From the NCBI GenBank assembly GCA_963662625.1, contig OY759726.1, positions 1,664,001 to 1,728,000 on the forward strand: a stretch of DNA of 64,000 bases. The letters are read 5' to 3'. Numbering within the stretch: the stretch's first letter is position 1; each line of letters opens with the position of its first letter. The DNA is from Nitrosopumilus sp. (GTDB lineage Archaea; Thermoproteota; Nitrososphaeria; Nitrososphaerales; Nitrosopumilaceae). Made by a program: the position numbers and the translations under genes. Shown in pieces: positions 1-64,000 of this stretch. Below the pieces are notes generated by a model, which saw only the letters and a list, made by a program, of their open reading frames with translations, did not search any database and was not told the origin of the DNA.

Positions 1-147
1 GTTGGCTCGTAACTGGGTGTGACGGGAATCGCGACAGGGTGACGGTGCGCGAGGCCATGCCCACGGATTGCCGTCCCGCGTCGTCCGACGTGTACCTGCC
101 CCGCCCGGCGGGTGACGGTGCGCGAGGCCATGCCCACGGATTGCCGT
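1..147. CRISPR. Putative end of a second CRISPR-like array with a non-canonical 38-bp repeat GGGTGACGGTGCGCGAGGCCATGCCCACGGATTGCCGT, truncated by the window edge
   Basis: Identical 38-bp copies at 37-74 and 110-147, separated by a unique 35 bp (75-109). The window begins with GT (the last 2 nt of the repeat) followed by a unique 34 bp (3-36). The 73-bp period matches the main array. Only 2 full copies are visible. Confidence 0.55.
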
Positions 148-254
148 GGGCGCGGGGAGTGCGTCTGCCCGGAAAGGGCGTGTTCCACCGCGCCGCGCGG
201 GGCCGCCGGCGTTTTGGGAGGGCCTGTGTGATGGGGCGCGCCCGATCCTAGTGC

Positions 255-660
255 CTGGGGGCGTCACGCGCCGGGCTTTGCGTGGCAATGCACGCCGGAA
301 GATCCCGGGAAGGCGCACAAGAAAGAGAAGGGCCCGAGGGCCAGGACCCGGATGGCCGCGGCGGGCATGGCGCGCATGAGCGATGAAGGCATCCGGCACA
401 CGGCAGGCTCCCCCATGCAGTGCCCCGGCCGGGTGCTGTCTTGGGCGGGACGCCTCGGGGAGGGCGGCACCGGCGACCTCCGGGAGCCTTCCCAAGGGCG
501 GGAGGCCGCCAAAGGCCAGGCTTGAGGAGATCCAGGGCATGCGGGGCGGCACGGGCGGCACCGCTGCCCAGGAGAGGCTCCGCGGGGACATGCGGCGGCA
601 GCTGGGCGTGTCGGCGGGAGGTCCCCGGCGCCCAAGATCTTTGGATCGCCGCCATGCGGG
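255..660 (+). mobile_element. Degenerate GC-rich IS66-like transposase remnant
   Basis: The frame RRALRGNARRKIPG resembles the IS66 ERALR..V..RK motif. It shares blocks (gcgccggg.tttgcgtggcaa.gcacgccgga; gatcccgggaaggcg; gatcgccgccatgcgg) with 11700-11790 and 41420-41710. Confidence 0.45.
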
Positions 661-693
661 GGGTTGCCGCCGGCGGCGATGGCAGGAAACCGC

Positions 694-909
694 TTACAGC
701 AATCCGATGAATTCCTTTTTTGTCAAGCCACAGTCAGAGATTATCTGCAGCAGCAACCCCTTGCCAAGTTCTTTTTTTCTAGGAATCGAGGTCCACGCCC
801 CCTTGCCGTCCTCAACTATGATGTGGCTTCCGGCCTGCCTGACTGGGCGAAAACCCACTTTTTGCAATGCCTTGAGCACTTCCAAATACCCGATGACGGG
901 GAGGCTCAA
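694..909 (-). CDS. hicA: HicA-family mRNA interferase toxin
   Basis: 71 aa, LKALQKVGF..RQAGSHII motif with the catalytic His; overlaps hicB by 4 nt. Confidence 0.9.
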   Translation of the reverse strand: MSLPVIGYLEVLKALQKVGFRPVRQAGSHIIVEDGKGAWTSIPRKKELGKGLLLQIISDCGLTKKEFIGLL

Positions 910-1118
910 ATCGAAACCGTGACCAGTTCTGATGCCGAGTCCTTTTTGGCCTCAAGGTACGATCTGCATAACTTTATCGCCTTTTTTGTATCCGTGATTG
1001 CTTCCTCCTTTGTTCCGCCCTGGCCCCTGGCCTGCGGGATTTCCAGGCAGTGTCCGACAAAAAACTTTCCGTCTTCTTTAACCATGATGCTGTACTCTTT
1101 TTTACCCATGGTGCCCAT
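906..1118 (-). CDS. hicB: HicB-family antitoxin
   Basis: 70 aa, EDGKFFVGHCLEIPQARGQGGTKEEAI..AI motif typical of the HicB N-terminal domain. Confidence 0.88.
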   Translation of the reverse strand: MGTMGKKEYSIMVKEDGKFFVGHCLEIPQARGQGGTKEEAITDTKKAIKLCRSYLEAKKDSASELVTVSI

Positions 1119-1196
1119 GGGCGAGTCTGTTTTATAACCCTACCTTAACCCTCAGTCAAGCGAAATATGCCCGATCCCGCCCCTCATGGAGGGGAC

Positions 1197-2304
1197 TAGT
1201 GACGATCATTGAAAATTTCCCCTCATATGGAGCGGTACGGGAACTTGCAGGTACCCGCCCTGATCGGGCACGTCCTGAAATGCCCCGAGACTGAGCGCCT
1301 CAAGTCATCCGGCGTCCCGTGGTGCCCGGGCGCGACCGGCCCGTGCTCTGCCCCCTCCCGCACGGCCCCCGCCGCGCCGGGCTTCGGCGTGGCGGCGGGA
1401 AGGCACGGCACCCCGATCTCTCGGCGGTCCCGCGGGCGTTCCCCCGCGCCCGCCGTCCCGTGCTGCCCCGCGCTGCCCGCTGTCACCAGCGCGCGCTCCC
1501 GCTCGCGCCGGATCTCCCCGGGGCACGCCAGGAAGGCGTCCCCGCCGGACCTGCCGCACGGCCGCACCGGCCCCGTCCCGTCTGCCGCGAGGGAGCCGCG
1601 CGCGACTGCCCCGTCCCCCCTGCCGGACCTGCCGGCGGCGACCCCCTCCCCGACGCGGGACCAGAGCCTCCTGCCGTTGGTGCCCGTCCCGGCGATGACG
1701 GGCCCGTCCTGCACCACCATCATCATCTTGCGCCTCCTTGCGCGCGCAACCGCGCCTGCCGCACCGGCCCGCCGCCGCCGCACCGCGTCGTCGTCTGCGG
1801 CTGCGGCGTATCCTGTCGTGGGCCCCTTGGGGGAGAACCCCGGTTCCCCCGTGATCCCGCGCGCGCCGCGCGGGCCGTGCGCGCGCCCGGGCTTCCGGCG
1901 CGTCCCGTCGCGGGGCCTCCCCGGCGCGGGCACGCCCATGCGGCAGGGCCTGCCGGCAAGCCTGCCCATGGGGCCGTACCGGACGCGCGGGTTCCTTCCC
2001 CTGCCGGGAATGTCCCGGAGGCCGCCGGCGCCGCCGGCGCCGGACCGTTCCACCCACAGGCGGACGGTGCGCTGTCCCGCGTCCGCAAGGCACGCGGCGT
2101 CACTCGCGGGGTATCCGCCGGGCACCCCGCGCACTGCCATCATCCTGTTGCGGATCCTGGCGTCCCTCCCTGCGCGCATGGCCTCCGTCAGGTCCCGTAG
2201 TTTCCTGTCGGTCTCGCCCGTGGATGGTTCGGCGATCCGGCGATCAATAAGCTTTTCTGCAGTGCGACCTCCCAGGGGGGGGGAATTATTTGTGAGCGTT
2301 ACTC
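1197..2304 (-). mobile_element. IS630-family element with a decayed transposase (ORF 1223-2338)
   Basis: The ORF retains IS630 N-terminal features (RNRMMAVRGV; RTVRLWVER...GGLRDIPGRGR), but the DDE residues are eroded. Imperfect TIRs TAGTGACGATCATTGAAAATTTCCCC (1197-1222) and the revcomp of 2280-2304. Confidence 0.75.
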
Positions 2305-2423
2305 TGGCCCTTAAGCATTCGGTTTTGATCGGTCTCACTCTAGCGTGGTTCAGTCCAGTATTGTGTTACATAATGATCGGTGAACCCGGCCAAGCTGACT
2401 ATGCACGCAATCGTAAAAACTCC

Positions 2424-3341
2424 TCATTTTTTGGATAACGTGCCTGCTTCACACCCACGTGTAACATTACGATATTGCCCGTCCCAAAATATTTCTGCTA
2501 CCATGATGTAGTTGATCCCTATACTACGTAGTTTTTTTCTAACGCCTTTTTTATTCCCATGCAGCATCGATTTAATAAGTGGGTGCCTCATGATAGTTAA
2601 TATTGATTTGAGGGACAGTTTTTTGTTCCAGATGGGCCAAAACGTCTTATTTGTACTCCCGCCCCCGTGTTCACACGACACTGTTTCCAGTCCCTTGTTT
2701 GCAGGAACGCACCAATAGTTGGTAAACCCTACCGCCGCAAGGCGATTTGCACCGTCGACCCCTAGGAATCTATCTTTTGTTGGGTCGCGACTTCTATACG
2801 CATGAGGCCTGTACTCTCTATGATCCCACCTGAACCCTATGTCAGAATCGTCTTTGTATTCCCATTTCTCAAACAACACATTCCAAACATCTTCTTTCAC
2901 ACATTCTGCAGTATCTTCACTGAAATTTGTGGCCTTCATCAACCTCTCCAAAAAGTATTGGTGTCCTGCACCCAACAACATGCACAGTGGTGGGTATTGA
3001 ACATGTTCTTTACGCAATGCGCCGTCTGATCCCAGAGACGCCATTATTTCATGAGGCGTTTTCTCTTGAAGCTTTTGGAATTTCTCAGGCGAAAGTTTTA
3101 GTGTTTTTTCCTCAAACTGCATCAACGATCCGACATGGGCAATCCCCTCCACCACTGCGTCAACCATGTCTGCCTTGTTTGTGGTATGAGACAAGTGCAA
3201 ATGTGGCACAACCCCATCCCATGATGCCTGCGCATTCCATCCTGGACGCGAGTAGTCCAGCACTTTGAGCAGGCCTAGCAACGCAAGAAACGCTAAAAGA
3301 TTGTCGTGTTCAAATCCCGCCAGCCTGATCTCGCTATTCAT
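2424..3341 (-). CDS. csb3: Type I-G (I-U) short large subunit Csb3 (Cas8g2-type)
   Basis: 305 aa, last gene of a cas7-csb2-cas3 operon; N-terminal L.G....NLLAFLALLG, GAGHQYF and GANRLAAVG motifs; 4-nt overlap with the cas3 stop. Confidence 0.75.
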   Translation of the reverse strand: MNSEIRLAGFEHDNLLAFLALLGLLKVLDYSRPGWNAQASWDGVVPHLHLSHTTNKADMVDAVVEGIAHVGSLMQFEEKTLKLSPEKFQKLQEKTPHEIMASLGSDGALRKEHVQYPPLCMLLGAGHQYFLERLMKATNFSEDTAECVKEDVWNVLFEKWEYKDDSDIGFRWDHREYRPHAYRSRDPTKDRFLGVDGANRLAAVGFTNYWCVPANKGLETVSCEHGGGSTNKTFWPIWNKKLSLKSILTIMRHPLIKSMLHGNKKGVRKKLRSIGINYIMVAEIFWDGQYRNVTRGCEAGTLSKK

Positions 3342-6202
3342 GAGGATGCCTCCTTTTCAGATTGGCGGTGATCTGCCAAGCGGATCATGGCCTCCATGTA
3401 CGCCAGTTGCCAATACCCGTATTTTTGGCATAAATGTTCTACCATTTCTATCCACCCAGAATCTATCCGCATGAGGTCGTAGTTTGATACCGCTTTTACA
3501 CCATCAAACCGGAATGTTCTGGAATAGTCCGCGTACTTCCCACTGACAATCGGGAACACTGGCCTGCCATACCCATGATGCGTTCCTATTAGGTATTCTA
3601 CAAGCTGATGATCGTGTGAGTTTTTCATGCTGGGATGGCTCCTTGCGATGTTTACCGACCAGCATTCGTGCCTATATCCTGAAGGGAGCCGCGCCAAATC
3701 TAGGAATTTTTCATATTCTTTTTTGCTATCTATGCTTGATGTTCCCTTTGCAATCAACTTGTCATCTAACAACTCATCCGGATCTTGCTTGCGCAACAGT
3801 GCCTGCACCCTTTTCTCTGCCTTTCCAGCATCGTGTAATAACGCGGCCAACTCTATGTCCTTCAGAATTTTTTTATTCATTCCTACACTGGTTCCAAACG
3901 CCTCTACATGTTCTTGCACGCCCTTGCAATGCCGCAGCAAATCGATGGGCTTGGTGCCCATGGCAGATTTGTATTCTTCCTCCGTGGTAGATTCCCCTCC
4001 GTGGATTTCATTTTGTGCATAGCCATACATGTCTGAGTCTGGATCGCTTGAAAATATTTCTTTGATCTCTTCCAGCGTGACTTTTCGTTTGTATGTGACA
4101 CCCTGTACCAATGCAGCGTCACCGCTAACCACAATCTTTACATCTGTGGATTTAATGTTGCGTTTCATTATGTTGAGCATACCCTTCCACATTGTGGGAA
4201 TTCCTTCTATGGAATGGATTCCATTTAATAGATCGCCGGTGTTTCCTGATTCTGAATATTCCGCAATAATTTTTTTGACTTGATCGCACACATCAGAACC
4301 ACACACAGATTTTACAAACTCTTCGTTTAATCGTATTCCCAATCTCCTTCGATGAATGATGTTGGCCTCGATTCCGATATCTGAAACAGGTACTCTGCTG
4401 TTGTCATCCCAACCGTATCTGTCACACCCGCCACGCGTGGAAGGTACCAATATGACATCACCCGGCTTTATGCTTCCTGAATCTATGTGTTCTGTACCGT
4501 TACCTGCCCACCGCACAACTCTGCCATCGGATCCACTTCCTTCGCTTTCAAGAACTCCCTCCATGTCGCTCAGGGAGTAATCCGTTTCGCTTGAGAGCCA
4601 TTTCTTAGCGGTCCAGACAGGGATCGATACGGCCTCCAGCGGCGATGGTGGGTTGACCAGTGTCTGATCAGTTTCTGTTTCACCTGTAATGTCGACGCGC
4701 CAAATCAACTGTATGTCTGGGGATTTGGACTCCCTTCCATGTAAAAAGAACTGTGGGGCTGGATCTGGGTTGGGGGGAGGCCTAGTTTGTGCCCAAAACT
4801 GCAGATATAGGGGATTCAGGGTTACAGTGTCTGCCCTTGGCGCAATGATGTCTTCGCCCTCAGGCAGTTTGAAGTATTTTATGCCAAAATCCACTATGTT
4901 TTCGTCTGCATGTTCTTCAAGATGCTTCCACACATGTGGTAGCACCTTCCCATACACAGGATCCGGTTTGTTGCTAGAGAGTTCCTGTTTGATTGCTATG
5001 ATCACTGCGTTGCTGGAATTGTTGTTTCCAAATCTATTCAGCCTGCCAAAACGTTGGCATAATGAATCAACAGGTGCAATCTGCGTCACCATGGCATCGA
5101 AGCTCACGTCTACGCCTACCTCGACGCATTGTGTTGCTACAAAGAAAACTTTTTTCCCTGGCATAATCTCGGCTTCGCCACGTATGGCTTCGATGCTATT
5201 TTTTACAAATGTGTCACGTTCAAGCGGCCTTGCCCTGCCTATGAGGAGATGAACAACACATCCTTTATACCTGCTGTTTTGCTCGATCCGCCTTCCTATC
5301 AGTGAAAATACATCCCTTGCCATCTTCACCCTGTTCACCACCACGCCTATGGATTTCACACTGTCGCCCTCGGCCAGTTTGAATGCCGACTCGACAAATT
5401 TTTCACGCTGCTTATCCATGTTAGTGGTTATGAGTTCCGCATACTTGTGTGCGGATATTCTCTTTTGCAGTTTGTCGTCGTTGAACATTTTATCCTTGCT
5501 GTTGGGCCATGATGAACTCTTGTCTGCAAGCGTGGCGCTCATAAACACGAACTTGAACGGCAGCATTGCGTTCTCAGGTTGCATGGCCTGGATGCTCTTC
5601 AGCGTGTCACAGAAGGGCTTCGACGTGTGGGCTTCGTCCAAAATATATAGCACATCCGATCCAAGCAAGCCTGCGTGGATGGGCTTCATCGAGTCTGACA
5701 CACCATACCCTCGAAATAACAGTCTAGAGCCTGCCTGGTCTACGGTAGAAATAATCACAGATGGCTGTGTGGGGGTTCTAACCCAGTCATTTTCTTGTGG
5801 CATGCCGCCCCTGATCTTGACTACCTCCAATGGCACGCCGTGAAATGAAGTGTTTTTGAGCAATTTAGCTATCTGTCTTGACACGCGCCCTTGTGACTCT
5901 CGTATGTTTTTAGCAATTTTGCACGCATGCCTAAAGGCGTCATCCACCACCAGGCGACGATCAACAACAAAAACTATCCTCATGGGTGCTTTTCTGTTTT
6001 GCTTCTTGGCGGACTCTAGCGCTAGATGAAATACCGCTATGTCGATCACTGATGTCTTTCCGGCCGCGGTGGGAAGGTTTAATGCTTGGGGCCATTCCCC
6101 GGCCGTACATACCTGCTCTGCAAGCTTAGATTGCCACTTGAATGGGGGGTGCCCGTGCGTCTCCTCAAAGAAGGTACTGAAATCAGACGTAGCGAGTCTC
6201 AT
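3338..6202 (-). CDS. cas3: Type I-G Cas3 helicase-nuclease (HD domain C-terminal)
   Basis: LPTAAGKT, VVDRR, STVDQAGSRLLFRGYG, DEAH, MSAT, QRFGRLNR; C-terminal LLRHC...HDAGK HD domain. The ATG at 6202 overlaps the csb2 stop (ATGA). Confidence 0.95.
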   Translation of the reverse strand: MRLATSDFSTFFEETHGHPPFKWQSKLAEQVCTAGEWPQALNLPTAAGKTSVIDIAVFHLALESAKKQNRKAPMRIVFVVDRRLVVDDAFRHACKIAKNIRESQGRVSRQIAKLLKNTSFHGVPLEVVKIRGGMPQENDWVRTPTQPSVIISTVDQAGSRLLFRGYGVSDSMKPIHAGLLGSDVLYILDEAHTSKPFCDTLKSIQAMQPENAMLPFKFVFMSATLADKSSSWPNSKDKMFNDDKLQKRISAHKYAELITTNMDKQREKFVESAFKLAEGDSVKSIGVVVNRVKMARDVFSLIGRRIEQNSRYKGCVVHLLIGRARPLERDTFVKNSIEAIRGEAEIMPGKKVFFVATQCVEVGVDVSFDAMVTQIAPVDSLCQRFGRLNRFGNNNSSNAVIIAIKQELSSNKPDPVYGKVLPHVWKHLEEHADENIVDFGIKYFKLPEGEDIIAPRADTVTLNPLYLQFWAQTRPPPNPDPAPQFFLHGRESKSPDIQLIWRVDITGETETDQTLVNPPSPLEAVSIPVWTAKKWLSSETDYSLSDMEGVLESEGSGSDGRVVRWAGNGTEHIDSGSIKPGDVILVPSTRGGCDRYGWDDNSRVPVSDIGIEANIIHRRRLGIRLNEEFVKSVCGSDVCDQVKKIIAEYSESGNTGDLLNGIHSIEGIPTMWKGMLNIMKRNIKSTDVKIVVSGDAALVQGVTYKRKVTLEEIKEIFSSDPDSDMYGYAQNEIHGGESTTEEEYKSAMGTKPIDLLRHCKGVQEHVEAFGTSVGMNKKILKDIELAALLHDAGKAEKRVQALLRKQDPDELLDDKLIAKGTSSIDSKKEYEKFLDLARLPSGYRHECWSVNIARSHPSMKNSHDHQLVEYLIGTHHGYGRPVFPIVSGKYADYSRTFRFDGVKAVSNYDLMRIDSGWIEMVEHLCQKYGYWQLAYMEAMIRLADHRQSEKEASS

Positions 6203-7677
6203 GGCTCTCCACTCATGCACAAACCCAATCCGTAGTACCGCCCTGAACCTAGCAACAACGGACCACGTATCTTGTATTTAAATTCCAACACTGCATGACA
6301 GATGAATTTGTTATCTAGCATTCCTGCCTTGGGAGATTTCCACCCCCTGTTTGATTTTGACACGAATGCCGCAGGTGCACCGGCCACTTGAGAATACCTG
6401 GATATTTTTACGCGTTCCGGCCTTGGGAGCCCAACATTCTCACAACTGTCGGATATTATGGTCTCTGCACTCTTGTTTTTCTTTGGGTGCTTGTCCAACA
6501 CAATGGGGGTGACTGTATCCCATACACTGCTCTTAGTGGTATACCGTTGCGACTGCAAGGACATCTTGTCCTCATTGGATTTTTTGAGTTTTATGACAGC
6601 ATGTTCGCTAAGATAAAGTGTTCCCACATCGTCGCGATCAGATTTGTCATGATCTGAATTCAGGAACCTAAACACAGAGCGCTTTAATTGGATCCTTTCA
6701 TCCGTTCCATATGATGATCTGCTAGGTAATACCAGCGCAATTCCAACAAGCCTGCCGTCAGAATACTCTTTCCATCCGACGTTCGCCATGGGGATTATGG
6801 CCATGTGTGGTTTTTGAAGGACACCTTTGTTCCGGCCATGTCCTGAGATCACCTCGTGTATGGGGTCATCTATGTGTGACATTATGGCGTTCCTGAGCTT
6901 TTTTGCTATTATAGGAAATGATTCCAATGGGGGATTGATGTCGCCTTTCACACATGAAAGAATGATCCAGTCACCCCCCATGTTGTTTGGGATGTCTTCT
7001 GGCACGAATTCGTGATACTGGCAAGTGGGTGCCGCATTTGGTCTCCACACAAACCGTCCGCCAGTACTAGAATGGGATTCATATTCCTGACTCACGTTAT
7101 CAAAGCGTCCCTTGTATGGGCACCGCATGGAGATCATCCCATCATCATCACAGACATACTTGTTTTCCCATGCGTAGTTTGTATTGGACTTTAATACAAC
7201 CCTTACCAGCGATGCGGGATGGCCTAACCATGATATTCGATTTGCAATGTTCTGCAATGAGCCGTATGTTTTCTCTGGGATGCTTGTGTTATTCCAGACT
7301 AGATGGATGCAACACTGATCATTTGGAAGTATAACTGCCGGAAACGCCCTCTCTTTTCTCGCTATGCTGTTCTCCATCTCGTATATTGGAATATTTTTCA
7401 GGTACTTTGGTAGATTTTCACTGTTGCTTGATGTCGGAACAAAATTTGTGAATGAATCACGTAGATTCGTGTCTGGGAATAGTATGTCTGGTGGATTCTG
7501 AGCCTCAAGCCATCGCAATGCATTGGATTCCTCAGAATCTTTGCCTGATTGACCCCATGCTGCAACAAATGCTAAAAACACTCTGTCTGGGTGTGGGGGC
7601 CACTCTGCCTGGTTTTTTTTATCATGCCGTGCTGCAAATGAGACACGATTAAGATACTCGATTTCAATTGAAAACAT
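6199..7677 (-). CDS. csb2: Csb2 (Cas5-Cas6 fusion RAMP)
   Basis: EWPPHPDRVFLAFVAAW N-terminus, WDTVTPIVL, C-terminal GPLLLGSGRYYGLGLC glycine loop. Confidence 0.93.
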   Translation of the reverse strand: MFSIEIEYLNRVSFAARHDKKNQAEWPPHPDRVFLAFVAAWGQSGKDSEESNALRWLEAQNPPDILFPDTNLRDSFTNFVPTSSNSENLPKYLKNIPIYEMENSIARKERAFPAVILPNDQCCIHLVWNNTSIPEKTYGSLQNIANRISWLGHPASLVRVVLKSNTNYAWENKYVCDDDGMISMRCPYKGRFDNVSQEYESHSSTGGRFVWRPNAAPTCQYHEFVPEDIPNNMGGDWIILSCVKGDINPPLESFPIIAKKLRNAIMSHIDDPIHEVISGHGRNKGVLQKPHMAIIPMANVGWKEYSDGRLVGIALVLPSRSSYGTDERIQLKRSVFRFLNSDHDKSDRDDVGTLYLSEHAVIKLKKSNEDKMSLQSQRYTTKSSVWDTVTPIVLDKHPKKNKSAETIISDSCENVGLPRPERVKISRYSQVAGAPAAFVSKSNRGWKSPKAGMLDNKFICHAVLEFKYKIRGPLLLGSGRYYGLGLCMSGEP

Positions 7678-7683
7678 TTCCAG

Positions 7684-8877
7684 CTAGTCTGCTTTAGGCT
7701 CTCTTGATTTTTTTATGAGATCGACAAGTTTTTTTTGTGGGGTTAGTTTTATGAATTCGGTTTCCCAACGAAGCCCCCGTTTTTTTGCGTTTTTTACGGA
7801 ATCTACCAGCAACATTTTTGCGCCATCTGCAGTTAATTGCATCTTTTTTATGTCACCGTCATTCTCGATGATTTCAAAGCATGATTTTTCTTCTGGATAC
7901 AAATCGCATCTTGACCTAAGCGAAAAACCATTTTTGTCATGTTGTGTCACTGCGCAAAGCGATAATGCTGCGAGTGTAGTCCATGCAGCTAGATTCCTTT
8001 CGTGGGTGACGGTATTATCCTCGTTAGGGAATGATAGCCGTCTGAGCCCTGCAAACGTTATAGCTGTGGTTTGCTGTGCATAATCCATTGTAACACCCTG
8101 CTCTGATATGATCGGTGGGATGTTTCCGTGCATTACATCTGACGGTTTGGCATTTTTACTGTCTGCAAACTTGCCTAGCGACCACTTGGCGGAAGACTTT
8201 GACTTGAAAATTTCAACCTTCTCTATCTCTAACGGATCGATTCTGCTCCCTGGCTTTTTGCCCTCAGCCGTATAGTGATGATTACCAGCTTGGTCATGTT
8301 CATTCTTGACCGGAACATTGACTCCGACGATTTCTGAAACCACGCATCGTTGAAATCTGGGCCCGTTTCCACCTCTGTCGCCACTGGAGTTCCATCCGCC
8401 AAAAATTAGTGTGGTGGGAGAGTAGTGAAACAATTCTGTAGCGTTTGATGGAGTGGCTTTGTCTACCGCAACACCAATATCTGTTTTAGGAAAGTCCACT
8501 TTGTTTAGCTGAGAATCGCGTATGATCGCATCAAATATTCTGTGCGGGGCTGTCAAAACGGAAACTGTGCCTATTCCATCTATATGATCACTAAAGTCTA
8601 CACCTATGTTGGGAATTTCTAACTCCCCTGCCTGTAAGGCGTTTGATAAGGCTATTTCAAATCTGTTAGCTTGTGATTGCACACTGTCAAGCAAAACACA
8701 TACTGTGTCTTTGCCATCAATTCGTCTTTTCTCAAAAATATGTATTGGTTTTTTATCATTTCCAAGATAAGTTGGTGGTGAAACGTAACTGCCTGTTTTA
8801 TTAATCGGCTGTAAACGACGAACGCGACGTATAGCACTTGAATTTGATACAGTTTCCATAAACTCGGCGATCTTCAT
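7684..8877 (-). CDS. cas7: Csb1/Cas7 backbone subunit, type I-G
   Basis: VSPPTY, LLDSVQSQANRFE, APHRIFDA, LIFGGWNS, LRSRCDL motifs. Confidence 0.93.
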   Translation of the reverse strand: MKIAEFMETVSNSSAIRRVRRLQPINKTGSYVSPPTYLGNDKKPIHIFEKRRIDGKDTVCVLLDSVQSQANRFEIALSNALQAGELEIPNIGVDFSDHIDGIGTVSVLTAPHRIFDAIIRDSQLNKVDFPKTDIGVAVDKATPSNATELFHYSPTTLIFGGWNSSGDRGGNGPRFQRCVVSEIVGVNVPVKNEHDQAGNHHYTAEGKKPGSRIDPLEIEKVEIFKSKSSAKWSLGKFADSKNAKPSDVMHGNIPPIISEQGVTMDYAQQTTAITFAGLRRLSFPNEDNTVTHERNLAAWTTLAALSLCAVTQHDKNGFSLRSRCDLYPEEKSCFEIIENDGDIKKMQLTADGAKMLLVDSVKNAKKRGLRWETEFIKLTPQKKLVDLIKKSREPKAD

Positions 8878-8899
8878 TTATACGTATACTAAGTGGATG

Positions 8900-8920
8900 T
8901 ATGTAGTTATAATCTTTATG
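8900..8920 (-). promoter_or_regulatory. Putative BRE/TATA promoter of cas operon 1
   Basis: Minus-strand AAAGATTATAAC about 30 nt upstream of the cas7 ATG (8877). Confidence 0.5.
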
Positions 8921-8928
8921 CAGTATTC

Positions 8929-10225
8929 TAGTCTGTTGCACAACTCGGCACGATCCCCGGGCCGTGGCCAGGCCGTGCCGCTTGGAGTCCCTACGCCCCC
9001 GCCTCCCCCGCCCACCGGTTGTACTGGGCCACCCTGAGCCTTACCTCCTGCACGATGTTCTCCCACCTGCGCGAGTGCACGTGGTCCCCGAACATCCTCT
9101 TGAACGCCGATATGATTATCTCGATCAGCCACCTCCTGCCGTACCCCTTCCTGGCCTTCCAGTACCGGACGTTCTCCTCCCTCTCCCTCGTGCCCATCCT
9201 GTCGACGCGCGCCTCCGGGCCGCCCCCCAGCTGGTCCCGCACCGCCTCGCCCCACGCGCCGCCGGCGCCCTTGCCCCTGGCGGTGGACGCCACCTTGACC
9301 GGGATGATAGGCCCCACGCCCATGTCGCGGCACCTCCGCATGTTGTCCCGCGACGCGTACGCCCCGTCCGCGATCAGGCGCGCCCCGTGGGAGCCGGGCG
9401 GCTGGCCGCACTGCAGCGCGAGCGGCGCCACGCCGCTCGCGAGGAGGTTGGGCGGGGGCGAGCCCACGCGCGGCAGGGGATCCCCCGCCGCGGCTGCCTT
9501 CCCGCGGATCAGCGCCATGCGCCTGTCCTGCTTCCCCGCCGGCTTCCCGTCCGGCTTCCCGTCCGGCTTCCCGTCCGGCTTCCCGCCACGCGGCTCCACC
9601 ACGGTTCCCAGGAGCTCCTTCAGCATGGGGGAGTCGCCCGTCCTGTCGTCGGTCACCACCGCCGCGAGTATCTTCTTCGTGTCGGCGTCGGCCAGCAGGT
9701 GCAGCTTGACGAACCCGCGCTTCACCTTCCACTTCTTCCGTATCCACTCGCCCCGGTTGCACTGCTTCAGGCCCGTGGCGTCGGCCAGCAGGGTCATGGG
9801 CTGGCCGCCGCCGGAGACGCGGACGACTCCCCCGCCGATGTCCACGTCGAGGCGCGCCATCCTCCTGGCCAGCACCGAGTAGTGCGGCGCGCCGTGCCCC
9901 CCCAGCATCCCCGCGAGGAGCCCGGACAGCTGCCTGTACTGTACCCCGAGCGAGGTCCTCACCGCGGCGGCGGCCATGACCAGCGCCCCGGCGTACCTGA
10001 ACGGGGCGCCCTCCTTGCCGGCGTTGGCCTCCCTCAGGTCGTCCTCCCAGCCGGGGTCATACGACACAGCCAGGCCCCTCCCGCGCCTGACGTATTTCTC
10101 GTTGTCGGTCGCAGCCAACGGGGACGGTGCGCGGCCGTGATCCAAGGCCTTTTCGGTTTGACATGGTTGGGCCGGGGGTTCAACTGTTTAGACCCGGCAA
10201 TTTCTGGCAGTTGTGCAACAGACTA
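8929..10225 (-). mobile_element. IS5-family element with perfect 17-bp TIRs and 8-bp TSD
   Basis: TIR TAGTCTGTTGCACAACT at 8929-8945 and inverted at 10209-10225; direct repeat CAGTATTC at 8921-8928 and 10226-10233. Confidence 0.9.
8991..10145 (-). CDS. IS5-family DDE transposase
   Basis: LLADATGLK, RGFVKLHL, LIADGAY, YGRRWLIE..S.FKR motifs; internal 12-bp tandem repeat encoding (GKPD)n at ~9530-9587. Confidence 0.88.
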   Translation of the reverse strand: MDHGRAPSPLAATDNEKYVRRGRGLAVSYDPGWEDDLREANAGKEGAPFRYAGALVMAAAAVRTSLGVQYRQLSGLLAGMLGGHGAPHYSVLARRMARLDVDIGGGVVRVSGGGQPMTLLADATGLKQCNRGEWIRKKWKVKRGFVKLHLLADADTKKILAAVVTDDRTGDSPMLKELLGTVVEPRGGKPDGKPDGKPDGKPAGKQDRRMALIRGKAAAAGDPLPRVGSPPPNLLASGVAPLALQCGQPPGSHGARLIADGAYASRDNMRRCRDMGVGPIIPVKVASTARGKGAGGAWGEAVRDQLGGGPEARVDRMGTREREENVRYWKARKGYGRRWLIEIIISAFKRMFGDHVHSRRWENIVQEVRLRVAQYNRWAGEAGA

Positions 10226-10238
10226 CAGTATTCGGGTA

Positions 10239-11283
10239 TGTGTAGTATATGAAAAGTCGGTCCGCTAGTCATCCGCCTCCGCCTCCATCCATCCCGGGTT
10301 GCTCTCCCTGATCGCTGCCACGGCCTCCTTGTCATGGAAGGCCTTCAGCGGGGCCTGGTAGTTGTCGATGTCCGGGGAGAAGTGCAGCCTGTCCTCGTTG
10401 TAGTACGCCATGTACTCGGACATGCTCTCGTAGTGCCATGTCTCGTCCTCCACGCTCCGGAAGAACCTCTCGATCTTCCCGTTGGTCTGGGGGTGGTGCG
10501 GCCTGGAGTTTATGAGCTCGATCCCGAGGCCCGGCAGCTCCGCCTCGAACGCGGTGGGCTTCCACGGCCGGGGAGGGGCCTTCCTGCGGCCGTTCCGGCC
10601 CACGAGGCACGAGCCGTTGTCGGAGAGCACGGTGGCCGGCGTGCCGAACCGCCCGATCGCGTCCCTGAGCGCCAGCACGGCGTTCTCCGACGTGGCCTGC
10701 GTGAACACGCGCGCGGCCACCGCGCACCGCGAGGCGTCGTCCAGGTACGCGACCAGCTGGAGGCCCCTGAACCGGGGGTCCTTCATCTCGTGCCAGTCGA
10801 CGTGCCACATGGCGTTCGAGTATTTGCGCTCGTAGCGCACCCACTTGCGCCTCCTCGATTTTGCGGCAGACGCGGCCACCGCCCCGGCCTTCTTCAATAT
10901 CCGGTATACGGAGCAGTAGCTTATATCATGGTCCCTCCTGAGGCGCCTCGCGGTGCGCACCACGCCTGCAGGGCGCCTCCCGTGGGCGCCGGTGACCAGC
11001 CGTATCATGGCGGCGGTCATGCAGGCGCGCGGCCTGCCCATCCTCGCCGCCGCCGCTCCGGTCCCCGGGAACCTCGCCCGCGGCCCCCGCACGTGCCTGG
11101 CGGCGATTCCCAGATCCCGCGCCACTTGGGATGACGGCACGTTCCTCTCTCGCTGCCTGACCAGGTACTTCCGGGACCCCCCAGCAAGTCTTTCTGTCAT
11201 GGCCTTCCGTGATCGGTACAGCCTAAAATAGTCGGCTACCGTCCTCTTGATCCGGTGCGGACCGACTTTCCGTACAATTGACA
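10239..11283 (-). mobile_element. IS481-family element
   Basis: TGT...ACA ends; 27-bp imperfect TIRs sharing AAAGTCGGTCCGC (10239-10265 and 11257-11283); flanking GTATTC(G/A)GGTA near-duplication. Confidence 0.85.
10265..11200 (-). CDS. IS481-family (rve integrase core) transposase
   Basis: WVRYER..SNAMWHVDW, YLDDASR, LSDNGS, PQTNGKIERF motifs. Confidence 0.88.
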   Translation of the reverse strand: MTERLAGGSRKYLVRQRERNVPSSQVARDLGIAARHVRGPRARFPGTGAAAARMGRPRACMTAAMIRLVTGAHGRRPAGVVRTARRLRRDHDISYCSVYRILKKAGAVAASAAKSRRRKWVRYERKYSNAMWHVDWHEMKDPRFRGLQLVAYLDDASRCAVAARVFTQATSENAVLALRDAIGRFGTPATVLSDNGSCLVGRNGRRKAPPRPWKPTAFEAELPGLGIELINSRPHHPQTNGKIERFFRSVEDETWHYESMSEYMAYYNEDRLHFSPDIDNYQAPLKAFHDKEAVAAIRESNPGWMEAEADD

Positions 11284-11359
11284 GTATTCAGGTATGGGGT
11301 CACGTATGCTGACCTTTTAATCAACACGGCGCGATCATGCTGATCCGTATGGCAGGAGG

Positions 11360-11800
11360 TGTCAGTACGTGCGTGGCAAGGCGCAGAACGACCAAGCAGC
11401 TGGAGGGCCTGCTGGCATGAGCGCTCTACTATATCTACTCAAGTCAAAATACAAGGAGGCGGTGGCAGAAGCCAGGAGGCTCCAGGCCCGCCTCGCGCAC
11501 CACGGGAACGCCCACTCCCCGCCGCCGCCCAAGTCGCTGGAATGGAAGGAAGCCCTGCGGGCGAGGAGGAAGGCCCGGAAGGTGGCGCCGGAAGGGGGCG
11601 GCGGCAGGGCCCCCGCCGGGAGGCCCGGCGGGCAGCCGGGGCACCGCGGAGCGTCCTGTGGGCACACGCCGGGGTGCACGGCGTGCCACGGGTTCGAGGG
11701 GGACACCCTGCGCCGGGTTTTGCGTGGCAAGGCACGCCGGAGGGAAGCCTCTGATCCCCACGCACATTTGATCGCCGCCATGCGGCTGGATCGCCTTGCG
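11360..11800 (+). pseudogene. Internally deleted IS66-like transposase remnant
   Basis: RLAHHGNAHSPPP..S and GRPGGQPGHRG are N-terminal IS66 TnpC-like motifs, joined to the C-terminal block also seen at 255-660. Confidence 0.55.
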
Positions 11801-11847
11801 GCAGTATGGAAAAAATTAATACCACATAGAAGTATTATTTACCGTAC

Positions 11848-12453
11848 ATGAAACTACACAGCTATCTGGAGCAATTGCTTGGTCACAGGACTTCGATCAG
11901 CGTGCTTCGCACCCTGGTAAGGCACAGGGGCAAGATCTTCACCATAAGGAGGCTGGCGAGCGATGCCGGGGTTTCGCATCCCAGCGCGTCTGAAACCGTT
12001 GGAGAACTGGACAAGCTCGGGGTCGTGCAGATCCAGCCGATAGGCAGGTCCCACCAGGTCTCATTAAATGAAAAAAGCCACGTCCTGAAAAAAATCATAG
12101 TGCCGATGTTTGCTGCCGAAGAGCGGACGTTTGGAGAAATGATCCTGGTTCTCAAAAAGCACCTGGGCATAGAAAAAAACATCTCGGCCGCAGTTTTTGG
12201 TAGCGTCTCAAAAGGCCAAGAAAAGGAAGGCAGCGACATTGACGTCCTTGTCATATCGAATGATTTTGACGGTGCCATATCGGCGGCGTCAGACGCGGGG
12301 GAGGATGTCTTTGCAAAATTCCACGGTAAAGTCTCCCCCATCGTATTCTCAGAGTCAGAATTCATGTCGAAAAAGGGAAGCGACCTTGTGCGCTCCATTC
12401 TGGGCAGCCACATCATGATACACGGAAGAAGCTTGGAGGATCTCTTGAAATGA
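11848..12453 (+). CDS. HTH-fused minimal nucleotidyltransferase (MNT) antitoxin
   Basis: N-terminal wHTH (TIRRLASDAGVSHPSASETV); VFGSVSKG...SDIDVLVI nucleotidyltransferase signature. Confidence 0.85.
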   Translation: MKLHSYLEQLLGHRTSISVLRTLVRHRGKIFTIRRLASDAGVSHPSASETVGELDKLGVVQIQPIGRSHQVSLNEKSHVLKKIIVPMFAAEERTFGEMILVLKKHLGIEKNISAAVFGSVSKGQEKEGSDIDVLVISNDFDGAISAASDAGEDVFAKFHGKVSPIVFSESEFMSKKGSDLVRSILGSHIMIHGRSLEDLLK

Positions 12454-12836
12454 GGGGTGTTGATCCCAGCGAGGCGGCAAACTACATCACAAAATCCGAG
12501 GAATTCCTGGAAATGGCCAAACTTGCAGTACAAAATGCAAAGTACAACAGTGCAGCCACCAATGCCGTACACAGTGCCATCAGTGCACTGGAAGCATTGA
12601 CCACGTCGTACAGGGGAAGGCGTGGCTCCGACTATCACGCCGAGGTGCTGTCGCTTGTACGCGGAATCTTCCCCCCTCAGGAATACGGGGAAATCAAGAG
12701 ACAGCTTACCTCAATAATAAACAAAAAGAATGCTGCGGGATACCAGCCGGATCTCATGGGACTCAAGGATGCCCAAGACTCTGTAATGTGGGCAGAAAGA
12801 ATTGTTGGCAAAGCCAAAAAGAAACTGGAGCCGTAA
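12450..12836 (+). CDS. HEPN domain protein (MNT-HEPN pair)
   Basis: 128 aa all-helical protein with the KSEEFL.MA......Y.SA...A..SA..AL pattern and H..V; 4-nt overlap with MNT. Confidence 0.8.
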   Translation: MRGVDPSEAANYITKSEEFLEMAKLAVQNAKYNSAATNAVHSAISALEALTTSYRGRRGSDYHAEVLSLVRGIFPPQEYGEIKRQLTSIINKKNAAGYQPDLMGLKDAQDSVMWAERIVGKAKKKLEP

Positions 12837-12934
12837 AAGCCGCGGTTCAACTTAGCGTGTTGGACCCGCCAAGTGACGGCTGAGATGATCCGCAGGCGCC
12901 GTGGGTGGGGGCGGCCTTGTACACTGGACAGGTA

Positions 12935-15040
12935 TCAGCTCCCATCTTGCCCCATCATGTAGTCGATCATCTTTTTCCTGTCATGGACGGGTATGGGAAA
13001 AATCAATGCGGCCAGCAGGTTTTCCTTCACGTTATCTGGCATCACCGTTGTCGGGTTTTCCTCGTTGTTGGATTGGGGCGGCATCCCGTGGGCACGCAAT
13101 ATGGCCGTTGCCCTGGAAAAGGCCTCCCCCGTGCGACCCGCATGAAGTAATGACAATACTGTCGTATCGTATGGTATGCACTCTTCCTTCCTCGGGGGGT
13201 AAATGAGCTTGATGACCCTGTACGCCTCGGGCAGTTGAACGACATGTTCCTCGTCTGCCCTGTAATCCCCCCACGGGCGCCTCATGCCGCGGTCAATTCG
13301 TACCATGGACAGCGGGAGGACCAGGTCGGATATCTTCTGCATGTCAAGGTTCCCATAAAGGAACTCCATCACGTCTGGGATCCTTGCGTCTATGATGCCT
13401 TCTATTTGGAGGGATCCTGCTGATCTTACATGTCCGTCCACGCTCCTTCTTTGGATTACTTTTGCAACGTTCCTCAAAAGGCCAGCATCCTCGTTCCAGA
13501 CAAACCCAGTAGAGTCCTGTGCGTGCTTGTGCTGCCCTCTTTCCAGAGTTACCGATTCCAGGTTGCACCTTATGTCGCCTATCTTTTCGGATCTTATGGA
13601 CGCCATGGCCGCCGCCAACCTGAACTCGGCGGATCCGTCATAAGCGCCCTCTAGCCAATCCCGGCTCAGGTACGGCAACGCCTGGTAGTCCTTCCTTGTT
13701 GACACATACCTCTCGAGCCTCCCTATGTGTACAAGCACGCCTGCCAGTCTTTGATCCTTGCTGGAACAAAACTCCATGATGGCCCCGTCCAGCTTTTGCT
13801 TCAACTGCAGGAGGGACTCTGGCGGGGTCTTCATTTTTTTGATCTTACGGTCTATTCTGTCGTACCACCCGTCGATGTCTTCTAACAGGTTCGCAGTCGG
13901 CTTGTCTTCTACGCGTATTTTATTCGCACTGACTGTCAAGTATGCCTTTCCCTTTCTCTTCAGGATGCAAAACCTCTGGAACGCTGATACCCCCCTCTGC
14001 GAGCCGAACGTCATTATGGCCCGGGCAAACTCCGTTCCGGACCTTGCCTGCCTTTTGCCCATCTGTATCCTCCCCTCGTTGAACATGTGCCTTATCTCGG
14101 GGTATGGCGCAAAATTCTCCCACACTGGCACCCAAACCTCTCCCTTGGATTCTGGAGGCTTCCCTTCTCCCGTGTCTGCCATAGATGGTGTGTCATATCC
14201 TATGTTGGACGTGCCCGCCGTAAACGGGAACATGGCCTTGTTCGTGCTTGACGACAGCTGCCTGGATGTGTTGCCTGCAAAGAGCAGCATGCCTTCCATC
14301 ATGAGGATGTTGTCCCACGGGTTGGACATGGATTTTGTGTTGCCCTTGCCAGTGTGGTCAAAGTTGGGGCCTCCGCCTCCCTCCGTGTTGTGCCCCGGGT
14401 TGGTGTTCTTGCGGAGCTCTGTCGGGCTACCAAACAGCGATGCTTCTAATAGCCTTCTTGATGATTCATGGTCCCCTTCCAGCGCGTCCACGATGGACTT
14501 GGCAAAGTTTTCTGCCATGTCGTAATGCCCGTCGTTTCCACCTGTGCCTAGTATTGGTGAAAAGTCATACTTTTCACCTATGACACATACCGCATCCAGC
14601 CACGGTATGAACTCATCCGGCATGTAGTTCCTGCACATTTTCAGGAGGGCGCCCTTATTTTCATCGACGATTTTCTTTTCCACTTTCTCCACCCCCAGTG
14701 ACATCTTAAACTTTGAAAGCACCATGTCCATCCCCGTCAATGCGCTGCCGTACATGGCATACCTTGATCTGTCTTTTGATGTTAACTCTTTGAGCAATTT
14801 GACGGTTTTTTTATGCGTGTTGTAGCTCCACGGGTTCATTATGGGGGAGGGATCGTACCTTTCTAGCATGTATTGGAGCAGGCCCTCCCTGTCAAGCCCG
14901 GTCTTTATGACGAAACCGTCGTTCTTCCAGCATGCTGTGGTCTTGGGGTCTTCCCTGTGCAGCACCCCAAAAACGCCAATCGCCTTGACGTAGTTGGATA
15001 TCGGCGTTACCCTGCACCCGTCAAGGGAATGTCTGTGCAA
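12935..15040 (-). CDS. csx17: Type I-G large subunit Csx17 (Cas8g1-type)
   Basis: LDGC...P...Y.KA.G, NPW, LGTGGNDG, NPWD.ILMMEG.LLFAG, GE.W.P.W, RGV..F.RF motifs; TTG start abutting the cas3 stop. Confidence 0.9.
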   Translation of the reverse strand: MHRHSLDGCRVTPISNYVKAIGVFGVLHREDPKTTACWKNDGFVIKTGLDREGLLQYMLERYDPSPIMNPWSYNTHKKTVKLLKELTSKDRSRYAMYGSALTGMDMVLSKFKMSLGVEKVEKKIVDENKGALLKMCRNYMPDEFIPWLDAVCVIGEKYDFSPILGTGGNDGHYDMAENFAKSIVDALEGDHESSRRLLEASLFGSPTELRKNTNPGHNTEGGGGPNFDHTGKGNTKSMSNPWDNILMMEGMLLFAGNTSRQLSSSTNKAMFPFTAGTSNIGYDTPSMADTGEGKPPESKGEVWVPVWENFAPYPEIRHMFNEGRIQMGKRQARSGTEFARAIMTFGSQRGVSAFQRFCILKRKGKAYLTVSANKIRVEDKPTANLLEDIDGWYDRIDRKIKKMKTPPESLLQLKQKLDGAIMEFCSSKDQRLAGVLVHIGRLERYVSTRKDYQALPYLSRDWLEGAYDGSAEFRLAAAMASIRSEKIGDIRCNLESVTLERGQHKHAQDSTGFVWNEDAGLLRNVAKVIQRRSVDGHVRSAGSLQIEGIIDARIPDVMEFLYGNLDMQKISDLVLPLSMVRIDRGMRRPWGDYRADEEHVVQLPEAYRVIKLIYPPRKEECIPYDTTVLSLLHAGRTGEAFSRATAILRAHGMPPQSNNEENPTTVMPDNVKENLLAALIFPIPVHDRKKMIDYMMGQDGS

Positions 15041-17359
15041 TCAGTATTTCCCCTCCGCTTCCTTCTGGCTGGCAAGCCAGTCGGCGCGCCGCAGCAATGC
15101 CTCCAGGTATCCCAACCTGAATGGCCCGTACCGCTCCAACAACGCCAAGACCCTTTGCGTCCACGAGGCGCCCGATTCTGTTCCCCCAATACTGGCAAGC
15201 GACATGTCCATCTTGCATCCTTTGATTGACACGGTTTTGCCCTTGAACCCCTGTAGTGTATCGCCCTTTACGTCCATCCCGAGCAGGTATCGGCCTTGCT
15301 GGCGTTCCTTCTTGGACACGCTCCGCAGGGCCATCCTGACCTTGCCGTGGTGGGACATTATGAGGTATGCTATAAGGTCCCGCAACTCGTCGTCCCTGTC
15401 CTGCTTGAGGTATGCCAGTGTGCTGGCCACCTCGTGCCTGAAGCCCGGCCTCTCGTGGCGTGGGTTTTTGCCGGTACTCTTCGGCTTTGCCCACAATTTG
15501 CCTGATGTGCTCGCGTCCGTCATGCTCTTTTGCATGGTGCTCTGGAACACATGGTGCGCCTTTCCGACATCATGGTATCTGGCGGCAGTGAGCAGGGCTT
15601 CCTTGAGACCGTTGTCCAAAAACCTATCTTGCGACAAGAACCGTTCCAACTCGTGCAACACATGCGCCGTGTGGTCGTCCAACTCCACGGGGACAGACGA
15701 TGTGCTCTTATCGCCATCGTGCGAGTCTGGCACCTGGCGCGACGCAGTCACGGGGGCCACGCTTTCCTCCCCGCCGTCCCAGCCCAGCGCCTCTGAATAC
15801 CCCCCGAACTTGCTTTCCAACATGATCGTCTGGCCAGGTAGCACGTCCTTTGCGCGTATTTTATCCCATTTGCGGTCTGCATGGTTCCATATGTACCCGT
15901 GCTTTCTCCCTAGGAACTCCCTGAAACGTCCTATGTGGACGTTGCAGATCTCAGCCGCGTCGGGCTTGTGTTCGTCCTTTACGTCATCCACATGTCTCCA
16001 AAACACGGAGACGTCTAGCTGCTGCTTGGAGGTGCGGACAAACCTAGACACGTCGATGTGGCTGCCTGACAAGTCAGGGGTGGTGTCAAACATGCTCAAA
16101 AGGTCCTTTCGCCGCAGCACGGCATCAAATATTCTTTCACCATCGACTTGTCCCACGTCTGCAGGCGACACTGACTTTTTTTCAAGCTTCTTGAGCTTTG
16201 AGCGCGATAGATCAATGTCGTCGGACTCGTAAGGGCCGTATGATTTGTCGTCCAAGTCCACCCAGTATATCCTTGAGTCCGTATCATCGCCTGTCCTGTT
16301 GCACCTGCCGAACCTTTGTATCATGCTCGGCCACGGGGCGATCTCGGTCACCAGCGTCTTGAACGAAACATCCACCCCGGCTTCTAGCACTTGCGTAGCG
16401 ACCACGATCTGCCCTCCCTTCACGTTGAACTTGCCTAGCCATTCGTTCAACTGCTCCCTCTCCCTTGCCCTGAACCTGGAATGGATTAGCTTGCAACCGT
16501 CCCTCTCTTTTGAGAGGATGCTATACACGTCTTGGGCCCTTTTTACGGTGTTGACGATTATCGCCGTGGGGCCTTCCTTGACTCCTGGGAGGCTTAGCAG
16601 GTTCTGGATGTCGCTTTCCGAGTAGGTGTTCTTCACGGCAGTCTTGGATCTGTGGAGCGTCTTTGCGGCCCTGTTGCGCCGCCTAAGTGGCTCGTCTGCA
16701 TCTTCGTCGCCCAGCCTGTACATCGGCTTGTCCTCACTGCTGTCTACTGTCTTGAGCCACCCTTGGTCGACCGTGGCTGACATCCATACGGATTTGCGTG
16801 GACCGAAAGTCTTGAAGCGGTTTCTGAAATAGTCCAGCTGTATTGACGTGGGGAGGGCGTTTTCCATTATTTGGACCTCGTCCATGACCCACATCGAGTC
16901 GTTGTTGAGCATGCCAAACACGATTGGCCATGTGTATGGGCTGTTACCGTATGCGCGGTTCAGCGCACCGGACACGAGCATGTCCTGCGTTCCTATTATG
17001 ACGTATTCCTTGTTTGGAAGCATCTCCTCTATCCTGTCCTCGCTCCCGCCCATCAGCAGTTCCACGCCGATCCTGCCTTCGAGGCCCAGGTTCTGGAGCC
17101 ATTCGTTGACCCGCTTTTGCGTCTGCTCTGACAGTGTCCTTCTGGGGAGGCAGTAGACGAGCTTTCTTGGAACGTCGTGCCCGCTTACGCGCCTCCACAA
17201 CCACAGGCCGAGTATGGCAGCTTCTGTCTTGCCTGCTCCGGTGGGGACGTTGATTACGGAGGGCATGTCTGACTTGGACAGTATTTTCTGGTACCTGTAT
17301 GGTTTCTCGCCAGTAGCCTTCTTGAAAAACGCGTCAAAGTCTTTGTATGCCCGGCTCAT
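15041..17359 (-). CDS. cas3: Type I-G Cas3 (772 aa, C-terminal HD)
   Basis: VPTGAGKT, GTQDMLVSGALNRAY, DEVQ, MSAT, QRFGRCNR, C-terminal LDDHT...YHDVGK...RHE...SHHG. The true start MSRAYK at 17359 overlaps the csb2 stop. Confidence 0.95.
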   Translation of the reverse strand: MSRAYKDFDAFFKKATGEKPYRYQKILSKSDMPSVINVPTGAGKTEAAILGLWLWRRVSGHDVPRKLVYCLPRRTLSEQTQKRVNEWLQNLGLEGRIGVELLMGGSEDRIEEMLPNKEYVIIGTQDMLVSGALNRAYGNSPYTWPIVFGMLNNDSMWVMDEVQIMENALPTSIQLDYFRNRFKTFGPRKSVWMSATVDQGWLKTVDSSEDKPMYRLGDEDADEPLRRRNRAAKTLHRSKTAVKNTYSESDIQNLLSLPGVKEGPTAIIVNTVKRAQDVYSILSKERDGCKLIHSRFRAREREQLNEWLGKFNVKGGQIVVATQVLEAGVDVSFKTLVTEIAPWPSMIQRFGRCNRTGDDTDSRIYWVDLDDKSYGPYESDDIDLSRSKLKKLEKKSVSPADVGQVDGERIFDAVLRRKDLLSMFDTTPDLSGSHIDVSRFVRTSKQQLDVSVFWRHVDDVKDEHKPDAAEICNVHIGRFREFLGRKHGYIWNHADRKWDKIRAKDVLPGQTIMLESKFGGYSEALGWDGGEESVAPVTASRQVPDSHDGDKSTSSVPVELDDHTAHVLHELERFLSQDRFLDNGLKEALLTAARYHDVGKAHHVFQSTMQKSMTDASTSGKLWAKPKSTGKNPRHERPGFRHEVASTLAYLKQDRDDELRDLIAYLIMSHHGKVRMALRSVSKKERQQGRYLLGMDVKGDTLQGFKGKTVSIKGCKMDMSLASIGGTESGASWTQRVLALLERYGPFRLGYLEALLRRADWLASQKEAEGKY

Positions 17360-18828
17360 TCCTCGCCCTCCGGCACAAACATGCCGAGCCCGTAGTGTGC
17401 GGCATAGCCCAGGGTTATGGGTCCCCTCACGGCGCTTTTGAACTTTAGCCTCAGGTTGTAGGCAGTGCCGTCGCCCATGCTGCCGTGCCGCCTCCACCTG
17501 AAAAAATCTATTGTCTTCAGGCCCGTGCCCCGTATGTCTGTTTGGAGTTGTTCTATAGCCTCCAGCTCGTATTCCGGCCCGTACCTGTTTTGCACCTCGC
17601 GGCGGATCTGTTCTTCGAGCCCGTCCACTACACGCGCCGTGTTTTTGCGGTACTTGGTGTGCCTTGAGAGGACCAACGGTGTGGACGATACCCATGTCAT
17701 GCTCTTTCCCAGTATCGGTATGTCTGCAAAATTCTCCACGGTCCCGCACCCCTGGAAGGACAGGTTGGCGGTGAACGAGTTGTACCTGTAGATCCTTCTA
17801 AGCGAGAACATCGAGTCAAGCTCGTCCTTGTCGAACTTTCCAAACGCTATGATGGTCAGGTGATCCAAGTTGCGCTGTTGGGTTTCGTAGGTGGGCAGGT
17901 AGAACGCATGCATGTGGTTTGTCAGCGGTTTGCCCTTCCCGTCTTTTCCTGAAAATGTGGTAGATACATCGCCATTTTTGCGTTTCCCGTACCTTGACAT
18001 GCAGGCACTGCGGGCGGTGTCTCCCACCCGTAGCGCGTCCGCAATCCTTGGTTTTACCCTTCCTGCTATGGCGTACCTGACCACCGTAATGTCGGTAAGG
18101 GTGGAGCTTTTGGCCCCGACGGCCGTCTTCTGCATAAAGCAGTTTTTGGGCCTCCAGTATTTCACCCACGTCCCGCATGGCGGGTCTATGTATTTTTTGT
18201 CGTGCAGTACACTTGTGGATACAGTTAGGGAATTGGTGCTTTTGTCGAATCCCGGACCGTGCATGTCCACAAACTGTATGTCTTTGTTTGCCGTCAGCAC
18301 ACGCACGATATCGTTCTCGGCAGTGCCTGCGTCGCCTATGGGTTCGCAGTTATGCTCACAAGCGTCGTTTGATACGGTGGCATCGCACCACGATTCTGCC
18401 CTGCCAAAGTAATGGAGGTTTTTCAGTATCTTGCCAAGCAGTAGTATCTCGTCAGCGCCCAGTGTCGTGCCGTCCCAGATCACCTCCACCGGCCTGTCCC
18501 CCGTCACGACGAACGTGTCTATTATGAGGCTTACGTCACCGTTGGCTTTGGTATAGCCGCTCGACTTCATATAATGCCTGGTGTGGGACACACTGGCATC
18601 TGGAAGGTTGTACTTTGGTGGCTTGTCTGCCAGCTTTTGGATGATGGGCCAGACCTCGTCGTGCCTCAAGTCCGGGAGTGTGTTTTTCCAGGACGCTATT
18701 ATGGCACGCAATAGTCGCCATGACGAGGGCGGCCATTCTGGAATGCCCTCGTTGACATGTTTTCCCCAAGGCGTTGCATGATACGCGCCATTTAGAAACC
18801 GTATCGAGATGGCAACCAGTACGACCAC
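17356..18828 (-). CDS. csb2: Csb2 (Cas5-Cas6 fusion)
   Basis: YHATPWG.HVNEG.PEWPPSSWRLLRA, YFGRAESW, C-terminal GPITLGYAAHYGLGMF. Confidence 0.93.
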   Translation of the reverse strand: MVVLVAISIRFLNGAYHATPWGKHVNEGIPEWPPSSWRLLRAIIASWKNTLPDLRHDEVWPIIQKLADKPPKYNLPDASVSHTRHYMKSSGYTKANGDVSLIIDTFVVTGDRPVEVIWDGTTLGADEILLLGKILKNLHYFGRAESWCDATVSNDACEHNCEPIGDAGTAENDIVRVLTANKDIQFVDMHGPGFDKSTNSLTVSTSVLHDKKYIDPPCGTWVKYWRPKNCFMQKTAVGAKSSTLTDITVVRYAIAGRVKPRIADALRVGDTARSACMSRYGKRKNGDVSTTFSGKDGKGKPLTNHMHAFYLPTYETQQRNLDHLTIIAFGKFDKDELDSMFSLRRIYRYNSFTANLSFQGCGTVENFADIPILGKSMTWVSSTPLVLSRHTKYRKNTARVVDGLEEQIRREVQNRYGPEYELEAIEQLQTDIRGTGLKTIDFFRWRRHGSMGDGTAYNLRLKFKSAVRGPITLGYAAHYGLGMFVPEGEE

Positions 18829-19803
18829 CTATTTGCTGGCTTTTGTATTCTTAGGTTTTTGATACTTCACCTTTATTGGATCCCCGAACAACCCGTTGCT
18901 TTTACATTTTTTTATGCACACCTGGACTTGGCCTGTCAGCGTCTCCGAATCCGGTATTTTTATAGGGCCTGAGACTCGGTACTTTCCCTTCGTCTTCAAG
19001 TCACACGCAGTACGTAACCTCAAACCGCCGCTCAAAAAGGACTGGATCTTCCACAATGCCAGTGTAAACAAAAGGTCGTTTGCGGCATCCCCCAGGTTAT
19101 ATGACTTGATTAGGGCCACATCTATGCTGAAAAATGCAGTGATTGTGCTTGCCGTATACTCTGTCTTGTTGTATGGGATGTGGCCAAACCCCGACTTTGC
19201 TCCTTCCTCGCCTCCGCTTGGATCCAGGTGGTCTATTTTGACTCCGCCGCTTACCGCGCGTTTTACGCCCCTGGCCTCGATGAATGCTGACAAGGAACGT
19301 GTCATTTTGTAACGCCCGCCCGCTATGTCTTTCTTGCTCAGGAATACCCCGTGGATTATGGAGTTTGGATCGTAACGCAGTGCGAAGCTCGCAAACTTTT
19401 CAATGTCTACGCTGTGTTCCTTGTCGTCTGTAATGTTCAGTTCTTCCTTTATCATGTCGAAGAATGTTTTGTCCGTGCCCTCCAATATGTATGAGGAGTT
19501 CATGCGGTGCGCCTCGAGCAACGAATTTGTCAAGAATTCGCCCTTCTTATCAACCACTGTAATTACCGGCAGTCCGACAAGCGGTTTTGCCAGGCTTGAT
19601 GACTTGCTGTCCCAACAAACTGCCTCAAGCCCGTTCGCCATGGATTGGGACGATTCTACTAAAAGGCAGTCTACAGGGCTGTCCGACCCCGAAGTAAATT
19701 CGGCCGCACCGAGGTTTGGAAATCCGGTGGGTTGGAAACGTGAGCCCTGTACTGGCTCCAAGTCTACTTCAATTAGTAACCTGTCCTGATCAATTATTTT
19801 CAT
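18829..19803 (-). CDS. cas7: Csb1/Cas7, type I-G
   Basis: RFQPTGFP.LGAA, LLVES.QSMAN.LE, LEAHRMNS, DPNS..HGVF, SGGVK.D, LRLRTACDL. Confidence 0.93.
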   Translation of the reverse strand: MKIIDQDRLLIEVDLEPVQGSRFQPTGFPNLGAAEFTSGSDSPVDCLLVESSQSMANGLEAVCWDSKSSSLAKPLVGLPVITVVDKKGEFLTNSLLEAHRMNSSYILEGTDKTFFDMIKEELNITDDKEHSVDIEKFASFALRYDPNSIIHGVFLSKKDIAGGRYKMTRSLSAFIEARGVKRAVSGGVKIDHLDPSGGEEGAKSGFGHIPYNKTEYTASTITAFFSIDVALIKSYNLGDAANDLLFTLALWKIQSFLSGGLRLRTACDLKTKGKYRVSGPIKIPDSETLTGQVQVCIKKCKSNGLFGDPIKVKYQKPKNTKASK

Positions 19804-19872
19804 ACATCGAGTTCTTTTATAGGTATTTAAAAGATCTAGACTCGTTCAGTCTGTTCTGCTGTAATCATGTGT

Positions 19873-19927
19873 GTATAGCAACGATCAAAAGTCCTTGGTA
19901 CTCAAGGACTTTTGATCGTTGCTATAC
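19873..19927. repeat. Perfect 25-bp inverted repeat (hairpin) at the trailer end of the CRISPR array
   Basis: GTATAGCAACGATCAAAAGTCCTTG (19873-19897), loop GTACT, exact revcomp (19903-19927); runs into the half-repeat TACGTTACGGAAA (19925-19937). Confidence 0.95.
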
Positions 19928-19976
19928 GTTACGGAAAGGTACCATATCTACACCCTCGAATCAAGAGTCTCGAGCG

Positions 19977-22900
19977 GCTTCAATGGGGCCGTAACTTCTA
20001 CGTTACGGAAATACGGCGGTACAGGCCGCGACGTCCCAGGAGGGCCGGTGGCTTCAATGGGGCCGTAACTTCTACGTTACGGAAATAAGTGAACGTTAAG
20101 CGCGGTTACTCGGTAGGACAGACGCTTCAATGGGGCCGTAACTTCTACGTTACGGAAATCCGTACGCGCCGCAGAGGCAGTCGCCCGAAATCGAGCTTCA
20201 ATGGGGCCGTAACTTCTACGTTACGGAAATCCACGGCTGGGGCGGAGCGGTCCTCTACCAGGCAGTGCTTCAATGGGGCCGTAACTTCTACGTTACGGAA
20301 ATCCCGACGACTCCCCGGTCCGGTGCCCCCGGTGCCGGCTTCAATGGGGCCGTAACTTCTACGTTACGGAAATATCAGTCCGGCGATGTAGTCGTCACCG
20401 AGCTCGCGCTTCAATGGGGCCGTAACTTCTACGTTACGGAAATCATAGGATCCGTCCCGGAGCTGAGCGCCCTCCGACCGCTTCAATGGGGCCGTAACTT
20501 CTACGTTACGGAAATCAAGCAGAAGCCCAAGCTCAAGCAGAAGCCCAAGCAGCTTCAATGGGGCCGTAACTTCTACGTTACGGAAATTGGAAAAGAACGA
20601 CGTGCACCCCGACTGCTTCCTTTAGCTTCAATGGGGCCGTAACTTCTACGTTACGGAAATCCGGGAGCAGTGGATAACGGATCAGTACGCAGGCATAGCT
20701 TCAATGGGGCCGTAACTTCTACGTTACGGAAATCGAATCCGCGCGAGATCCTGGACTTCGCCGCGTGGGCTTCAATGGGGCCGTAACTTCTACGTTACGG
20801 AAATCGTAGCACCGGTCCGCGTCTATTCCCCTCGCCTGCCTGCTTCAATGGGGCCGTAACTTCTACGTTACGGAAATCGTTGAGCGTCTCGCGCTTTGCC
20901 CGGGCCCGCACAAGCTTCAATGGGGCCGTAACTTCTACGTTACGGAAATCTGCGCGTGGTGGGACGCATGGGGGAATAAGAACAGCTTCAATGGGGCCGT
21001 AACTTCTACGTTACGGAAATCCGAGACCAACCTGTCCGGGGGCGCGGACGGCCCGGCGCTTCAATGGGGCCGTAACTTCTACGTTACGGAAATACCACGC
21101 TTGGGTGGAGGCGGCCCCCTAAACGGGCGCTTCAATGGGGCCGTAACTTCTACGTTACGGAAATAGAGGCTGGGGCAGAGGGAATGTGACGTGATACAGG
21201 GCTTCAATGGGGCCGTAACTTCTACGTTACGGAAATGAACAATTTTACTTCTGGGGTGTTCATGAAGTCCTCGCTTCAATGGGGCCGTAACTTCTACGTT
21301 ACGGAAATAACGTCACGGCGGAGCTGCACCGCGCCCCGAAGCAGCTTCAATGGGGCCGTAACTTCTACGTTACGGAAATCCGGGTGCGGGCGGTGAAGAC
21401 CAAGCTCAACCGCATCTCGCTTCAATGGGGCCGTAACTTCTACGTTACGGAAATAAAATGTCCGGCGCATGGCCATCTATCCCGACTTCTCGCTTCAATG
21501 GGGCCGTAACTTCTACGTTACGGAAATTCCTCACCTTCAGGCACCGACCCCCAGGGGAGGATGGCTTCAATGGGGCCGTAACTTCTACGTTACGGAAATC
21601 TAATACCGCCGGGATCTCCTGCGCCGCCTGCGATAGGCGCTTCAATGGGGCCGTAACTTCTACGTTACGGAAATAGTGCGCAAACGGTGGTATGGCATGG
21701 AAGCAAGACGCTTCAATGGGGCCGTAACTTCTACGTTACGGAAATGTCTCAAAGCAGGTGTCACTTCAGGAAGAGAAAGGCCGGCTTCAATGGGGCCGTA
21801 ACTTCTACGTTACGGAAATGTTCCAACCATGCCTTTTTTCCGTAATGCCAAAATAGCTTCAATGGGGCCGTAACTTCTACGTTACGGAAATTCATGGCGT
21901 CCAAAAACTGCCTCTGCATCAACTCCATGCTTCAATGGGGCCGTAACTTCTACGTTACGGAAATCAAGGAGCTCCTGGTATACTCCACGATCGAAGTGGA
22001 GCTTCAATGGGGCCGTAACTTCTACGTTACGGAAATTCTTGAAGGCTTTGAACAACTACTGAAAAAGGAGGGGCTTCAATGGGGCCGTAACTTCTACGTT
22101 ACGGAAATCCCGACGACACCGTGCAGCAGACCCCGGAGGGGATACGCTTCAATGGGGCCGTAACTTCTACGTTACGGAAATCATAGCTGCCATATCGGAT
22201 GGCCTTGGCCTTGGACATGCTTCAATGGGGCCGTAACTTCTACGTTACGGAAATGACCGTGCTGGGCGCCCTCCGCGCGCGGCTGAGGCGGCTTCAATGG
22301 GGCCGTAACTTCTACGTTACGGAAATCCGTCCAGCGCTGGCTGGACGCGATGATGGTGGGCGGCTTCAATGGGGCCGTAACTTCTACGTTACGGAAATCT
22401 CAACGCTCTTCAAAGCCGCAGGTCTTAACTAATGGCTTCAATGGGGCCGTAACTTCTACGTTACGGAAATCCCTTTTTTATCCCCGGCGCGCAGGGACGG
22501 CATGGCAGCTTCAATGGGGCCGTAACTTCTACGTTACGGAAATCTCGCTGGGCCGCGGCTCCATAGCCGTGTCCGGCGCCGCTTCAATGGGGCCGTAACT
22601 TCTACGTTACGGAAATTACGCAAGTGGATCCGCCACCATGACCGGGCGGCGGCTTCAATGGGGCCGTAACTTCTACGTTACGGAAATGAGCTCTTGGGCC
22701 TCGAGGCGGCGCTAGAAAGTGATGCTTCAATGGGGCCGTAACTTCTACGTTACGGAAATCTGGAGTGGGACGGCAAGCAGTACGCCGCCACGGCGGAGCT
22801 TCAATGGGGCCGTAACTTCTACGTTACGGAAATCTTGTGCAGGCACACGACCCGGACTCCGCCCCACTTAGCTTCAATGGGGCCGTAACTTCTACGTTAC

Positions 22901-25900
22901 GGAAATCCAGCACCAGCGGCAGGGCCTGCCGCGCAAATACGCCGCTTCAATGGGGCCGTAACTTCTACGTTACGGAAATCAAATATCGCCGTTGACGCGG
23001 CCCTGACATACGCTGCTTCAATGGGGCCGTAACTTCTACGTTACGGAAATCCGCGGACTTTGAGGCGCGTTGGAGGGCGGGGGTCGCTTCAATGGGGCCG
23101 TAACTTCTACGTTACGGAAATCCACGGTCCAGGGTGACCGGGGCGAGATAGTGGTGGAGCTTCAATGGGGCCGTAACTTCTACGTTACGGAAATCTGACA
23201 TCATAGCAGAGATCCAGCCCAAACTCCAAGGCTTCAATGGGGCCGTAACTTCTACGTTACGGAAATTGTGAAAAAGTCGGCGGTGGCCCGCTCGCGCGAA
23301 GCGGCGCTTCAATGGGGCCGTAACTTCTACGTTACGGAAATCCGCCCAGGTCCCCGGGCGGCCAGCAGCTGCTGCTGCTTCAATGGGGCCGTAACTTCTA
23401 CGTTACGGAAATCGTGCGAGTACGGCGTGATCCCGCAAGTGTTGGAGTCGCTTCAATGGGGCCGTAACTTCTACGTTACGGAAATATTCCGTCGTGCGTC
23501 CCGAGCACGTCCGCGTATTGATGCTTCAATGGGGCCGTAACTTCTACGTTACGGAAATGTCAATCTTCATGGTTCGAAGGAGATCAGTCATGGTCTGCTT
23601 CAATGGGGCCGTAACTTCTACGTTACGGAAATTCCGATATCGCGTGGCCCTCCACGAAGAACTGCGGGGGCTTCAATGGGGCCGTAACTTCTACGTTACG
23701 GAAATGGCGGCGAGCAGCTCCATCCAAAAGACGCTAAACGACATAGCTTCAATGGGGCCGTAACTTCTACGTTACGGAAATGTCCTCCGCGCCGAGGTAG
23801 CGGAGAGAGTCGTCGCAGCTTCAATGGGGCCGTAACTTCTACGTTACGGAAATCATCATGGCGCGTGGGGGACCGAGGGCAGCCGGGGTGCGCTTCAATG
23901 GGGCCGTAACTTCTACGTTACGGAAATACCACGGCCCGGAAGCAATTGAACGCGGTGCTGATGCTTCAATGGGGCCGTAACTTCTACGTTACGGAAATCT
24001 CGGGGGTGCGGGCACCCCGGCAGAGTCCAGGACGAGCTTCAATGGGGCCGTAACTTCTACGTTACGGAAATATAAGCGCCTCTGGCTGGACGAACTGAGC
24101 CGCCTGCGGCTTCAATGGGGCCGTAACTTCTACGTTACGGAAATTGACGAGGACGACCATGCCGACGAGCCGTTCAGGTTTGGCTTCAATGGGGCCGTAA
24201 CTTCTACGTTACGGAAATCTGGCCGCCATGCCTGGCGGGGAGGCCGAACTGGACCGCTTCAATGGGGCCGTAACTTCTACGTTACGGAAATCGGGCGCGG
24301 CCCGATCCAGAGCGGGCGGGTCCTGACGGCTTCAATGGGGCCGTAACTTCTACGTTACGGAAATCTCATGACCGACGCGGAGCGCGACGGCGTACTAGCC
24401 GCTTCAATGGGGCCGTAACTTCTACGTTACGGAAATTGGGAGTGCGCCGGGCGGAGCTCGACGCCGATGCGGAGCTTCAATGGGGCCGTAACTTCTACGT
24501 TACGGAAATCGCTGGCCGACACCGCGCTGGGGGGCGAGCTCGGGAGGCTTCAATGGGGCCGTAACTTCTACGTTACGGAAATTCGGCAAACGTCGTGGTG
24601 TTCGTCTCCGGGGCCGCCGCTTCAATGGGGCCGTAACTTCTACGTTACGGAAATCTCCGCCTGGCGACATACCCGTCGGGCGCCGTGAAGCTTCAATGGG
24701 GCCGTAACTTCTACGTTACGGAAATGGCGGCCCAAAACTTCCCAAGCTGACCGAGTCGGAAGCTTCAATGGGGCCGTAACTTCTACGTTACGGAAATCCC
24801 ACACGGCGATCCAGCCCAGCATCACCACGGGCAAGCTTCAATGGGGCCGTAACTTCTACGTTACGGAAATATGGCAGACGACATTGGCGCGTGGGTCAGC
24901 ACCCTCCTTGCTTCAATGGGGCCGTAACTTCTACGTTACGGAAATCTGCGTGACGACGTCACCAAACAGTTTCACATTTAGCTTCAATGGGGCCGTAACT
25001 TCTACGTTACGGAAATGTCCTTTTTTTCTTCGCCGTCGCGGTCCAGGTGCGCGGCTTCAATGGGGCCGTAACTTCTACGTTACGGAAATCTGACCCATCA
25101 ACTGCTCATAACTCGGTTGGAAGGTGCTTCAATGGGGCCGTAACTTCTACGTTACGGAAATCGCGCCGGTGCCGCTGTCCGCTGGCGAATCACTGCAAGT
25201 GCTTCAATGGGGCCGTAACTTCTACGTTACGGAAATCGCCGCGACCCGGCCCCGCACTGGTCGGGCGAGCTGGGCTTCAATGGGGCCGTAACTTCTACGT
25301 TACGGAAATACCGACATGCCGGTGGAGCGCGTCCCCGGCCCGTACGCTTCAATGGGGCCGTAACTTCTACGTTACGGAAATGTCGGGCGTGGTGTATACC
25401 GTCACCGTCACCGCGACGCTTCAATGGGGCCGTAACTTCTACGTTACGGAAATCGTCCCGTTCCCGGGCGCGCCGTTGGCATCGTACAGGCTTCAATGGG
25501 GCCGTAACTTCTACGTTACGGAAATCACGCCGGCGGGAACATGGCAGACGCCGCGTCTTGGCAGCTTCAATGGGGCCGTAACTTCTACGTTACGGAAATT
25601 TGAACTTGGGAACCTTGACTCCATCCGGTAAATGTGGCTTCAATGGGGCCGTAACTTCTACGTTACGGAAATGCCGTCAGGCATCGCCTCTCTGCACGGC
25701 GCGCGCCAGGCTTCAATGGGGCCGTAACTTCTACGTTACGGAAATAGGCTAAGGCCCGACCAGGACACCAAGTCGGAACAGCTTCAATGGGGCCGTAACT
25801 TCTACGTTACGGAAATCTGGTGCTGGAACACCGGGACCTTGACCGCGGTGCCGCTTCAATGGGGCCGTAACTTCTACGTTACGGAAATTAGACAGGAAGG

Positions 25901-28900
25901 AGTCGCGGCGGCTGGCGAAGGGCAGCTTCAATGGGGCCGTAACTTCTACGTTACGGAAATTTCTGTCGCGTTTTCCATATGCATGTGAGAGTTGATGCCG
26001 CTTCAATGGGGCCGTAACTTCTACGTTACGGAAATAGTTCGCCCGCGCCCGGTATTCCGACGGCATGGACATGGCTTCAATGGGGCCGTAACTTCTACGT
26101 TACGGAAATCGGCAACGGCATCACGGTGCAGGTGCTGGCTCCGTCGCTTCAATGGGGCCGTAACTTCTACGTTACGGAAATGACTTTGTGACGTGCCCGT
26201 CCTCGTCGCGCGTGCTCGCTTCAATGGGGCCGTAACTTCTACGTTACGGAAATGACAGGAAAAATACGCCGCCGGGTTCCGCTACATGGCTTCAATGGGG
26301 CCGTAACTTCTACGTTACGGAAATAAGGCTGGGAATCTCCGTGCGGGCGCTCGGCATGATGCTTCAATGGGGCCGTAACTTCTACGTTACGGAAATAGGG
26401 AGGAGGGTGCCTAGTGCACCCCTCCGACTCTGGCTTCAATGGGGCCGTAACTTCTACGTTACGGAAATAATATCACAATAATCCAATATATTCGGTTGTG
26501 CCAGCTTCAATGGGGCCGTAACTTCTACGTTACGGAAATCCCGCGGGGGCCCCGTTGGCAATGCTCGCCGTAGCTAGCTTCAATGGGGCCGTAACTTCTA
26601 CGTTACGGAAATCATCATAATCTTCTGGAAATGCGAGCCTAATCGGGATGCTTCAATGGGGCCGTAACTTCTACGTTACGGAAATCACCAGACGGGGAAC
26701 GGAACAACGCGATCGCGTAATAGCTTCAATGGGGCCGTAACTTCTACGTTACGGAAATGTGATGGACGGGTGCCAACTGGATTCCCCCGAACTACGGCTT
26801 CAATGGGGCCGTAACTTCTACGTTACGGAAATTGGGGTGAGCGTGGGAATGACCGCGTCGTGCCGCCGCGCTTCAATGGGGCCGTAACTTCTACGTTACG
26901 GAAATCTGCGTGACGACGTGAGCAAACAGTTTCACCTTTAGCTTCAATGGGGCCGTAACTTCTACGTTACGGAAATGCCATGACGACGTGGAGGGCCTGG
27001 GTGCTCAGGCACGGGCTTCAATGGGGCCGTAACTTCTACGTTACGGAAATCTCCTCGACGCATACGAGTGGCGGGTAGTATTGCTCGCTTCAATGGGGCC
27101 GTAACTTCTACGTTACGGAAATCCGCGACGGGGTGCACCCACGTCGGCCCAGAGTGTGAGCTTCAATGGGGCCGTAACTTCTACGTTACGGAAATTTCAC
27201 CAGGTCCGCATTCGTGACCTTCCCGGCGTCGCTTCAATGGGGCCGTAACTTCTACGTTACGGAAATGGGCATCCGGCACGCATGTACGCTATCAGCTCGC
27301 CGACGCTTCAATGGGGCCGTAACTTCTACGTTACGGAAATTTCCGTCGTGCGGCCCGAGCACGTCCGCGTGCTGCTGCTTCAATGGGGCCGTAACTTCTA
27401 CGTTACGGAAATCGCCCTGAAGTCCGTCAAACTCGGCAAGCTGAGCCTGCTTCAATGGGGCCGTAACTTCTACGTTACGGAAATGGGGGGTTGAAAATTG
27501 GGAGTCTCTGGTCACGGACGGCTTCAATGGGGCCGTAACTTCTACGTTACGGAAATCACATTTACAAGATGGAGTCGAGGTTCCCGTCATCGCTTCAATG
27601 GGGCCGTAACTTCTACGTTACGGAAATCCGCGCCATACCCGCGTTGCCCGCGCCACCGGAGCCGGCTTCAATGGGGCCGTAACTTCTACGTTACGGAAAT
27701 ATCCGCTCCTACCAGCGCGCCCACAAGCGGTTCCTCGCTTCAATGGGGCCGTAACTTCTACGTTACGGAAATCGGCTGATCGCCTCGAAGGCACCACCAC
27801 CACAAGAAATGCTTCAATGGGGCCGTAACTTCTACGTTACGGAAATCACGTCGCAATCCTCATGCCAGGACGCCGCCCCCTCGCTTCAATGGGGCCGTAA
27901 CTTCTACGTTACGGAAATTGGCCATGCGCTCCTTCTGCTCCTGGGCGTATTCATCGCTTCAATGGGGCCGTAACTTCTACGTTACGGAAATCACGACGAT
28001 AGGCAAGATGCTGGAGCAGGCGTTCGGTGCTTCAATGGGGCCGTAACTTCTACGTTACGGAAATCCGCCCGTCGCGGCCCTGAATCCCGGCACCACGACA
28101 TGCTTCAATGGGGCCGTAACTTCTACGTTACGGAAATGACCAGATGCAACACGCGCTCGACGATGCTGTTGGCGGCTTCAATGGGGCCGTAACTTCTACG
28201 TTACGGAAATCAAAAAACGGCTCACCCGTGAGCAGAAGGCGCTACGGCTTCAATGGGGCCGTAACTTCTACGTTACGGAAATTCGTCCAATCAGGTGCGT
28301 GCATTCCTCGCGCACCTTCCAGCTTCAATGGGGCCGTAACTTCTACGTTACGGAAATGCCAAGCTCAGTGCTGAACTTTGTCGCGACGCTCATCCGCTTC
28401 AATGGGGCCGTAACTTCTACGTTACGGAAATGGCCGCGTTTTTTGACGCGATGGCGCGGCTCGGCATCGCTTCAATGGGGCCGTAACTTCTACGTTACGG
28501 AAATCGCCGGGACCACCGGCGCGGCAACGTCATGGTGGCAAGGCTTCAATGGGGCCGTAACTTCTACGTTACGGAAATATCCCCTCCACATGGAAGGCCT
28601 GTTTGCGACTGGTGGGCTTCAATGGGGCCGTAACTTCTACGTTACGGAAATGACGCGCAGATCGCAGATATCTACCAGCGCGAGTATCCGCTTCAATGGG
28701 GCCGTAACTTCTACGTTACGGAAATTAGACAAGTGGTTGGTTCGGGTACCGCCGACGTGGGGGCTTCAATGGGGCCGTAACTTCTACGTTACGGAAATTG
28801 TGGAGGCAAGTGATTACGCCGCGGCGTTGCGCGGCGCTTCAATGGGGCCGTAACTTCTACGTTACGGAAATCAGGAGAAGGATTTCTTGTGGACTCATTG

Positions 28901-29742
28901 CCCCGTAAGGGCTTCAATGGGGCCGTAACTTCTACGTTACGGAAATCTGCGCAAGCGCATGATGCTGGATGCCGAGTACCCGGCTTCAATGGGGCCGTAA
29001 CTTCTACGTTACGGAAATAACGCATGGTGCGCCTTGCCCACCAGGCGGCGCGCGGCTTCAATGGGGCCGTAACTTCTACGTTACGGAAATGCTGGCCGGG
29101 CCATTCGCCGGCCTGACAGACCCCGTGCTTCAATGGGGCCGTAACTTCTACGTTACGGAAATCCGCCGGAGGGGGGCGACTCCGTCGAGATGTTGGCGCT
29201 TCAATGGGGCCGTAACTTCTACGTTACGGAAATGATTCAGGCGGGCCTGTATGCCAACTTGGGCCAAATTGCTTCAATGGGGCCGTAACTTCTACGTTAC
29301 GGAAATCAGCAGACCCCGGAGGGGATACGCATCCCCCCGGGGCTTCAATGGGGCCGTAACTTCTACGTTACGGAAATGGTTATGTGTCTATCGGTCATGG
29401 GCGCAACGTATGAGCTTCAATGGGGCCGTAACTTCTACGTTACGGAAATCGGCAGGAGGGGCAGTATTTCATTTGTTGCCCGTCAGCTTCAATGGGGCCG
29501 TAACTTCTACGTTACGGAAATTGGACACGGCCCACCTCATCTCGGAGGGGGAGGTAAAGGCTTCAATGGGGCCGTAACTTCTACGTTACGGAAATCAAAA
29601 TTATCCATCAGTCTTCCCTGGTTTCCTTGGCTTGCTTCAATGGGGCCGTAACTTCTACGTTACGGAAATCCCTCGACCTCGCGCAGGTGTACGAGGTGAG
29701 GGGAAAGCTTCAATGGGGCCGTAACTTCTACGTTACGGAAAT
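19977..29742 (-). CRISPR. CRISPR array, ~135 identical 36-bp repeats and ~134 spacers of ~34-40 bp; repeat (transcribed sense) ATTTCCGTAACGTAGAAGTTACGGCCCCATTGAAGC
   Basis: Plus-strand GCTTCAATGGGGCCGTAACTTCTACGTTACGGAAAT, hand-counted 135 times, with internal palindrome CCGTAAC/GTTACGG. The ATTGAAGC 3' end typical of I-G, the leader beside cas2 and the degenerate repeat at the far end indicate minus-strand transcription. Confidence 0.98.
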
Positions 29743-29917
29743 CCTGCCGCCGCGCCGACATCTGCCGCCGCGCCTTTGGTTTTCGGACGGTTCAGGCCCG
29801 GCGGCGGCGGTTTCGGCCAGCCGGGGAAGCGCGGGGCCGCGCTCCAGGCCTTCCTATATAAGATTCCTGCGAGCGCCGGCGCCTGCGCGGGGCGGGCCGC
29901 TGCTTCTCGCGGCCGGC
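29743..29917 (-). promoter_or_regulatory. CRISPR leader
   Basis: Non-coding gap between cas2 and the first repeat; isolated TATA-like CTTATATAGG (minus strand, ~29853-29862) in GC-rich sequence. Confidence 0.7.
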
Positions 29918-30205
29918 TCATATCACTATGGCGGCCTCCCTCTGCATGTCGAACGCGGCCCCGATGGTGCTGATCCTGCCGCCGCTCCTGTCCGCGGGGC
30001 CCACGTTGACTATCAGGATCCTGTCCTCTGCCAGGTTGAGCAGCCCCTCGAGGTCCTCCCTCATGATCACCACCTCCTTGTCGCTGAGGTCGCACGCGAA
30101 CACGGAGTACTGGACGGGATCCCCGTACCCGTTCATCTTCTTGTACGTCTGGGCCAGCCTCTTCTGGTCTGCCACGTCGTAGCACACGAGGTACCTGTTG
30201 CGCAA
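29918..30205 (-). CDS. cas2: Cas2
   Basis: YLVCYDVAD.KRL......M.GYG.PVQYSVF.C.L. Confidence 0.96.
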   Translation of the reverse strand: MRNRYLVCYDVADQKRLAQTYKKMNGYGDPVQYSVFACDLSDKEVVIMREDLEGLLNLAEDRILIVNVGPADRSGGRISTIGAAFDMQREAAIVI

Positions 30206-30209
30206 CCGC

Positions 30210-31874
30210 TCACCTCGTCCTGAACGCCGGGTATGCCGGGATCTCGCCGAGGACGTGCCTCGACAGCAGCCTTGCCTGCGTCTCCATGATTCGCCTGTAG
30301 CTTGCGGCGTACCCCAGGACGGGGTGCGCTATGGAGGAATCCATCCGCCTCTCGTACGCGCGTATCACCGTCCGCCTCCCGCCGTCAGTGAGGCTGACGC
30401 CAAACCCAGTCCTTACCAAGTCAGATGTGGTGATCTCGCCGTTGTTGATAAGTGTGATGCAGACCGAGTCGGCCACTATGGGCCGGAACTCCTCGATCAG
30501 GTCCAGCGCGAGCGCGGGCTTGCCGTACTTTGGCATGTGGAGGTACCCCATGTACGGGTCAAAGCCCACCGCGCTCACGGTGGTCATTGCCTGCCTTGCC
30601 AGCATCGAGTACAGGAACGACAGCATGGCGTTGACGGGGTCTAGCGGGGGCCTCCTGTTCCTCCCAGCAAAGTCAAAGTCCATGGAGCCGGACTTTACCA
30701 TGCCCGAGAACTCCGAAAAGTACATGCGTGCCGCCATCCCCTCTATGCCCAGGAGGGTCTTGTAATGCCTGGCAAGACGGGCGCGCTGGGCGAGCCCGTC
30801 GATCTCGCCTATCTTGTCCCTCGGGGGATCCCTGTGGTTTCTCCGCAGCATCGTGGCGCAGTTTCTTGCCTTCGCGAACACCATCTCGCGGGCTATGGCC
30901 ACGGACGCCGCCCCGTCCGCGTGCTTTCTGTGCTGGCATGCGCGGAGCTCCACGTTCTTGTGAGCCATGCCGGTGGTCATGCCGGTGAACCACCCGCCGT
31001 ACGTCATGTAGCATATGGGGATTCCCCTGTTGCACAGCTCGCGCACCGCCTGCGTGGTCACCTGCACGTTGCCGAAGACGGTGAGCTCGGAGACGTCGAT
31101 CAGCCTGACCTTCCTCACCTGCTCGTCTTTTTTCACGTGCAGGCAGTCGCCGTGCTTCGACACGTACGATCCCTGCTCCTGCACGTACATCGGGACCGCG
31201 TCGTTCCTGGCAGGGTACATCCTGCGCACCCTCCCCCGGTCGGTATCCCCGCCGCCGCCCGAGAGCATGGCGGTCTCGTCAGGCAGGCATATCCCCACGA
31301 GCGAGCAGCGCGGGCACTTTGGGCTGTCTACCAAGGGGGGCGGGATGGCGCCATTCCCCGCCATCTCCCTCATCTCCTTTAGCATCAGGAGCGTCTTCTC
31401 CACGGTCCCCTCGTCCAGGTCCACCTCGACGCGCTGCCTCGATGCGATATAGTAGACTATCCCCTTGGTGCATGTGTACCCGTTCGCGCGGAGCAGCAGC
31501 CCCTGCGCGCACACCTGCACCACGTGATCCTCGTGCGTCCTGCCCGGGTTCTTCGGGACCGTCCCGCGCTTGTACTCCACCGGCGTGGCCACGTCCCCCT
31601 CGATCTCGAGCAGGTCCATCTTGGATATCATCCCGAGCCCGGCGTCTGACAGCGTGATGGACCTCGCGTGGATCCTTTCGCCCCCGCCCTCGGGCTTTCC
31701 CGCCCCGGACTTCCTGTCCACGTTCCTGTGGCCGTACCTGCCCTCGACCACCTCTGCGTTATACGCGAACTCCCCCTGGACCCACTCCATGTACGCCAGC
31801 CGCTTGCAGTACGCGTACTGCGAAAGCATCCTGACTGGCACGAGATCGGGGCCGCCGATCTTTGGCATGCTCAC
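30210..31874 (-). CDS. cas1: Cas4-Cas1 fusion
   Basis: N-terminal Cas4 (YCKR, D.LE...PVEYKRG, CPRCSLVGICLP); C-terminal Cas1 (LLGIEG.AA..YF, RNRRPP.DPVNAMLSFLY, GYLH, ALDLIEEFRP). Confidence 0.96.
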   Translation of the reverse strand: MSMPKIGGPDLVPVRMLSQYAYCKRLAYMEWVQGEFAYNAEVVEGRYGHRNVDRKSGAGKPEGGGERIHARSITLSDAGLGMISKMDLLEIEGDVATPVEYKRGTVPKNPGRTHEDHVVQVCAQGLLLRANGYTCTKGIVYYIASRQRVEVDLDEGTVEKTLLMLKEMREMAGNGAIPPPLVDSPKCPRCSLVGICLPDETAMLSGGGGDTDRGRVRRMYPARNDAVPMYVQEQGSYVSKHGDCLHVKKDEQVRKVRLIDVSELTVFGNVQVTTQAVRELCNRGIPICYMTYGGWFTGMTTGMAHKNVELRACQHRKHADGAASVAIAREMVFAKARNCATMLRRNHRDPPRDKIGEIDGLAQRARLARHYKTLLGIEGMAARMYFSEFSGMVKSGSMDFDFAGRNRRPPLDPVNAMLSFLYSMLARQAMTTVSAVGFDPYMGYLHMPKYGKPALALDLIEEFRPIVADSVCITLINNGEITTSDLVRTGFGVSLTDGGRRTVIRAYERRMDSSIAHPVLGYAASYRRIMETQARLLSRHVLGEIPAYPAFRTR

Positions 31875-31973
31875 CCATGTCCATGCGGGCCAGTGCTAAA
31901 TAAGTGCGACCCGGCACCAGCCCGCGCAGGCGCGGCCGGCTCGCCGGGGGCCTGGCCCGCGCGCACGCGCCGC

Positions 31974-33503
31974 CTATGCCAGCATCAGGAAGACTGGAAC
32001 CGGCACCATGGCATAGTCCGTCCTTACGTCAAGCTCGTCCCTGGTCAGCACGATGCCGCGTCTTGCGCCCGACTTGTCCAGAAAGTGGGTCATGCCGCCG
32101 AGCTCCCTGTGGGCCACCCTGTTCCTGTACTTGACCTCCACCGGGACCTCGAAGCCTTTCTCCTGGTACATCACAAAATCCACCTCCCGGCCGTTCCCGT
32201 CCTTCCAGTGGAAGACCTGGTTGGTATAGTCAAACCCCTGCTTGTTTGCGGCCAGATCGAACGAGAGCCTTGCCAGGTGGTCGGCCACCGCGCCCTCCAC
32301 CACGCCTCCCGTGTTGGCCTGGCTGGCAAGAAACTCCTCGGATGCCTCGAATGGGTCCCTCGTGTTGTGCCACCAGTTGAACACGTGTAGGTAAAACGGA
32401 TCCCGGAAATACAGTTTCTTTTCCTTGGATATGCGCGGCGCCTTTCTCTTCTCCCCGTACCTGTGGATCACGTACACCAGCGAGAGATCGTTTAGTAGCC
32501 ACGTGTAGTCCCGTGCAGCGTCACCGCCATTCAGCTCGGCCCCCAGCCTCAGGCTGTTCCAGGACGTGCCGGATCCCATGCTTCGTATTATGGCACCCGT
32601 CAACTGCTTTAGCAGGACGTCGTTTCTTGATGGGCCCCAGTCCCCCCTGATCCCGTTGAGGTAGCTCAGGTAAAGATCGGACGAGACGAAGTTGGTTCTG
32701 ATCTTCTCGTCCACTATCTTCGGCGTCCCGCCCACCATGAGGTATTCGTGCAGGTGCTCGTTCAGCCGGTCCACGAATCTGCCGTGCAGCAGGTCCGCTC
32801 CCTCGGGGATGTCCCCGGCGGACAGTTGCAGAAAGCCGTCCCTTTGCCTCCCGGGCGCGAGCAAGCGGTGCTCCTGCACAAACCCGCGCACCTCCGCGTC
32901 TCGGATCATCACAAACTCGCAGAACTTCATCGGGGCAAGGACCCTGTCGTAGGGATCCGTCGTCCTTCCCCTCCTGCCTGGCAGCCGTTCTGCCCCGCGC
33001 AGGATGCCTGCCGCCTGCGAGCCCGTGGCCAGTATCGTGCAGTTCTCCACCTTGCCCGAGTCCACCAGCCACTTGATCCCCTTCTGCCAGTCGCCGACCG
33101 AAGTTATCTCGTCCAGGAAGATATACGTCCTGCTTGGGCCCTTCCTGTAGTTTCTGCCCAACCGCAGGTACGACTCGATCACTTCGACCAGCTCGGATTT
33201 TGATCCCGACAGGTCGAAGGAGTAGTAGAGGACGTTCCATGGGTTGACGTGCCTGCGGGTCAAAAAGTCCATTATCTGCAGCTTGATCATGGTGGTCTTT
33301 CCCACCTGTCTCGGCCCGCGTACCGTGTAGATTACCGTGTTGTCCGGCTCAAAGTCGTACCTGATCTGGTGCCTCAGCCGCGGGTCGTACCTTATGGTGG
33401 ATCCTTGCCACTGGACTATCTTGGCATCTTCCTTTATGCCGTTCCCCGTCTTCCACCACGGGTTTGCCTCCCTTATCTGGGTGTCCGTGACCATGGTGCC
33501 CAC
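31974..33503 (-). CDS. AAA_14-type ATPase with C-terminal DUF4143 / PD-(D/E)XK-like domain
   Basis: NPWW, GPRQVGKTT, IFLDEI, TGS, GR, GG.P, KKLYFRDP, EVDFV...PVEVKY. Confidence 0.85.
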   Translation of the reverse strand: MGTMVTDTQIREANPWWKTGNGIKEDAKIVQWQGSTIRYDPRLRHQIRYDFEPDNTVIYTVRGPRQVGKTTMIKLQIMDFLTRRHVNPWNVLYYSFDLSGSKSELVEVIESYLRLGRNYRKGPSRTYIFLDEITSVGDWQKGIKWLVDSGKVENCTILATGSQAAGILRGAERLPGRRGRTTDPYDRVLAPMKFCEFVMIRDAEVRGFVQEHRLLAPGRQRDGFLQLSAGDIPEGADLLHGRFVDRLNEHLHEYLMVGGTPKIVDEKIRTNFVSSDLYLSYLNGIRGDWGPSRNDVLLKQLTGAIIRSMGSGTSWNSLRLGAELNGGDAARDYTWLLNDLSLVYVIHRYGEKRKAPRISKEKKLYFRDPFYLHVFNWWHNTRDPFEASEEFLASQANTGGVVEGAVADHLARLSFDLAANKQGFDYTNQVFHWKDGNGREVDFVMYQEKGFEVPVEVKYRNRVAHRELGGMTHFLDKSGARRGIVLTRDELDVRTDYAMVPVPVFLMLA

Positions 33504-33540
33504 TCGTATAAGTTTTTTATATAGTTGTTGTTAGAACACA

Positions 33541-33606
33541 GTTAACTTCTTTATATGTAAACCAAATGATAGGGTTAACTTCTTTATATATAAGCCAAAT
33601 AACGGG
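33541..33606. repeat. Two tandem AT-rich 33-bp direct repeats upstream of the ATPase
   Basis: GTTAACTTCTTTATAT(G/A)TAA(A/G)CCAAAT... at 33541-33573 and 33574-33606, 28/33 identical. Confidence 0.8.
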
Positions 33607-34117
33607 GACGGCCTTGCTGTGTAGAGATGCCGCAAGCCGGGCAGGCAGGGTCGTGCCGCGCCTAGATGGCCATCGCGTGGATCTCCAAGCCTGCGCCCCT
33701 GATGCCTTCGCCCCGGACCTGCCGCGTACGTCATACTAGCCGGCACGGGCCAGGACATGCCCTGGATCGGCACATCGACAGGTAAAGCCACGGCTTTCCT
33801 GCCATGATCTCCCTGCCTCTCTGCTGTTTATGTGCGTGCTAGTCACAATGGGCATAAACCAGCAAAAAATGCTGAACGTAGCATGGCTAATGGCGGGCGG
33901 CGTGAGCGCGACTCCAGGATCCCGCCGCCGTCCTGCCTCCTGCAGCTCCATGAAAGGCATGCATGGCGTGTGCCGCGGCCTCGGGGCCCCCGGCGCGGCG
34001 TGGGGCGTGCCTGCGCGGCCGCCGCGCCCACGCGGGCCGGGGCCGCGCCTGCCTCTTGCGTGGTCTGGGAATAGTCTCGGTGGCGGCGTGGTGCCAGAAG
34101 CGCGCGGGACTGCCGGA

Positions 34118-34966
34118 TCAGGGCTGGGGGGCCGGAATCTGGGTCTCCAGCATGCCTTCCTCCATCATCTTCTCTCGCAGCATGATCATCCTCTCGAGGT
34201 CCGCCGCGTCGTACCCTTCTGCCAGGCTCTGGTTTACGTGCAGCACCGCCTTGTTGGTGCCCTCGTACGGGCTCCCGACCCTCGCGGGCAGCGCGTCTGC
34301 CTGCTCCTGCAGCACCACCACGGTTCCGGGGGGCACGTACTTTCCGTCCGGTATGGTAACTCCGCCGGTGATCGTGGACGCCACGCCTACCGCCACGTCG
34401 TTTCCTATCTTCGCGTTAAATACGAGGGTCTCCATGCCGATGAACGTGTTGCTCCCTATCCACGTGGGGCCGTGGATCATGGCGCCGTGCGCCAGGCTGG
34501 TGTTGTCCCCCACGTATACGGCGTAGCCGTCGGCGAACGCCGGGTCGCTTCCCATCAGCCTGTCGCCGTCGGCAGAGAACCGGCGGTTGTCGAGGTTCAC
34601 GCCCTCGCTGGTGGTCTCCAGAGCGTGGAGCACCACGCCGTCCTGCATGTTGCTCCCGTCGCCCACGCGGATCGGGGTGCCCTCGTCGCCGCGGCACACC
34701 GCCGTGGGCGCCACGAAGACCATCTTGCCGATGTAGCAGTTCCCTATCACCACCGCGAACGGGTGTATGAACGCCTCCGACTCGATGCCCGGCATGGTCG
34801 TCGAGCTGTTAAAGTCGGTCAGCACGTTCTCGTGGACGTTTGGCCACCCGGCCCCTTTGTCGCTGCCGGCCATAACGTCCGGCCCGCTTTCCGGCCCAGT
34901 CTGGACTATGTAGAACCCCACGACCAGCGCGGCCGCGGCTGACACGGCTATGGTGCTGGCCGCCAT
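34118..34966 (-). CDS. Gamma-class carbonic anhydrase (Cam-like) with N-terminal signal/anchor
   Basis: Hexapeptide repeats, RGDEG.PI.VG..SNMQDGVVLHALE, SLAHGAMIHGP (three Zn-binding His); hydrophobic N-terminus from the ATG at 34966. Confidence 0.88.
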   Translation of the reverse strand: MAASTIAVSAAAALVVGFYIVQTGPESGPDVMAGSDKGAGWPNVHENVLTDFNSSTTMPGIESEAFIHPFAVVIGNCYIGKMVFVAPTAVCRGDEGTPIRVGDGSNMQDGVVLHALETTSEGVNLDNRRFSADGDRLMGSDPAFADGYAVYVGDNTSLAHGAMIHGPTWIGSNTFIGMETLVFNAKIGNDVAVGVASTITGGVTIPDGKYVPPGTVVVLQEQADALPARVGSPYEGTNKAVLHVNQSLAEGYDAADLERMIMLREKMMEEGMLETQIPAPQP

Positions 34967-35212
34967 GGCGGCGTACTTGTTCACGGCTTTCGTGCCATGG
35001 CGCCGTATATTACCTTTGTTGGATCGGGCCGCGGGCCGCACGCCGGGGCAGCCCGCGGCCTGCACCCCGCCCGGACCAGCCATGTTCCAGGATCCCGGTC
35101 TGGGAGCGCGCCTTTTGGGGGCGGCCGCCGCCCTGCAGGGCGCCCGGACGGCGCGGGCCGGAGCGGGGGGCAGTCCGGGGCGTGCCGGCGGGGGCCCGGC
35201 GGCACCGCGCGT

Positions 35213-35581
35213 TCATGGGACGTCCGGCGCCTGATCAAACCGCGCGTTCCACCGCCTTGACCAGCGCCTGATGAGCAAGACCGCCGCTATCCACGTCCCT
35301 GCCGCCAGGGCCAGGGTGAATGCCTGCAGGTCGACCGTGTCGCACGTGTCGAGGAAGAGGAACAGCGCCCAGTTGGGCTCGCACCCGTCCAGATCGACTA
35401 ACGCGCGGTCGGTGTGCCCCATCAGGTGTGGCACCAGGTTCCCCAGCGCGATGACCGGGATCCACACCAGCGCGAGGTACCTCCTCAGCTTCTTGATCCT
35501 GTAGGACGCGAAGAGATCGCCTACCGGAACCAGGACGATCAGCGTCTGGAAAAGCAGGTTGACCCTTCCGCTGGCAGGCAT
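35213..35581 (-). CDS. Small membrane protein of unknown function
   Basis: 122 aa, three hydrophobic segments, YRIKKLR motif, host-like codon usage. Confidence 0.65.
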   Translation of the reverse strand: MPASGRVNLLFQTLIVLVPVGDLFASYRIKKLRRYLALVWIPVIALGNLVPHLMGHTDRALVDLDGCEPNWALFLFLDTCDTVDLQAFTLALAAGTWIAAVLLIRRWSRRWNARFDQAPDVP

Positions 35582-35639
35582 CGCCCCGTGGTGGCGCCGG
35601 CCAGCCTAAATGTGTTCTGCAAATATTAGTCTGTTGAAC

Positions 35640-37035
35640 ACATGATAACCACCCAGGCGTAGTTGCCCCGATGGATAGACCCCTTGTATGGTGTGGGCCG
35701 GGCGCCCTTCGCCATGAATGGGGCAATCCGAGATGCTGTGTGACTGGGCCGGGCGCCCTGATGGGCGTGTGCAGCTTCCGGCCCGTCAGGCATCCGAAAG
35801 GAGGTGGTAGGAAAGGATGAGAAAACCAAGCATAGGGACGGGCATGGGGAAGAAAAAGTGCGAGCGTGTGTGGTGGACGATACAGGGAAGTTCCCCTAGA
35901 GGGGGCAGTACCCCAATACCCGGTACGGCGCGGGGAAGTTCGCAGGGGCGATGGAGCGCAGGTACCTGGGCGGCGGCCCCTGCAGGCCGCCCGCGGGACG
36001 ACTGGCAACACGCGGGACAGGACGCCTAGTGCCTCCGGGACGGCCGGGACCGGCATCAAACCGGCCAACACGCACAGGACGGCCCTGATAGCCTGGACCG
36101 CCAAGACCGGCAGGATTGACGCAGAGAATATGGCGCAGGTGCCGGGGACGGGCATGGTGCCGGAGCGCTGCGTCCCCACGGGCCACGCCAGGGGGATGCG
36201 CGCGATGGCCGGGCAGGGGGCCGGGATGGCCCGGGACAGGACGCGCGTGGCAAGCCGCGCCCGCAGCCTCCCGGGCCGCCACGACGCCAAAATTGACGCC
36301 CCCGTCATGCACTCCGAAAGGGCCCTGGGGCAGCCGGAGTCCGCGGGGCCGGGCCCCGGGCACGACGGGTCGGTCCTGGGCCGGCGCGCCCGGCAGGCGG
36401 GGCACCTGACGGTGGAGATCTCCGTGACGGGGGGCTCCCCGGGACGGGGGCCGCCCACAGCGGCGACGCGAGGCTGCCGGTCGGCATGACCGGCGTCGGC
36501 GCGTTCACCGCGGTGCTGATGGCCCCCGGGATCGGGGGACGTCCCCGGGTCCGGGGGGGGGCCAAGGCAGGAGGCATCGTGGGCCGGGACGTTCCCGGCG
36601 GCCTGCCAGTCGGGGAACCGGCTGCGCGCGGGGAGGATCAAGAAGATCGATCCCGGCAGCCTGGCCAGCCGGGCCATACGCGGGGCCGCGAACACCGCCG
36701 CGCGGCACGACGCCAGGATGGAAGCAGTGTACGCGTCCGCGCGCCGGATGCACGCGGACGAGCACGGGCCGGCCATAATCGTGGCGGCCCACAAGATGGT
36801 CGCCATGATGTGGCATGTGCCGGCCACCGGGACGCTCCATGGGTCCCGCAACGGGGGGCCGTGCCGGAGCAAGCTGGCCGGGACGGGGAAGACGCGCCGG
36901 GGGCGGCCCCCCGTGCTGCCCGCATCCCGGACCGTCTTGCCGGCGCTGGCCATGAATCCCATGCCATGCAACCCAGGCACGGATCGGAAAAGCCGCGGGA
37001 TGCATTGCGGCAGCTACGCCTGGGTGGTTAACATA
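35640..37035 (+). mobile_element. IS110-family element (subterminal IRs, IS1111-like) with frameshifted transposase pseudogene (~35817-36900)
   Basis: Fragments across frames: SIG.GMGKKKC, KTGRIDAE..A, MTGVGAFTA.LMA, AIIVAAHKMVAMMWH. IRs TAACCACCCAGGCGTAG(T/C)TGCC at 35646-35667 and 37009-37030 (21/22). Confidence 0.8.
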
Positions 37036-37135
37036 GGAGCGCCACTCTGCCTTGCGCAGGATGTGGGATCTTGGGTATCTTGCACGTAGATCTTGTTCTA
37101 CGAGTGGCAGGCTTGGACGTGCGGTACAGCCGTGT

Positions 37136-38803
37136 CTACCCCCACCCCAGGACGTCGTGGTACGGCTTTGGGACCAGATCCCTCGAGTCGTTGAGCAGCG
37201 GCTCCACGGCCGAGTCCAGCACGTACGTCACGGCCCAGTCGCGCCTGCCCCTGACGGAGCGGCCGAGCCCCTGCAGGATCTTCGTGACCACCTGCGACCG
37301 GTACCAGAGCGGGTACCTGCTCATCTTGGCCGCCACCCACCTTTCAGTCGGGTTCGGGAACGGCGCCTTGGCTATCACCTGGAACCTGGACAGGTCGTCC
37401 TTCAGGTCCACGCCCTGCCAGAGGGACGACGACACTAGGACGCCGTTGTCCGACTCTGCGTGCTCCCTGATGATGTCCCTCTGCGTCCTCCCGCCGGGGT
37501 TCGTGGCGTGGCAGATCCTGACGCGCTCCCGGTTCCCCGGGGACACGTTCTCCGAGATGTCGACGCACCTGGCAACCGACGAAGTCAGGATCAGGCCCCT
37601 CTGGTCCCCGTGCCTTGACAGTATCTGGTCGATCTTCTCCCACACGATTCCCTCCACCCCGCGGGGGCTCCGGTGGCTGAGTTTCGCGGCGTTCACAAAC
37701 TCCACCCTGCGGTTCTCGGGGGGAAACGGCGAGCGGGGGGTCTCCACCAGCGCCACCTCGTCTGGCTGGATCCCGGTGTTCTGGCAGAACGATTCCTTGT
37801 CCACCGTGGCGGACATGAAGATCTGGTACGGCGTGACGATGAAGCGCTCGACGTACCGCGAGATGTCCAGGGGCCTTATCTCGACCGACTCGAACCTCCC
37901 GCCGTCGTAGGCCGCCTCGTTGATGATGAAGTTCCCCGGGTCGGAGGACACCTCGAACCTGGCGTCGGCGAACGCCTCGTGCATCCTGTCCAGCCGGCTC
38001 ACCGCGCCGTAGTCGGGGCGCCTCCGGAACGCCTCGCTCTCCCGTACCTCCATGGCCTTGCGCGCGTATGGCCTCGCCATGTCGTCGAGCAGCGCGGCGA
38101 CGGAATCGGTGTCGGACAGGCGGCGCGGCTCTACCCTGATCCCGCACTCGCCCGCGTGCCCCCGGCACACCCTGATCCCGACGAACCGCATGATCTGGTC
38201 CTCCATCGAGTGGGATTCGTCGAACACCGAGATCACCCTGTCCCTGAGGTAGTCGCCGTACGGCCCCTGGTTGTGCTTGACTACCTGGAAGTATGAGTAA
38301 TAGTTCCACACCGAGTGGTCCGCCAGCAGCGCGGAGAACTTTTGCTCGTAGTAGGGGCAGACGATCTCGTCGAACGTCCCGTCCTTGTACTGGACTATGT
38401 GCGGCTTGAACTTGCAGTTTTTCCGCCGCCCGTCCTCGGACGCCTCCTCGCACTCGCCCTTGTCGCCGGTCAGCCCCCGGGCCATAGCCGTCCCGTACTC
38501 CTGCAGGTCGATCCCCTCCTGCTCCATCGCCTTGAAGCAGGGGAAGTTGGCCTTGCCTTTTGCCGGCACCGCCTCGAAGTCGCTGGCGTACTGATCCTGG
38601 AGGTGCCTCGACGCCGTGACGACGAAGGACCTCTGGTAGCTCCTCGCCAGGGCCATGGCGATGGCGGACTTGCCTATCCCGGTGGGAGCTGAGAGCAGGA
38701 TCCTCCTGTACCCGGACTTTAGGCGTTGCTGTATCTCGTCGAGTATCTCCCTTTGGGAGTCCCTTATCTGAAACTGCGGAGGGAAGTTGTCCGAAAGGCT
38801 CAG
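37136..38803 (-). CDS. DinG/XPD(Rad3)-like SF2 helicase
   Basis: The frame is open upstream of the ATG at 38656 and includes Walker A SAPTGIGKS; Cys cluster, DESH, QGVD, QGLGRSVRG. The only plausible start is CTG at 38803. Confidence 0.85.
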   Translation of the reverse strand: MSLSDNFPPQFQIRDSQREILDEIQQRLKSGYRRILLSAPTGIGKSAIAMALARSYQRSFVVTASRHLQDQYASDFEAVPAKGKANFPCFKAMEQEGIDLQEYGTAMARGLTGDKGECEEASEDGRRKNCKFKPHIVQYKDGTFDEIVCPYYEQKFSALLADHSVWNYYSYFQVVKHNQGPYGDYLRDRVISVFDESHSMEDQIMRFVGIRVCRGHAGECGIRVEPRRLSDTDSVAALLDDMARPYARKAMEVRESEAFRRRPDYGAVSRLDRMHEAFADARFEVSSDPGNFIINEAAYDGGRFESVEIRPLDISRYVERFIVTPYQIFMSATVDKESFCQNTGIQPDEVALVETPRSPFPPENRRVEFVNAAKLSHRSPRGVEGIVWEKIDQILSRHGDQRGLILTSSVARCVDISENVSPGNRERVRICHATNPGGRTQRDIIREHAESDNGVLVSSSLWQGVDLKDDLSRFQVIAKAPFPNPTERWVAAKMSRYPLWYRSQVVTKILQGLGRSVRGRRDWAVTYVLDSAVEPLLNDSRDLVPKPYHDVLGWG

Positions 38804-38885
38804 GGATCAGGTTTGGCCCCATGTTTAAAATACTTGCCCCCAAAACCCGCCCAACCCTTAATTCGGATGCCCCCGCACGCAGGGC

Positions 38886-39602
38886 ATGGCCGTGATATAT
38901 GGCGCCGCGGACAGCGAGGTGCGACTCCTCGGCCTGTACCCCGGGCACATCAGGGGGATTGGCGACATAGCCAGGGCCGAGGCCAGGGTGCGGGAGGGGC
39001 TTGGGGAAGGCGCGGCTGGGCTGCTGGCGAGGATCAGGCGGTGGCGGCTGAAGCGGCAGCATGTCCAGCTTGAAAGGAACAGGTCCTCCCCGTACCACGC
39101 GGGGGCCGTCGGGGAGAACAGGGCCATCGGCGTGCTGTCGCGGCTGGGCGACGGATACCACGTGTTGTGCGGCGTGAGGATCAACCTGCCGTACTTTATC
39201 TCGTACGGCGGGCGGAAGAACCTCGGGTCGGCCCAGATCGACTTCGTCGTGGTCTCTAGGAATGGGGTGTTCGTGGTGGAGGTGAAGAACTGGAGCGACG
39301 ATTACGTCCGCAGGGGGGGCTATTTCAGCCCCCACGAGCAGGCCGGGCGCGCGGGCCGGCTGCTGTGGCACGTCCTAAAGTCGTGGAGGAACGTGCCGGG
39401 TAGGGTGACCAGCGTGGTGCTGTCGATCCGGGGCAACATCAGGTACGACCCGGATCACAGGGCGGTCTTCGTAGCAGACCTTGGCAACATAAACAGGCTC
39501 CTGGAGGGCGGTAGGGACGAGATATCCGAAGTGGACGTCGGGAGGATCGTGGCGCGGCTCAGGGGGCACGTGGCGATGCCCGATCGCGTGAGCAGGGCGT
39601 AA
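38886..39602 (+). CDS. NERD-domain nuclease-related protein
   Basis: GAVGE..., QIDFVVVS.NGVFVVEVKNWS, SP.EQ motifs. Confidence 0.85.
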   Translation: MAVIYGAADSEVRLLGLYPGHIRGIGDIARAEARVREGLGEGAAGLLARIRRWRLKRQHVQLERNRSSPYHAGAVGENRAIGVLSRLGDGYHVLCGVRINLPYFISYGGRKNLGSAQIDFVVVSRNGVFVVEVKNWSDDYVRRGGYFSPHEQAGRAGRLLWHVLKSWRNVPGRVTSVVLSIRGNIRYDPDHRAVFVADLGNINRLLEGGRDEISEVDVGRIVARLRGHVAMPDRVSRA

Positions 39603-39845
39603 CGTACCGGCGACGCGCCGCTTGGGATTTTCTGCGGGGGCCGCGCGCGGATCTTCCATGATCGCGCGCGGGCCGGCCGCCCTAACCGCGGGTGGCCTTT
39701 GCCGCAGCATGCCCGGAACCGGGCTTCCCAATTCTGCGTGTCGGGGAAGGGGGACGACCTGAGGGGCCAGACGCGGGCCGCCTTGCAGCTCTGTTTCCAG
39801 CCAGCCCGGCTACAGGAAGGGGGAGGTGCTCTCGGGCCGCTCGGA

Positions 39846-40787
39846 TCAGGATCCGTGCCAGTAACAATTCACGGCGTCAGACAAGTCGTTGTACTCGTTG
39901 ACCATCGGATCCAGCTTGCTAACCAACCTGTTGTACTCGTCGACCACCGGGGCCATCGTGCTGTTGAACCTGACTGAGCTTGGCGAATACTCGCCAGACT
40001 CGTATTCCCCCCGTGTCATGCCCCACTGTTCTATTGTGCCGACGTATTCCGCATCCACCGCAGACAGCCTCGCCTCCAAGGGGGCCATGGCCGCGTCCAG
40101 ATCGCCCAGCCTGTCCCGGAGCGGCCCCTCGCCCACAAAATACGCCGTCTCCGAGCTACCTGGTATGTTGTATCCCAGCGTCTGAAAGTCATCTTGGACG
40201 AATTCGTCGTCGCCGTACATCAGGTGGCCTTCGTCTGAGTGGTGCTCGAGCCCCAGCATGTGGCCTATTTCATGCATCGTCGTCTCAGCTATCGCGTCCT
40301 TCCCCCACTGCACGTACCTGCCGTTGCAGTCGTAATCGCCAAGGTGGATGGTTATCGTGCCCCTGTTTCTCCCAGTGCTTTCTGCCAGGCCGACATGATC
40401 CAGCGCGGGTTCGGTCTCCCACCGTATGTTGATGTCGGCGCTACCGTCGGACCTCTCAAAGTCCAGCGCCTCGTTTTCCTGCTCCCATGCTTCAAAGCCC
40501 TCCTCGACTCCTGAAATGACCACTTCCTTGTACTGGATCTCCGGCAATGCGGTAGCGTCCCACGTTATCGTCCCTGGGCTGTCCACAGCCGCACCCGTGC
40601 CGGAATCCCGCGAATCCTGCGGGTCGGTCGTGGCAGACAGCCCGGCGCCACTGCCGGGGCGGACACCCGTACCGGAATCTTGAGGATCCTGCGGTCCGGG
40701 CCCTGAATTGTGCGCCCCGAACACGGCCAAGGCGCCAAAGAGGGCCGCGATTGCCACGACCACAGCCACCTTCCTGCCCATTGCCAT
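39846..40787 (-). CDS. Secreted matrixin-type zinc metalloprotease
   Basis: Signal peptide MAMGRKVAVVVAIAALFGALAVFG; HEIGHMLGLEH plus Met-turn LMY. Confidence 0.85.
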   Translation of the reverse strand: MAMGRKVAVVVAIAALFGALAVFGAHNSGPGPQDPQDSGTGVRPGSGAGLSATTDPQDSRDSGTGAAVDSPGTITWDATALPEIQYKEVVISGVEEGFEAWEQENEALDFERSDGSADINIRWETEPALDHVGLAESTGRNRGTITIHLGDYDCNGRYVQWGKDAIAETTMHEIGHMLGLEHHSDEGHLMYGDDEFVQDDFQTLGYNIPGSSETAYFVGEGPLRDRLGDLDAAMAPLEARLSAVDAEYVGTIEQWGMTRGEYESGEYSPSSVRFNSTMAPVVDEYNRLVSKLDPMVNEYNDLSDAVNCYWHGS

Positions 40788-41003
40788 GTTGCCAGCGCGG
40801 ACGGAATCTAAAGGTTGTGACGGAGTTAGCCTGCCGCACAATTGCCATAAATTGCCGGGTCTGAACAATTGAGCCACTTGGTATGTCGCACAACCCCGTC
40901 CATACCCGTCCCCGCGGGGCTGTCTTTCGTGCCTGGAAGTCAGGCCATGCGACAGGCCGCGCCGTGCCATGTTTTTACACCTAACACGAATGCCCCCAAG
41001 CGC

Positions 41004-41410
41004 GTGAGATTCCGGGTTTTCATAAGGCGGGACGAGGATGGCGTTTTCGTCTCCGAGGCTCTGGGGCTGCCAAGATGCTTAGCCTAGGGTGATGCGAGGG
41101 AAGGTGCAATAACCGACATCAAGGATGCCATTTCAGGACACATGTCCAGTCTGAAGAGGCACGGCGAACCGATCCCGCTGCGGTTGACGCAGATGCCGTA
41201 GAGGCACCCGTCTAAGTCCCCGGCCGCCCACGCAGGGGAACTGCCGAAGGCGCTTGGCAAGATCGGGCATCCAGTCGATCACCGGACTGGAAGCCCCATA
41301 ATCCTGAAAAACGGGAACTGCCTGCACAGAAGGATAACCACATGGCGCCGGGCACGGGCTCCGGAGATCGATCTTGCCAGACCGGGACAAATCCTGATCG
41401 CGGCTTTTCG
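41004..41410 (+). pseudogene. hicB-hicA pseudogene pair
   Basis: HicB VFIRRDEDGVFV....LPRCLA*GD.REGAI.DIKDAI has TAG at 41085 where Gln is expected. HicA SK.P...AGEL.KALGKIG..VDHRTGSPIIL has its catalytic His changed to Pro and no start codon. Confidence 0.75.
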
Positions 41411-41419
41411 GGAGCCACA

Positions 41420-41710
41420 TGCCGCAACGGCACGGGAAGATCCCGGGAAGGCGTACAGAGTACCCGAGGGCAGAAACCGGGATGGCCGCAGCGGACGCGC
41501 CTCGCGCAACCCGGGCGCTGGGGCCACGTACCTTCCCGCCGCCACGCCGGCGCAGGCCGGGCGCGGCGCCCCGGCGCAGGGGAATTGCGGGACGTCCGGG
41601 GAGGTGGGGCGCGCCATGTCGGGGTGCCCGGGGCAGTTCCACGCCGGGCCTTGGTGGGGCGTGTCGGCTGGAGGCCCCCGGGATCCTTTGATCGCCGCCA
41701 CGCGCGGCGT
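41420..41710 (+). mobile_element. Third copy of the GC-rich IS66-like remnant
   Basis: gatcccgggaaggcg, cccgagggc..a..c.ggatggccgc and tttgatcgccgcca.gcg blocks shared with 255-660. Confidence 0.5.
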
Positions 41711-41856
41711 CATTCCTCGAGCGCGATCCTCTTCAGGAGCCTGGCCTGTTCCATCTGCAGCGACAGGATCCGCTCCAGGCGGCCCACCCGCTCGTCAAGG
41801 TCGCGCCCCTGGCCGTCCGCGCGGCCACCCGCGGCCCCTGGGTCTTCTCCGGACAT
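41710..41856 (-). CDS. Small coiled-coil hypothetical protein
   Basis: 48 aa MSGEDP...LDERVGRLERILSLQMEQARLLKRIALEE; AT-rich promoter-like TTTATTA upstream. Confidence 0.45.
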   Translation of the reverse strand: MSGEDPGAAGGRADGQGRDLDERVGRLERILSLQMEQARLLKRIALEE

Positions 41857-42062
41857 GGGCATACATGCGGGCGGCATGGTAATAAAGGAAGTCTTCCAGC
41901 TTCCGGGGAGGGACAGCTTCGGGTGGCGCCGGCGGCGGAGGTGTCCCGCGCGGGCCGGCCTGCCTTGCGGCCCGCGCGAAATCCCGGCCGGGCGGGACGC
42001 CGGCAAGGATCCGGGTTGGGCTGGAACGAAACCCGCCGTGGCGGGGCGCGCCCCGCCTGGCG

Positions 42063-42248
42063 TCAGAGCGTGACCAGGGCGGCAAACGCGAAGGACACCG
42101 CGGTGATGGCGATCCCGATGCCGAGGCACGCCTTTGCCTTCCATGGATCCCTGTGGCGCAGGACAAAGTACGCGATGAGGCCCCCGATCACCCCGAGCAG
42201 GAGCGGGAGCACGTACCACAGGTAGTCCCGTATCTTCAGGGGAGTCAT
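42063..42248 (-). CDS. Small two-TM membrane protein
   Basis: 61 aa, WYVLPLLLGVIGGLIAYFVLRHRDP.KAK.CL.IG. Confidence 0.75.
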   Translation of the reverse strand: MTPLKIRDYLWYVLPLLLGVIGGLIAYFVLRHRDPWKAKACLGIGIAITAVSFAFAALVTL

Positions 42249-42336
42249 TGCCGTAGAGCGGGCCCGATCCCTTATGTTGGTTTTGTTTCGCCCCGCGCGC
42301 CCGGGGATCGAGGGCCGCGCCGAGGCGGCCGGCGGC

Positions 42337-45300
42337 CTAGCCGCCCCGCGCGCCGTAGACCCTCTCGAGCGCCGCCGCCTTCTCCTCGTCCGGTATGGAG
42401 TCGAGCGCCTTTTGCATGATCTGCTTCAGCATCGGTATGTCGTTCCTCACCCCTATCGCCAGGTCGTACGTGTACCCGGACGGGCCGGAGTTTGCCAGCC
42501 CCTCGATTCCCAGCGTGCCGATGATGTGCGACGCGTTCGGCCACGGCATGATGACCATGTCTGCGTCGCCCGCGGCCACCGCCCGCAGCGCGTCGCGTAT
42601 GTCGTCAAACGTGGCATGGCCTGCCCCGGGGTGCGTCCGCGCGATCCACGACTCCGTGGCGTCGTCAATCTCCGTGGCTATCCGGAACCCTGACAGGTCG
42701 CCGTTGTCGATGTCCCTCTCGCCCAGCGTCACCATGTCGGCCGAGATTACCGTGTGCGGGCCGGTAAAGTCCATGAAGCCGCGCCGGTCCTCCGTGTCGG
42801 CGACCGTCATCAGCACGTCCGCGTCGCCGTTCCTGACGGCGTCCAGCGCCCCCGGCCACGACGAGATGCCGCCCGCCTCCACCAGGTTGGCGCCGGTGTA
42901 CCGTTCCACCCTCGCGACGTACCATCCGGTGAGCCCGTCGAGGCTCCCCTCGTCGTTCAGGTACTCTATGGGCACCCACCCGGGGTCGTACGCCACCCGT
43001 ATGGTGCCGTTCCGGGCAAGCCACGCCTCCTCCCCGTACGTCAGGGCGGACGGGTCGTAGAGCCCCTCCAGCGCAGCCGCCTTCTCCTCGTCCGGTATGG
43101 AGTCGAGCGCCTTTTGCATGATCTGCTTCAGCACCGGGATGTCGTTCCTCACCCCTATCGCCAGGTCGTACGCGTAGCCCGACGGGCCGGAGTTTGCCAG
43201 CCCGCCTATGCCAGAGGTGTATGTTATGTATGACGCGTTTGCCCACGGCAGGATGGTCATGTCGGCGTCGCCCGCCGCCACCGCCCGCAGTGCCCCCTGG
43301 ACGTCGTCAAAGGAGTCGTACTCGGCCCCCGGGTGCGCCTGGTCGAGCCACGATTCCAGCGCGTCCCCGCCCACCGTGGCTATCCGGAACCCTGACAGGT
43401 CGCCGTTGTCGATGTCCCTCTCGCCCAGCGTCACCATGTCGGCCGTCAGCGTCGTGTGCGGCCTGGTGAAGTCCAGAAATTCGTGCCTGCCCTCCGTGTC
43501 CGCAATCATCATCAGCACGTCCGCCCCGCCGTTCCTGGCGGCGTCGAGCGCCCCTGCCCACGTGGAGAACCCTTCCGCCCCGACCAGGTCGGCGCCGGTG
43601 TACCGTTCCACCCTCGCGACGTACCATCCGGTGAGCCCGTCGAGGCTCCCCTCGTCGTTCAGGTACTCTATGGGCACCCACCCGGGGTCGTACGCCACCC
43701 GTATGGTGCCGTTCCGGGCAAGCCACGCCTCCTCCCCGTACGTCAGGGCGGACGGGTCGTAGAGCCCCTCCAGCGCAGCCGCCTTCTCCTCGTCCGGTAT
43801 GGAGTCGAGCGCCTTTTGCATGATCTGCTTCAGCACCGGGATGTCGTTCCTCACCCCTATCGCCAGGTCGTACGCGTAGCCCGACGGGCCGGAGTTTGCC
43901 AGCCCGCCTATGCCAGAGGTGTATGTTATGTATGACGCGTTTGCCCACGGCAGGATGGTCATGTCGGCGTCGCCCGCCGCCACCGCCCGCAGTGCCCCCT
44001 GGACGTCGTCAAAGGAGTCGTACTCGGCCCCCGGGTGCGCCTGGTCGAGCCACGATTCCAGCGCGTCCCCGCCCACCGTGGCTATCCGGAACCCTGACAG
44101 GTCGCCGTTGTCGATGTCCCTCTCGCCCAGCGTCACCATGTCGGCCGTCAGCGTCGTGTGCGGCCTGGTGAAGTCCAGAAATTCGTGCCTGCCCTCCGTG
44201 TCCGCAATCATCATCAGCACGTCCGCCCCGCCGTTCCTGGCGGCGTCGAGCGCCCCTGCCCACGTGGAGAACCCTTCCGCCCCGACCAGGTCGGCGCCGG
44301 TGTACTGTCCCACCCTTGCCATGTACCACGCCGTGAGGCCGTCGACGTCCCCCGCGTCGTTCAGGTACTCTATGGGCTGCCACGCGGGGTCGTACGCCAC
44401 CCGTATGGCGCCGTTGTCGTCGAGCCACGCCGCCTCCGCGTCGGTAAGGGCGGGCGCGCCGGCCGGGCCCGCGCCTGCCTGCCACGTCCCGTGGCTGTAC
44501 GATCCGCTGCCGAACACGTACCCGTCATGGAGGACGAACGTCGACTGCTTCGGCTCCACGGTGCCGGTGGCCGGGTTGGCAAACTCGTAGCCCGCGGTGG
44601 ACCTGCCCGTTTCCGCCAGGTCGTCCAGCACGTCGTCCCATTCTAGCAGCTCGGCTATCAGCGTCGCGTTCCCCACCAGGGCGGGGTTTGCGCCGTGGGC
44701 CACTATCGTCCCGTCCGTGTCCAGCACGAACGGGTATGACTCCTTCTTGCTCTCCATGGACGTGATGGCAGCAAACGCCCCGTCCGTTCCCAGCAGGTCG
44801 TACGCCGCGATGGCGTTCCTGATGGACCAGTCCGAGCCCACTGCCATGGCCCTCTGCCCCTCGAGGTAGAACCCGCTGCCGAATATGTACCCGTCGCGCT
44901 GCACCACCCACGACATCTTTGCCTGGTCCCCGCCGGTCGCCGGGTTGAGGAACACGTACGTCATCCACGCGCCGTCCCCCCTGTCCAGCGCGTCCCTCAG
45001 GCCGCCAACCGCCGCCTCCAGCTGTATGTCGGACCACGCCTTGGCCCCCCTCCGGTCCAGCGTGGAGCCGTCTGCCATCTCCACCGCGGTATCCGACGTG
45101 ATCACGAACGGGTACGCGTTCTCCTCCACGTTCATCGCGGTGATTATCTCAAACGCGCCGCTGCCGTGCGCGTCGTACAGCGCTAGCGCGTTACTGACTG
45201 CGAGCACCGCGTCCCTCATGAGCCCGTAGGTGGCCCCCCCGTCCTGGGAGCCGGCCTCCGCGGCAATCCCGGCGTCGGCGAGCCGCTGCACGGACTGCTC

Positions 45301-45498
45301 GTGCACGCATATGGCGTCCCCGTTGCCCCGCACCATCAGCTGCAGGCCCTCGCGGCACGCCACGTCCTCCGCGGCTATGCCGCCTGACATCTGTGCCCTG
45401 GGGGAGAGGACGCTCATGCCGTCGCCGTGCGCGGCGAGGATCCCGGGGGCAGCCGCCACCGCGGCCAGCAACACCACGAGCAACGGGACCGCATTCAT
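42337..45498 (-). CDS. Secreted protein: signal peptide, two single-Cache-like domains and three type-2 periplasmic-binding (BvgS/HisK-sensor-like) domains
   Basis: YPFV...YVFLNPATG....K.SWVV.RDGYIFGSGFY Cache pattern x2; LT..E.AWL..N..IRVAYDP.W.PIEY... x3. Confidence 0.8.
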   Translation of the reverse strand: MNAVPLLVVLLAAVAAAPGILAAHGDGMSVLSPRAQMSGGIAAEDVACREGLQLMVRGNGDAICVHEQSVQRLADAGIAAEAGSQDGGATYGLMRDAVLAVSNALALYDAHGSGAFEIITAMNVEENAYPFVITSDTAVEMADGSTLDRRGAKAWSDIQLEAAVGGLRDALDRGDGAWMTYVFLNPATGGDQAKMSWVVQRDGYIFGSGFYLEGQRAMAVGSDWSIRNAIAAYDLLGTDGAFAAITSMESKKESYPFVLDTDGTIVAHGANPALVGNATLIAELLEWDDVLDDLAETGRSTAGYEFANPATGTVEPKQSTFVLHDGYVFGSGSYSHGTWQAGAGPAGAPALTDAEAAWLDDNGAIRVAYDPAWQPIEYLNDAGDVDGLTAWYMARVGQYTGADLVGAEGFSTWAGALDAARNGGADVLMMIADTEGRHEFLDFTRPHTTLTADMVTLGERDIDNGDLSGFRIATVGGDALESWLDQAHPGAEYDSFDDVQGALRAVAAGDADMTILPWANASYITYTSGIGGLANSGPSGYAYDLAIGVRNDIPVLKQIMQKALDSIPDEEKAAALEGLYDPSALTYGEEAWLARNGTIRVAYDPGWVPIEYLNDEGSLDGLTGWYVARVERYTGADLVGAEGFSTWAGALDAARNGGADVLMMIADTEGRHEFLDFTRPHTTLTADMVTLGERDIDNGDLSGFRIATVGGDALESWLDQAHPGAEYDSFDDVQGALRAVAAGDADMTILPWANASYITYTSGIGGLANSGPSGYAYDLAIGVRNDIPVLKQIMQKALDSIPDEEKAAALEGLYDPSALTYGEEAWLARNGTIRVAYDPGWVPIEYLNDEGSLDGLTGWYVARVERYTGANLVEAGGISSWPGALDAVRNGDADVLMTVADTEDRRGFMDFTGPHTVISADMVTLGERDIDNGDLSGFRIATEIDDATESWIARTHPGAGHATFDDIRDALRAVAAGDADMVIMPWPNASHIIGTLGIEGLANSGPSGYTYDLAIGVRNDIPMLKQIMQKALDSIPDEEKAAALERVYGARGG
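42890..44305. repeat. 702-bp nucleotide-identical tandem duplication inside the Cache/PBP gene
   Basis: ~42890-43603 matches ~43592-44305; ORF-track entries recur identically at a +702 offset. Confidence 0.9.
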
Positions 45499-45547
45499 GC
45501 GATTCCATCCCGCGGATGGTATTTGAGGCTTGTGGATGCGCGCAGAG

Positions 45548-45574
45548 CGTCAACCGTACGGAAAGTCGGTCCGC
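45548..45574 (+). mobile_element. Solo IS481 terminal repeat remnant
   Basis: CGTCAACCGTACGGAAAGTCGGTCCGC matches the IS481 end TGTCAATTGTACGGAAAGTCGGTCCGC (revcomp of 11257-11283) at 24/27. Confidence 0.75.
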
Positions 45575-45678
45575 GCCGGGACCCGGCCGCGTGGCAGGGC
45601 CGCCCCGTCCGATCACGCGCGGGCCGGCTTCGTGCCGCCGGCGCCCTGCCAGCCAGGCGGCCGCCCCCCGCATGCGCT

Positions 45679-46491
45679 TCATGCGAGCGACACGCACAGG
45701 TGATCTGCCCATTCCCAGCGCACCGCCCCGAACTCGACCTCCTTGACTTCCATGCTGATGATGGGCACGAACGCCCCTCCCCTTTCCAGCAGGACGTACG
45801 CCGCGGTGGCGTTCCTGTCAGGCCACCCCGAGATCACCTCAGCGGCCCTCTGGCCCTCGAGGTGGAACCCGCTGCCGAATATGTACCCGTCGCGCTGCAC
45901 CATCCACGACGCCTTTGCCAGGTCCCCGCCGGTCGCCGGGTCGTTGAACACGTACGTTACCCACATGCCGTCCCCCCTGTCCAGCGCGTCCCTCAGCCCC
46001 CCCACCGTCGCCTCCAGCCGGATGTCGGACCATATCTTCGCCCCCCTCCGGTCCAGCGTGGAGCCGTCTGCCACCTCCACCGCGGTATCCGAGGTGATCA
46101 CGAACGGGTACGTTTCCACGGCGACGTTCATCGCGGTGATCATCCTAAACGCGCCGCTGCCGTGCGCGTCGTACAGCGCTAGCGCGTTACTGACTGCGAG
46201 CACCGCGTCCCTCATGAGCCCGTAGGTGGCCCCCCCGTCCTGGGAGCCGGCCTCCGCGGCAATCCCGGCGTCGGCGAGCCGCCGTACGGACTGCTCGTGC
46301 ACGCATACTGCGTCCCCGCCGCCCCGCACCATCAGCTGCAGGCCCTCGCGGCACGCCACGTCCTCCGCGGCTATGCCGCCTGACATCTGTGCCCTGGGGG
46401 AGATGGCGTCCATGCCGTCGCCGTGCGCGGCGAGGATCCCGGGGGCCGCCGCCACGGACAGGGCCATGATAAGCGGCAGGCTGCCCACCAT
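45679..46491 (-). CDS. Truncated paralog of the N-terminus (signal plus first Cache domain) of 42337-45498; possibly a pseudogene
   Basis: Near-identical DNA and protein at a +996 offset, diverging after GSGF. Confidence 0.7.
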   Translation of the reverse strand: MVGSLPLIMALSVAAAPGILAAHGDGMDAISPRAQMSGGIAAEDVACREGLQLMVRGGGDAVCVHEQSVRRLADAGIAAEAGSQDGGATYGLMRDAVLAVSNALALYDAHGSGAFRMITAMNVAVETYPFVITSDTAVEVADGSTLDRRGAKIWSDIRLEATVGGLRDALDRGDGMWVTYVFNDPATGGDLAKASWMVQRDGYIFGSGFHLEGQRAAEVISGWPDRNATAAYVLLERGGAFVPIISMEVKEVEFGAVRWEWADHLCVSLA

Positions 46492-46631
46492 GCCATTTCG
46501 GGGCACGGGTATTATTTGAGGATTACGTCGTGGCGCGTGGTGGGGCGGGGCCCTGGAGGGGGCGCGCCGCTCCCGGCGCCGCGCCGCGGGATCGCCCGCA
46601 GGTTTTTTAGCCACGCGCGCCCACGGGTACC

Positions 46632-47354
46632 ATGGTGGATCTCTTCGTCGACATCGAGACCGCGCCGGACATGACGCGCGAGGAGTACCTCGGGACCAAG
46701 GAGGACGTGGACTCGGGGCGGCTCACCCGGGACTCTGCTGACAGGGAAAGGTTCTGGAGGTTCAAGCGGGGAGGGCTGGTGCCATTTGACGGCAAGGTGA
46801 TCCTGATCACGTACAAGATCAACGGCGGGTACACCCACCGGCTCAAGGAATGGGAGGACGGCGAGGAGGCCATACTGAGGAAGTTCTTCGACCTGGCGGC
46901 AGACCTGCAGAAGGGGCAGGGGGACGACCGGCTGAAGATCATAGGCCACAACATACTCGGCTTCGACCTGTTCTTCCTGTACCACCGCATGTGCCACTAC
47001 GGGTTCCAGGAGGACAAGTGGGTCTACCAGCGGATCATAAACAAGCCCGAGGTGGTGGACTTTCTGCAGGTGCACCTGCCGCTCAACGGCTTTCGGACGA
47101 AGGGGCTCAAGCACGACGTGCTGGCACACGCGTACGGGCTCCCCGCCAAGGACTCGCTGGGCTCGGAGGAGATCGACCACTACTTCCTGGGGGAATACGA
47201 CAGGATACTGGAATACTCGGAGCGGGAGTTCGTCTACCCGGAACTGTACAGGAAGATGGTGGACGGGGGCATCGTCACCGGGGCGAAGCTTCAGGAGGCC
47301 ATCGCGTGGTACGACGGCCTGCACGGCGCCGGGTCCCCGGCCGCGGGGCAGTGA
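46632..47354 (+). CDS. PolB-type 3'-5' exonuclease-like (RNase H fold) protein
   Basis: VDIET (ExoI), IIGHNILGFD (ExoII), ILEYSERE (ExoIII-like). Confidence 0.75.
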   Translation: MVDLFVDIETAPDMTREEYLGTKEDVDSGRLTRDSADRERFWRFKRGGLVPFDGKVILITYKINGGYTHRLKEWEDGEEAILRKFFDLAADLQKGQGDDRLKIIGHNILGFDLFFLYHRMCHYGFQEDKWVYQRIINKPEVVDFLQVHLPLNGFRTKGLKHDVLAHAYGLPAKDSLGSEEIDHYFLGEYDRILEYSEREFVYPELYRKMVDGGIVTGAKLQEAIAWYDGLHGAGSPAAGQ

Positions 47355-47394
47355 CCCTCCCGGCAGCGCCAGGACGCCGCCATGCGAGTGGGCT

Positions 47395-47471
47395 TGGTGG
47401 GATCGGCGTGATTTGAACACGCGGCCTCTGCGTCCCGAACGCAGCATCCTGCCAAGCTGGACTACGATCCC
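47395..47471 (-). tRNA. tRNA-Pro(CGG), CCA encoded
   Basis: GGGATCG acceptor, CTGCG-TTCGGGA-CGCAG anticodon arm, GTTCAAAT T-loop, 3' ACCA. Confidence 0.95.
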
Positions 47472-47625
47472 AATACCCCTCTGAACGAAGCTGATTTAAG
47501 CGTCTCTTCTCGGCCAGCCGGGCGAAATGCGCCTGGCCGGGGCGGGCGAATGCCCGCGCGCGCCCAAACCCCGGCCACCGCGCCGGGCGCGGGGCCGCGT
47601 TTCGCTTGGATGCTTGTCCGTGGGG

Positions 47626-50600
47626 TTACGGGACCGGGGCCAGGCCGACGTTCATGACGTACGTGGAGCCGGGCGCCGGATCCGCCACGGTGAGCGCCCC
47701 GATGACGCCGGTCACTGGATCCGCCGGGGATGTGACCGCATACCCGTCGGGGACAGCCGCCTGCGCCACCCAGCTGGACGGCACCAGGTATGCCGTGCCG
47801 GCCGCCCCGTCCGAGCCGGTCGTGACGGTTCCGGACTCGCCCGTGGCGTACTGGTACGTCGTGGCGCTGACTCCCGGGACGGCGGCCTCGCCCGCGTCCA
47901 GGATCCCGTTGAAGTTGGCGTCCACGTATGCCACCACTACCAGCGTCACGAGCTCCGACTGCTGGGCCGGGCGGAACCCGACGTCAAACGTAAGGGAACT
48001 TCCACTGTCCGGGGCCTGGACGTACGTGTACGCCTGCCCCGTGGTGAGTGTGTGGCCTGACGGGAAGTACGACGACTGCACCAGCGTGACCCCCGGATCC
48101 GGCGTGATCCCGCTGAACGAGTACGTGCCGTCCTGGCCGGTCGTGGCCATGGTGACCGTTCCGGTGAGCAGGTCCGTCGCGATCATGGCGTGGCCCGCGA
48201 TGCCAGGCTCGCCGGCGTCCATGGCGCCGTCACCGTCGGCGTCGGCGAACACGGTTCCTGACAGCGTCGCGTAATCCTGCTGCGGGATGGCTACCAGCCC
48301 AAAGTCCGCGGCGGACGTGCCCCCGGGGGCCAGGGTGACCTGCGAATAGTGCACGGTGCCGTCGGCCACGGTGTACCCTGTCGGGAACGGCGACACCTGC
48401 ACCAGGTATGGCCCGAGCCCCGCGTTGTCAAACCTGTACGTGCCGTCCGCGGCGGTGACAGTGCCGACGCTCTGCATGTTCGAGTAGTCTATCGCGGTTA
48501 TGCCAACGTTCCCTATGCCGTACGTGCCGCCGGCGACTACCGTTGCGGTGTACATCACGTAGACCGAGGGCGAGGTGAATGCCCCTGCTGCCAGGTCGGC
48601 GTCGCCGTCGCCGTCGAGGTCGCCGATGCTTGCCACCGAGGTGCCAAAGCTGTCTCCAGCGGACAGGGGCGGGCCGTTGGGCGTCTGGCCGTCGACCGTG
48701 GCGGTCCGCTTTACGGTGCCGTCGGGGTTGAGGAACAGCACGTGCACCGCCCCCGTACAGTCACAGGTGACGGGTCCTGGCGCGCCGACGGCGATGTCCG
48801 GAGTCCCGTCGCCGTCTAGGTCTCCGACGCCTGCCACCGAGGAGCCGAAGCGGTCTCCCGCGGACAGGGGCGGGCCGTTGGGCGTCTGGCCGTCGACCCC
48901 GGCGGTCAGCTTTACGGTGCCGTCGGGGTTCATGAGCAGGACGAATGCGTCGCCCGACACGGCGCTGCCCAGGACACGTCCTGGCGCGCCGACGGCGATG
49001 TCCGGAGTCCCGTCGCCGTCGAGGTCTCCCAGGCCGGAGACGGACTGGCCGAAGACGTCGCCTCCTGCCAAGGACGGGCCGTTGGGGACGGTCCCGTTGA
49101 CCTCGGCGGTCCGCTTTACGGTGCCGTCGGGGTTCATGAAGATCACGTACAGGTCGCCTGTTGCGGCGCTACCTAAGATGCTGCCCGGCGCGCCGACGGC
49201 GATGTCCGGAGTTCCGTCGCCGTCGAGGTCGCCGACGCCTGCCACCGACGCGCCGAAGCGGTCTCCCGCGGACAGGGGCGGGCCGTTGGGCGTCTGGCCG
49301 TCGACCCCGGCGGTCCGCTTTACGGTGCCGTCGGGGTTCATGAAGATCACGTAAAGGTCCCCGGTGGTGGTGCCCCTGAGGAGGTGGCCCGGAGCGCCGA
49401 CGGCGATGTCCGGAGTCCCGTCGCCGTCGAGGTCGCCGACGCCTGCCGCCGACGCGCCGAAGCGGTCGGCGGGCCCCAGCACGGGGCCGCTGGGCGTCGT
49501 ACCGTCGATTACGGTTACGCGCTTTACGGTGCCGTCCGCATTCATGAACATGATGTAGGCCTCGCCCGTGAAGACGTTGTCGCGGCTGTGTCCCGGGGCG
49601 CCCACGGCGGCATCCGCCACGCCGTCGCCGTCGAGGTCTCCGATGCCCGCGATCGACTGCCCAAAGAAGTGGTTCACATACGACGGGGGCGCAATGTCCC
49701 CGCCGGCGATCTCCGCTGTCCGCTTTACGGTGCCGTCGGGGTTCATGAAGATCACGTACATGGTGTCGTTCCCAAACGTGCCAACGGCGATATCCACCGT
49801 ACCGTCGCCGTCGAGGTCTCCGACGCCTGCCGCCGACGCGCCGAAGCGGTCTCCAGCGGACAGGGACGGGACGTTGGGCGTCTGGCCGTCGACCGTGGCG
49901 GTCAGCTTTACGGTGCCGTCGGGGTTGAGGAACAGCACGTGCACCGCCCCCGTGCAGTCACAGGGGACGGGTCCTGGCGCGCCTACGGCGATGTCCGGAG
50001 TCCCGTCGCCGTCGAGGTCGCCGACGCCTGCCGCCGACGCGCCGAAGCGGTCTCCCGCGGACAGGGACGGGCCGTTGGGGACGGTCCCGTTGACCTCGGC
50101 GGTCCGCTTTACGGTGCCGTCGGGGTTCATGAAGATCACGTACAGGTCCCCTGTGGCGGCGTTCCCGACCGTGTGGCCCGGCGCGCCTACGGCGATGTCC
50201 GGAGTCCCGTCGCCGTCGAGGTCGCCGACGCCTGCCGCCGACGCGCCGAAGCGGTCTCCCGCGGACAGGGACGGGCCGTTGGGGACGGTCCCGTTGACCT
50301 CGGCGGTCCGCTTTACGGTGCCGTCGGGGTTCATGAAGATCACGTACAGGTCCCCTGTTGCGGCGCTACCGAAGATGTTGCCCGGCGCGCCTACGGCGAT
50401 GTCCGGAGTCCCGTCGCCGTCGAGGTCGCCGACGCCTGCCGCCGACGCGCCGAAGCGGTCTCCCGCGGACAGGGACGGGCCGTTGGGGACGGTCCCGTTG
50501 ACCTCGGCGGTCCGCTTTACGGTGCCGTCGGGGTTCATGAAGATCACGTACAGGTCGCCTGTTGCGGCGCCCATGAGGAGGTGGCCCGGCGCGCCTACGG

Positions 50601-53600
50601 CGATGTCCGGAGTCCCGTCGCCGTCGAGGTCGCCGACGCCTGCCGCCGAGGTGCCGAACTGGTCGCCGTCTGCCAGCGACGGGCCATTTGGCACCGTGCC
50701 GTCGACCGTGGCGGTCCGCTTTACGGTGCCGTCGGGGTTGAGGAACAGCACGTGCACCGCCCCCGTGCACTCGCAGGTGGGGGATCCTGGTGCGCCGACT
50801 GCCACGTCGGTCGTGCCGTCGCCGTCAAGGTCGCCGACGCCTTCGGTCGAGGTGCCGAACGTAAAGTCGGGTTTGGCCGCGTCGGCCATGTCGCTGCCCT
50901 TGATCTGCACGGCGGATGCTAGCGGCAGATGGCCGTCGGCGACTACCGACACCGTGCCGGCGATGGCCCCGAACCCGCTCTCGTTGGCCCACTGCGGCGC
51001 GGGGCCTGGCTGGGACACCACCCTGTATACCGCGTACGACAGGGGCCTGTCCAGGTCGCCGGCCCCGTCCAAGGAATAGTCGCCAAGGGCGCCGGACGAC
51101 CTTTCTGCCACCCCTGGTATCGCTCCTGCCACGGTCGTGCCGCGCCTTTCTGCCTCTATGATTGAGTTGCCCAGCAGGTGCACGGCGTCATAGTACCCGA
51201 AGGAGTACGGTACGACGTCCAACCCCTCGCCCAGCAGCTGCGCCGAGAGGCCGGAGTTGACCTCGTTGTCGGGCACCTCGAATATCGTGGCGGAGATGCC
51301 GACCATTGCCGCGATCGGGCCCGCCGCCGGGTCTGCCGCTATGATGCCGCTCGTGGCAATCCCGTCGGTGCCGTACCACTTGACGCCAAACGCCCCGGCC
51401 GCCGGGTTGGAGTTGATCGTCTTCACCAGGTCTATGAACTCGTTGTCGAACCCTATGAACACCACCGCGGTGGCCGTGGCGCCTGCCGACCGGACGGCCG
51501 CCGCCAGCTGCCTCTCGAGCTCCGCCGCCACGCCGGAATGGTCGGGTGACGCTATCTGGTACGGTATGGAGGCGATGGTTCCGCCGTAGCTGTCCTTGAG
51601 GGTTCCTGCTATCCCGTTGCCCCACGGGCCGTCCCTGTATACGGCCACGACCATGGTCTTGCCGTCGCCGTCAAGCTTGGATATTATCGCGGGCACCTGG
51701 TACGTGTCGGGCGGCACCAGCCGGAACACGCTATCTGCCACGGCCAGCGACGGCGCGGTCGACGACGGGGACACCATCACCGCGTCCGTGGCGTACACGT
51801 CAGCGTACGCCTTTGCCATGGCGAGGCTCGAGCTGGAAGACGGCCCTATGAAGTACGATACGCCGTTCCTTTCCGGATAGTACCCTGACCCGAAGATGTA
51901 GCCGTCGTAGGCCACGAGCAGGGACCGTTTAAGCTGGTACGCGCCTGCCTGGGACACCATGTGCTGCCACCACGTCTCGCCGCCGGCCGCGTCGCCGTTG
52001 ATCTCCCCGAGATCCTTGCTGTACGTGGCCCGGAACGCCTCTATGTTGGCCCCCCTCGCGCCGCCGTCGTCGTGGGCGACCATGATGCCGGTGGCGCCGT
52101 CGATCACGAACGGGCTGGACGGGGATCCCTGGCCGGTGCCGGATATGGTGTCAAAGTACGCGTCCGCGCCGTTGGCGGGATCCGCCGCGACGCTCGCGTC
52201 GTAGGCCGCGATGGCCGCGTCTATCGCCTGCCGCAGCCTGTCCCGGTTGCCGTCGTCGTCCATGTCGTGGCGTATGTTCTGCATGGCCGTGTGGGTCCTC
52301 TGGGAGGAGATGTCGGCCACCGAGAGCACCAGCGGCGTCTGCACGTTCTGCGCGTTAAAGTCGTTTACCGCGATCTCCATCACCCTCTGGCGCACGTTCT
52401 CGCCGGACCACGAGCCCTGGAGGTTCAGGAGGCCGCCGATGACGGCGTCTGGGCGCACCAGTCCCACGCCCGGGACGTACGTGCCCACCTGCTCCCATCC
52501 TCCGGACTCCACTCCCCACACCGCGTAGCTTGCGGCCGCGAGGTCTCCAGCCGCGTTCAGCCTGATGTTGCCAAGGGCGCCGCTGTAGTCCGCGGCGATC
52601 GGCGGGATCTGCCTCTTTACCTCCTCAAATCCCCCGTCGCCGGCGGCGTCCATCGCGAGGCCCAGCACCCACACCGAGTCGTACGACGAGTACGCGTAGA
52701 CGTTGGGGGTGCCGACTATCCGCGGATCCGCGAGGAGGCGCTCGTGCAGCTTCTTGTACGTCTCGCCCGTGGCGTCCTTGTCGAATATGCTCGCCCTGAA
52801 GTTTGCGTCCCTCAGGAACGCGAACACCTTGGGGTCGCTCACCAGGCTCCCGTTCAGCACGTTGGAATCGGCGCCCATCCACTGCACGGTGCTGAGCACC
52901 GGGTGGTCTGCCGCCTTGCCGAAGAACGACTGCGATTCCCCAAGCCCCACGTACAGCACCGCCACCTTGTCCGCCCCGTACGTGTCGACGTGGCCCTGGA
53001 CCTTGTCGGCCAGCTGCCGCGCCATCTCAGTGAAAGTGGCGTCGTAGCAGCCGTCCGTGTCGCAGGTGGGGTAGCTTCCAAGGTCGTCGGCGGTTCCGCC
53101 CAGCCTCACGAACTCCGCCGTCGTGCTGTCGCGCAGCCCGTTCCCGTACAGGTCGTCCCTCCAGACCGTGACCAGGACCTCCGCGCCGTTGTCCGTCATG
53201 ATGCTGGCAAGCACCGGCGCCTGCAGGGAGTCGTCCGCCGCCAGGCGGAACACGTTGTCGCCCGCTATCGCCATGGACGGGGCGGTGGAGCAGCAGCTGA
53301 GGAGCAGCATGTTGTTAAAGTTGACATAGTCCCTTATCTTGCCGATGCCGGAGCTTGCGGACGGGCCGGACACGTAGATGATCCCGTCGTCGTTGAGCTC
53401 CTTGATCGGCCCGGAGTACCCGTCGGCTATGGTGTCCTTGATGTCGAGCCCGATCCGCCACTTCGCGCCCTTCTCTGCCAGGTAATCGTTAAAGTCCGAT
53501 ATGGCTATCTCCTTGGCCACCTGCCTGTGGACCCCTGCGCCGTCTGCCCTGGTCACTGGCACGAGCCCGCCTATGTCTACCACCTCGACCCATTCGCCGC

Positions 53601-56600
53601 CCACGACCTTCCATGTCGCGTATATGCCCCCGGCGCGGTCTCCCGCGGCGTTCAGCTCGGTGTTTCCGGACGCGCCGACGTACGTCCTCGACACCTCTGC
53701 GAGGGCGCCCTTCACCGCCTCCACGTCGGTGCTCTGCGCCTTGAGCATGGACAGGCCCAGCAGCCATACCGCGTCATACTCTATGTTGGCGTAGACGCTC
53801 GGGGGGCTTCTGAACCCGTCGAGGCCCGCAAAGTGCTTGTTGATGTACGCGGTGATCTGGTTGTCGCGCACCGTGGGCTGGATGGAAGTCAGGCCAACCT
53901 TGCTTGCAAACTCCCTCGTGGCCGGGTCGCCAGTCACGTTGGGCTCGACCGTGTTGAGTTCCGCGCCGAACCACCTCACGTCGTCCAGCACGCCGTGCGC
54001 GCTTGCCGCCTTGACGAACTCCACGTTCTCCTCGAAGCCTATGAATGCCACGGCCACCCTGTCGGCGCCGTACGCGTCCACCTGTGCCTGCACGGCGGCG
54101 GCGAGCCCCGCCGCGCCGGCCGCCATGTCCGTGGTGTAACTCACCCTGTCTGCCACGACGTTTGCCCCGTCGAGGCTTGCAAACGCGGTCCCGGTTAGGT
54201 CCAGCAGGTTGTTGACCCACCCTATGTCGCGCCCGGCCGGCACCATGGCGGTTATGCCGGCGCCGTCGATGAGGCCCGCCAGCCTTGCGGCGTCGTGGGG
54301 GTGGCCCGCGGTGAGCCTGAACATCGAGTCGCCGGGCTTGGCGAACTCGGTCGTGACGCTGCAGCAGCTCATGAGGAGCATGCCGTTGCTGTCCCCAAAG
54401 TCCAGCACGTCCTGCGTGTAGTCCAGGGCGGGCCCGTCGATTATCTTGATGCCGGCGTCGTTCAGCGCGGTAAGCTCCCTCAGGGCGGTGGACGGATCCG
54501 TGGCAGAGTCGCGCCTGTCCGCCTCCAGCGTCCATGACGCGTTGATCCTCCCAAGGTACTCGTTAAAGTCGCTCACTGCGAGGTCTGACGCCTCCCTGAT
54601 CTCCACGCCGTACCCCGACGCGCCGCCGGTCACCGGCGCGATCGCGCCGATCGTGACCGTGCCGTCGAGGGCCACCCTGTCCTCCGCGAGGTACTTCCAG
54701 TGTCCAGGCTTCAGCGGGTACGAGGAGTCGTCGAAGGCATTTGCCACCAGCGTCTTCGCGTCGGGGTCGTACCCGTCAAGGTAGAACGGGCCGTTGCTTA
54801 TCACCGCGTTGCCCTTCGCATCTATCCACCCCGACGACGCGGCGTACCTGGCGCCGGGGGACGTGGGGTTGCCGTGCAGGCCGGCCGGGACCGTCCCGTC
54901 CGCCGCAAAGCCGTCCAGGGCGGCCTTCACGAGCCCGGAGTCGCCCCTGTCAAGCAGCGAGATCCAGGGCACGCCGTTCGCGACCGCGTTGGCATTCGAG
55001 AATGCGGCGTCGCCGTCCAGCACCACCTGCTCCATCGCGGCGTATATCTCCCACGGTATGCTGCTCCAGACGATCGCCTCGGAGGCGATCTCCGTGTCGT
55101 CAAAGTGCCAATAGTCGACGTATACCTCGACCGACGTCGGGCTCGTCACCCTGATCCCCTTCACTTCCTTGCCCGCGGAGATGATCTGGTCGCTGTATTT
55201 TCTCTTGTCGTCGGGGTTGTCGCTGTCATCCGTGCTCCACTCCGTGACGAGGTACAGCGGGTACAGGACGTCGTTCATGGTCATCGGCAACCCGGTGTGC
55301 CAGCTGCTGAAGGTAAAGTCCAGCGTGACCTTGCTGGTGGCCTGCGCGTCCGGCCGCACGGCGTCCCACCCCTGGCTGGCGGGGTTCCACATGACCGCTT
55401 CGTCCGGGACGTCCATCGTGCCGTCGGGGCCGGCAGTGTCCACGCTCCACGTGGATCGCACCGGGGTCAGGTCGCCCGTGAACGGGTCCCTGACTGCCGC
55501 CGGATCGTTCAGTATGTTCCATATGTTGTTGCTGTACGTGTCCGCGAGCCCTTGGACTGGGTTCCACGCGCTCTGGGAGATGTACTTTACGCCTATGGTC
55601 AGGCTCCCGTCTGGGCTGTCGGCGTTGATCGGGGTGGCCCTGTTGGTGATCCCGTGGCCCTGCGCGTTTACCAGCCCCGTGATGCCGTCCCTTGCGACAT
55701 ACCTGTTGTCCTCGGTTCCCAGGAATATCCTGACCGCGTCCTGCGTTGCCAGCGCGGTCGCCTGCCTGACCAGGTTTGCCCGCTCCGAGACATTTGCAAA
55801 GCTCCCGTCGTATATGTTCCGCGTAATCTCGTCCAGCTGGGGGTTCTCGTAGCTCCAGTACTCGGGGTTGTTCTGCCCGGGCATGTTCAGCGCCCACGGC
55901 GCGTAGAATGCCGCCAGGTTGGAGTTGTCGTACTTTGTGACGCTTGATCCGGAAAACCCCCCCGTGTAGACGTGCCACTTTAGGTCAGCGGGGTCTGACC
56001 CGAACACCGTGTTGTACGCTTCCAGCAGGTTGCCTGTCTTTATGCTCACCTCGAAGCCCAGCGCGCTCAGTTCCTTTTCCAGGGAGCGGCCGATCGACTC
56101 CCTCACGGGATCGTCGTTGCGCACGAATATCGTGACGGCGACGGGACTGTCACCCGCGTACCACTTGCCGTCCGCCTTCGTGGCGCCGTTTGCGGCCATG
56201 GCGCCGCTGATCATGCTGTCCGCAAGCTGCGGGTCGTAGCGTATGCCCGCGGCCTCCAGCTGCCTGTATACCAGGATGTAGTCCGGGTGCGTGGGCCCGA
56301 AGCTGGAGAACATCGGCTGGCCGTGGCCTTGGAACATATCGCGCACTATGGCGTCCCTGTCGACCAGGAAGTTCAGCGAGTACCTGACGTCCCTGTACGC
56401 GAACGGGTTGAACTGCGCCGTGGCGTCAGCGGGGTTTACGAACAGGTCGTACCGCGTCCCGCCAGCAGAATCGAACACCTGGACGCCGCTGGGGGGGCTG
56501 TCCCCAGTCACGCTGTAGGGCACCGGGTAGTAGTATATGTCAAAGTCGCCGTTCTGGATCTTCGCCAGAACGGTGCTCTCGTCCGTGTGCTCCACGAACG

Positions 56601-56694
56601 TTATGCTGTCCACGTTGCTGCCCTGGTATGCGAAGGAATAGCCGGTCCCCATGAGGACGACTGCCAGCAACGCGGACAACGCTAGGATCTTCAC
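47626..56694 (-). CDS. 3022-aa secreted multidomain protein: family-5 ABC solute-binding domain, three type-1 (LivJ-like) binding domains, a Cache-like insert, 12 FG-GAP repeats and SdrD-B-like C-terminal domains
   Basis: Signal peptide; NPFA..DVR..LN.LVDRD; GPS.SS, CCSTAPS.A...D..FRL, YD.V..L, GALG...L...GD; 12 x GDLDGDG..D.AVGAPG; GTVFADADGDG..D.GEPG. Confidence 0.9.
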   Translation of the reverse strand: MKILALSALLAVVLMGTGYSFAYQGSNVDSITFVEHTDESTVLAKIQNGDFDIYYYPVPYSVTGDSPPSGVQVFDSAGGTRYDLFVNPADATAQFNPFAYRDVRYSLNFLVDRDAIVRDMFQGHGQPMFSSFGPTHPDYILVYRQLEAAGIRYDPQLADSMISGAMAANGATKADGKWYAGDSPVAVTIFVRNDDPVRESIGRSLEKELSALGFEVSIKTGNLLEAYNTVFGSDPADLKWHVYTGGFSGSSVTKYDNSNLAAFYAPWALNMPGQNNPEYWSYENPQLDEITRNIYDGSFANVSERANLVRQATALATQDAVRIFLGTEDNRYVARDGITGLVNAQGHGITNRATPINADSPDGSLTIGVKYISQSAWNPVQGLADTYSNNIWNILNDPAAVRDPFTGDLTPVRSTWSVDTAGPDGTMDVPDEAVMWNPASQGWDAVRPDAQATSKVTLDFTFSSWHTGLPMTMNDVLYPLYLVTEWSTDDSDNPDDKRKYSDQIISAGKEVKGIRVTSPTSVEVYVDYWHFDDTEIASEAIVWSSIPWEIYAAMEQVVLDGDAAFSNANAVANGVPWISLLDRGDSGLVKAALDGFAADGTVPAGLHGNPTSPGARYAASSGWIDAKGNAVISNGPFYLDGYDPDAKTLVANAFDDSSYPLKPGHWKYLAEDRVALDGTVTIGAIAPVTGGASGYGVEIREASDLAVSDFNEYLGRINASWTLEADRRDSATDPSTALRELTALNDAGIKIIDGPALDYTQDVLDFGDSNGMLLMSCCSVTTEFAKPGDSMFRLTAGHPHDAARLAGLIDGAGITAMVPAGRDIGWVNNLLDLTGTAFASLDGANVVADRVSYTTDMAAGAAGLAAAVQAQVDAYGADRVAVAFIGFEENVEFVKAASAHGVLDDVRWFGAELNTVEPNVTGDPATREFASKVGLTSIQPTVRDNQITAYINKHFAGLDGFRSPPSVYANIEYDAVWLLGLSMLKAQSTDVEAVKGALAEVSRTYVGASGNTELNAAGDRAGGIYATWKVVGGEWVEVVDIGGLVPVTRADGAGVHRQVAKEIAISDFNDYLAEKGAKWRIGLDIKDTIADGYSGPIKELNDDGIIYVSGPSASSGIGKIRDYVNFNNMLLLSCCSTAPSMAIAGDNVFRLAADDSLQAPVLASIMTDNGAEVLVTVWRDDLYGNGLRDSTTAEFVRLGGTADDLGSYPTCDTDGCYDATFTEMARQLADKVQGHVDTYGADKVAVLYVGLGESQSFFGKAADHPVLSTVQWMGADSNVLNGSLVSDPKVFAFLRDANFRASIFDKDATGETYKKLHERLLADPRIVGTPNVYAYSSYDSVWVLGLAMDAAGDGGFEEVKRQIPPIAADYSGALGNIRLNAAGDLAAASYAVWGVESGGWEQVGTYVPGVGLVRPDAVIGGLLNLQGSWSGENVRQRVMEIAVNDFNAQNVQTPLVLSVADISSQRTHTAMQNIRHDMDDDGNRDRLRQAIDAAIAAYDASVAADPANGADAYFDTISGTGQGSPSSPFVIDGATGIMVAHDDGGARGANIEAFRATYSKDLGEINGDAAGGETWWQHMVSQAGAYQLKRSLLVAYDGYIFGSGYYPERNGVSYFIGPSSSSSLAMAKAYADVYATDAVMVSPSSTAPSLAVADSVFRLVPPDTYQVPAIISKLDGDGKTMVVAVYRDGPWGNGIAGTLKDSYGGTIASIPYQIASPDHSGVAAELERQLAAAVRSAGATATAVVFIGFDNEFIDLVKTINSNPAAGAFGVKWYGTDGIATSGIIAADPAAGPIAAMVGISATIFEVPDNEVNSGLSAQLLGEGLDVVPYSFGYYDAVHLLGNSIIEAERRGTTVAGAIPGVAERSSGALGDYSLDGAGDLDRPLSYAVYRVVSQPGPAPQWANESGFGAIAGTVSVVADGHLPLASAVQIKGSDMADAAKPDFTFGTSTEGVGDLDGDGTTDVAVGAPGSPTCECTGAVHVLFLNPDGTVKRTATVDGTVPNGPSLADGDQFGTSAAGVGDLDGDGTPDIAVGAPGHLLMGAATGDLYVIFMNPDGTVKRTAEVNGTVPNGPSLSAGDRFGASAAGVGDLDGDGTPDIAVGAPGNIFGSAATGDLYVIFMNPDGTVKRTAEVNGTVPNGPSLSAGDRFGASAAGVGDLDGDGTPDIAVGAPGHTVGNAATGDLYVIFMNPDGTVKRTAEVNGTVPNGPSLSAGDRFGASAAGVGDLDGDGTPDIAVGAPGPVPCDCTGAVHVLFLNPDGTVKLTATVDGQTPNVPSLSAGDRFGASAAGVGDLDGDGTVDIAVGTFGNDTMYVIFMNPDGTVKRTAEIAGGDIAPPSYVNHFFGQSIAGIGDLDGDGVADAAVGAPGHSRDNVFTGEAYIMFMNADGTVKRVTVIDGTTPSGPVLGPADRFGASAAGVGDLDGDGTPDIAVGAPGHLLRGTTTGDLYVIFMNPDGTVKRTAGVDGQTPNGPPLSAGDRFGASVAGVGDLDGDGTPDIAVGAPGSILGSAATGDLYVIFMNPDGTVKRTAEVNGTVPNGPSLAGGDVFGQSVSGLGDLDGDGTPDIAVGAPGRVLGSAVSGDAFVLLMNPDGTVKLTAGVDGQTPNGPPLSAGDRFGSSVAGVGDLDGDGTPDIAVGAPGPVTCDCTGAVHVLFLNPDGTVKRTATVDGQTPNGPPLSAGDSFGTSVASIGDLDGDGDADLAAGAFTSPSVYVMYTATVVAGGTYGIGNVGITAIDYSNMQSVGTVTAADGTYRFDNAGLGPYLVQVSPFPTGYTVADGTVHYSQVTLAPGGTSAADFGLVAIPQQDYATLSGTVFADADGDGAMDAGEPGIAGHAMIATDLLTGTVTMATTGQDGTYSFSGITPDPGVTLVQSSYFPSGHTLTTGQAYTYVQAPDSGSSLTFDVGFRPAQQSELVTLVVVAYVDANFNGILDAGEAAVPGVSATTYQYATGESGTVTTGSDGAAGTAYLVPSSWVAQAAVPDGYAVTSPADPVTGVIGALTVADPAPGSTYVMNVGLAPVP

Positions 56695-57022
56695 GTAGCC
56701 ACTTTGGCTGACGGGGGTTAAAAAGTTAGCTTAGTTCCGGGCAGGGCCGCGGGGGAGGGCTTGTACGCCAGCGGCCGAAACTGACTTGGATGCCTGCAGT
56801 CCACGGAACGTCATGGCACCCGCGGGGGCTGGGATCCGCAGATGGGCCACTGAAAAAGGCCGCCGTCGCGGCAGCCGCCGTCCTGGCGGGCCACGCGGGC
56901 GCCAGCATCATCCTGGCCGCCTGCCTCCAACTCGTCCGGTGCTGAGGCGGCGCGGCCGCCGACATCCCCGGCACGGAGGGCCCGCCTCGCGCGCGTCGGC
57001 CTGGAGCGCCGCCCGGGCGGGG

Positions 57023-57814
57023 CTACCTGCCCGCCAGCCACTCCTTCACTATCATGGAGACCAGCTGCTCTGACGTCACGTCCTGCCTTTCTGACTCTGC
57101 GGCGAGCTTCTTCATGGATGCAGGCGGGAGCCCGAGCCTGAACGTCCCCGCGTAGTACCTGTTTGACTTGCGGAGCAGGTCGGCGTGCGCGTCGTCCGGG
57201 TTGTCCGCCAGCGCCTTGAGGTACCTGTCCTTCTTCGACTCGTCGTATCTTGACACCAGGCCGGCTATCTCCAGGGCGTCTGCCGCGTTCTTGGCGCTCC
57301 TGAACAGCCTTATCGCGTGATCGCGCGACAGGCTCTCTGGCACGAGTTCCTTGAGGCTGTCTGGCAGCGCGTCGAACCCCAGGTGCCTCTCGAGCGTCCT
57401 CGCCGACATGCCCAGGATCCTGCACGCCTCCCTCTTGCCCTTCTGCCTGACGATGAACCTTGTCGCCTTTGAGGTCTCGGCGGGGCTCATGCCCAGCCGG
57501 TGCATGTTCTCCACCAGGGAGCTCGCCTTGGCGTCCTCCACCGACGCGCGCCTGCTTTGCAGGACCAGCACCGGGATGGACGTCCTTCCCAGGGACCTTA
57601 CCGCCGCGAGCCGGCGCTGCCCTGAGATGAGGGTGTACCTGTCGCCGTCCCTCTGCACGAGCGGCGGGTTCTGGAGCCCGTCGGCGCGTATCGACTTTGC
57701 AAGCGACTCCACCCCCCTGCTGTCAAGCCTCCTGGCCTGTGCCTCGTCCCACACGTCGATTCTTGACACGGGCACGCTCTGCAGGGCGTAGTCCATGGCA
57801 GTTGTACCCGCCAC
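57023..57814 (-). CDS. ParB/Spo0J N-terminal domain protein
   Basis: LAKSIRADGLQNPPLV, Y.LISGQRRLAA, SLVENMHR, followed by an HTH. Confidence 0.85.
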   Translation of the reverse strand: MAGTTAMDYALQSVPVSRIDVWDEAQARRLDSRGVESLAKSIRADGLQNPPLVQRDGDRYTLISGQRRLAAVRSLGRTSIPVLVLQSRRASVEDAKASSLVENMHRLGMSPAETSKATRFIVRQKGKREACRILGMSARTLERHLGFDALPDSLKELVPESLSRDHAIRLFRSAKNAADALEIAGLVSRYDESKKDRYLKALADNPDDAHADLLRKSNRYYAGTFRLGLPPASMKKLAAESERQDVTSEQLVSMIVKEWLAGR

Positions 57815-57864
57815 ATGTTTTTAACGTTTGTTGCAATGTCCCGCGTCCCCCGCGGCGCGCGGGC

Positions 57865-58107
57865 CTACCCCGGGCGCCCCTTTTGCAGCTGCGTGATCTC
57901 TATCTCGACTGCCTCCAGCGGATCCTCCGCGTGGTTGCGCCGGATTGACAGCATCTTCGGCCTCTCAAAGTCCTCCGTGCAGTCGGGGCACGCGTAGACC
58001 AGCACCCTGTGCTCGTTGGGCGCCTTTGGGTTTGACAGCCTCGGGTAGTAGACCAGCCTTGCCCCGCAGTCAACGCAGTACCTGTTGACTCTCTTCCTCC
58101 TGGCCAA
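57865..58107 (-). CDS. Small zinc-ribbon protein
   Basis: CVDC...CPDC; likely TTG start at 58107. Confidence 0.7.
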   Translation of the reverse strand: MARRKRVNRYCVDCGARLVYYPRLSNPKAPNEHRVLVYACPDCTEDFERPKMLSIRRNHAEDPLEAVEIEITQLQKGRPG

Positions 58108-58239
58108 CGCAAACCCCCGGCATCGCATGGTATCCGCCGCGGGTTATTAGATCTGACCTGTCTAATCCGTTTTAGCCGTTGCTCACTTTTCTTTGCCCCG
58201 CGCGGCAGCGCGCCGTCAGCCCGCCCCGTGATCGTTTAA

Positions 58240-61122
58240 ATGCCGTCGTGCGTGCAGTACGACATGGGCAAAAACCGGCATAGCAGACCGGGACGCGGGG
58301 CGCGGCGCGCGGGCCCCGACATGCGCGCCGTGGCGCTCCTCGTGGCCGGCGCCGCCGCCCTCGTGGCGGCAGGCCTGTCGCACTCCCCAGACGGCGCCTT
58401 CCCGGAATGGGTCCCCGCCGCGCATGGCTACGGGAAGGTGGTGACGGAGGGCGCCGGGGCCATCGGCTCCGACCTGGTCAACGCCGCGGGGTACACCGGC
58501 AAGGGGATCAAGGTGGCGGTGATCGACGCGGGATTCGATCCCGCCAGCCCAGAGATCTCCGGCAGGATCGCCGAGTCCAGGTCCTTTGACACCACCCGCG
58601 GGATCGCCGGGCTTGACGCCGACCACGGCACGGCGGTGGCCGAGATCATAGCGGACGTGGCCCCCGGGGCCGACCTGTACCTTTACAACGTCAGCACGGA
58701 GATGGAGTTTTACGACGCGGCCGACTACATCATCGGCAGGGGCGACATCGACATCGTGTCCATGTCCCTGAACTGGCACAACGACCTGGGCCCCGCCGAC
58801 GGCAGGACGACCTGGATGGCGCAGAAGGTGAACTATGCCGAGAACAGCGGGATACTCTGGGTCAACACGGCAGGCAACGACGGGCAGCATCACTGGCAGG
58901 GGAGGTTCTCCGACCCTGACGGCAACGGCACCCATGACTTTGCGGGAAGCGACGAGACGCTCGACGTCAGCGTGGGGGCCGGGGAGGTGCTGACCGTGAC
59001 GCTCAGCTGGTGGGGCTCGCCGTCCCAAGACTACGAGCTGGCCCTGTATGACGGGAGCCAGAACCTGCTGGCGCGATCCGACTGGTTCCAGCCCGGCTAC
59101 GACCCGTTCGAACAGGTCGCCCACGCATTCCAGCACGACGCGACTGCGCACATCGTGATCAAGAAGGTCACCGCTACCGAGGACGTCGACTTTCAGCTCT
59201 TCGCCAGCCATGACCTCGGCGAGTACGCGGTGCCGGCATCCAGCATAGCCATTCCGGCGGACTCGCCGGGCGCCATGGCGGTGGGCGCCTTCGACTGGGG
59301 CAGCGGAACACTCGAGGGCTACAGCTCCCGCGGGCCCACGATGGACGGCAGGATCAAGCCGGACATATCCGGCCCCACGCAGGTCAGCACGGCGGCGTTC
59401 GGGGGAGGCGCGTTCGGCGGGACGTCTGCCGCCGCCCCGCACGTGGCCGGTGCCGCCGCGCTGGTCATGGAAAAGTACCCCGACGCGACGACGGGCCAGG
59501 TCAGGTTCCTGCTGGAATCGACCGTGGATCCGCGCCACGCCAGGTCAAACCTGGACGGGACGGGGAACCTGGACGTGTCGGCGCTTGCCCCGGCGGACAT
59601 ACTGGTGCTGGACGCCAGGAACGCCGGCTGCGACACGTGCGTGTTCCCCGCCAGCGTGGACGCGCTGGCGGGGGACGCCGTCACCTGGACCAACGTGGAC
59701 ACGGGGCCCGTCGTGCTGGAGAGCGACAGCTCTAGCAGGGACCACTTCACCACCGGCACGCTTGCGCGCGGGAGCAGCTTCTCGCAGACCTTCGTGGAGG
59801 AGGGCATCTACGGGTACCACGAGACGACCAACGTGTGGGCAGGGGGGCAGGTGATCGTAAGGGCAGGATCCTCCGGGGCAGAGCTGTCCTCGGCCAGGAT
59901 CACGGGCCCCAACCAGGTCACCGCGGTCTTCTCCGGCGCGGTCGAAGCCGGGCCGGAGGACTTTGAGGGCGTCTCGATAGCCGGGGAGGCCACCGCGAGG
60001 GCATTCGACGGGCTCGGGGGTTCCGGGACCGACACCATCACGCTTGAGTTCAAGGGCCCGCCGGTGCCAGCCGACGCCACCGGGACCCTGTCAGTCGGGG
60101 ACGGGATCCGCGGCCTGGACGGGAGCCCGGTGCGGGGCCCCTTCAGCGCGCCCGTGGCCGACGGCCAGGCCCCGTCGCTTACCTCGGTCTCCATCGCGTC
60201 GTCGAACCCCGTCCCGGGCAACGCGGTGCCGGGGGACGCCGTGACCCTGACGTTTACCGCCTCCGAGCGGATAGCGGGCGTGGCCGCGACGATCAACGGG
60301 AACGCCTACGCGCCTGCCAACACCTCGGGCAACACCTGGAGCGCGACCCGCACGATAGACGGCACCGACGCCGCCGGCCCGGTGACGTTTTCCATCGACT
60401 TCGGGGACGCGGCGGGCAACGCCGGATCCCGGGTCACCTCGACCACGGACGGCTCCGGGGCGTCAGTCGGGGGCGCGACCACGTCGATACGTGGGACGGT
60501 GTTCGCCGACGCCGACGGCGACGGGTCCCGGGATCCCGGGGAGCCGCCGTTCCCGGGGTACACCATGATCGCGGTGGACCTGCTGACCGGCGTCGTCAGG
60601 ACCGCCGAGAGCGGCCCGGACGGCACGTACGCGTTTGACGGCGTCTCGCCCGCGCCTGACGTCACACTCGTGCAGACGTACTACTTCCCGTTCGACCACA
60701 CCCTTACCACGGGGAACTTTTACGCGTACCTGAGCCCGGCGCAGGGAAGATCCGCGACGTGGGACGTCGGGTTCCGCCAGGTCCTGCCGTCCGAGGCGGT
60801 GACCCTGAGCGTCACGGCATACCGCGACGACGACGGCGACGGGTCCCGGGATCCCGGGGAGCCGCCGTTCCCGGGGGTGACGGTGCACACCTACACGTAC
60901 ACGACGGCGGAGCTCGAGGCGGTGGTGACCGGGCCCGGGGGCGCCGCGACGAAGGCCGACCTCGTCCCCGCCGACTGGCTCGCGCAGGTGGTGCGCCCCG
61001 AGGGCTACGTGGAGACCGCCCCCGACGATCCCGCCACGGGGGTGATCGGGACGCTCCTCGTGATCGCCCCGGAGCCGGGATCGTCCCACTCTATGGAGAT
61101 CGGCCTGGCGCCGGCGCCGTAG
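58240..61122 (+). CDS. Secreted S8 subtilase with cupredoxin-like, Ig-like and SdrD-B-like C-terminal domains (start probably 58321)
   Basis: Catalytic triad VAVIDAG / HGTAVA / GTSAAAPHVAG; SSRGPT.DGRIKPD; GD.VTWTN.D cupredoxin fold lacking the Cu ligands. Confidence 0.9.
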   Translation: MPSCVQYDMGKNRHSRPGRGARRAGPDMRAVALLVAGAAALVAAGLSHSPDGAFPEWVPAAHGYGKVVTEGAGAIGSDLVNAAGYTGKGIKVAVIDAGFDPASPEISGRIAESRSFDTTRGIAGLDADHGTAVAEIIADVAPGADLYLYNVSTEMEFYDAADYIIGRGDIDIVSMSLNWHNDLGPADGRTTWMAQKVNYAENSGILWVNTAGNDGQHHWQGRFSDPDGNGTHDFAGSDETLDVSVGAGEVLTVTLSWWGSPSQDYELALYDGSQNLLARSDWFQPGYDPFEQVAHAFQHDATAHIVIKKVTATEDVDFQLFASHDLGEYAVPASSIAIPADSPGAMAVGAFDWGSGTLEGYSSRGPTMDGRIKPDISGPTQVSTAAFGGGAFGGTSAAAPHVAGAAALVMEKYPDATTGQVRFLLESTVDPRHARSNLDGTGNLDVSALAPADILVLDARNAGCDTCVFPASVDALAGDAVTWTNVDTGPVVLESDSSSRDHFTTGTLARGSSFSQTFVEEGIYGYHETTNVWAGGQVIVRAGSSGAELSSARITGPNQVTAVFSGAVEAGPEDFEGVSIAGEATARAFDGLGGSGTDTITLEFKGPPVPADATGTLSVGDGIRGLDGSPVRGPFSAPVADGQAPSLTSVSIASSNPVPGNAVPGDAVTLTFTASERIAGVAATINGNAYAPANTSGNTWSATRTIDGTDAAGPVTFSIDFGDAAGNAGSRVTSTTDGSGASVGGATTSIRGTVFADADGDGSRDPGEPPFPGYTMIAVDLLTGVVRTAESGPDGTYAFDGVSPAPDVTLVQTYYFPFDHTLTTGNFYAYLSPAQGRSATWDVGFRQVLPSEAVTLSVTAYRDDDGDGSRDPGEPPFPGVTVHTYTYTTAELEAVVTGPGGAATKADLVPADWLAQVVRPEGYVETAPDDPATGVIGTLLVIAPEPGSSHSMEIGLAPAP

Positions 61123-61155
61123 GGTGCGGCATGCCGGGAAGCGCGTTACTGGGAG

Positions 61156-61232
61156 TGGCGCCGCCCACCAGACTTGAACTGGCGACCAACGGATTAACAG
61201 TCCGACGCTCTACCACGCTGAGCTAGGGCGGC
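61156..61232 (-). tRNA. tRNA-Asn(GTT), CCA encoded
   Basis: GCCGCCC acceptor, CGGA-CTGTTAA-TCCG anticodon arm, GTTCAAGT, 3' GCCA. Confidence 0.95.
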
Positions 61233-61294
61233 ACAAGTTGTACCCTCTTCAAAACCGATTTAATCCTTGCTAATGGCGGGATCCGGCGCCGCCG

Positions 61295-61582
61295 TCAGTT
61301 GAACCTGGCAAAAAACTCCTTGATCTCGCCCGCGCGGGACTCCACAAGGTCGACTATCTCCAGGTGCTCCTCGGGGGTGGGCTCCCTCTTGTGCACGATC
61401 TGGAAGGCGCTGAGCGCGGATCCCACCATCTCGCCCACGAAGAAGCCGCACAGGAAGTCGCCGACGTTCTGGCACTCCCACACCTGGCCCACGCGGGGGG
61501 ACGCGCCTGCCTTCTTGTACAGATCCAGGGTCTGGCCGACGAGCTCCCGCGTCTGCCTTGCGAACTCCGGATCCAGGGTCAT
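61295..61582 (-). CDS. Conserved hypothetical protein
   Basis: 95 aa, host codon usage, directly downstream of rpl6. Confidence 0.75.
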   Translation of the reverse strand: MTLDPEFARQTRELVGQTLDLYKKAGASPRVGQVWECQNVGDFLCGFFVGEMVGSALSAFQIVHKREPTPEEHLEIVDLVESRAGEIKEFFARFN

Positions 61583-61592
61583 GCCGCCGGCC

Positions 61593-62147
61593 CTACTCGA
61601 TGCCCTTCTTCTTCTCGTACACGTAGATGCCGTCCAGGAAGACCCTGTGGTCCTTGTTCTTCACCTTGGTGTGGAGCTGTATGTTGGCTGCGGTCTGGGT
61701 CACGTCCGTCAGCACCCTGCCGGTCAGCACGACGTCCTCGCCCTTCGGGGCCACCTTCGTGTCCCCTACTATCCTGGCCGTCCTCGGGGCGTGCTCTCCC
61801 TGGAAGTTCTCTATCAGGACCGTGTCCCCCTCCACCTTCACAGTGATCGGGAAGTGGGCGAACACCACCTTCATCTTGACGGTGTAGCCGTGGACCAGCC
61901 CCTCGCAGATGTTCCTGACTATGGACCTCGCGGTGTGGAGTATGGCATAGTCCCTCTTCCTCTTGCCCCGCGCCATCAGGGTGACCTTGCCGCCGGCCGC
62001 CTCCACGTCCACCGGTATGCTGCGGAAGTTCTTGTAGGCCTTCCCGAGCGGCCCGTCGAACTGCATCATGCGCTTCTTCATGGTGACGCTGACACCCTCC
62101 GGCACGTCGAGCACCACCTTGAACTTGTCGACCTGCTCAGTAGACAT
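61593..62147 (-). CDS. rpl6: 50S ribosomal protein L6
   Basis: VVFAHFP, IENFQGE, VTQTAANI, KNKDHRVFLDGIYV. Confidence 0.97.
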   Translation of the reverse strand: MSTEQVDKFKVVLDVPEGVSVTMKKRMMQFDGPLGKAYKNFRSIPVDVEAAGGKVTLMARGKRKRDYAILHTARSIVRNICEGLVHGYTVKMKVVFAHFPITVKVEGDTVLIENFQGEHAPRTARIVGDTKVAPKGEDVVLTGRVLTDVTQTAANIQLHTKVKNKDHRVFLDGIYVYEKKKGIE

Positions 62148-62529
62148 ACCCTATCAGGAACCCTCCCAGGCCGTGGTTTGCCGCCTCGTGGTGCGACATG
62201 ACGCCCTTGTTGGTGGTGACCAGCAGCATCCCCCTGTCGTATGCGGGCAGGTACTGCTGCTCCCATGCCGTGTACTCCGTGTGCTTTACCTTGAACCGCG
62301 GGGATATGGCGCCGCACTTTGTGATCTTCGCGAGCAGCTGGATCTTGAACTTGCCTCCCCTCTTGTCGTCGACGTGCTCGAACTCGCCGATGTAGCCGTC
62401 CTTCTGAAGCGCCTTTAGCACCTCTATCCCGAGGTTAGACGTGGGAAGTATCACGCAGTCGGACTTTCTGCGCGTCTCGTTGTTGTACAGTGTGACGAAC
62501 AGGTTTGCTAGTACGTTTGAAGCCGGCAT
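62137..62529 (-). CDS. rps8: 30S ribosomal protein S8
   Basis: GYIGEFE.VDD.RGGKF, CGAISPRF, LLVTTNKGVMSH.EA...GLGG.LIGYVY. Confidence 0.97.
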   Translation of the reverse strand: MPASNVLANLFVTLYNNETRRKSDCVILPTSNLGIEVLKALQKDGYIGEFEHVDDKRGGKFKIQLLAKITKCGAISPRFKVKHTEYTAWEQQYLPAYDRGMLLVTTNKGVMSHHEAANHGLGGFLIGYVY

Positions 62530-62535
62530 GTCCAC

Positions 62536-62715
62536 TCACATGTTCTTCCTGAACCCCAGGGACACCGCGACCTCCCTGAAGCACCGCCGGCACAGCATGA
62601 GGTCGTACTTTTGGATCACGGCGGTGTAGTCGCCGCACCTCTTGCACCACCTCGAGCCCCTGCCAAAGTCGTGTTTCTTCCTCCCGGTAAACTCGTATGA
62701 CCTGTCCTTCGCCAT
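62536..62715 (-). CDS. rps14: 30S ribosomal protein S14 (59 aa, below the ORF-track cutoff)
   Basis: Hand translation MAKDRSYEFTGRKKHDFGRGSRWCKRCGDYTAVIQKYDLMLCRRCFREVAVSLGFRKNM. Confidence 0.96.
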   Translation of the reverse strand: MAKDRSYEFTGRKKHDFGRGSRWCKRCGDYTAVIQKYDLMLCRRCFREVAVSLGFRKNM

Positions 62716-63236
62716 TATGTCACAGTCACCCCAAACTCCCTGACTAGATAATCCTTTGCTTCCTGGCTCCCGATGATGTGGGACTTGCCCACCCTTGCCT
62801 TGTGCTTGCTCCTCTTCCTGATCCCGTAGCCTGGCCTGGACAGAGCCACGGAGATCCCCAGGCCCAGGATCCCGATCTGCGGATCGTACTTTACCCCGGG
62901 GATGTCGATGTGCTCGGCTATCCCGAACGAGTAGTTTCCGAACCCGTCAAACGACTTGGACCTCACCTGGTTCCCCTTCGCGTCCAGCAGCCTCTTGAGC
63001 AGGACCCTGGCGTCCTCGCCGCGGACCGTGACGGCGACGCCGATGGGCTCGCCCTTGCGGACGCCCCAGTCCCTCTGCGACTCCCTCGCCTCCCTCACGG
63101 CCGGCTTCCTGCCAGATATCTGCTCCAGCGCCTTCTTGGCGGTCTCGATCGCGTCGCCGGACCTGCCGACGCCCATGTTCAGGACGATCTTCTCGAGGGA
63201 GATCCTCTTCATCGTGGATTCTGTTTCCTGCGACAT
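62715..63236 (-). CDS. rpl5: 50S ribosomal protein L5
   Basis: KIVLNMGVG.SG, VRKGEPIGV.VT.RG, FD..GNYSFGI.EHIDIPG.KYDP.IGI.G. Confidence 0.97.
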   Translation of the reverse strand: MSQETESTMKRISLEKIVLNMGVGRSGDAIETAKKALEQISGRKPAVREARESQRDWGVRKGEPIGVAVTVRGEDARVLLKRLLDAKGNQVRSKSFDGFGNYSFGIAEHIDIPGVKYDPQIGILGLGISVALSRPGYGIRKRSKHKARVGKSHIIGSQEAKDYLVREFGVTVT

Positions 63237-63240
63237 CCTA

Positions 63241-63957
63241 TCACTTTATCCTGATTGCCGGCTCCTCCCTTCCGACCACTATGATTATGTCCGACGGGAT
63301 CTGTATCTTCCTCTCGCCGAGCGTAAGCACGACCCTCCTCGGGAGTATGAACGTGCCCTCCTCGATCGCCTCGATCTTGCCCACCTGCCCCGCGTTTATC
63401 CCGCGCGTTACCAGCGCCTGGCACCCGGCCTCGAGCCTTATCACCTCGATGATCTTCTGCCCCGGGACCTCGATCAGGCACGTGTCGCCGATGCTCACGT
63501 CCGCGTCCGATATGACCGAGCGGCCGTCGTGGAAGCCCACCTGGGTCCTCCCCCCGCCGATCGTGGTCTTGCTCCTCACCCTGACCATCTTTTTTGACTT
63601 TTCCCCGGCGTCGATCTTCAGTGGCTGGAGCAGCTTCCCGTTCCTCGGGACTAGCCTGTAGACGTCCTCGACGTTTTCCAGCTCGACTACGTCCATCAGC
63701 CCTATCGCGTGGTGGAGCGACTTGCGCACCACCCCGTCGACCTTGACCTTGCCCGAGTAGATCTGGGCCTTGGCCTCCCTCAGGGTCGTCACCACCTTCA
63801 GCATGTCCCTCAGGAACACGGCGGTGGGCACGGAGGCGGCTTTCCTGTGGGGGCCCGGCATCACCGTGATGGCGAACCTCTTGTCCTTCCTTGAAATGCC
63901 CCAGAACATGGGGGCCATCTGCCTCTTGAGCTTCTTGCTTCCGGAAATGCTACCCAT
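63241..63957 (-). CDS. rps4e: 30S ribosomal protein S4e
   Basis: KKLKRQMAP.FW.I.RK, PGPH, VKVDGVVRK, IGLMDV, HDGR. Confidence 0.97.
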   Translation of the reverse strand: MGSISGSKKLKRQMAPMFWGISRKDKRFAITVMPGPHRKAASVPTAVFLRDMLKVVTTLREAKAQIYSGKVKVDGVVRKSLHHAIGLMDVVELENVEDVYRLVPRNGKLLQPLKIDAGEKSKKMVRVRSKTTIGGGRTQVGFHDGRSVISDADVSIGDTCLIEVPGQKIIEVIRLEAGCQALVTRGINAGQVGKIEAIEEGTFILPRRVVLTLGERKIQIPSDIIIVVGREEPAIRIK

Positions 63958-64000
63958 TGCTCTCACCCTCCCTCTTCTCTTCTTTTGAGTCTTTACCCGC
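63950..64000 (-). CDS. 3' end of the upstream gene, likely ribosomal protein L24 (partial)
   Basis: Charged tail AGKDSKEEKREGESNG*; identity inferred only from conserved operon order. Confidence 0.45.
   Translation of the reverse strand, partial: AGKDSKEEKREGESNG

Follow-up and report, generated by a model that had tools for sequence, protein, structure and literature searches.

The window, a stretch of 64,000 nucleotides from a Nitrosopumilus genome, contains a composite type I-G CRISPR–Cas locus, in which one adaptation module and one array are accompanied by two effector operons of different lineages. The genome is a single closed contig of 1.86 Mb (completeness 99.5%, contamination 0.3%) and the host is archaeal, with a score of 1456 bits against the archaeal SSU model and an encoded archaeal AmoA (ammonia-oxidising). 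Read along the minus strand, the locus begins with cas4/1–cas2 and a leader, followed by an array whose 135 repeats are all identical and by a type I-G operon of the Csx17 (Cas8g1) flavour, termed operon 2. An NTase/HEPN pair and three repeated mobile elements separate operon 2 from operon 1, which is likewise intact and encodes a short large subunit of 305 aa. The adaptation module and the array comprise the following features:

30210..31874, minus strand: cas4/1 fusion, 554 aa (NF049935, 727.6 bits, cut-off 560; GC3 0.88)
29918..30205, minus strand: cas2, 95 aa (Pfam Cas2, 2.9e-17; PADLOC Cas2g, 4e-28; GC3 0.93)
29743..29917, minus strand: G+C-rich leader between cas2 and the first repeat, with a TTATATA box (putative promoter)
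19977..29742, minus strand: CRISPR array, 135 repeats of 36 nt and 134 spacers of 34–40 nt (sense-strand repeat ATTTCCGTAACGTAGAAGTTACGGCCCCATTGAAGC)
19873..19937, minus strand: trailer end, with a truncated 136th repeat (13 nt at 19925-19937) after a 39-nt spacer-length stretch

The locus as a whole thus carries the Cas4–Cas1 fusion and the Cas2 required of type I-G. The fusion is the sole Cas1 match in the 1.86-Mb genome, which, together with the archaeal SSU and AmoA, bears out the original prediction of a single cas4/1–cas2 module in a thaumarchaeote. All 135 repeats match without a mismatch (0 expected from 100 shuffles). On the minus strand, the repeat folds into a 7-bp hairpin (−9.7 kcal/mol, z −3.28) followed by CCCC and then by ATTGAAGC; at the trailer end, the truncated 136th repeat continues into an inverted repeat whose 25-bp arms pair perfectly (19873-19897 / 19903-19927). 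The mean GC of the spacers (0.637) is close to that of the genome (0.634). When the complete array was compared by megablast with 50,697 phage records, no match was returned. The host chromosome contains perfect matches to two spacers, with flanks (TGA and GGC) that do not carry TTN, the PAM reported for a different I-G system; such self-matching spacers would be tolerable if interference were off, or because of these flanks. A k-mer screen of the whole genome, with inspection of candidates, yielded one CRISPR-like array. The screen gave many other matches; those examined were repeats in coding sequence whose period is a multiple of three (21, 27, 51, 54, 63, 69, 72 or 75 nt), a repeat of 55 nt or a tandem repeat of 74 nt with perfect copies.

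Operon 2 follows the array directly:

18829..19803, minus strand: cas7g/csb1, 324 aa (TIGR02570, 98.6 bits, cut-off 38; GC3 0.58)
17356..18828, minus strand: csb2, a Cas5–Cas6 fusion, 490 aa (TIGR02165, 149.9 bits, cut-off 45; PADLOC Cas56g PDLC01778, 5.6e-123)
15041..17359, minus strand: cas3g, 772 aa (TIGR02621, 703.9 bits, cut-off 400; PADLOC PDLC01770, 1.9e-246)
12935..15040, minus strand: cas8g1/csx17, 701 aa (TIGR04113, 462.8 bits, cut-off 150)

The length of 772 aa for Cas3 is counted from an internal ATG; the ORF as listed extends to 17749. Its motifs are GAGKT, DEVQ, QRFGRCNR and YHDVGK, and the HD motif, at residue 596, is C-terminal to the helicase motifs. The Q in motif II is a lineage trait: of three relatives checked, one (G182) has DEVQ and two (G168 and G296) have DEIQ. 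Csb2 contains His307, a residue invariant in 12/12 aligned Csb2 sequences, and a C-terminal Gly-rich motif. Separate cas5, cas6 and cas11 genes are absent from operon 2, whose genes abut or overlap and therefore leave no space for further genes; a family profile search of the rest of the genome found nothing that matches the RAMP or Cas6 families.

Operon 1 has the same gene order and strand:

7684..8877, minus strand: cas7g/csb1, 397 aa (TIGR02570, 75.5 bits, cut-off 38; Pfam Cas_GSU0053, 6.4e-46; GC3 0.38)
6199..7677, minus strand: csb2, 492 aa (TIGR02165, 275 bits, cut-off 45; PADLOC PDLC01777, 1e-107)
3338..6220, minus strand: cas3g, 960 aa as listed, ~954 aa if counted from the first ATG (TIGR02621, 707.3 bits, cut-off 400; PADLOC PDLC01769, 4.8e-225)
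2424..3341, minus strand: short large subunit, 305 aa (NF049934 'Cas3-extension family', 118.5 bits, cut-off 65; PADLOC Cas8g PDLC01514, 5e-56)

In a profile search of the window proteins, all eight effector genes, each uninterrupted and on the minus strand, scored above the curated NCBIfam cut-offs. Two co-oriented, intact cas7–csb2–cas3–large-subunit operons are therefore present where they had been predicted, and profile-based typing places both in type I-G. They are as distantly related as had been proposed: the Cas3 proteins are ~29–30% identical, the Csb2 proteins ~25% identical and only in patches, and a BLASTP comparison of the two Cas7 proteins gave no significant match. Cas3 of operon 1 carries AAGKT, DEAH, QRFGRLNR and LLHDAGK, and its Csb2 has the invariant His (His291; 12/12 aligned sequences) and the C-terminal Gly-rich motif.

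The predicted structure of the 305-aa protein (pLDDT 81.6, pTM 0.87) has as its best PDB match a chain of 649 aa in the type I-G effector entry 8b2x (TM 0.56 by query length, E 7.5e-6, probability 1.00), followed by 7tr6_C and 8fcj_I, chains of I-A and I-B Cascade entries; the Csx17 flavour is the only I-G flavour among these solved-structure matches. In profile comparison with Csx17 the protein aligns weakly, N terminus to N terminus (probability 16.5%, E 0.0015). The predicted model best matches a Cas8g-like fold. The extra middle part of the operon 1 Cas3 (residues 430–760) was considered as a stand-in for the missing Csx17 half, and was rejected with a profile-comparison probability of 0.4%. 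Operon 1 had been described as being of the Csb3 flavour, a label that proved imprecise. The 305-aa protein belongs to NF049934 and has no match to TIGR04106 (GSU0052, Cas8g2, which we take to be Csb3) at E values up to 0.01. As a positive comparison, a 254-aa protein of another genome (G335) does match TIGR04106 (1.3e-24, 87.4 bits), below the cut-off of 125.

The original prediction also allowed for an array of operon 1's own at the start of the window:

37..147, plus strand: 38-nt direct repeat in two perfect copies, 73 nt apart; not a CRISPR array

We required an array to have at least three regular repeats with unique spacers and a repeat type matching the adjacent cas genes. The 73-nt period and 38-nt repeat length resemble those of the main array, but the genome holds only these two copies, none continuing leftward of the window, and the repeat is absent from 300/300 other family genomes searched. 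Its predicted folding is not significant (z +0.5 to +0.6), and it does not terminate in ATTGAAGC, whereas the repeats of NF049934-flavour loci with a detected array nearly all end in ATTGAAGC. The site also lies 2.3 kb from operon 1, beyond a repeated element and a hicA pair. The idea of one array per operon, in which operon 1 would use the repeat at 1-147, is thus extremely improbable.

With a three-sequence alignment as query, we gathered 20 NF049934-flavour loci. Wherever the flank is long enough, their gene order is cas7–csb2–cas3–short large subunit; cas4/1 adjoins the operon in 12 of them, an array was detected in 11, and Csx17 was found inside the fetched flanks of none. The operon 1 proteins are 41–64% identical to those of members in the Nitrosopumilaceae and ~30–45% identical to bacterial ones. 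One identical 36-nt repeat, differing from that of the window at two positions, both in the loop, occurs in a genome with the NF049934 flavour and no Csx17 (G068) and in two with Csx17 only (G634 and G686). A second identical repeat is common to an NF049934-flavour locus in a genome without Csx17 (L049) and a Csx17-only genome (G714), and two further genomes (G359 and G493) share a variant whose stem differs. Relatives with only one flavour, whichever it is, therefore use the same repeat family, and sometimes an identical 36-nt repeat, which backs the proposal that both operons use the 135-repeat array; to judge from these repeats, both effector versions are probably able to use it. Cas4/1 is not sorted by flavour: identity to the window protein is 74% for L049, 69% for G686, 68% for G696, 67% for G168 and 63% for G068.

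The pairing had been called unusual, and it is rare: of 401 family genomes, 21 carry type I-G systems and 3 combine both flavours, and Csx17 is found in 2 of the 17 other genomes with the NF049934 flavour. The combination itself is therefore not unique; the tandem layout, among the genomes compared here, is seen in this one only. In one other genome (G718), an NF049934-flavour system, complete and with an array of 91 repeats, lies 515 kb from a Csx17 operon; no cas1 and no array were found in the 33 kb around the latter (flanks of ~13 kb and ~17 kb). In another (G168, same genus), the operon 1 flavour is present as the C-terminal half of Cas3 and the short large subunit on a 2.7-kb contig, and Cas7 and Csb2 of this flavour were not found with the window proteins as queries. 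A second flavour can thus decay. A literature search turned up no description of type I-G systems in Nitrosopumilaceae.

The region between the operons, and the far side of operon 1, contain the following elements:

11848-12453 and 12450-12836, plus strand: wHTH–nucleotidyltransferase and HEPN pair, between the operons and opposite to them in strand (Pfam NTP_transf_2, 3.9e-8; HEPN, 1e-5; PADLOC PDC-M05A/B)
11292-11718, unstranded: third repeated element, with further genomic copies
10241-11282, unstranded: IS-B, with an rve integrase domain, multi-copy in the genome
8929-10225, unstranded: IS-A, with 12-nt inverted ends, an 8-bp duplication (GAATACTG) and at least eight near-full copies elsewhere
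8878..8928, minus strand: A+T-rich remnant of 51 nt between IS-A and the start of operon 1 cas7, with AAAGATTATAA (putative promoter)
1197..2308, unstranded: repeated element with an HTH-bearing ORF (HTH_29/HTH_28), with two near-full copies (88–90%) and fragments elsewhere, on the downstream side of operon 1

Contiguity across 8.9–11.7 kb rests on the assembly itself; short-read contigs end inside the IS copies. A tandem layout produced by the assembly, fusing two strains or loci across this cluster of multi-copy elements, had been raised as a concern, and no contig from four runs of one study spans 8958-11620. However, the genome is one contig with the completeness and low contamination given above, and the depths of the operon 1 and operon 2 contigs are nearly equal (24.5 versus 26 in X1, 3.7 versus 5.9 in X2). 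In addition, a contig from X3 (7729-9561) joins operon 1 cas7 to IS-A, and a clean 8-bp target duplication flanks IS-A here. A joint of position 566 to 11611, which would read as a deletion of operon 1, matches another genomic copy of two repeat pieces at 9423-9595 and is explained by it. Since all four runs come from one study, possibly including the source sample, none of this evidence is independent. We regard an assembly artefact as very unlikely.

Codon GC3 is graded along the locus, from 0.88 in cas4/1 and 0.93 in cas2, through 0.58–0.72 in operon 2, to 0.38–0.51 in operon 1. This gradient suggests that the adaptation module is resident, operon 2 older and operon 1 a recent import. One copy of IS-A elsewhere in the genome is 100% identical, so its insertion is recent, and, by landing 51 nt upstream of cas7, it may have cost operon 1 its promoter. 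Operon 2 might then work alone with the array, operon 1 being a recent, IS-flanked passenger, silent or decaying, and the dual state a passing stage of turnover. The flanking elements (IS-A on the upstream side and the second repeated element directly downstream), the lowest GC3 of the locus and the fragment in G168 are consistent with this alternative. Against it, operon 1 retains four open ORFs over 6.4 kb with all checked conserved motifs, the remaining A+T-rich 51 nt contain a TATA-like box, and single-flavour relatives use the same repeat with this flavour. We consider a mere passenger possible but doubtful.

We favour instead a composite locus in which two Cascades would work on one crRNA pool, the effector operons would be interchangeable cassettes and operon 1 the later import, a reading to which we assign a probability of roughly 0.6. 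In this model, the adaptation module would feed the array, whose minus-strand transcription would start from the leader adjoining cas2. By analogy with a characterized system, the Csb2 of each operon would cut the repeat 4 nt 3′ of the 7-bp hairpin, generating an 8-nt handle, ATTGAAGC. The resulting single pool of crRNAs would be loaded by both Cascades, each with a separate Cas3. The cassettes would sit on a conserved adaptation-plus-repeat base, operon 1 having arrived more recently, from a relative of lower GC.

The analogy is with Thioalkalivibrio sulfidiphilus, for which Csb2 is described as cutting 4 nt 3′ of the repeat's stem, leaving an 8-nt handle; in the same account, type I-G is called the least understood subtype of type I (PMC9638904). 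The T. sulfidiphilus Cascade (PDB 8b2x) resembles operon 2 in its Cas7, Csb2, Cas8g/Csx17 and Cas3 with a C-terminal HD; the Cas4/1 fusion is found here too, and the 36-nt hairpin repeat fits the reported spacing of cut and handle (PMC9638904). The locus described here differs in its archaeal host, in its order cas7–csb2–cas3–cas8g behind the array and in its second effector operon, which is of another flavour. Operon 1 shares its gene order with other NF049934-flavour systems but, unlike many of those loci, has no cas4/1 or array of its own and lies behind another I-G operon. In Geobacter sulfurreducens, the type I-G system GSU0051–0054 (Cas8g2, TIGR04106) is made up of Cas3g, Csb1 and Csb2 families that recur here; the difference is the 305-aa protein, which lacks the TIGR04106 match that G335 (order cas3–254 aa–cas7–csb2) shows. 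Pyrococcus furiosus and the Sulfolobales have loci in which arrays and a single adaptation module are common to several effector modules. The present locus is like these in having one adaptation module, a common repeat and more than one interference complex, but those loci mostly mix subtypes or types, whereas the two tandem operons here are flavours of a single subtype. The locus is a modest variation on a known theme.

Having both flavours side by side on one repeat means that one reconstitution set could reveal the role of the missing C-terminal half of Cas8g, and the same reconstitution with one array could show whether the flavours differ in PAM or anti-CRISPR sensitivity. More speculatively, I-G cassettes with large subunits of different families may be swapped and sometimes stacked on a stable adaptation–repeat base in the Nitrosopumilaceae, with both Cascades here active on one pool; given how far their large subunits and Cas3 proteins diverge, the two would differ in PAM range or anti-CRISPR sensitivity and, as a pair, defend better than either alone. 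Comparison across the Nitrosopumilaceae offers a clear case of effector modules being exchanged while the adaptation genes and repeat stay fixed, in an ecologically important group.

The host genome is a single contig of 1,858,698 bases with a GC content of 63.4%, a completeness of 99.5% and a contamination of 0.3%; the window corresponds to its bases 1664001-1728000. That the host is a thaumarchaeote is borne out despite the high GC, as the genome encodes an archaeal AmoA (E 2e-117) and its 16S rRNA scores 1456 bits against the archaeal SSU model. The genome carries a heavy load of mobile elements, both in the window (8929-11718, 1197-2308 and 291-608) and genome-wide, together with 75-nt-period coding repeats at many sites and long tandem repeats of 204/408 nt at window 48597-50766. 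The cas genes, leader and array all lie on the minus strand, with a wHTH-nucleotidyltransferase/HEPN pair opposite:

31974-33503, minus strand: AAA_14/DUF4143 ATPase, PADLOC candidate PDC-S01, immediately upstream of cas4/1
31874-30210, minus strand: cas4/1, first in 5'->3' order
30205-29918, minus strand: cas2, after cas4/1
Between cas2 and the array, minus strand: leader, 175 nt
29742-19977, minus strand: array, 135 repeats
19803-12935, minus strand: operon 2 (cas7, csb2, cas3, csx17)
11848-12836, plus strand: wHTH-nucleotidyltransferase/HEPN pair, PADLOC candidate PDC-M05A/B, situated between the cas operons
11718-8929: three repeated mobile elements between operons 1 and 2
8877-2424, minus strand: operon 1 (cas7, csb2, cas3, gene for a 305-aa protein)
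1197-2308: repeated element downstream of operon 1
694-1118, minus strand: HicA toxin gene (Pfam 1.6e-14) and a 70-aa upstream partner, downstream of operon 1

The HicA pair is located in a low-GC patch, and its 70-aa partner has no Pfam match.

All eight effector genes, as well as cas4/1, pass the NCBIfam curated cut-offs, and the host genome contains one Cas1, confirming two complete, distantly related type I-G effector operons with one adaptation module. No match to the RAMP or Cas6 families was found in the host genome. The Cas3 proteins of the two operons are ~29-30% identical and the Csb2 proteins ~25%, patchily, while BLASTP gave no significant match between the Cas7 proteins; in PADLOC, Cas3g and Cas5-6 of operons 1 and 2 best match different sub-models. 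Because the paralogues are only remotely alike and differ in their best sub-models, the operons are not the product of a recent duplication.

The 305-aa protein of operon 1 belongs to NCBIfam NF049934 ("type I-G CRISPR-associated protein, Cas3-extension family") and is matched by a PADLOC Cas8g large-subunit model (5e-56). The original prediction had called this operon the Csb3 flavour, a label that is imprecise if Csb3 is GSU0052, as we take it to be: TIGR04106, the GSU0052/Cas8g2 model, does not match the 305-aa protein. It does match a 254-aa protein of a relative (G335), in which the gene order is cas3, 254-aa protein, cas7, csb2. An AlphaFold model of the 305-aa protein (14 homologues; pLDDT 81.6, pTM 0.87) finds as its best PDB match a 649-aa chain of the solved I-G effector 8b2x (E 7.5e-6, TM 0.56 by query length), followed by chains, of unstated subunit, from one type I-A entry and one type I-B Cascade entry. 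Profile comparison with Csx17, the Cas8g1 subunit of operon 2, gave a weak match (probability 16.5%) that aligns N-terminus to N-terminus. Our reading is that this is a shortened Cas8g from which about half, at the C-terminal end, is missing. The additional segment in the middle of the operon 1 Cas3 showed no likeness to Csx17.

The motifs of the effector proteins can be followed in both operons. Cas3 of operon 1 has AAGKT, DEAH and QRFGRLNR, and that of operon 2 GAGKT, DEVQ and QRFGRCNR, each with an HD motif at the C-terminal end. All three Csx17-flavour relatives checked share the Q in motif II (DEVQ in G182, DEIQ in G168 and G296), which is therefore a trait of the lineage rather than a defect. 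An alignment of 12 Csb2 sequences from the two flavours shows a single invariant His, H291 in the operon 1 protein and H307 in that of operon 2, located where the Cas6-like half begins; the C-terminal glycine-rich motif is conserved too.

All 135 array repeats are identical (chance expectation, 0 matches) and read ATTTCCGTAACGTAGAAGTTACGGCCCCATTGAAGC on the minus strand. Each contains a hairpin of 7 bp with a 6-nt loop (-9.7 kcal/mol, z -3.28), followed by CCCC and then ATTGAAGC. According to PMC9638904, the Thioalkalivibrio I-G Csb2 cuts 4 nt 3' of the hairpin, leaving an 8-nt 5' handle, and the spacing of the present repeat fits this cut site and handle exactly; Csb2 would process it as in that system. 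At its low-coordinate end the array continues into a 39-nt stretch, a 13-nt truncated repeat (19937-19925) and a 25-bp inverted repeat. The degenerate last repeat marks the trailer, and the leader is therefore the stretch adjoining cas2, which contains a TTATATA box. The inverted repeat, perfect and with a 5-nt loop (19873-19927), lies between the trailer and operon 2 cas7, overlaps the truncated repeat and may represent a terminator or a scar of recombination.

The original prediction allowed either that both effectors share this array or that each has its own, with one at 1-147. The latter site holds a 38-nt sequence in two perfect copies, 73 nt apart, with no further copies in the genome to the left. 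The sequence folds no better than expected by chance (z +0.5 to +0.6) and lacks the ATTGAAGC end, and none of 300 other family genomes was found to contain it; we rejected it as an array serving operon 1. Nor was a second CRISPR array found in the host genome, where a k-mer screen beyond the main array gave only coding or perfect tandem repeats. By contrast with own arrays, sharing is best supported, by relatives that carry one or the other flavour singly but draw on a common repeat family. Among 401 sampled family genomes, the host included, Csx17 occurs in 14 and NF049934 in 10. One genome with the NF049934 flavour only (G068) and two with Csx17 only (G634 and G686) have one and the same 36-nt repeat, ATTTCCGTAACGAAAAAGTTACGGCCCCATTGAAGC; two of its loop positions are different in the window repeat. 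Likewise, an NF049934-flavour locus (L049), in whose genome Csx17 was not found, and a Csx17-only genome (G714) have an identical repeat, and G359 and G493, one of each flavour, have in common a variant with a different stem. Cas4/1 identity to the window protein (L049 74%, G686 69%, G696 68%, G168 67%, G068 63%) is not sorted by effector flavour. Thus, repeat and adaptation module are independent of effector flavour, and this repeat family can evidently be handled by either Csb2 lineage. That both effector operons share the one array is the best supported reading, to which we give a probability of roughly 60%.

The main alternative, in which operon 1 would have been imported recently and be silent, we consider less likely. 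Base composition is informative on the history of the locus. GC3 is 0.88 for cas4/1 and 0.93 for cas2, compared with 0.58-0.72 in operon 2 and 0.38-0.51 in operon 1, and the mean spacer GC of 0.637 equals that of the genome. From these values we infer that the adaptation module and array have probably long been resident and active in this high-GC lineage, that operon 2 would have arrived before operon 1, and that operon 1 would be the latest arrival, from a lower-GC relative; its closest homologues are in Nitrosopumilaceae (41-64% identity). The insertion element just upstream of operon 1 (IS-A, 8929-10225; 12-nt inverted ends, 8-bp target duplication GAATACTG) is present in at least eight further near-full copies across the genome; one is 100% identical, pointing to recent activity. 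Between it and the operon 1 cas7 start lie 51 A+T-rich nucleotides with a TATA-like AAAGATTATAA, a putative promoter.

Two of the 134 spacers, numbered from the trailer end, match the host chromosome perfectly. Spacer 113 matches (37/37) a winged-helix regulator gene at G000:C1:837999-838035, between the PolD large-subunit/PcrB genes and cdc6; spacer 132 matches (38/38) a hydantoinase/oxoprolinase gene at G000:C1:1799688-1799725. Immediately 5' of the protospacers, in crRNA sense, stand the trinucleotides TGA and GGC; neither is TTN, which PMC9638904 gives as the PAM of a different I-G system. These spacers are compatible with working PAM-dependent interference, under which only PAM-less ones survive, and equally with inactive interference.

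Contigs of four runs of one study cover both operons (operon 1, 2187-8957; operon 2, 11620-20000), with depths that are almost the same for the two (24.5 versus 26 in run X1, 3.7 versus 5.9 in X2). As the source sample may be among these runs, they do not support contiguity independently. One contig of run X3 bridges operon 1 cas7 and IS-A; none among the four runs spans the IS cluster.

The two flavours coexist in 3 of the 401 family genomes, namely the host, G168 from the same genus, and G718. In G718, the NF049934-flavour system is complete and has 91 repeats, and a Csx17 operon lies 515 kb away; the 33 kb retrieved around that operon contain no cas1 or array, and this is again a case of two flavours and one array. 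In G168, cas4/1-cas2 lie at a contig end, another contig carries an array and then the Csx17 operon, in the same order as in the window, and a 2.7-kb contig carries, from the NF049934 flavour, the C-terminal half of Cas3 and the short large subunit. NF049934-flavour Cas7 and Csb2 were not found in G168 with the window proteins as queries, reflecting either decay or an assembly gap. The G168 Cas proteins are 30-67% identical to those of the window; its sampled contigs (L032, L033 and L072) have a GC of 39-47% versus 63% in the host genome, and L072 includes ~8 kb without a cas match. By tblastn, Csx17 was found in the fetched flanks of 0 of 20 NF049934-flavour loci from species genomes, and on other contigs in 2 of 17 genomes carrying that flavour. 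In a phylum-wide sample, Cas3g exceeds the cut-off in 7 of 401 genomes. Two loci of the NF049934 flavour (L070:11877-12545, from G718, and L056:11660-13108) carry an additional gene, related to the Csb2 of the other flavour, that separates the short large subunit from cas4/1; the G718 copy comprises the Cas6-like half only.

In the passages considered from PMC9638904, bioRxiv 10.1101/2022.08.19.504415 and PMC10333696, no locus with two I-G flavours is described. Archaeal ammonia oxidisers were absent from the literature matched on type I-G with Csb3/Csx17, a joint search for Thaumarchaeota, CRISPR and "type I-G" found nothing, and Nitrosopumil* was absent from the CRISPR literature among the matches listed in a broader search.

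All components of the locus come from known families, and several effectors on one array is a known principle: in archaea, arrays and a single adaptation module are known to be used jointly by several effector modules. The main value of the locus is that it places two I-G flavours naturally side by side on one repeat.
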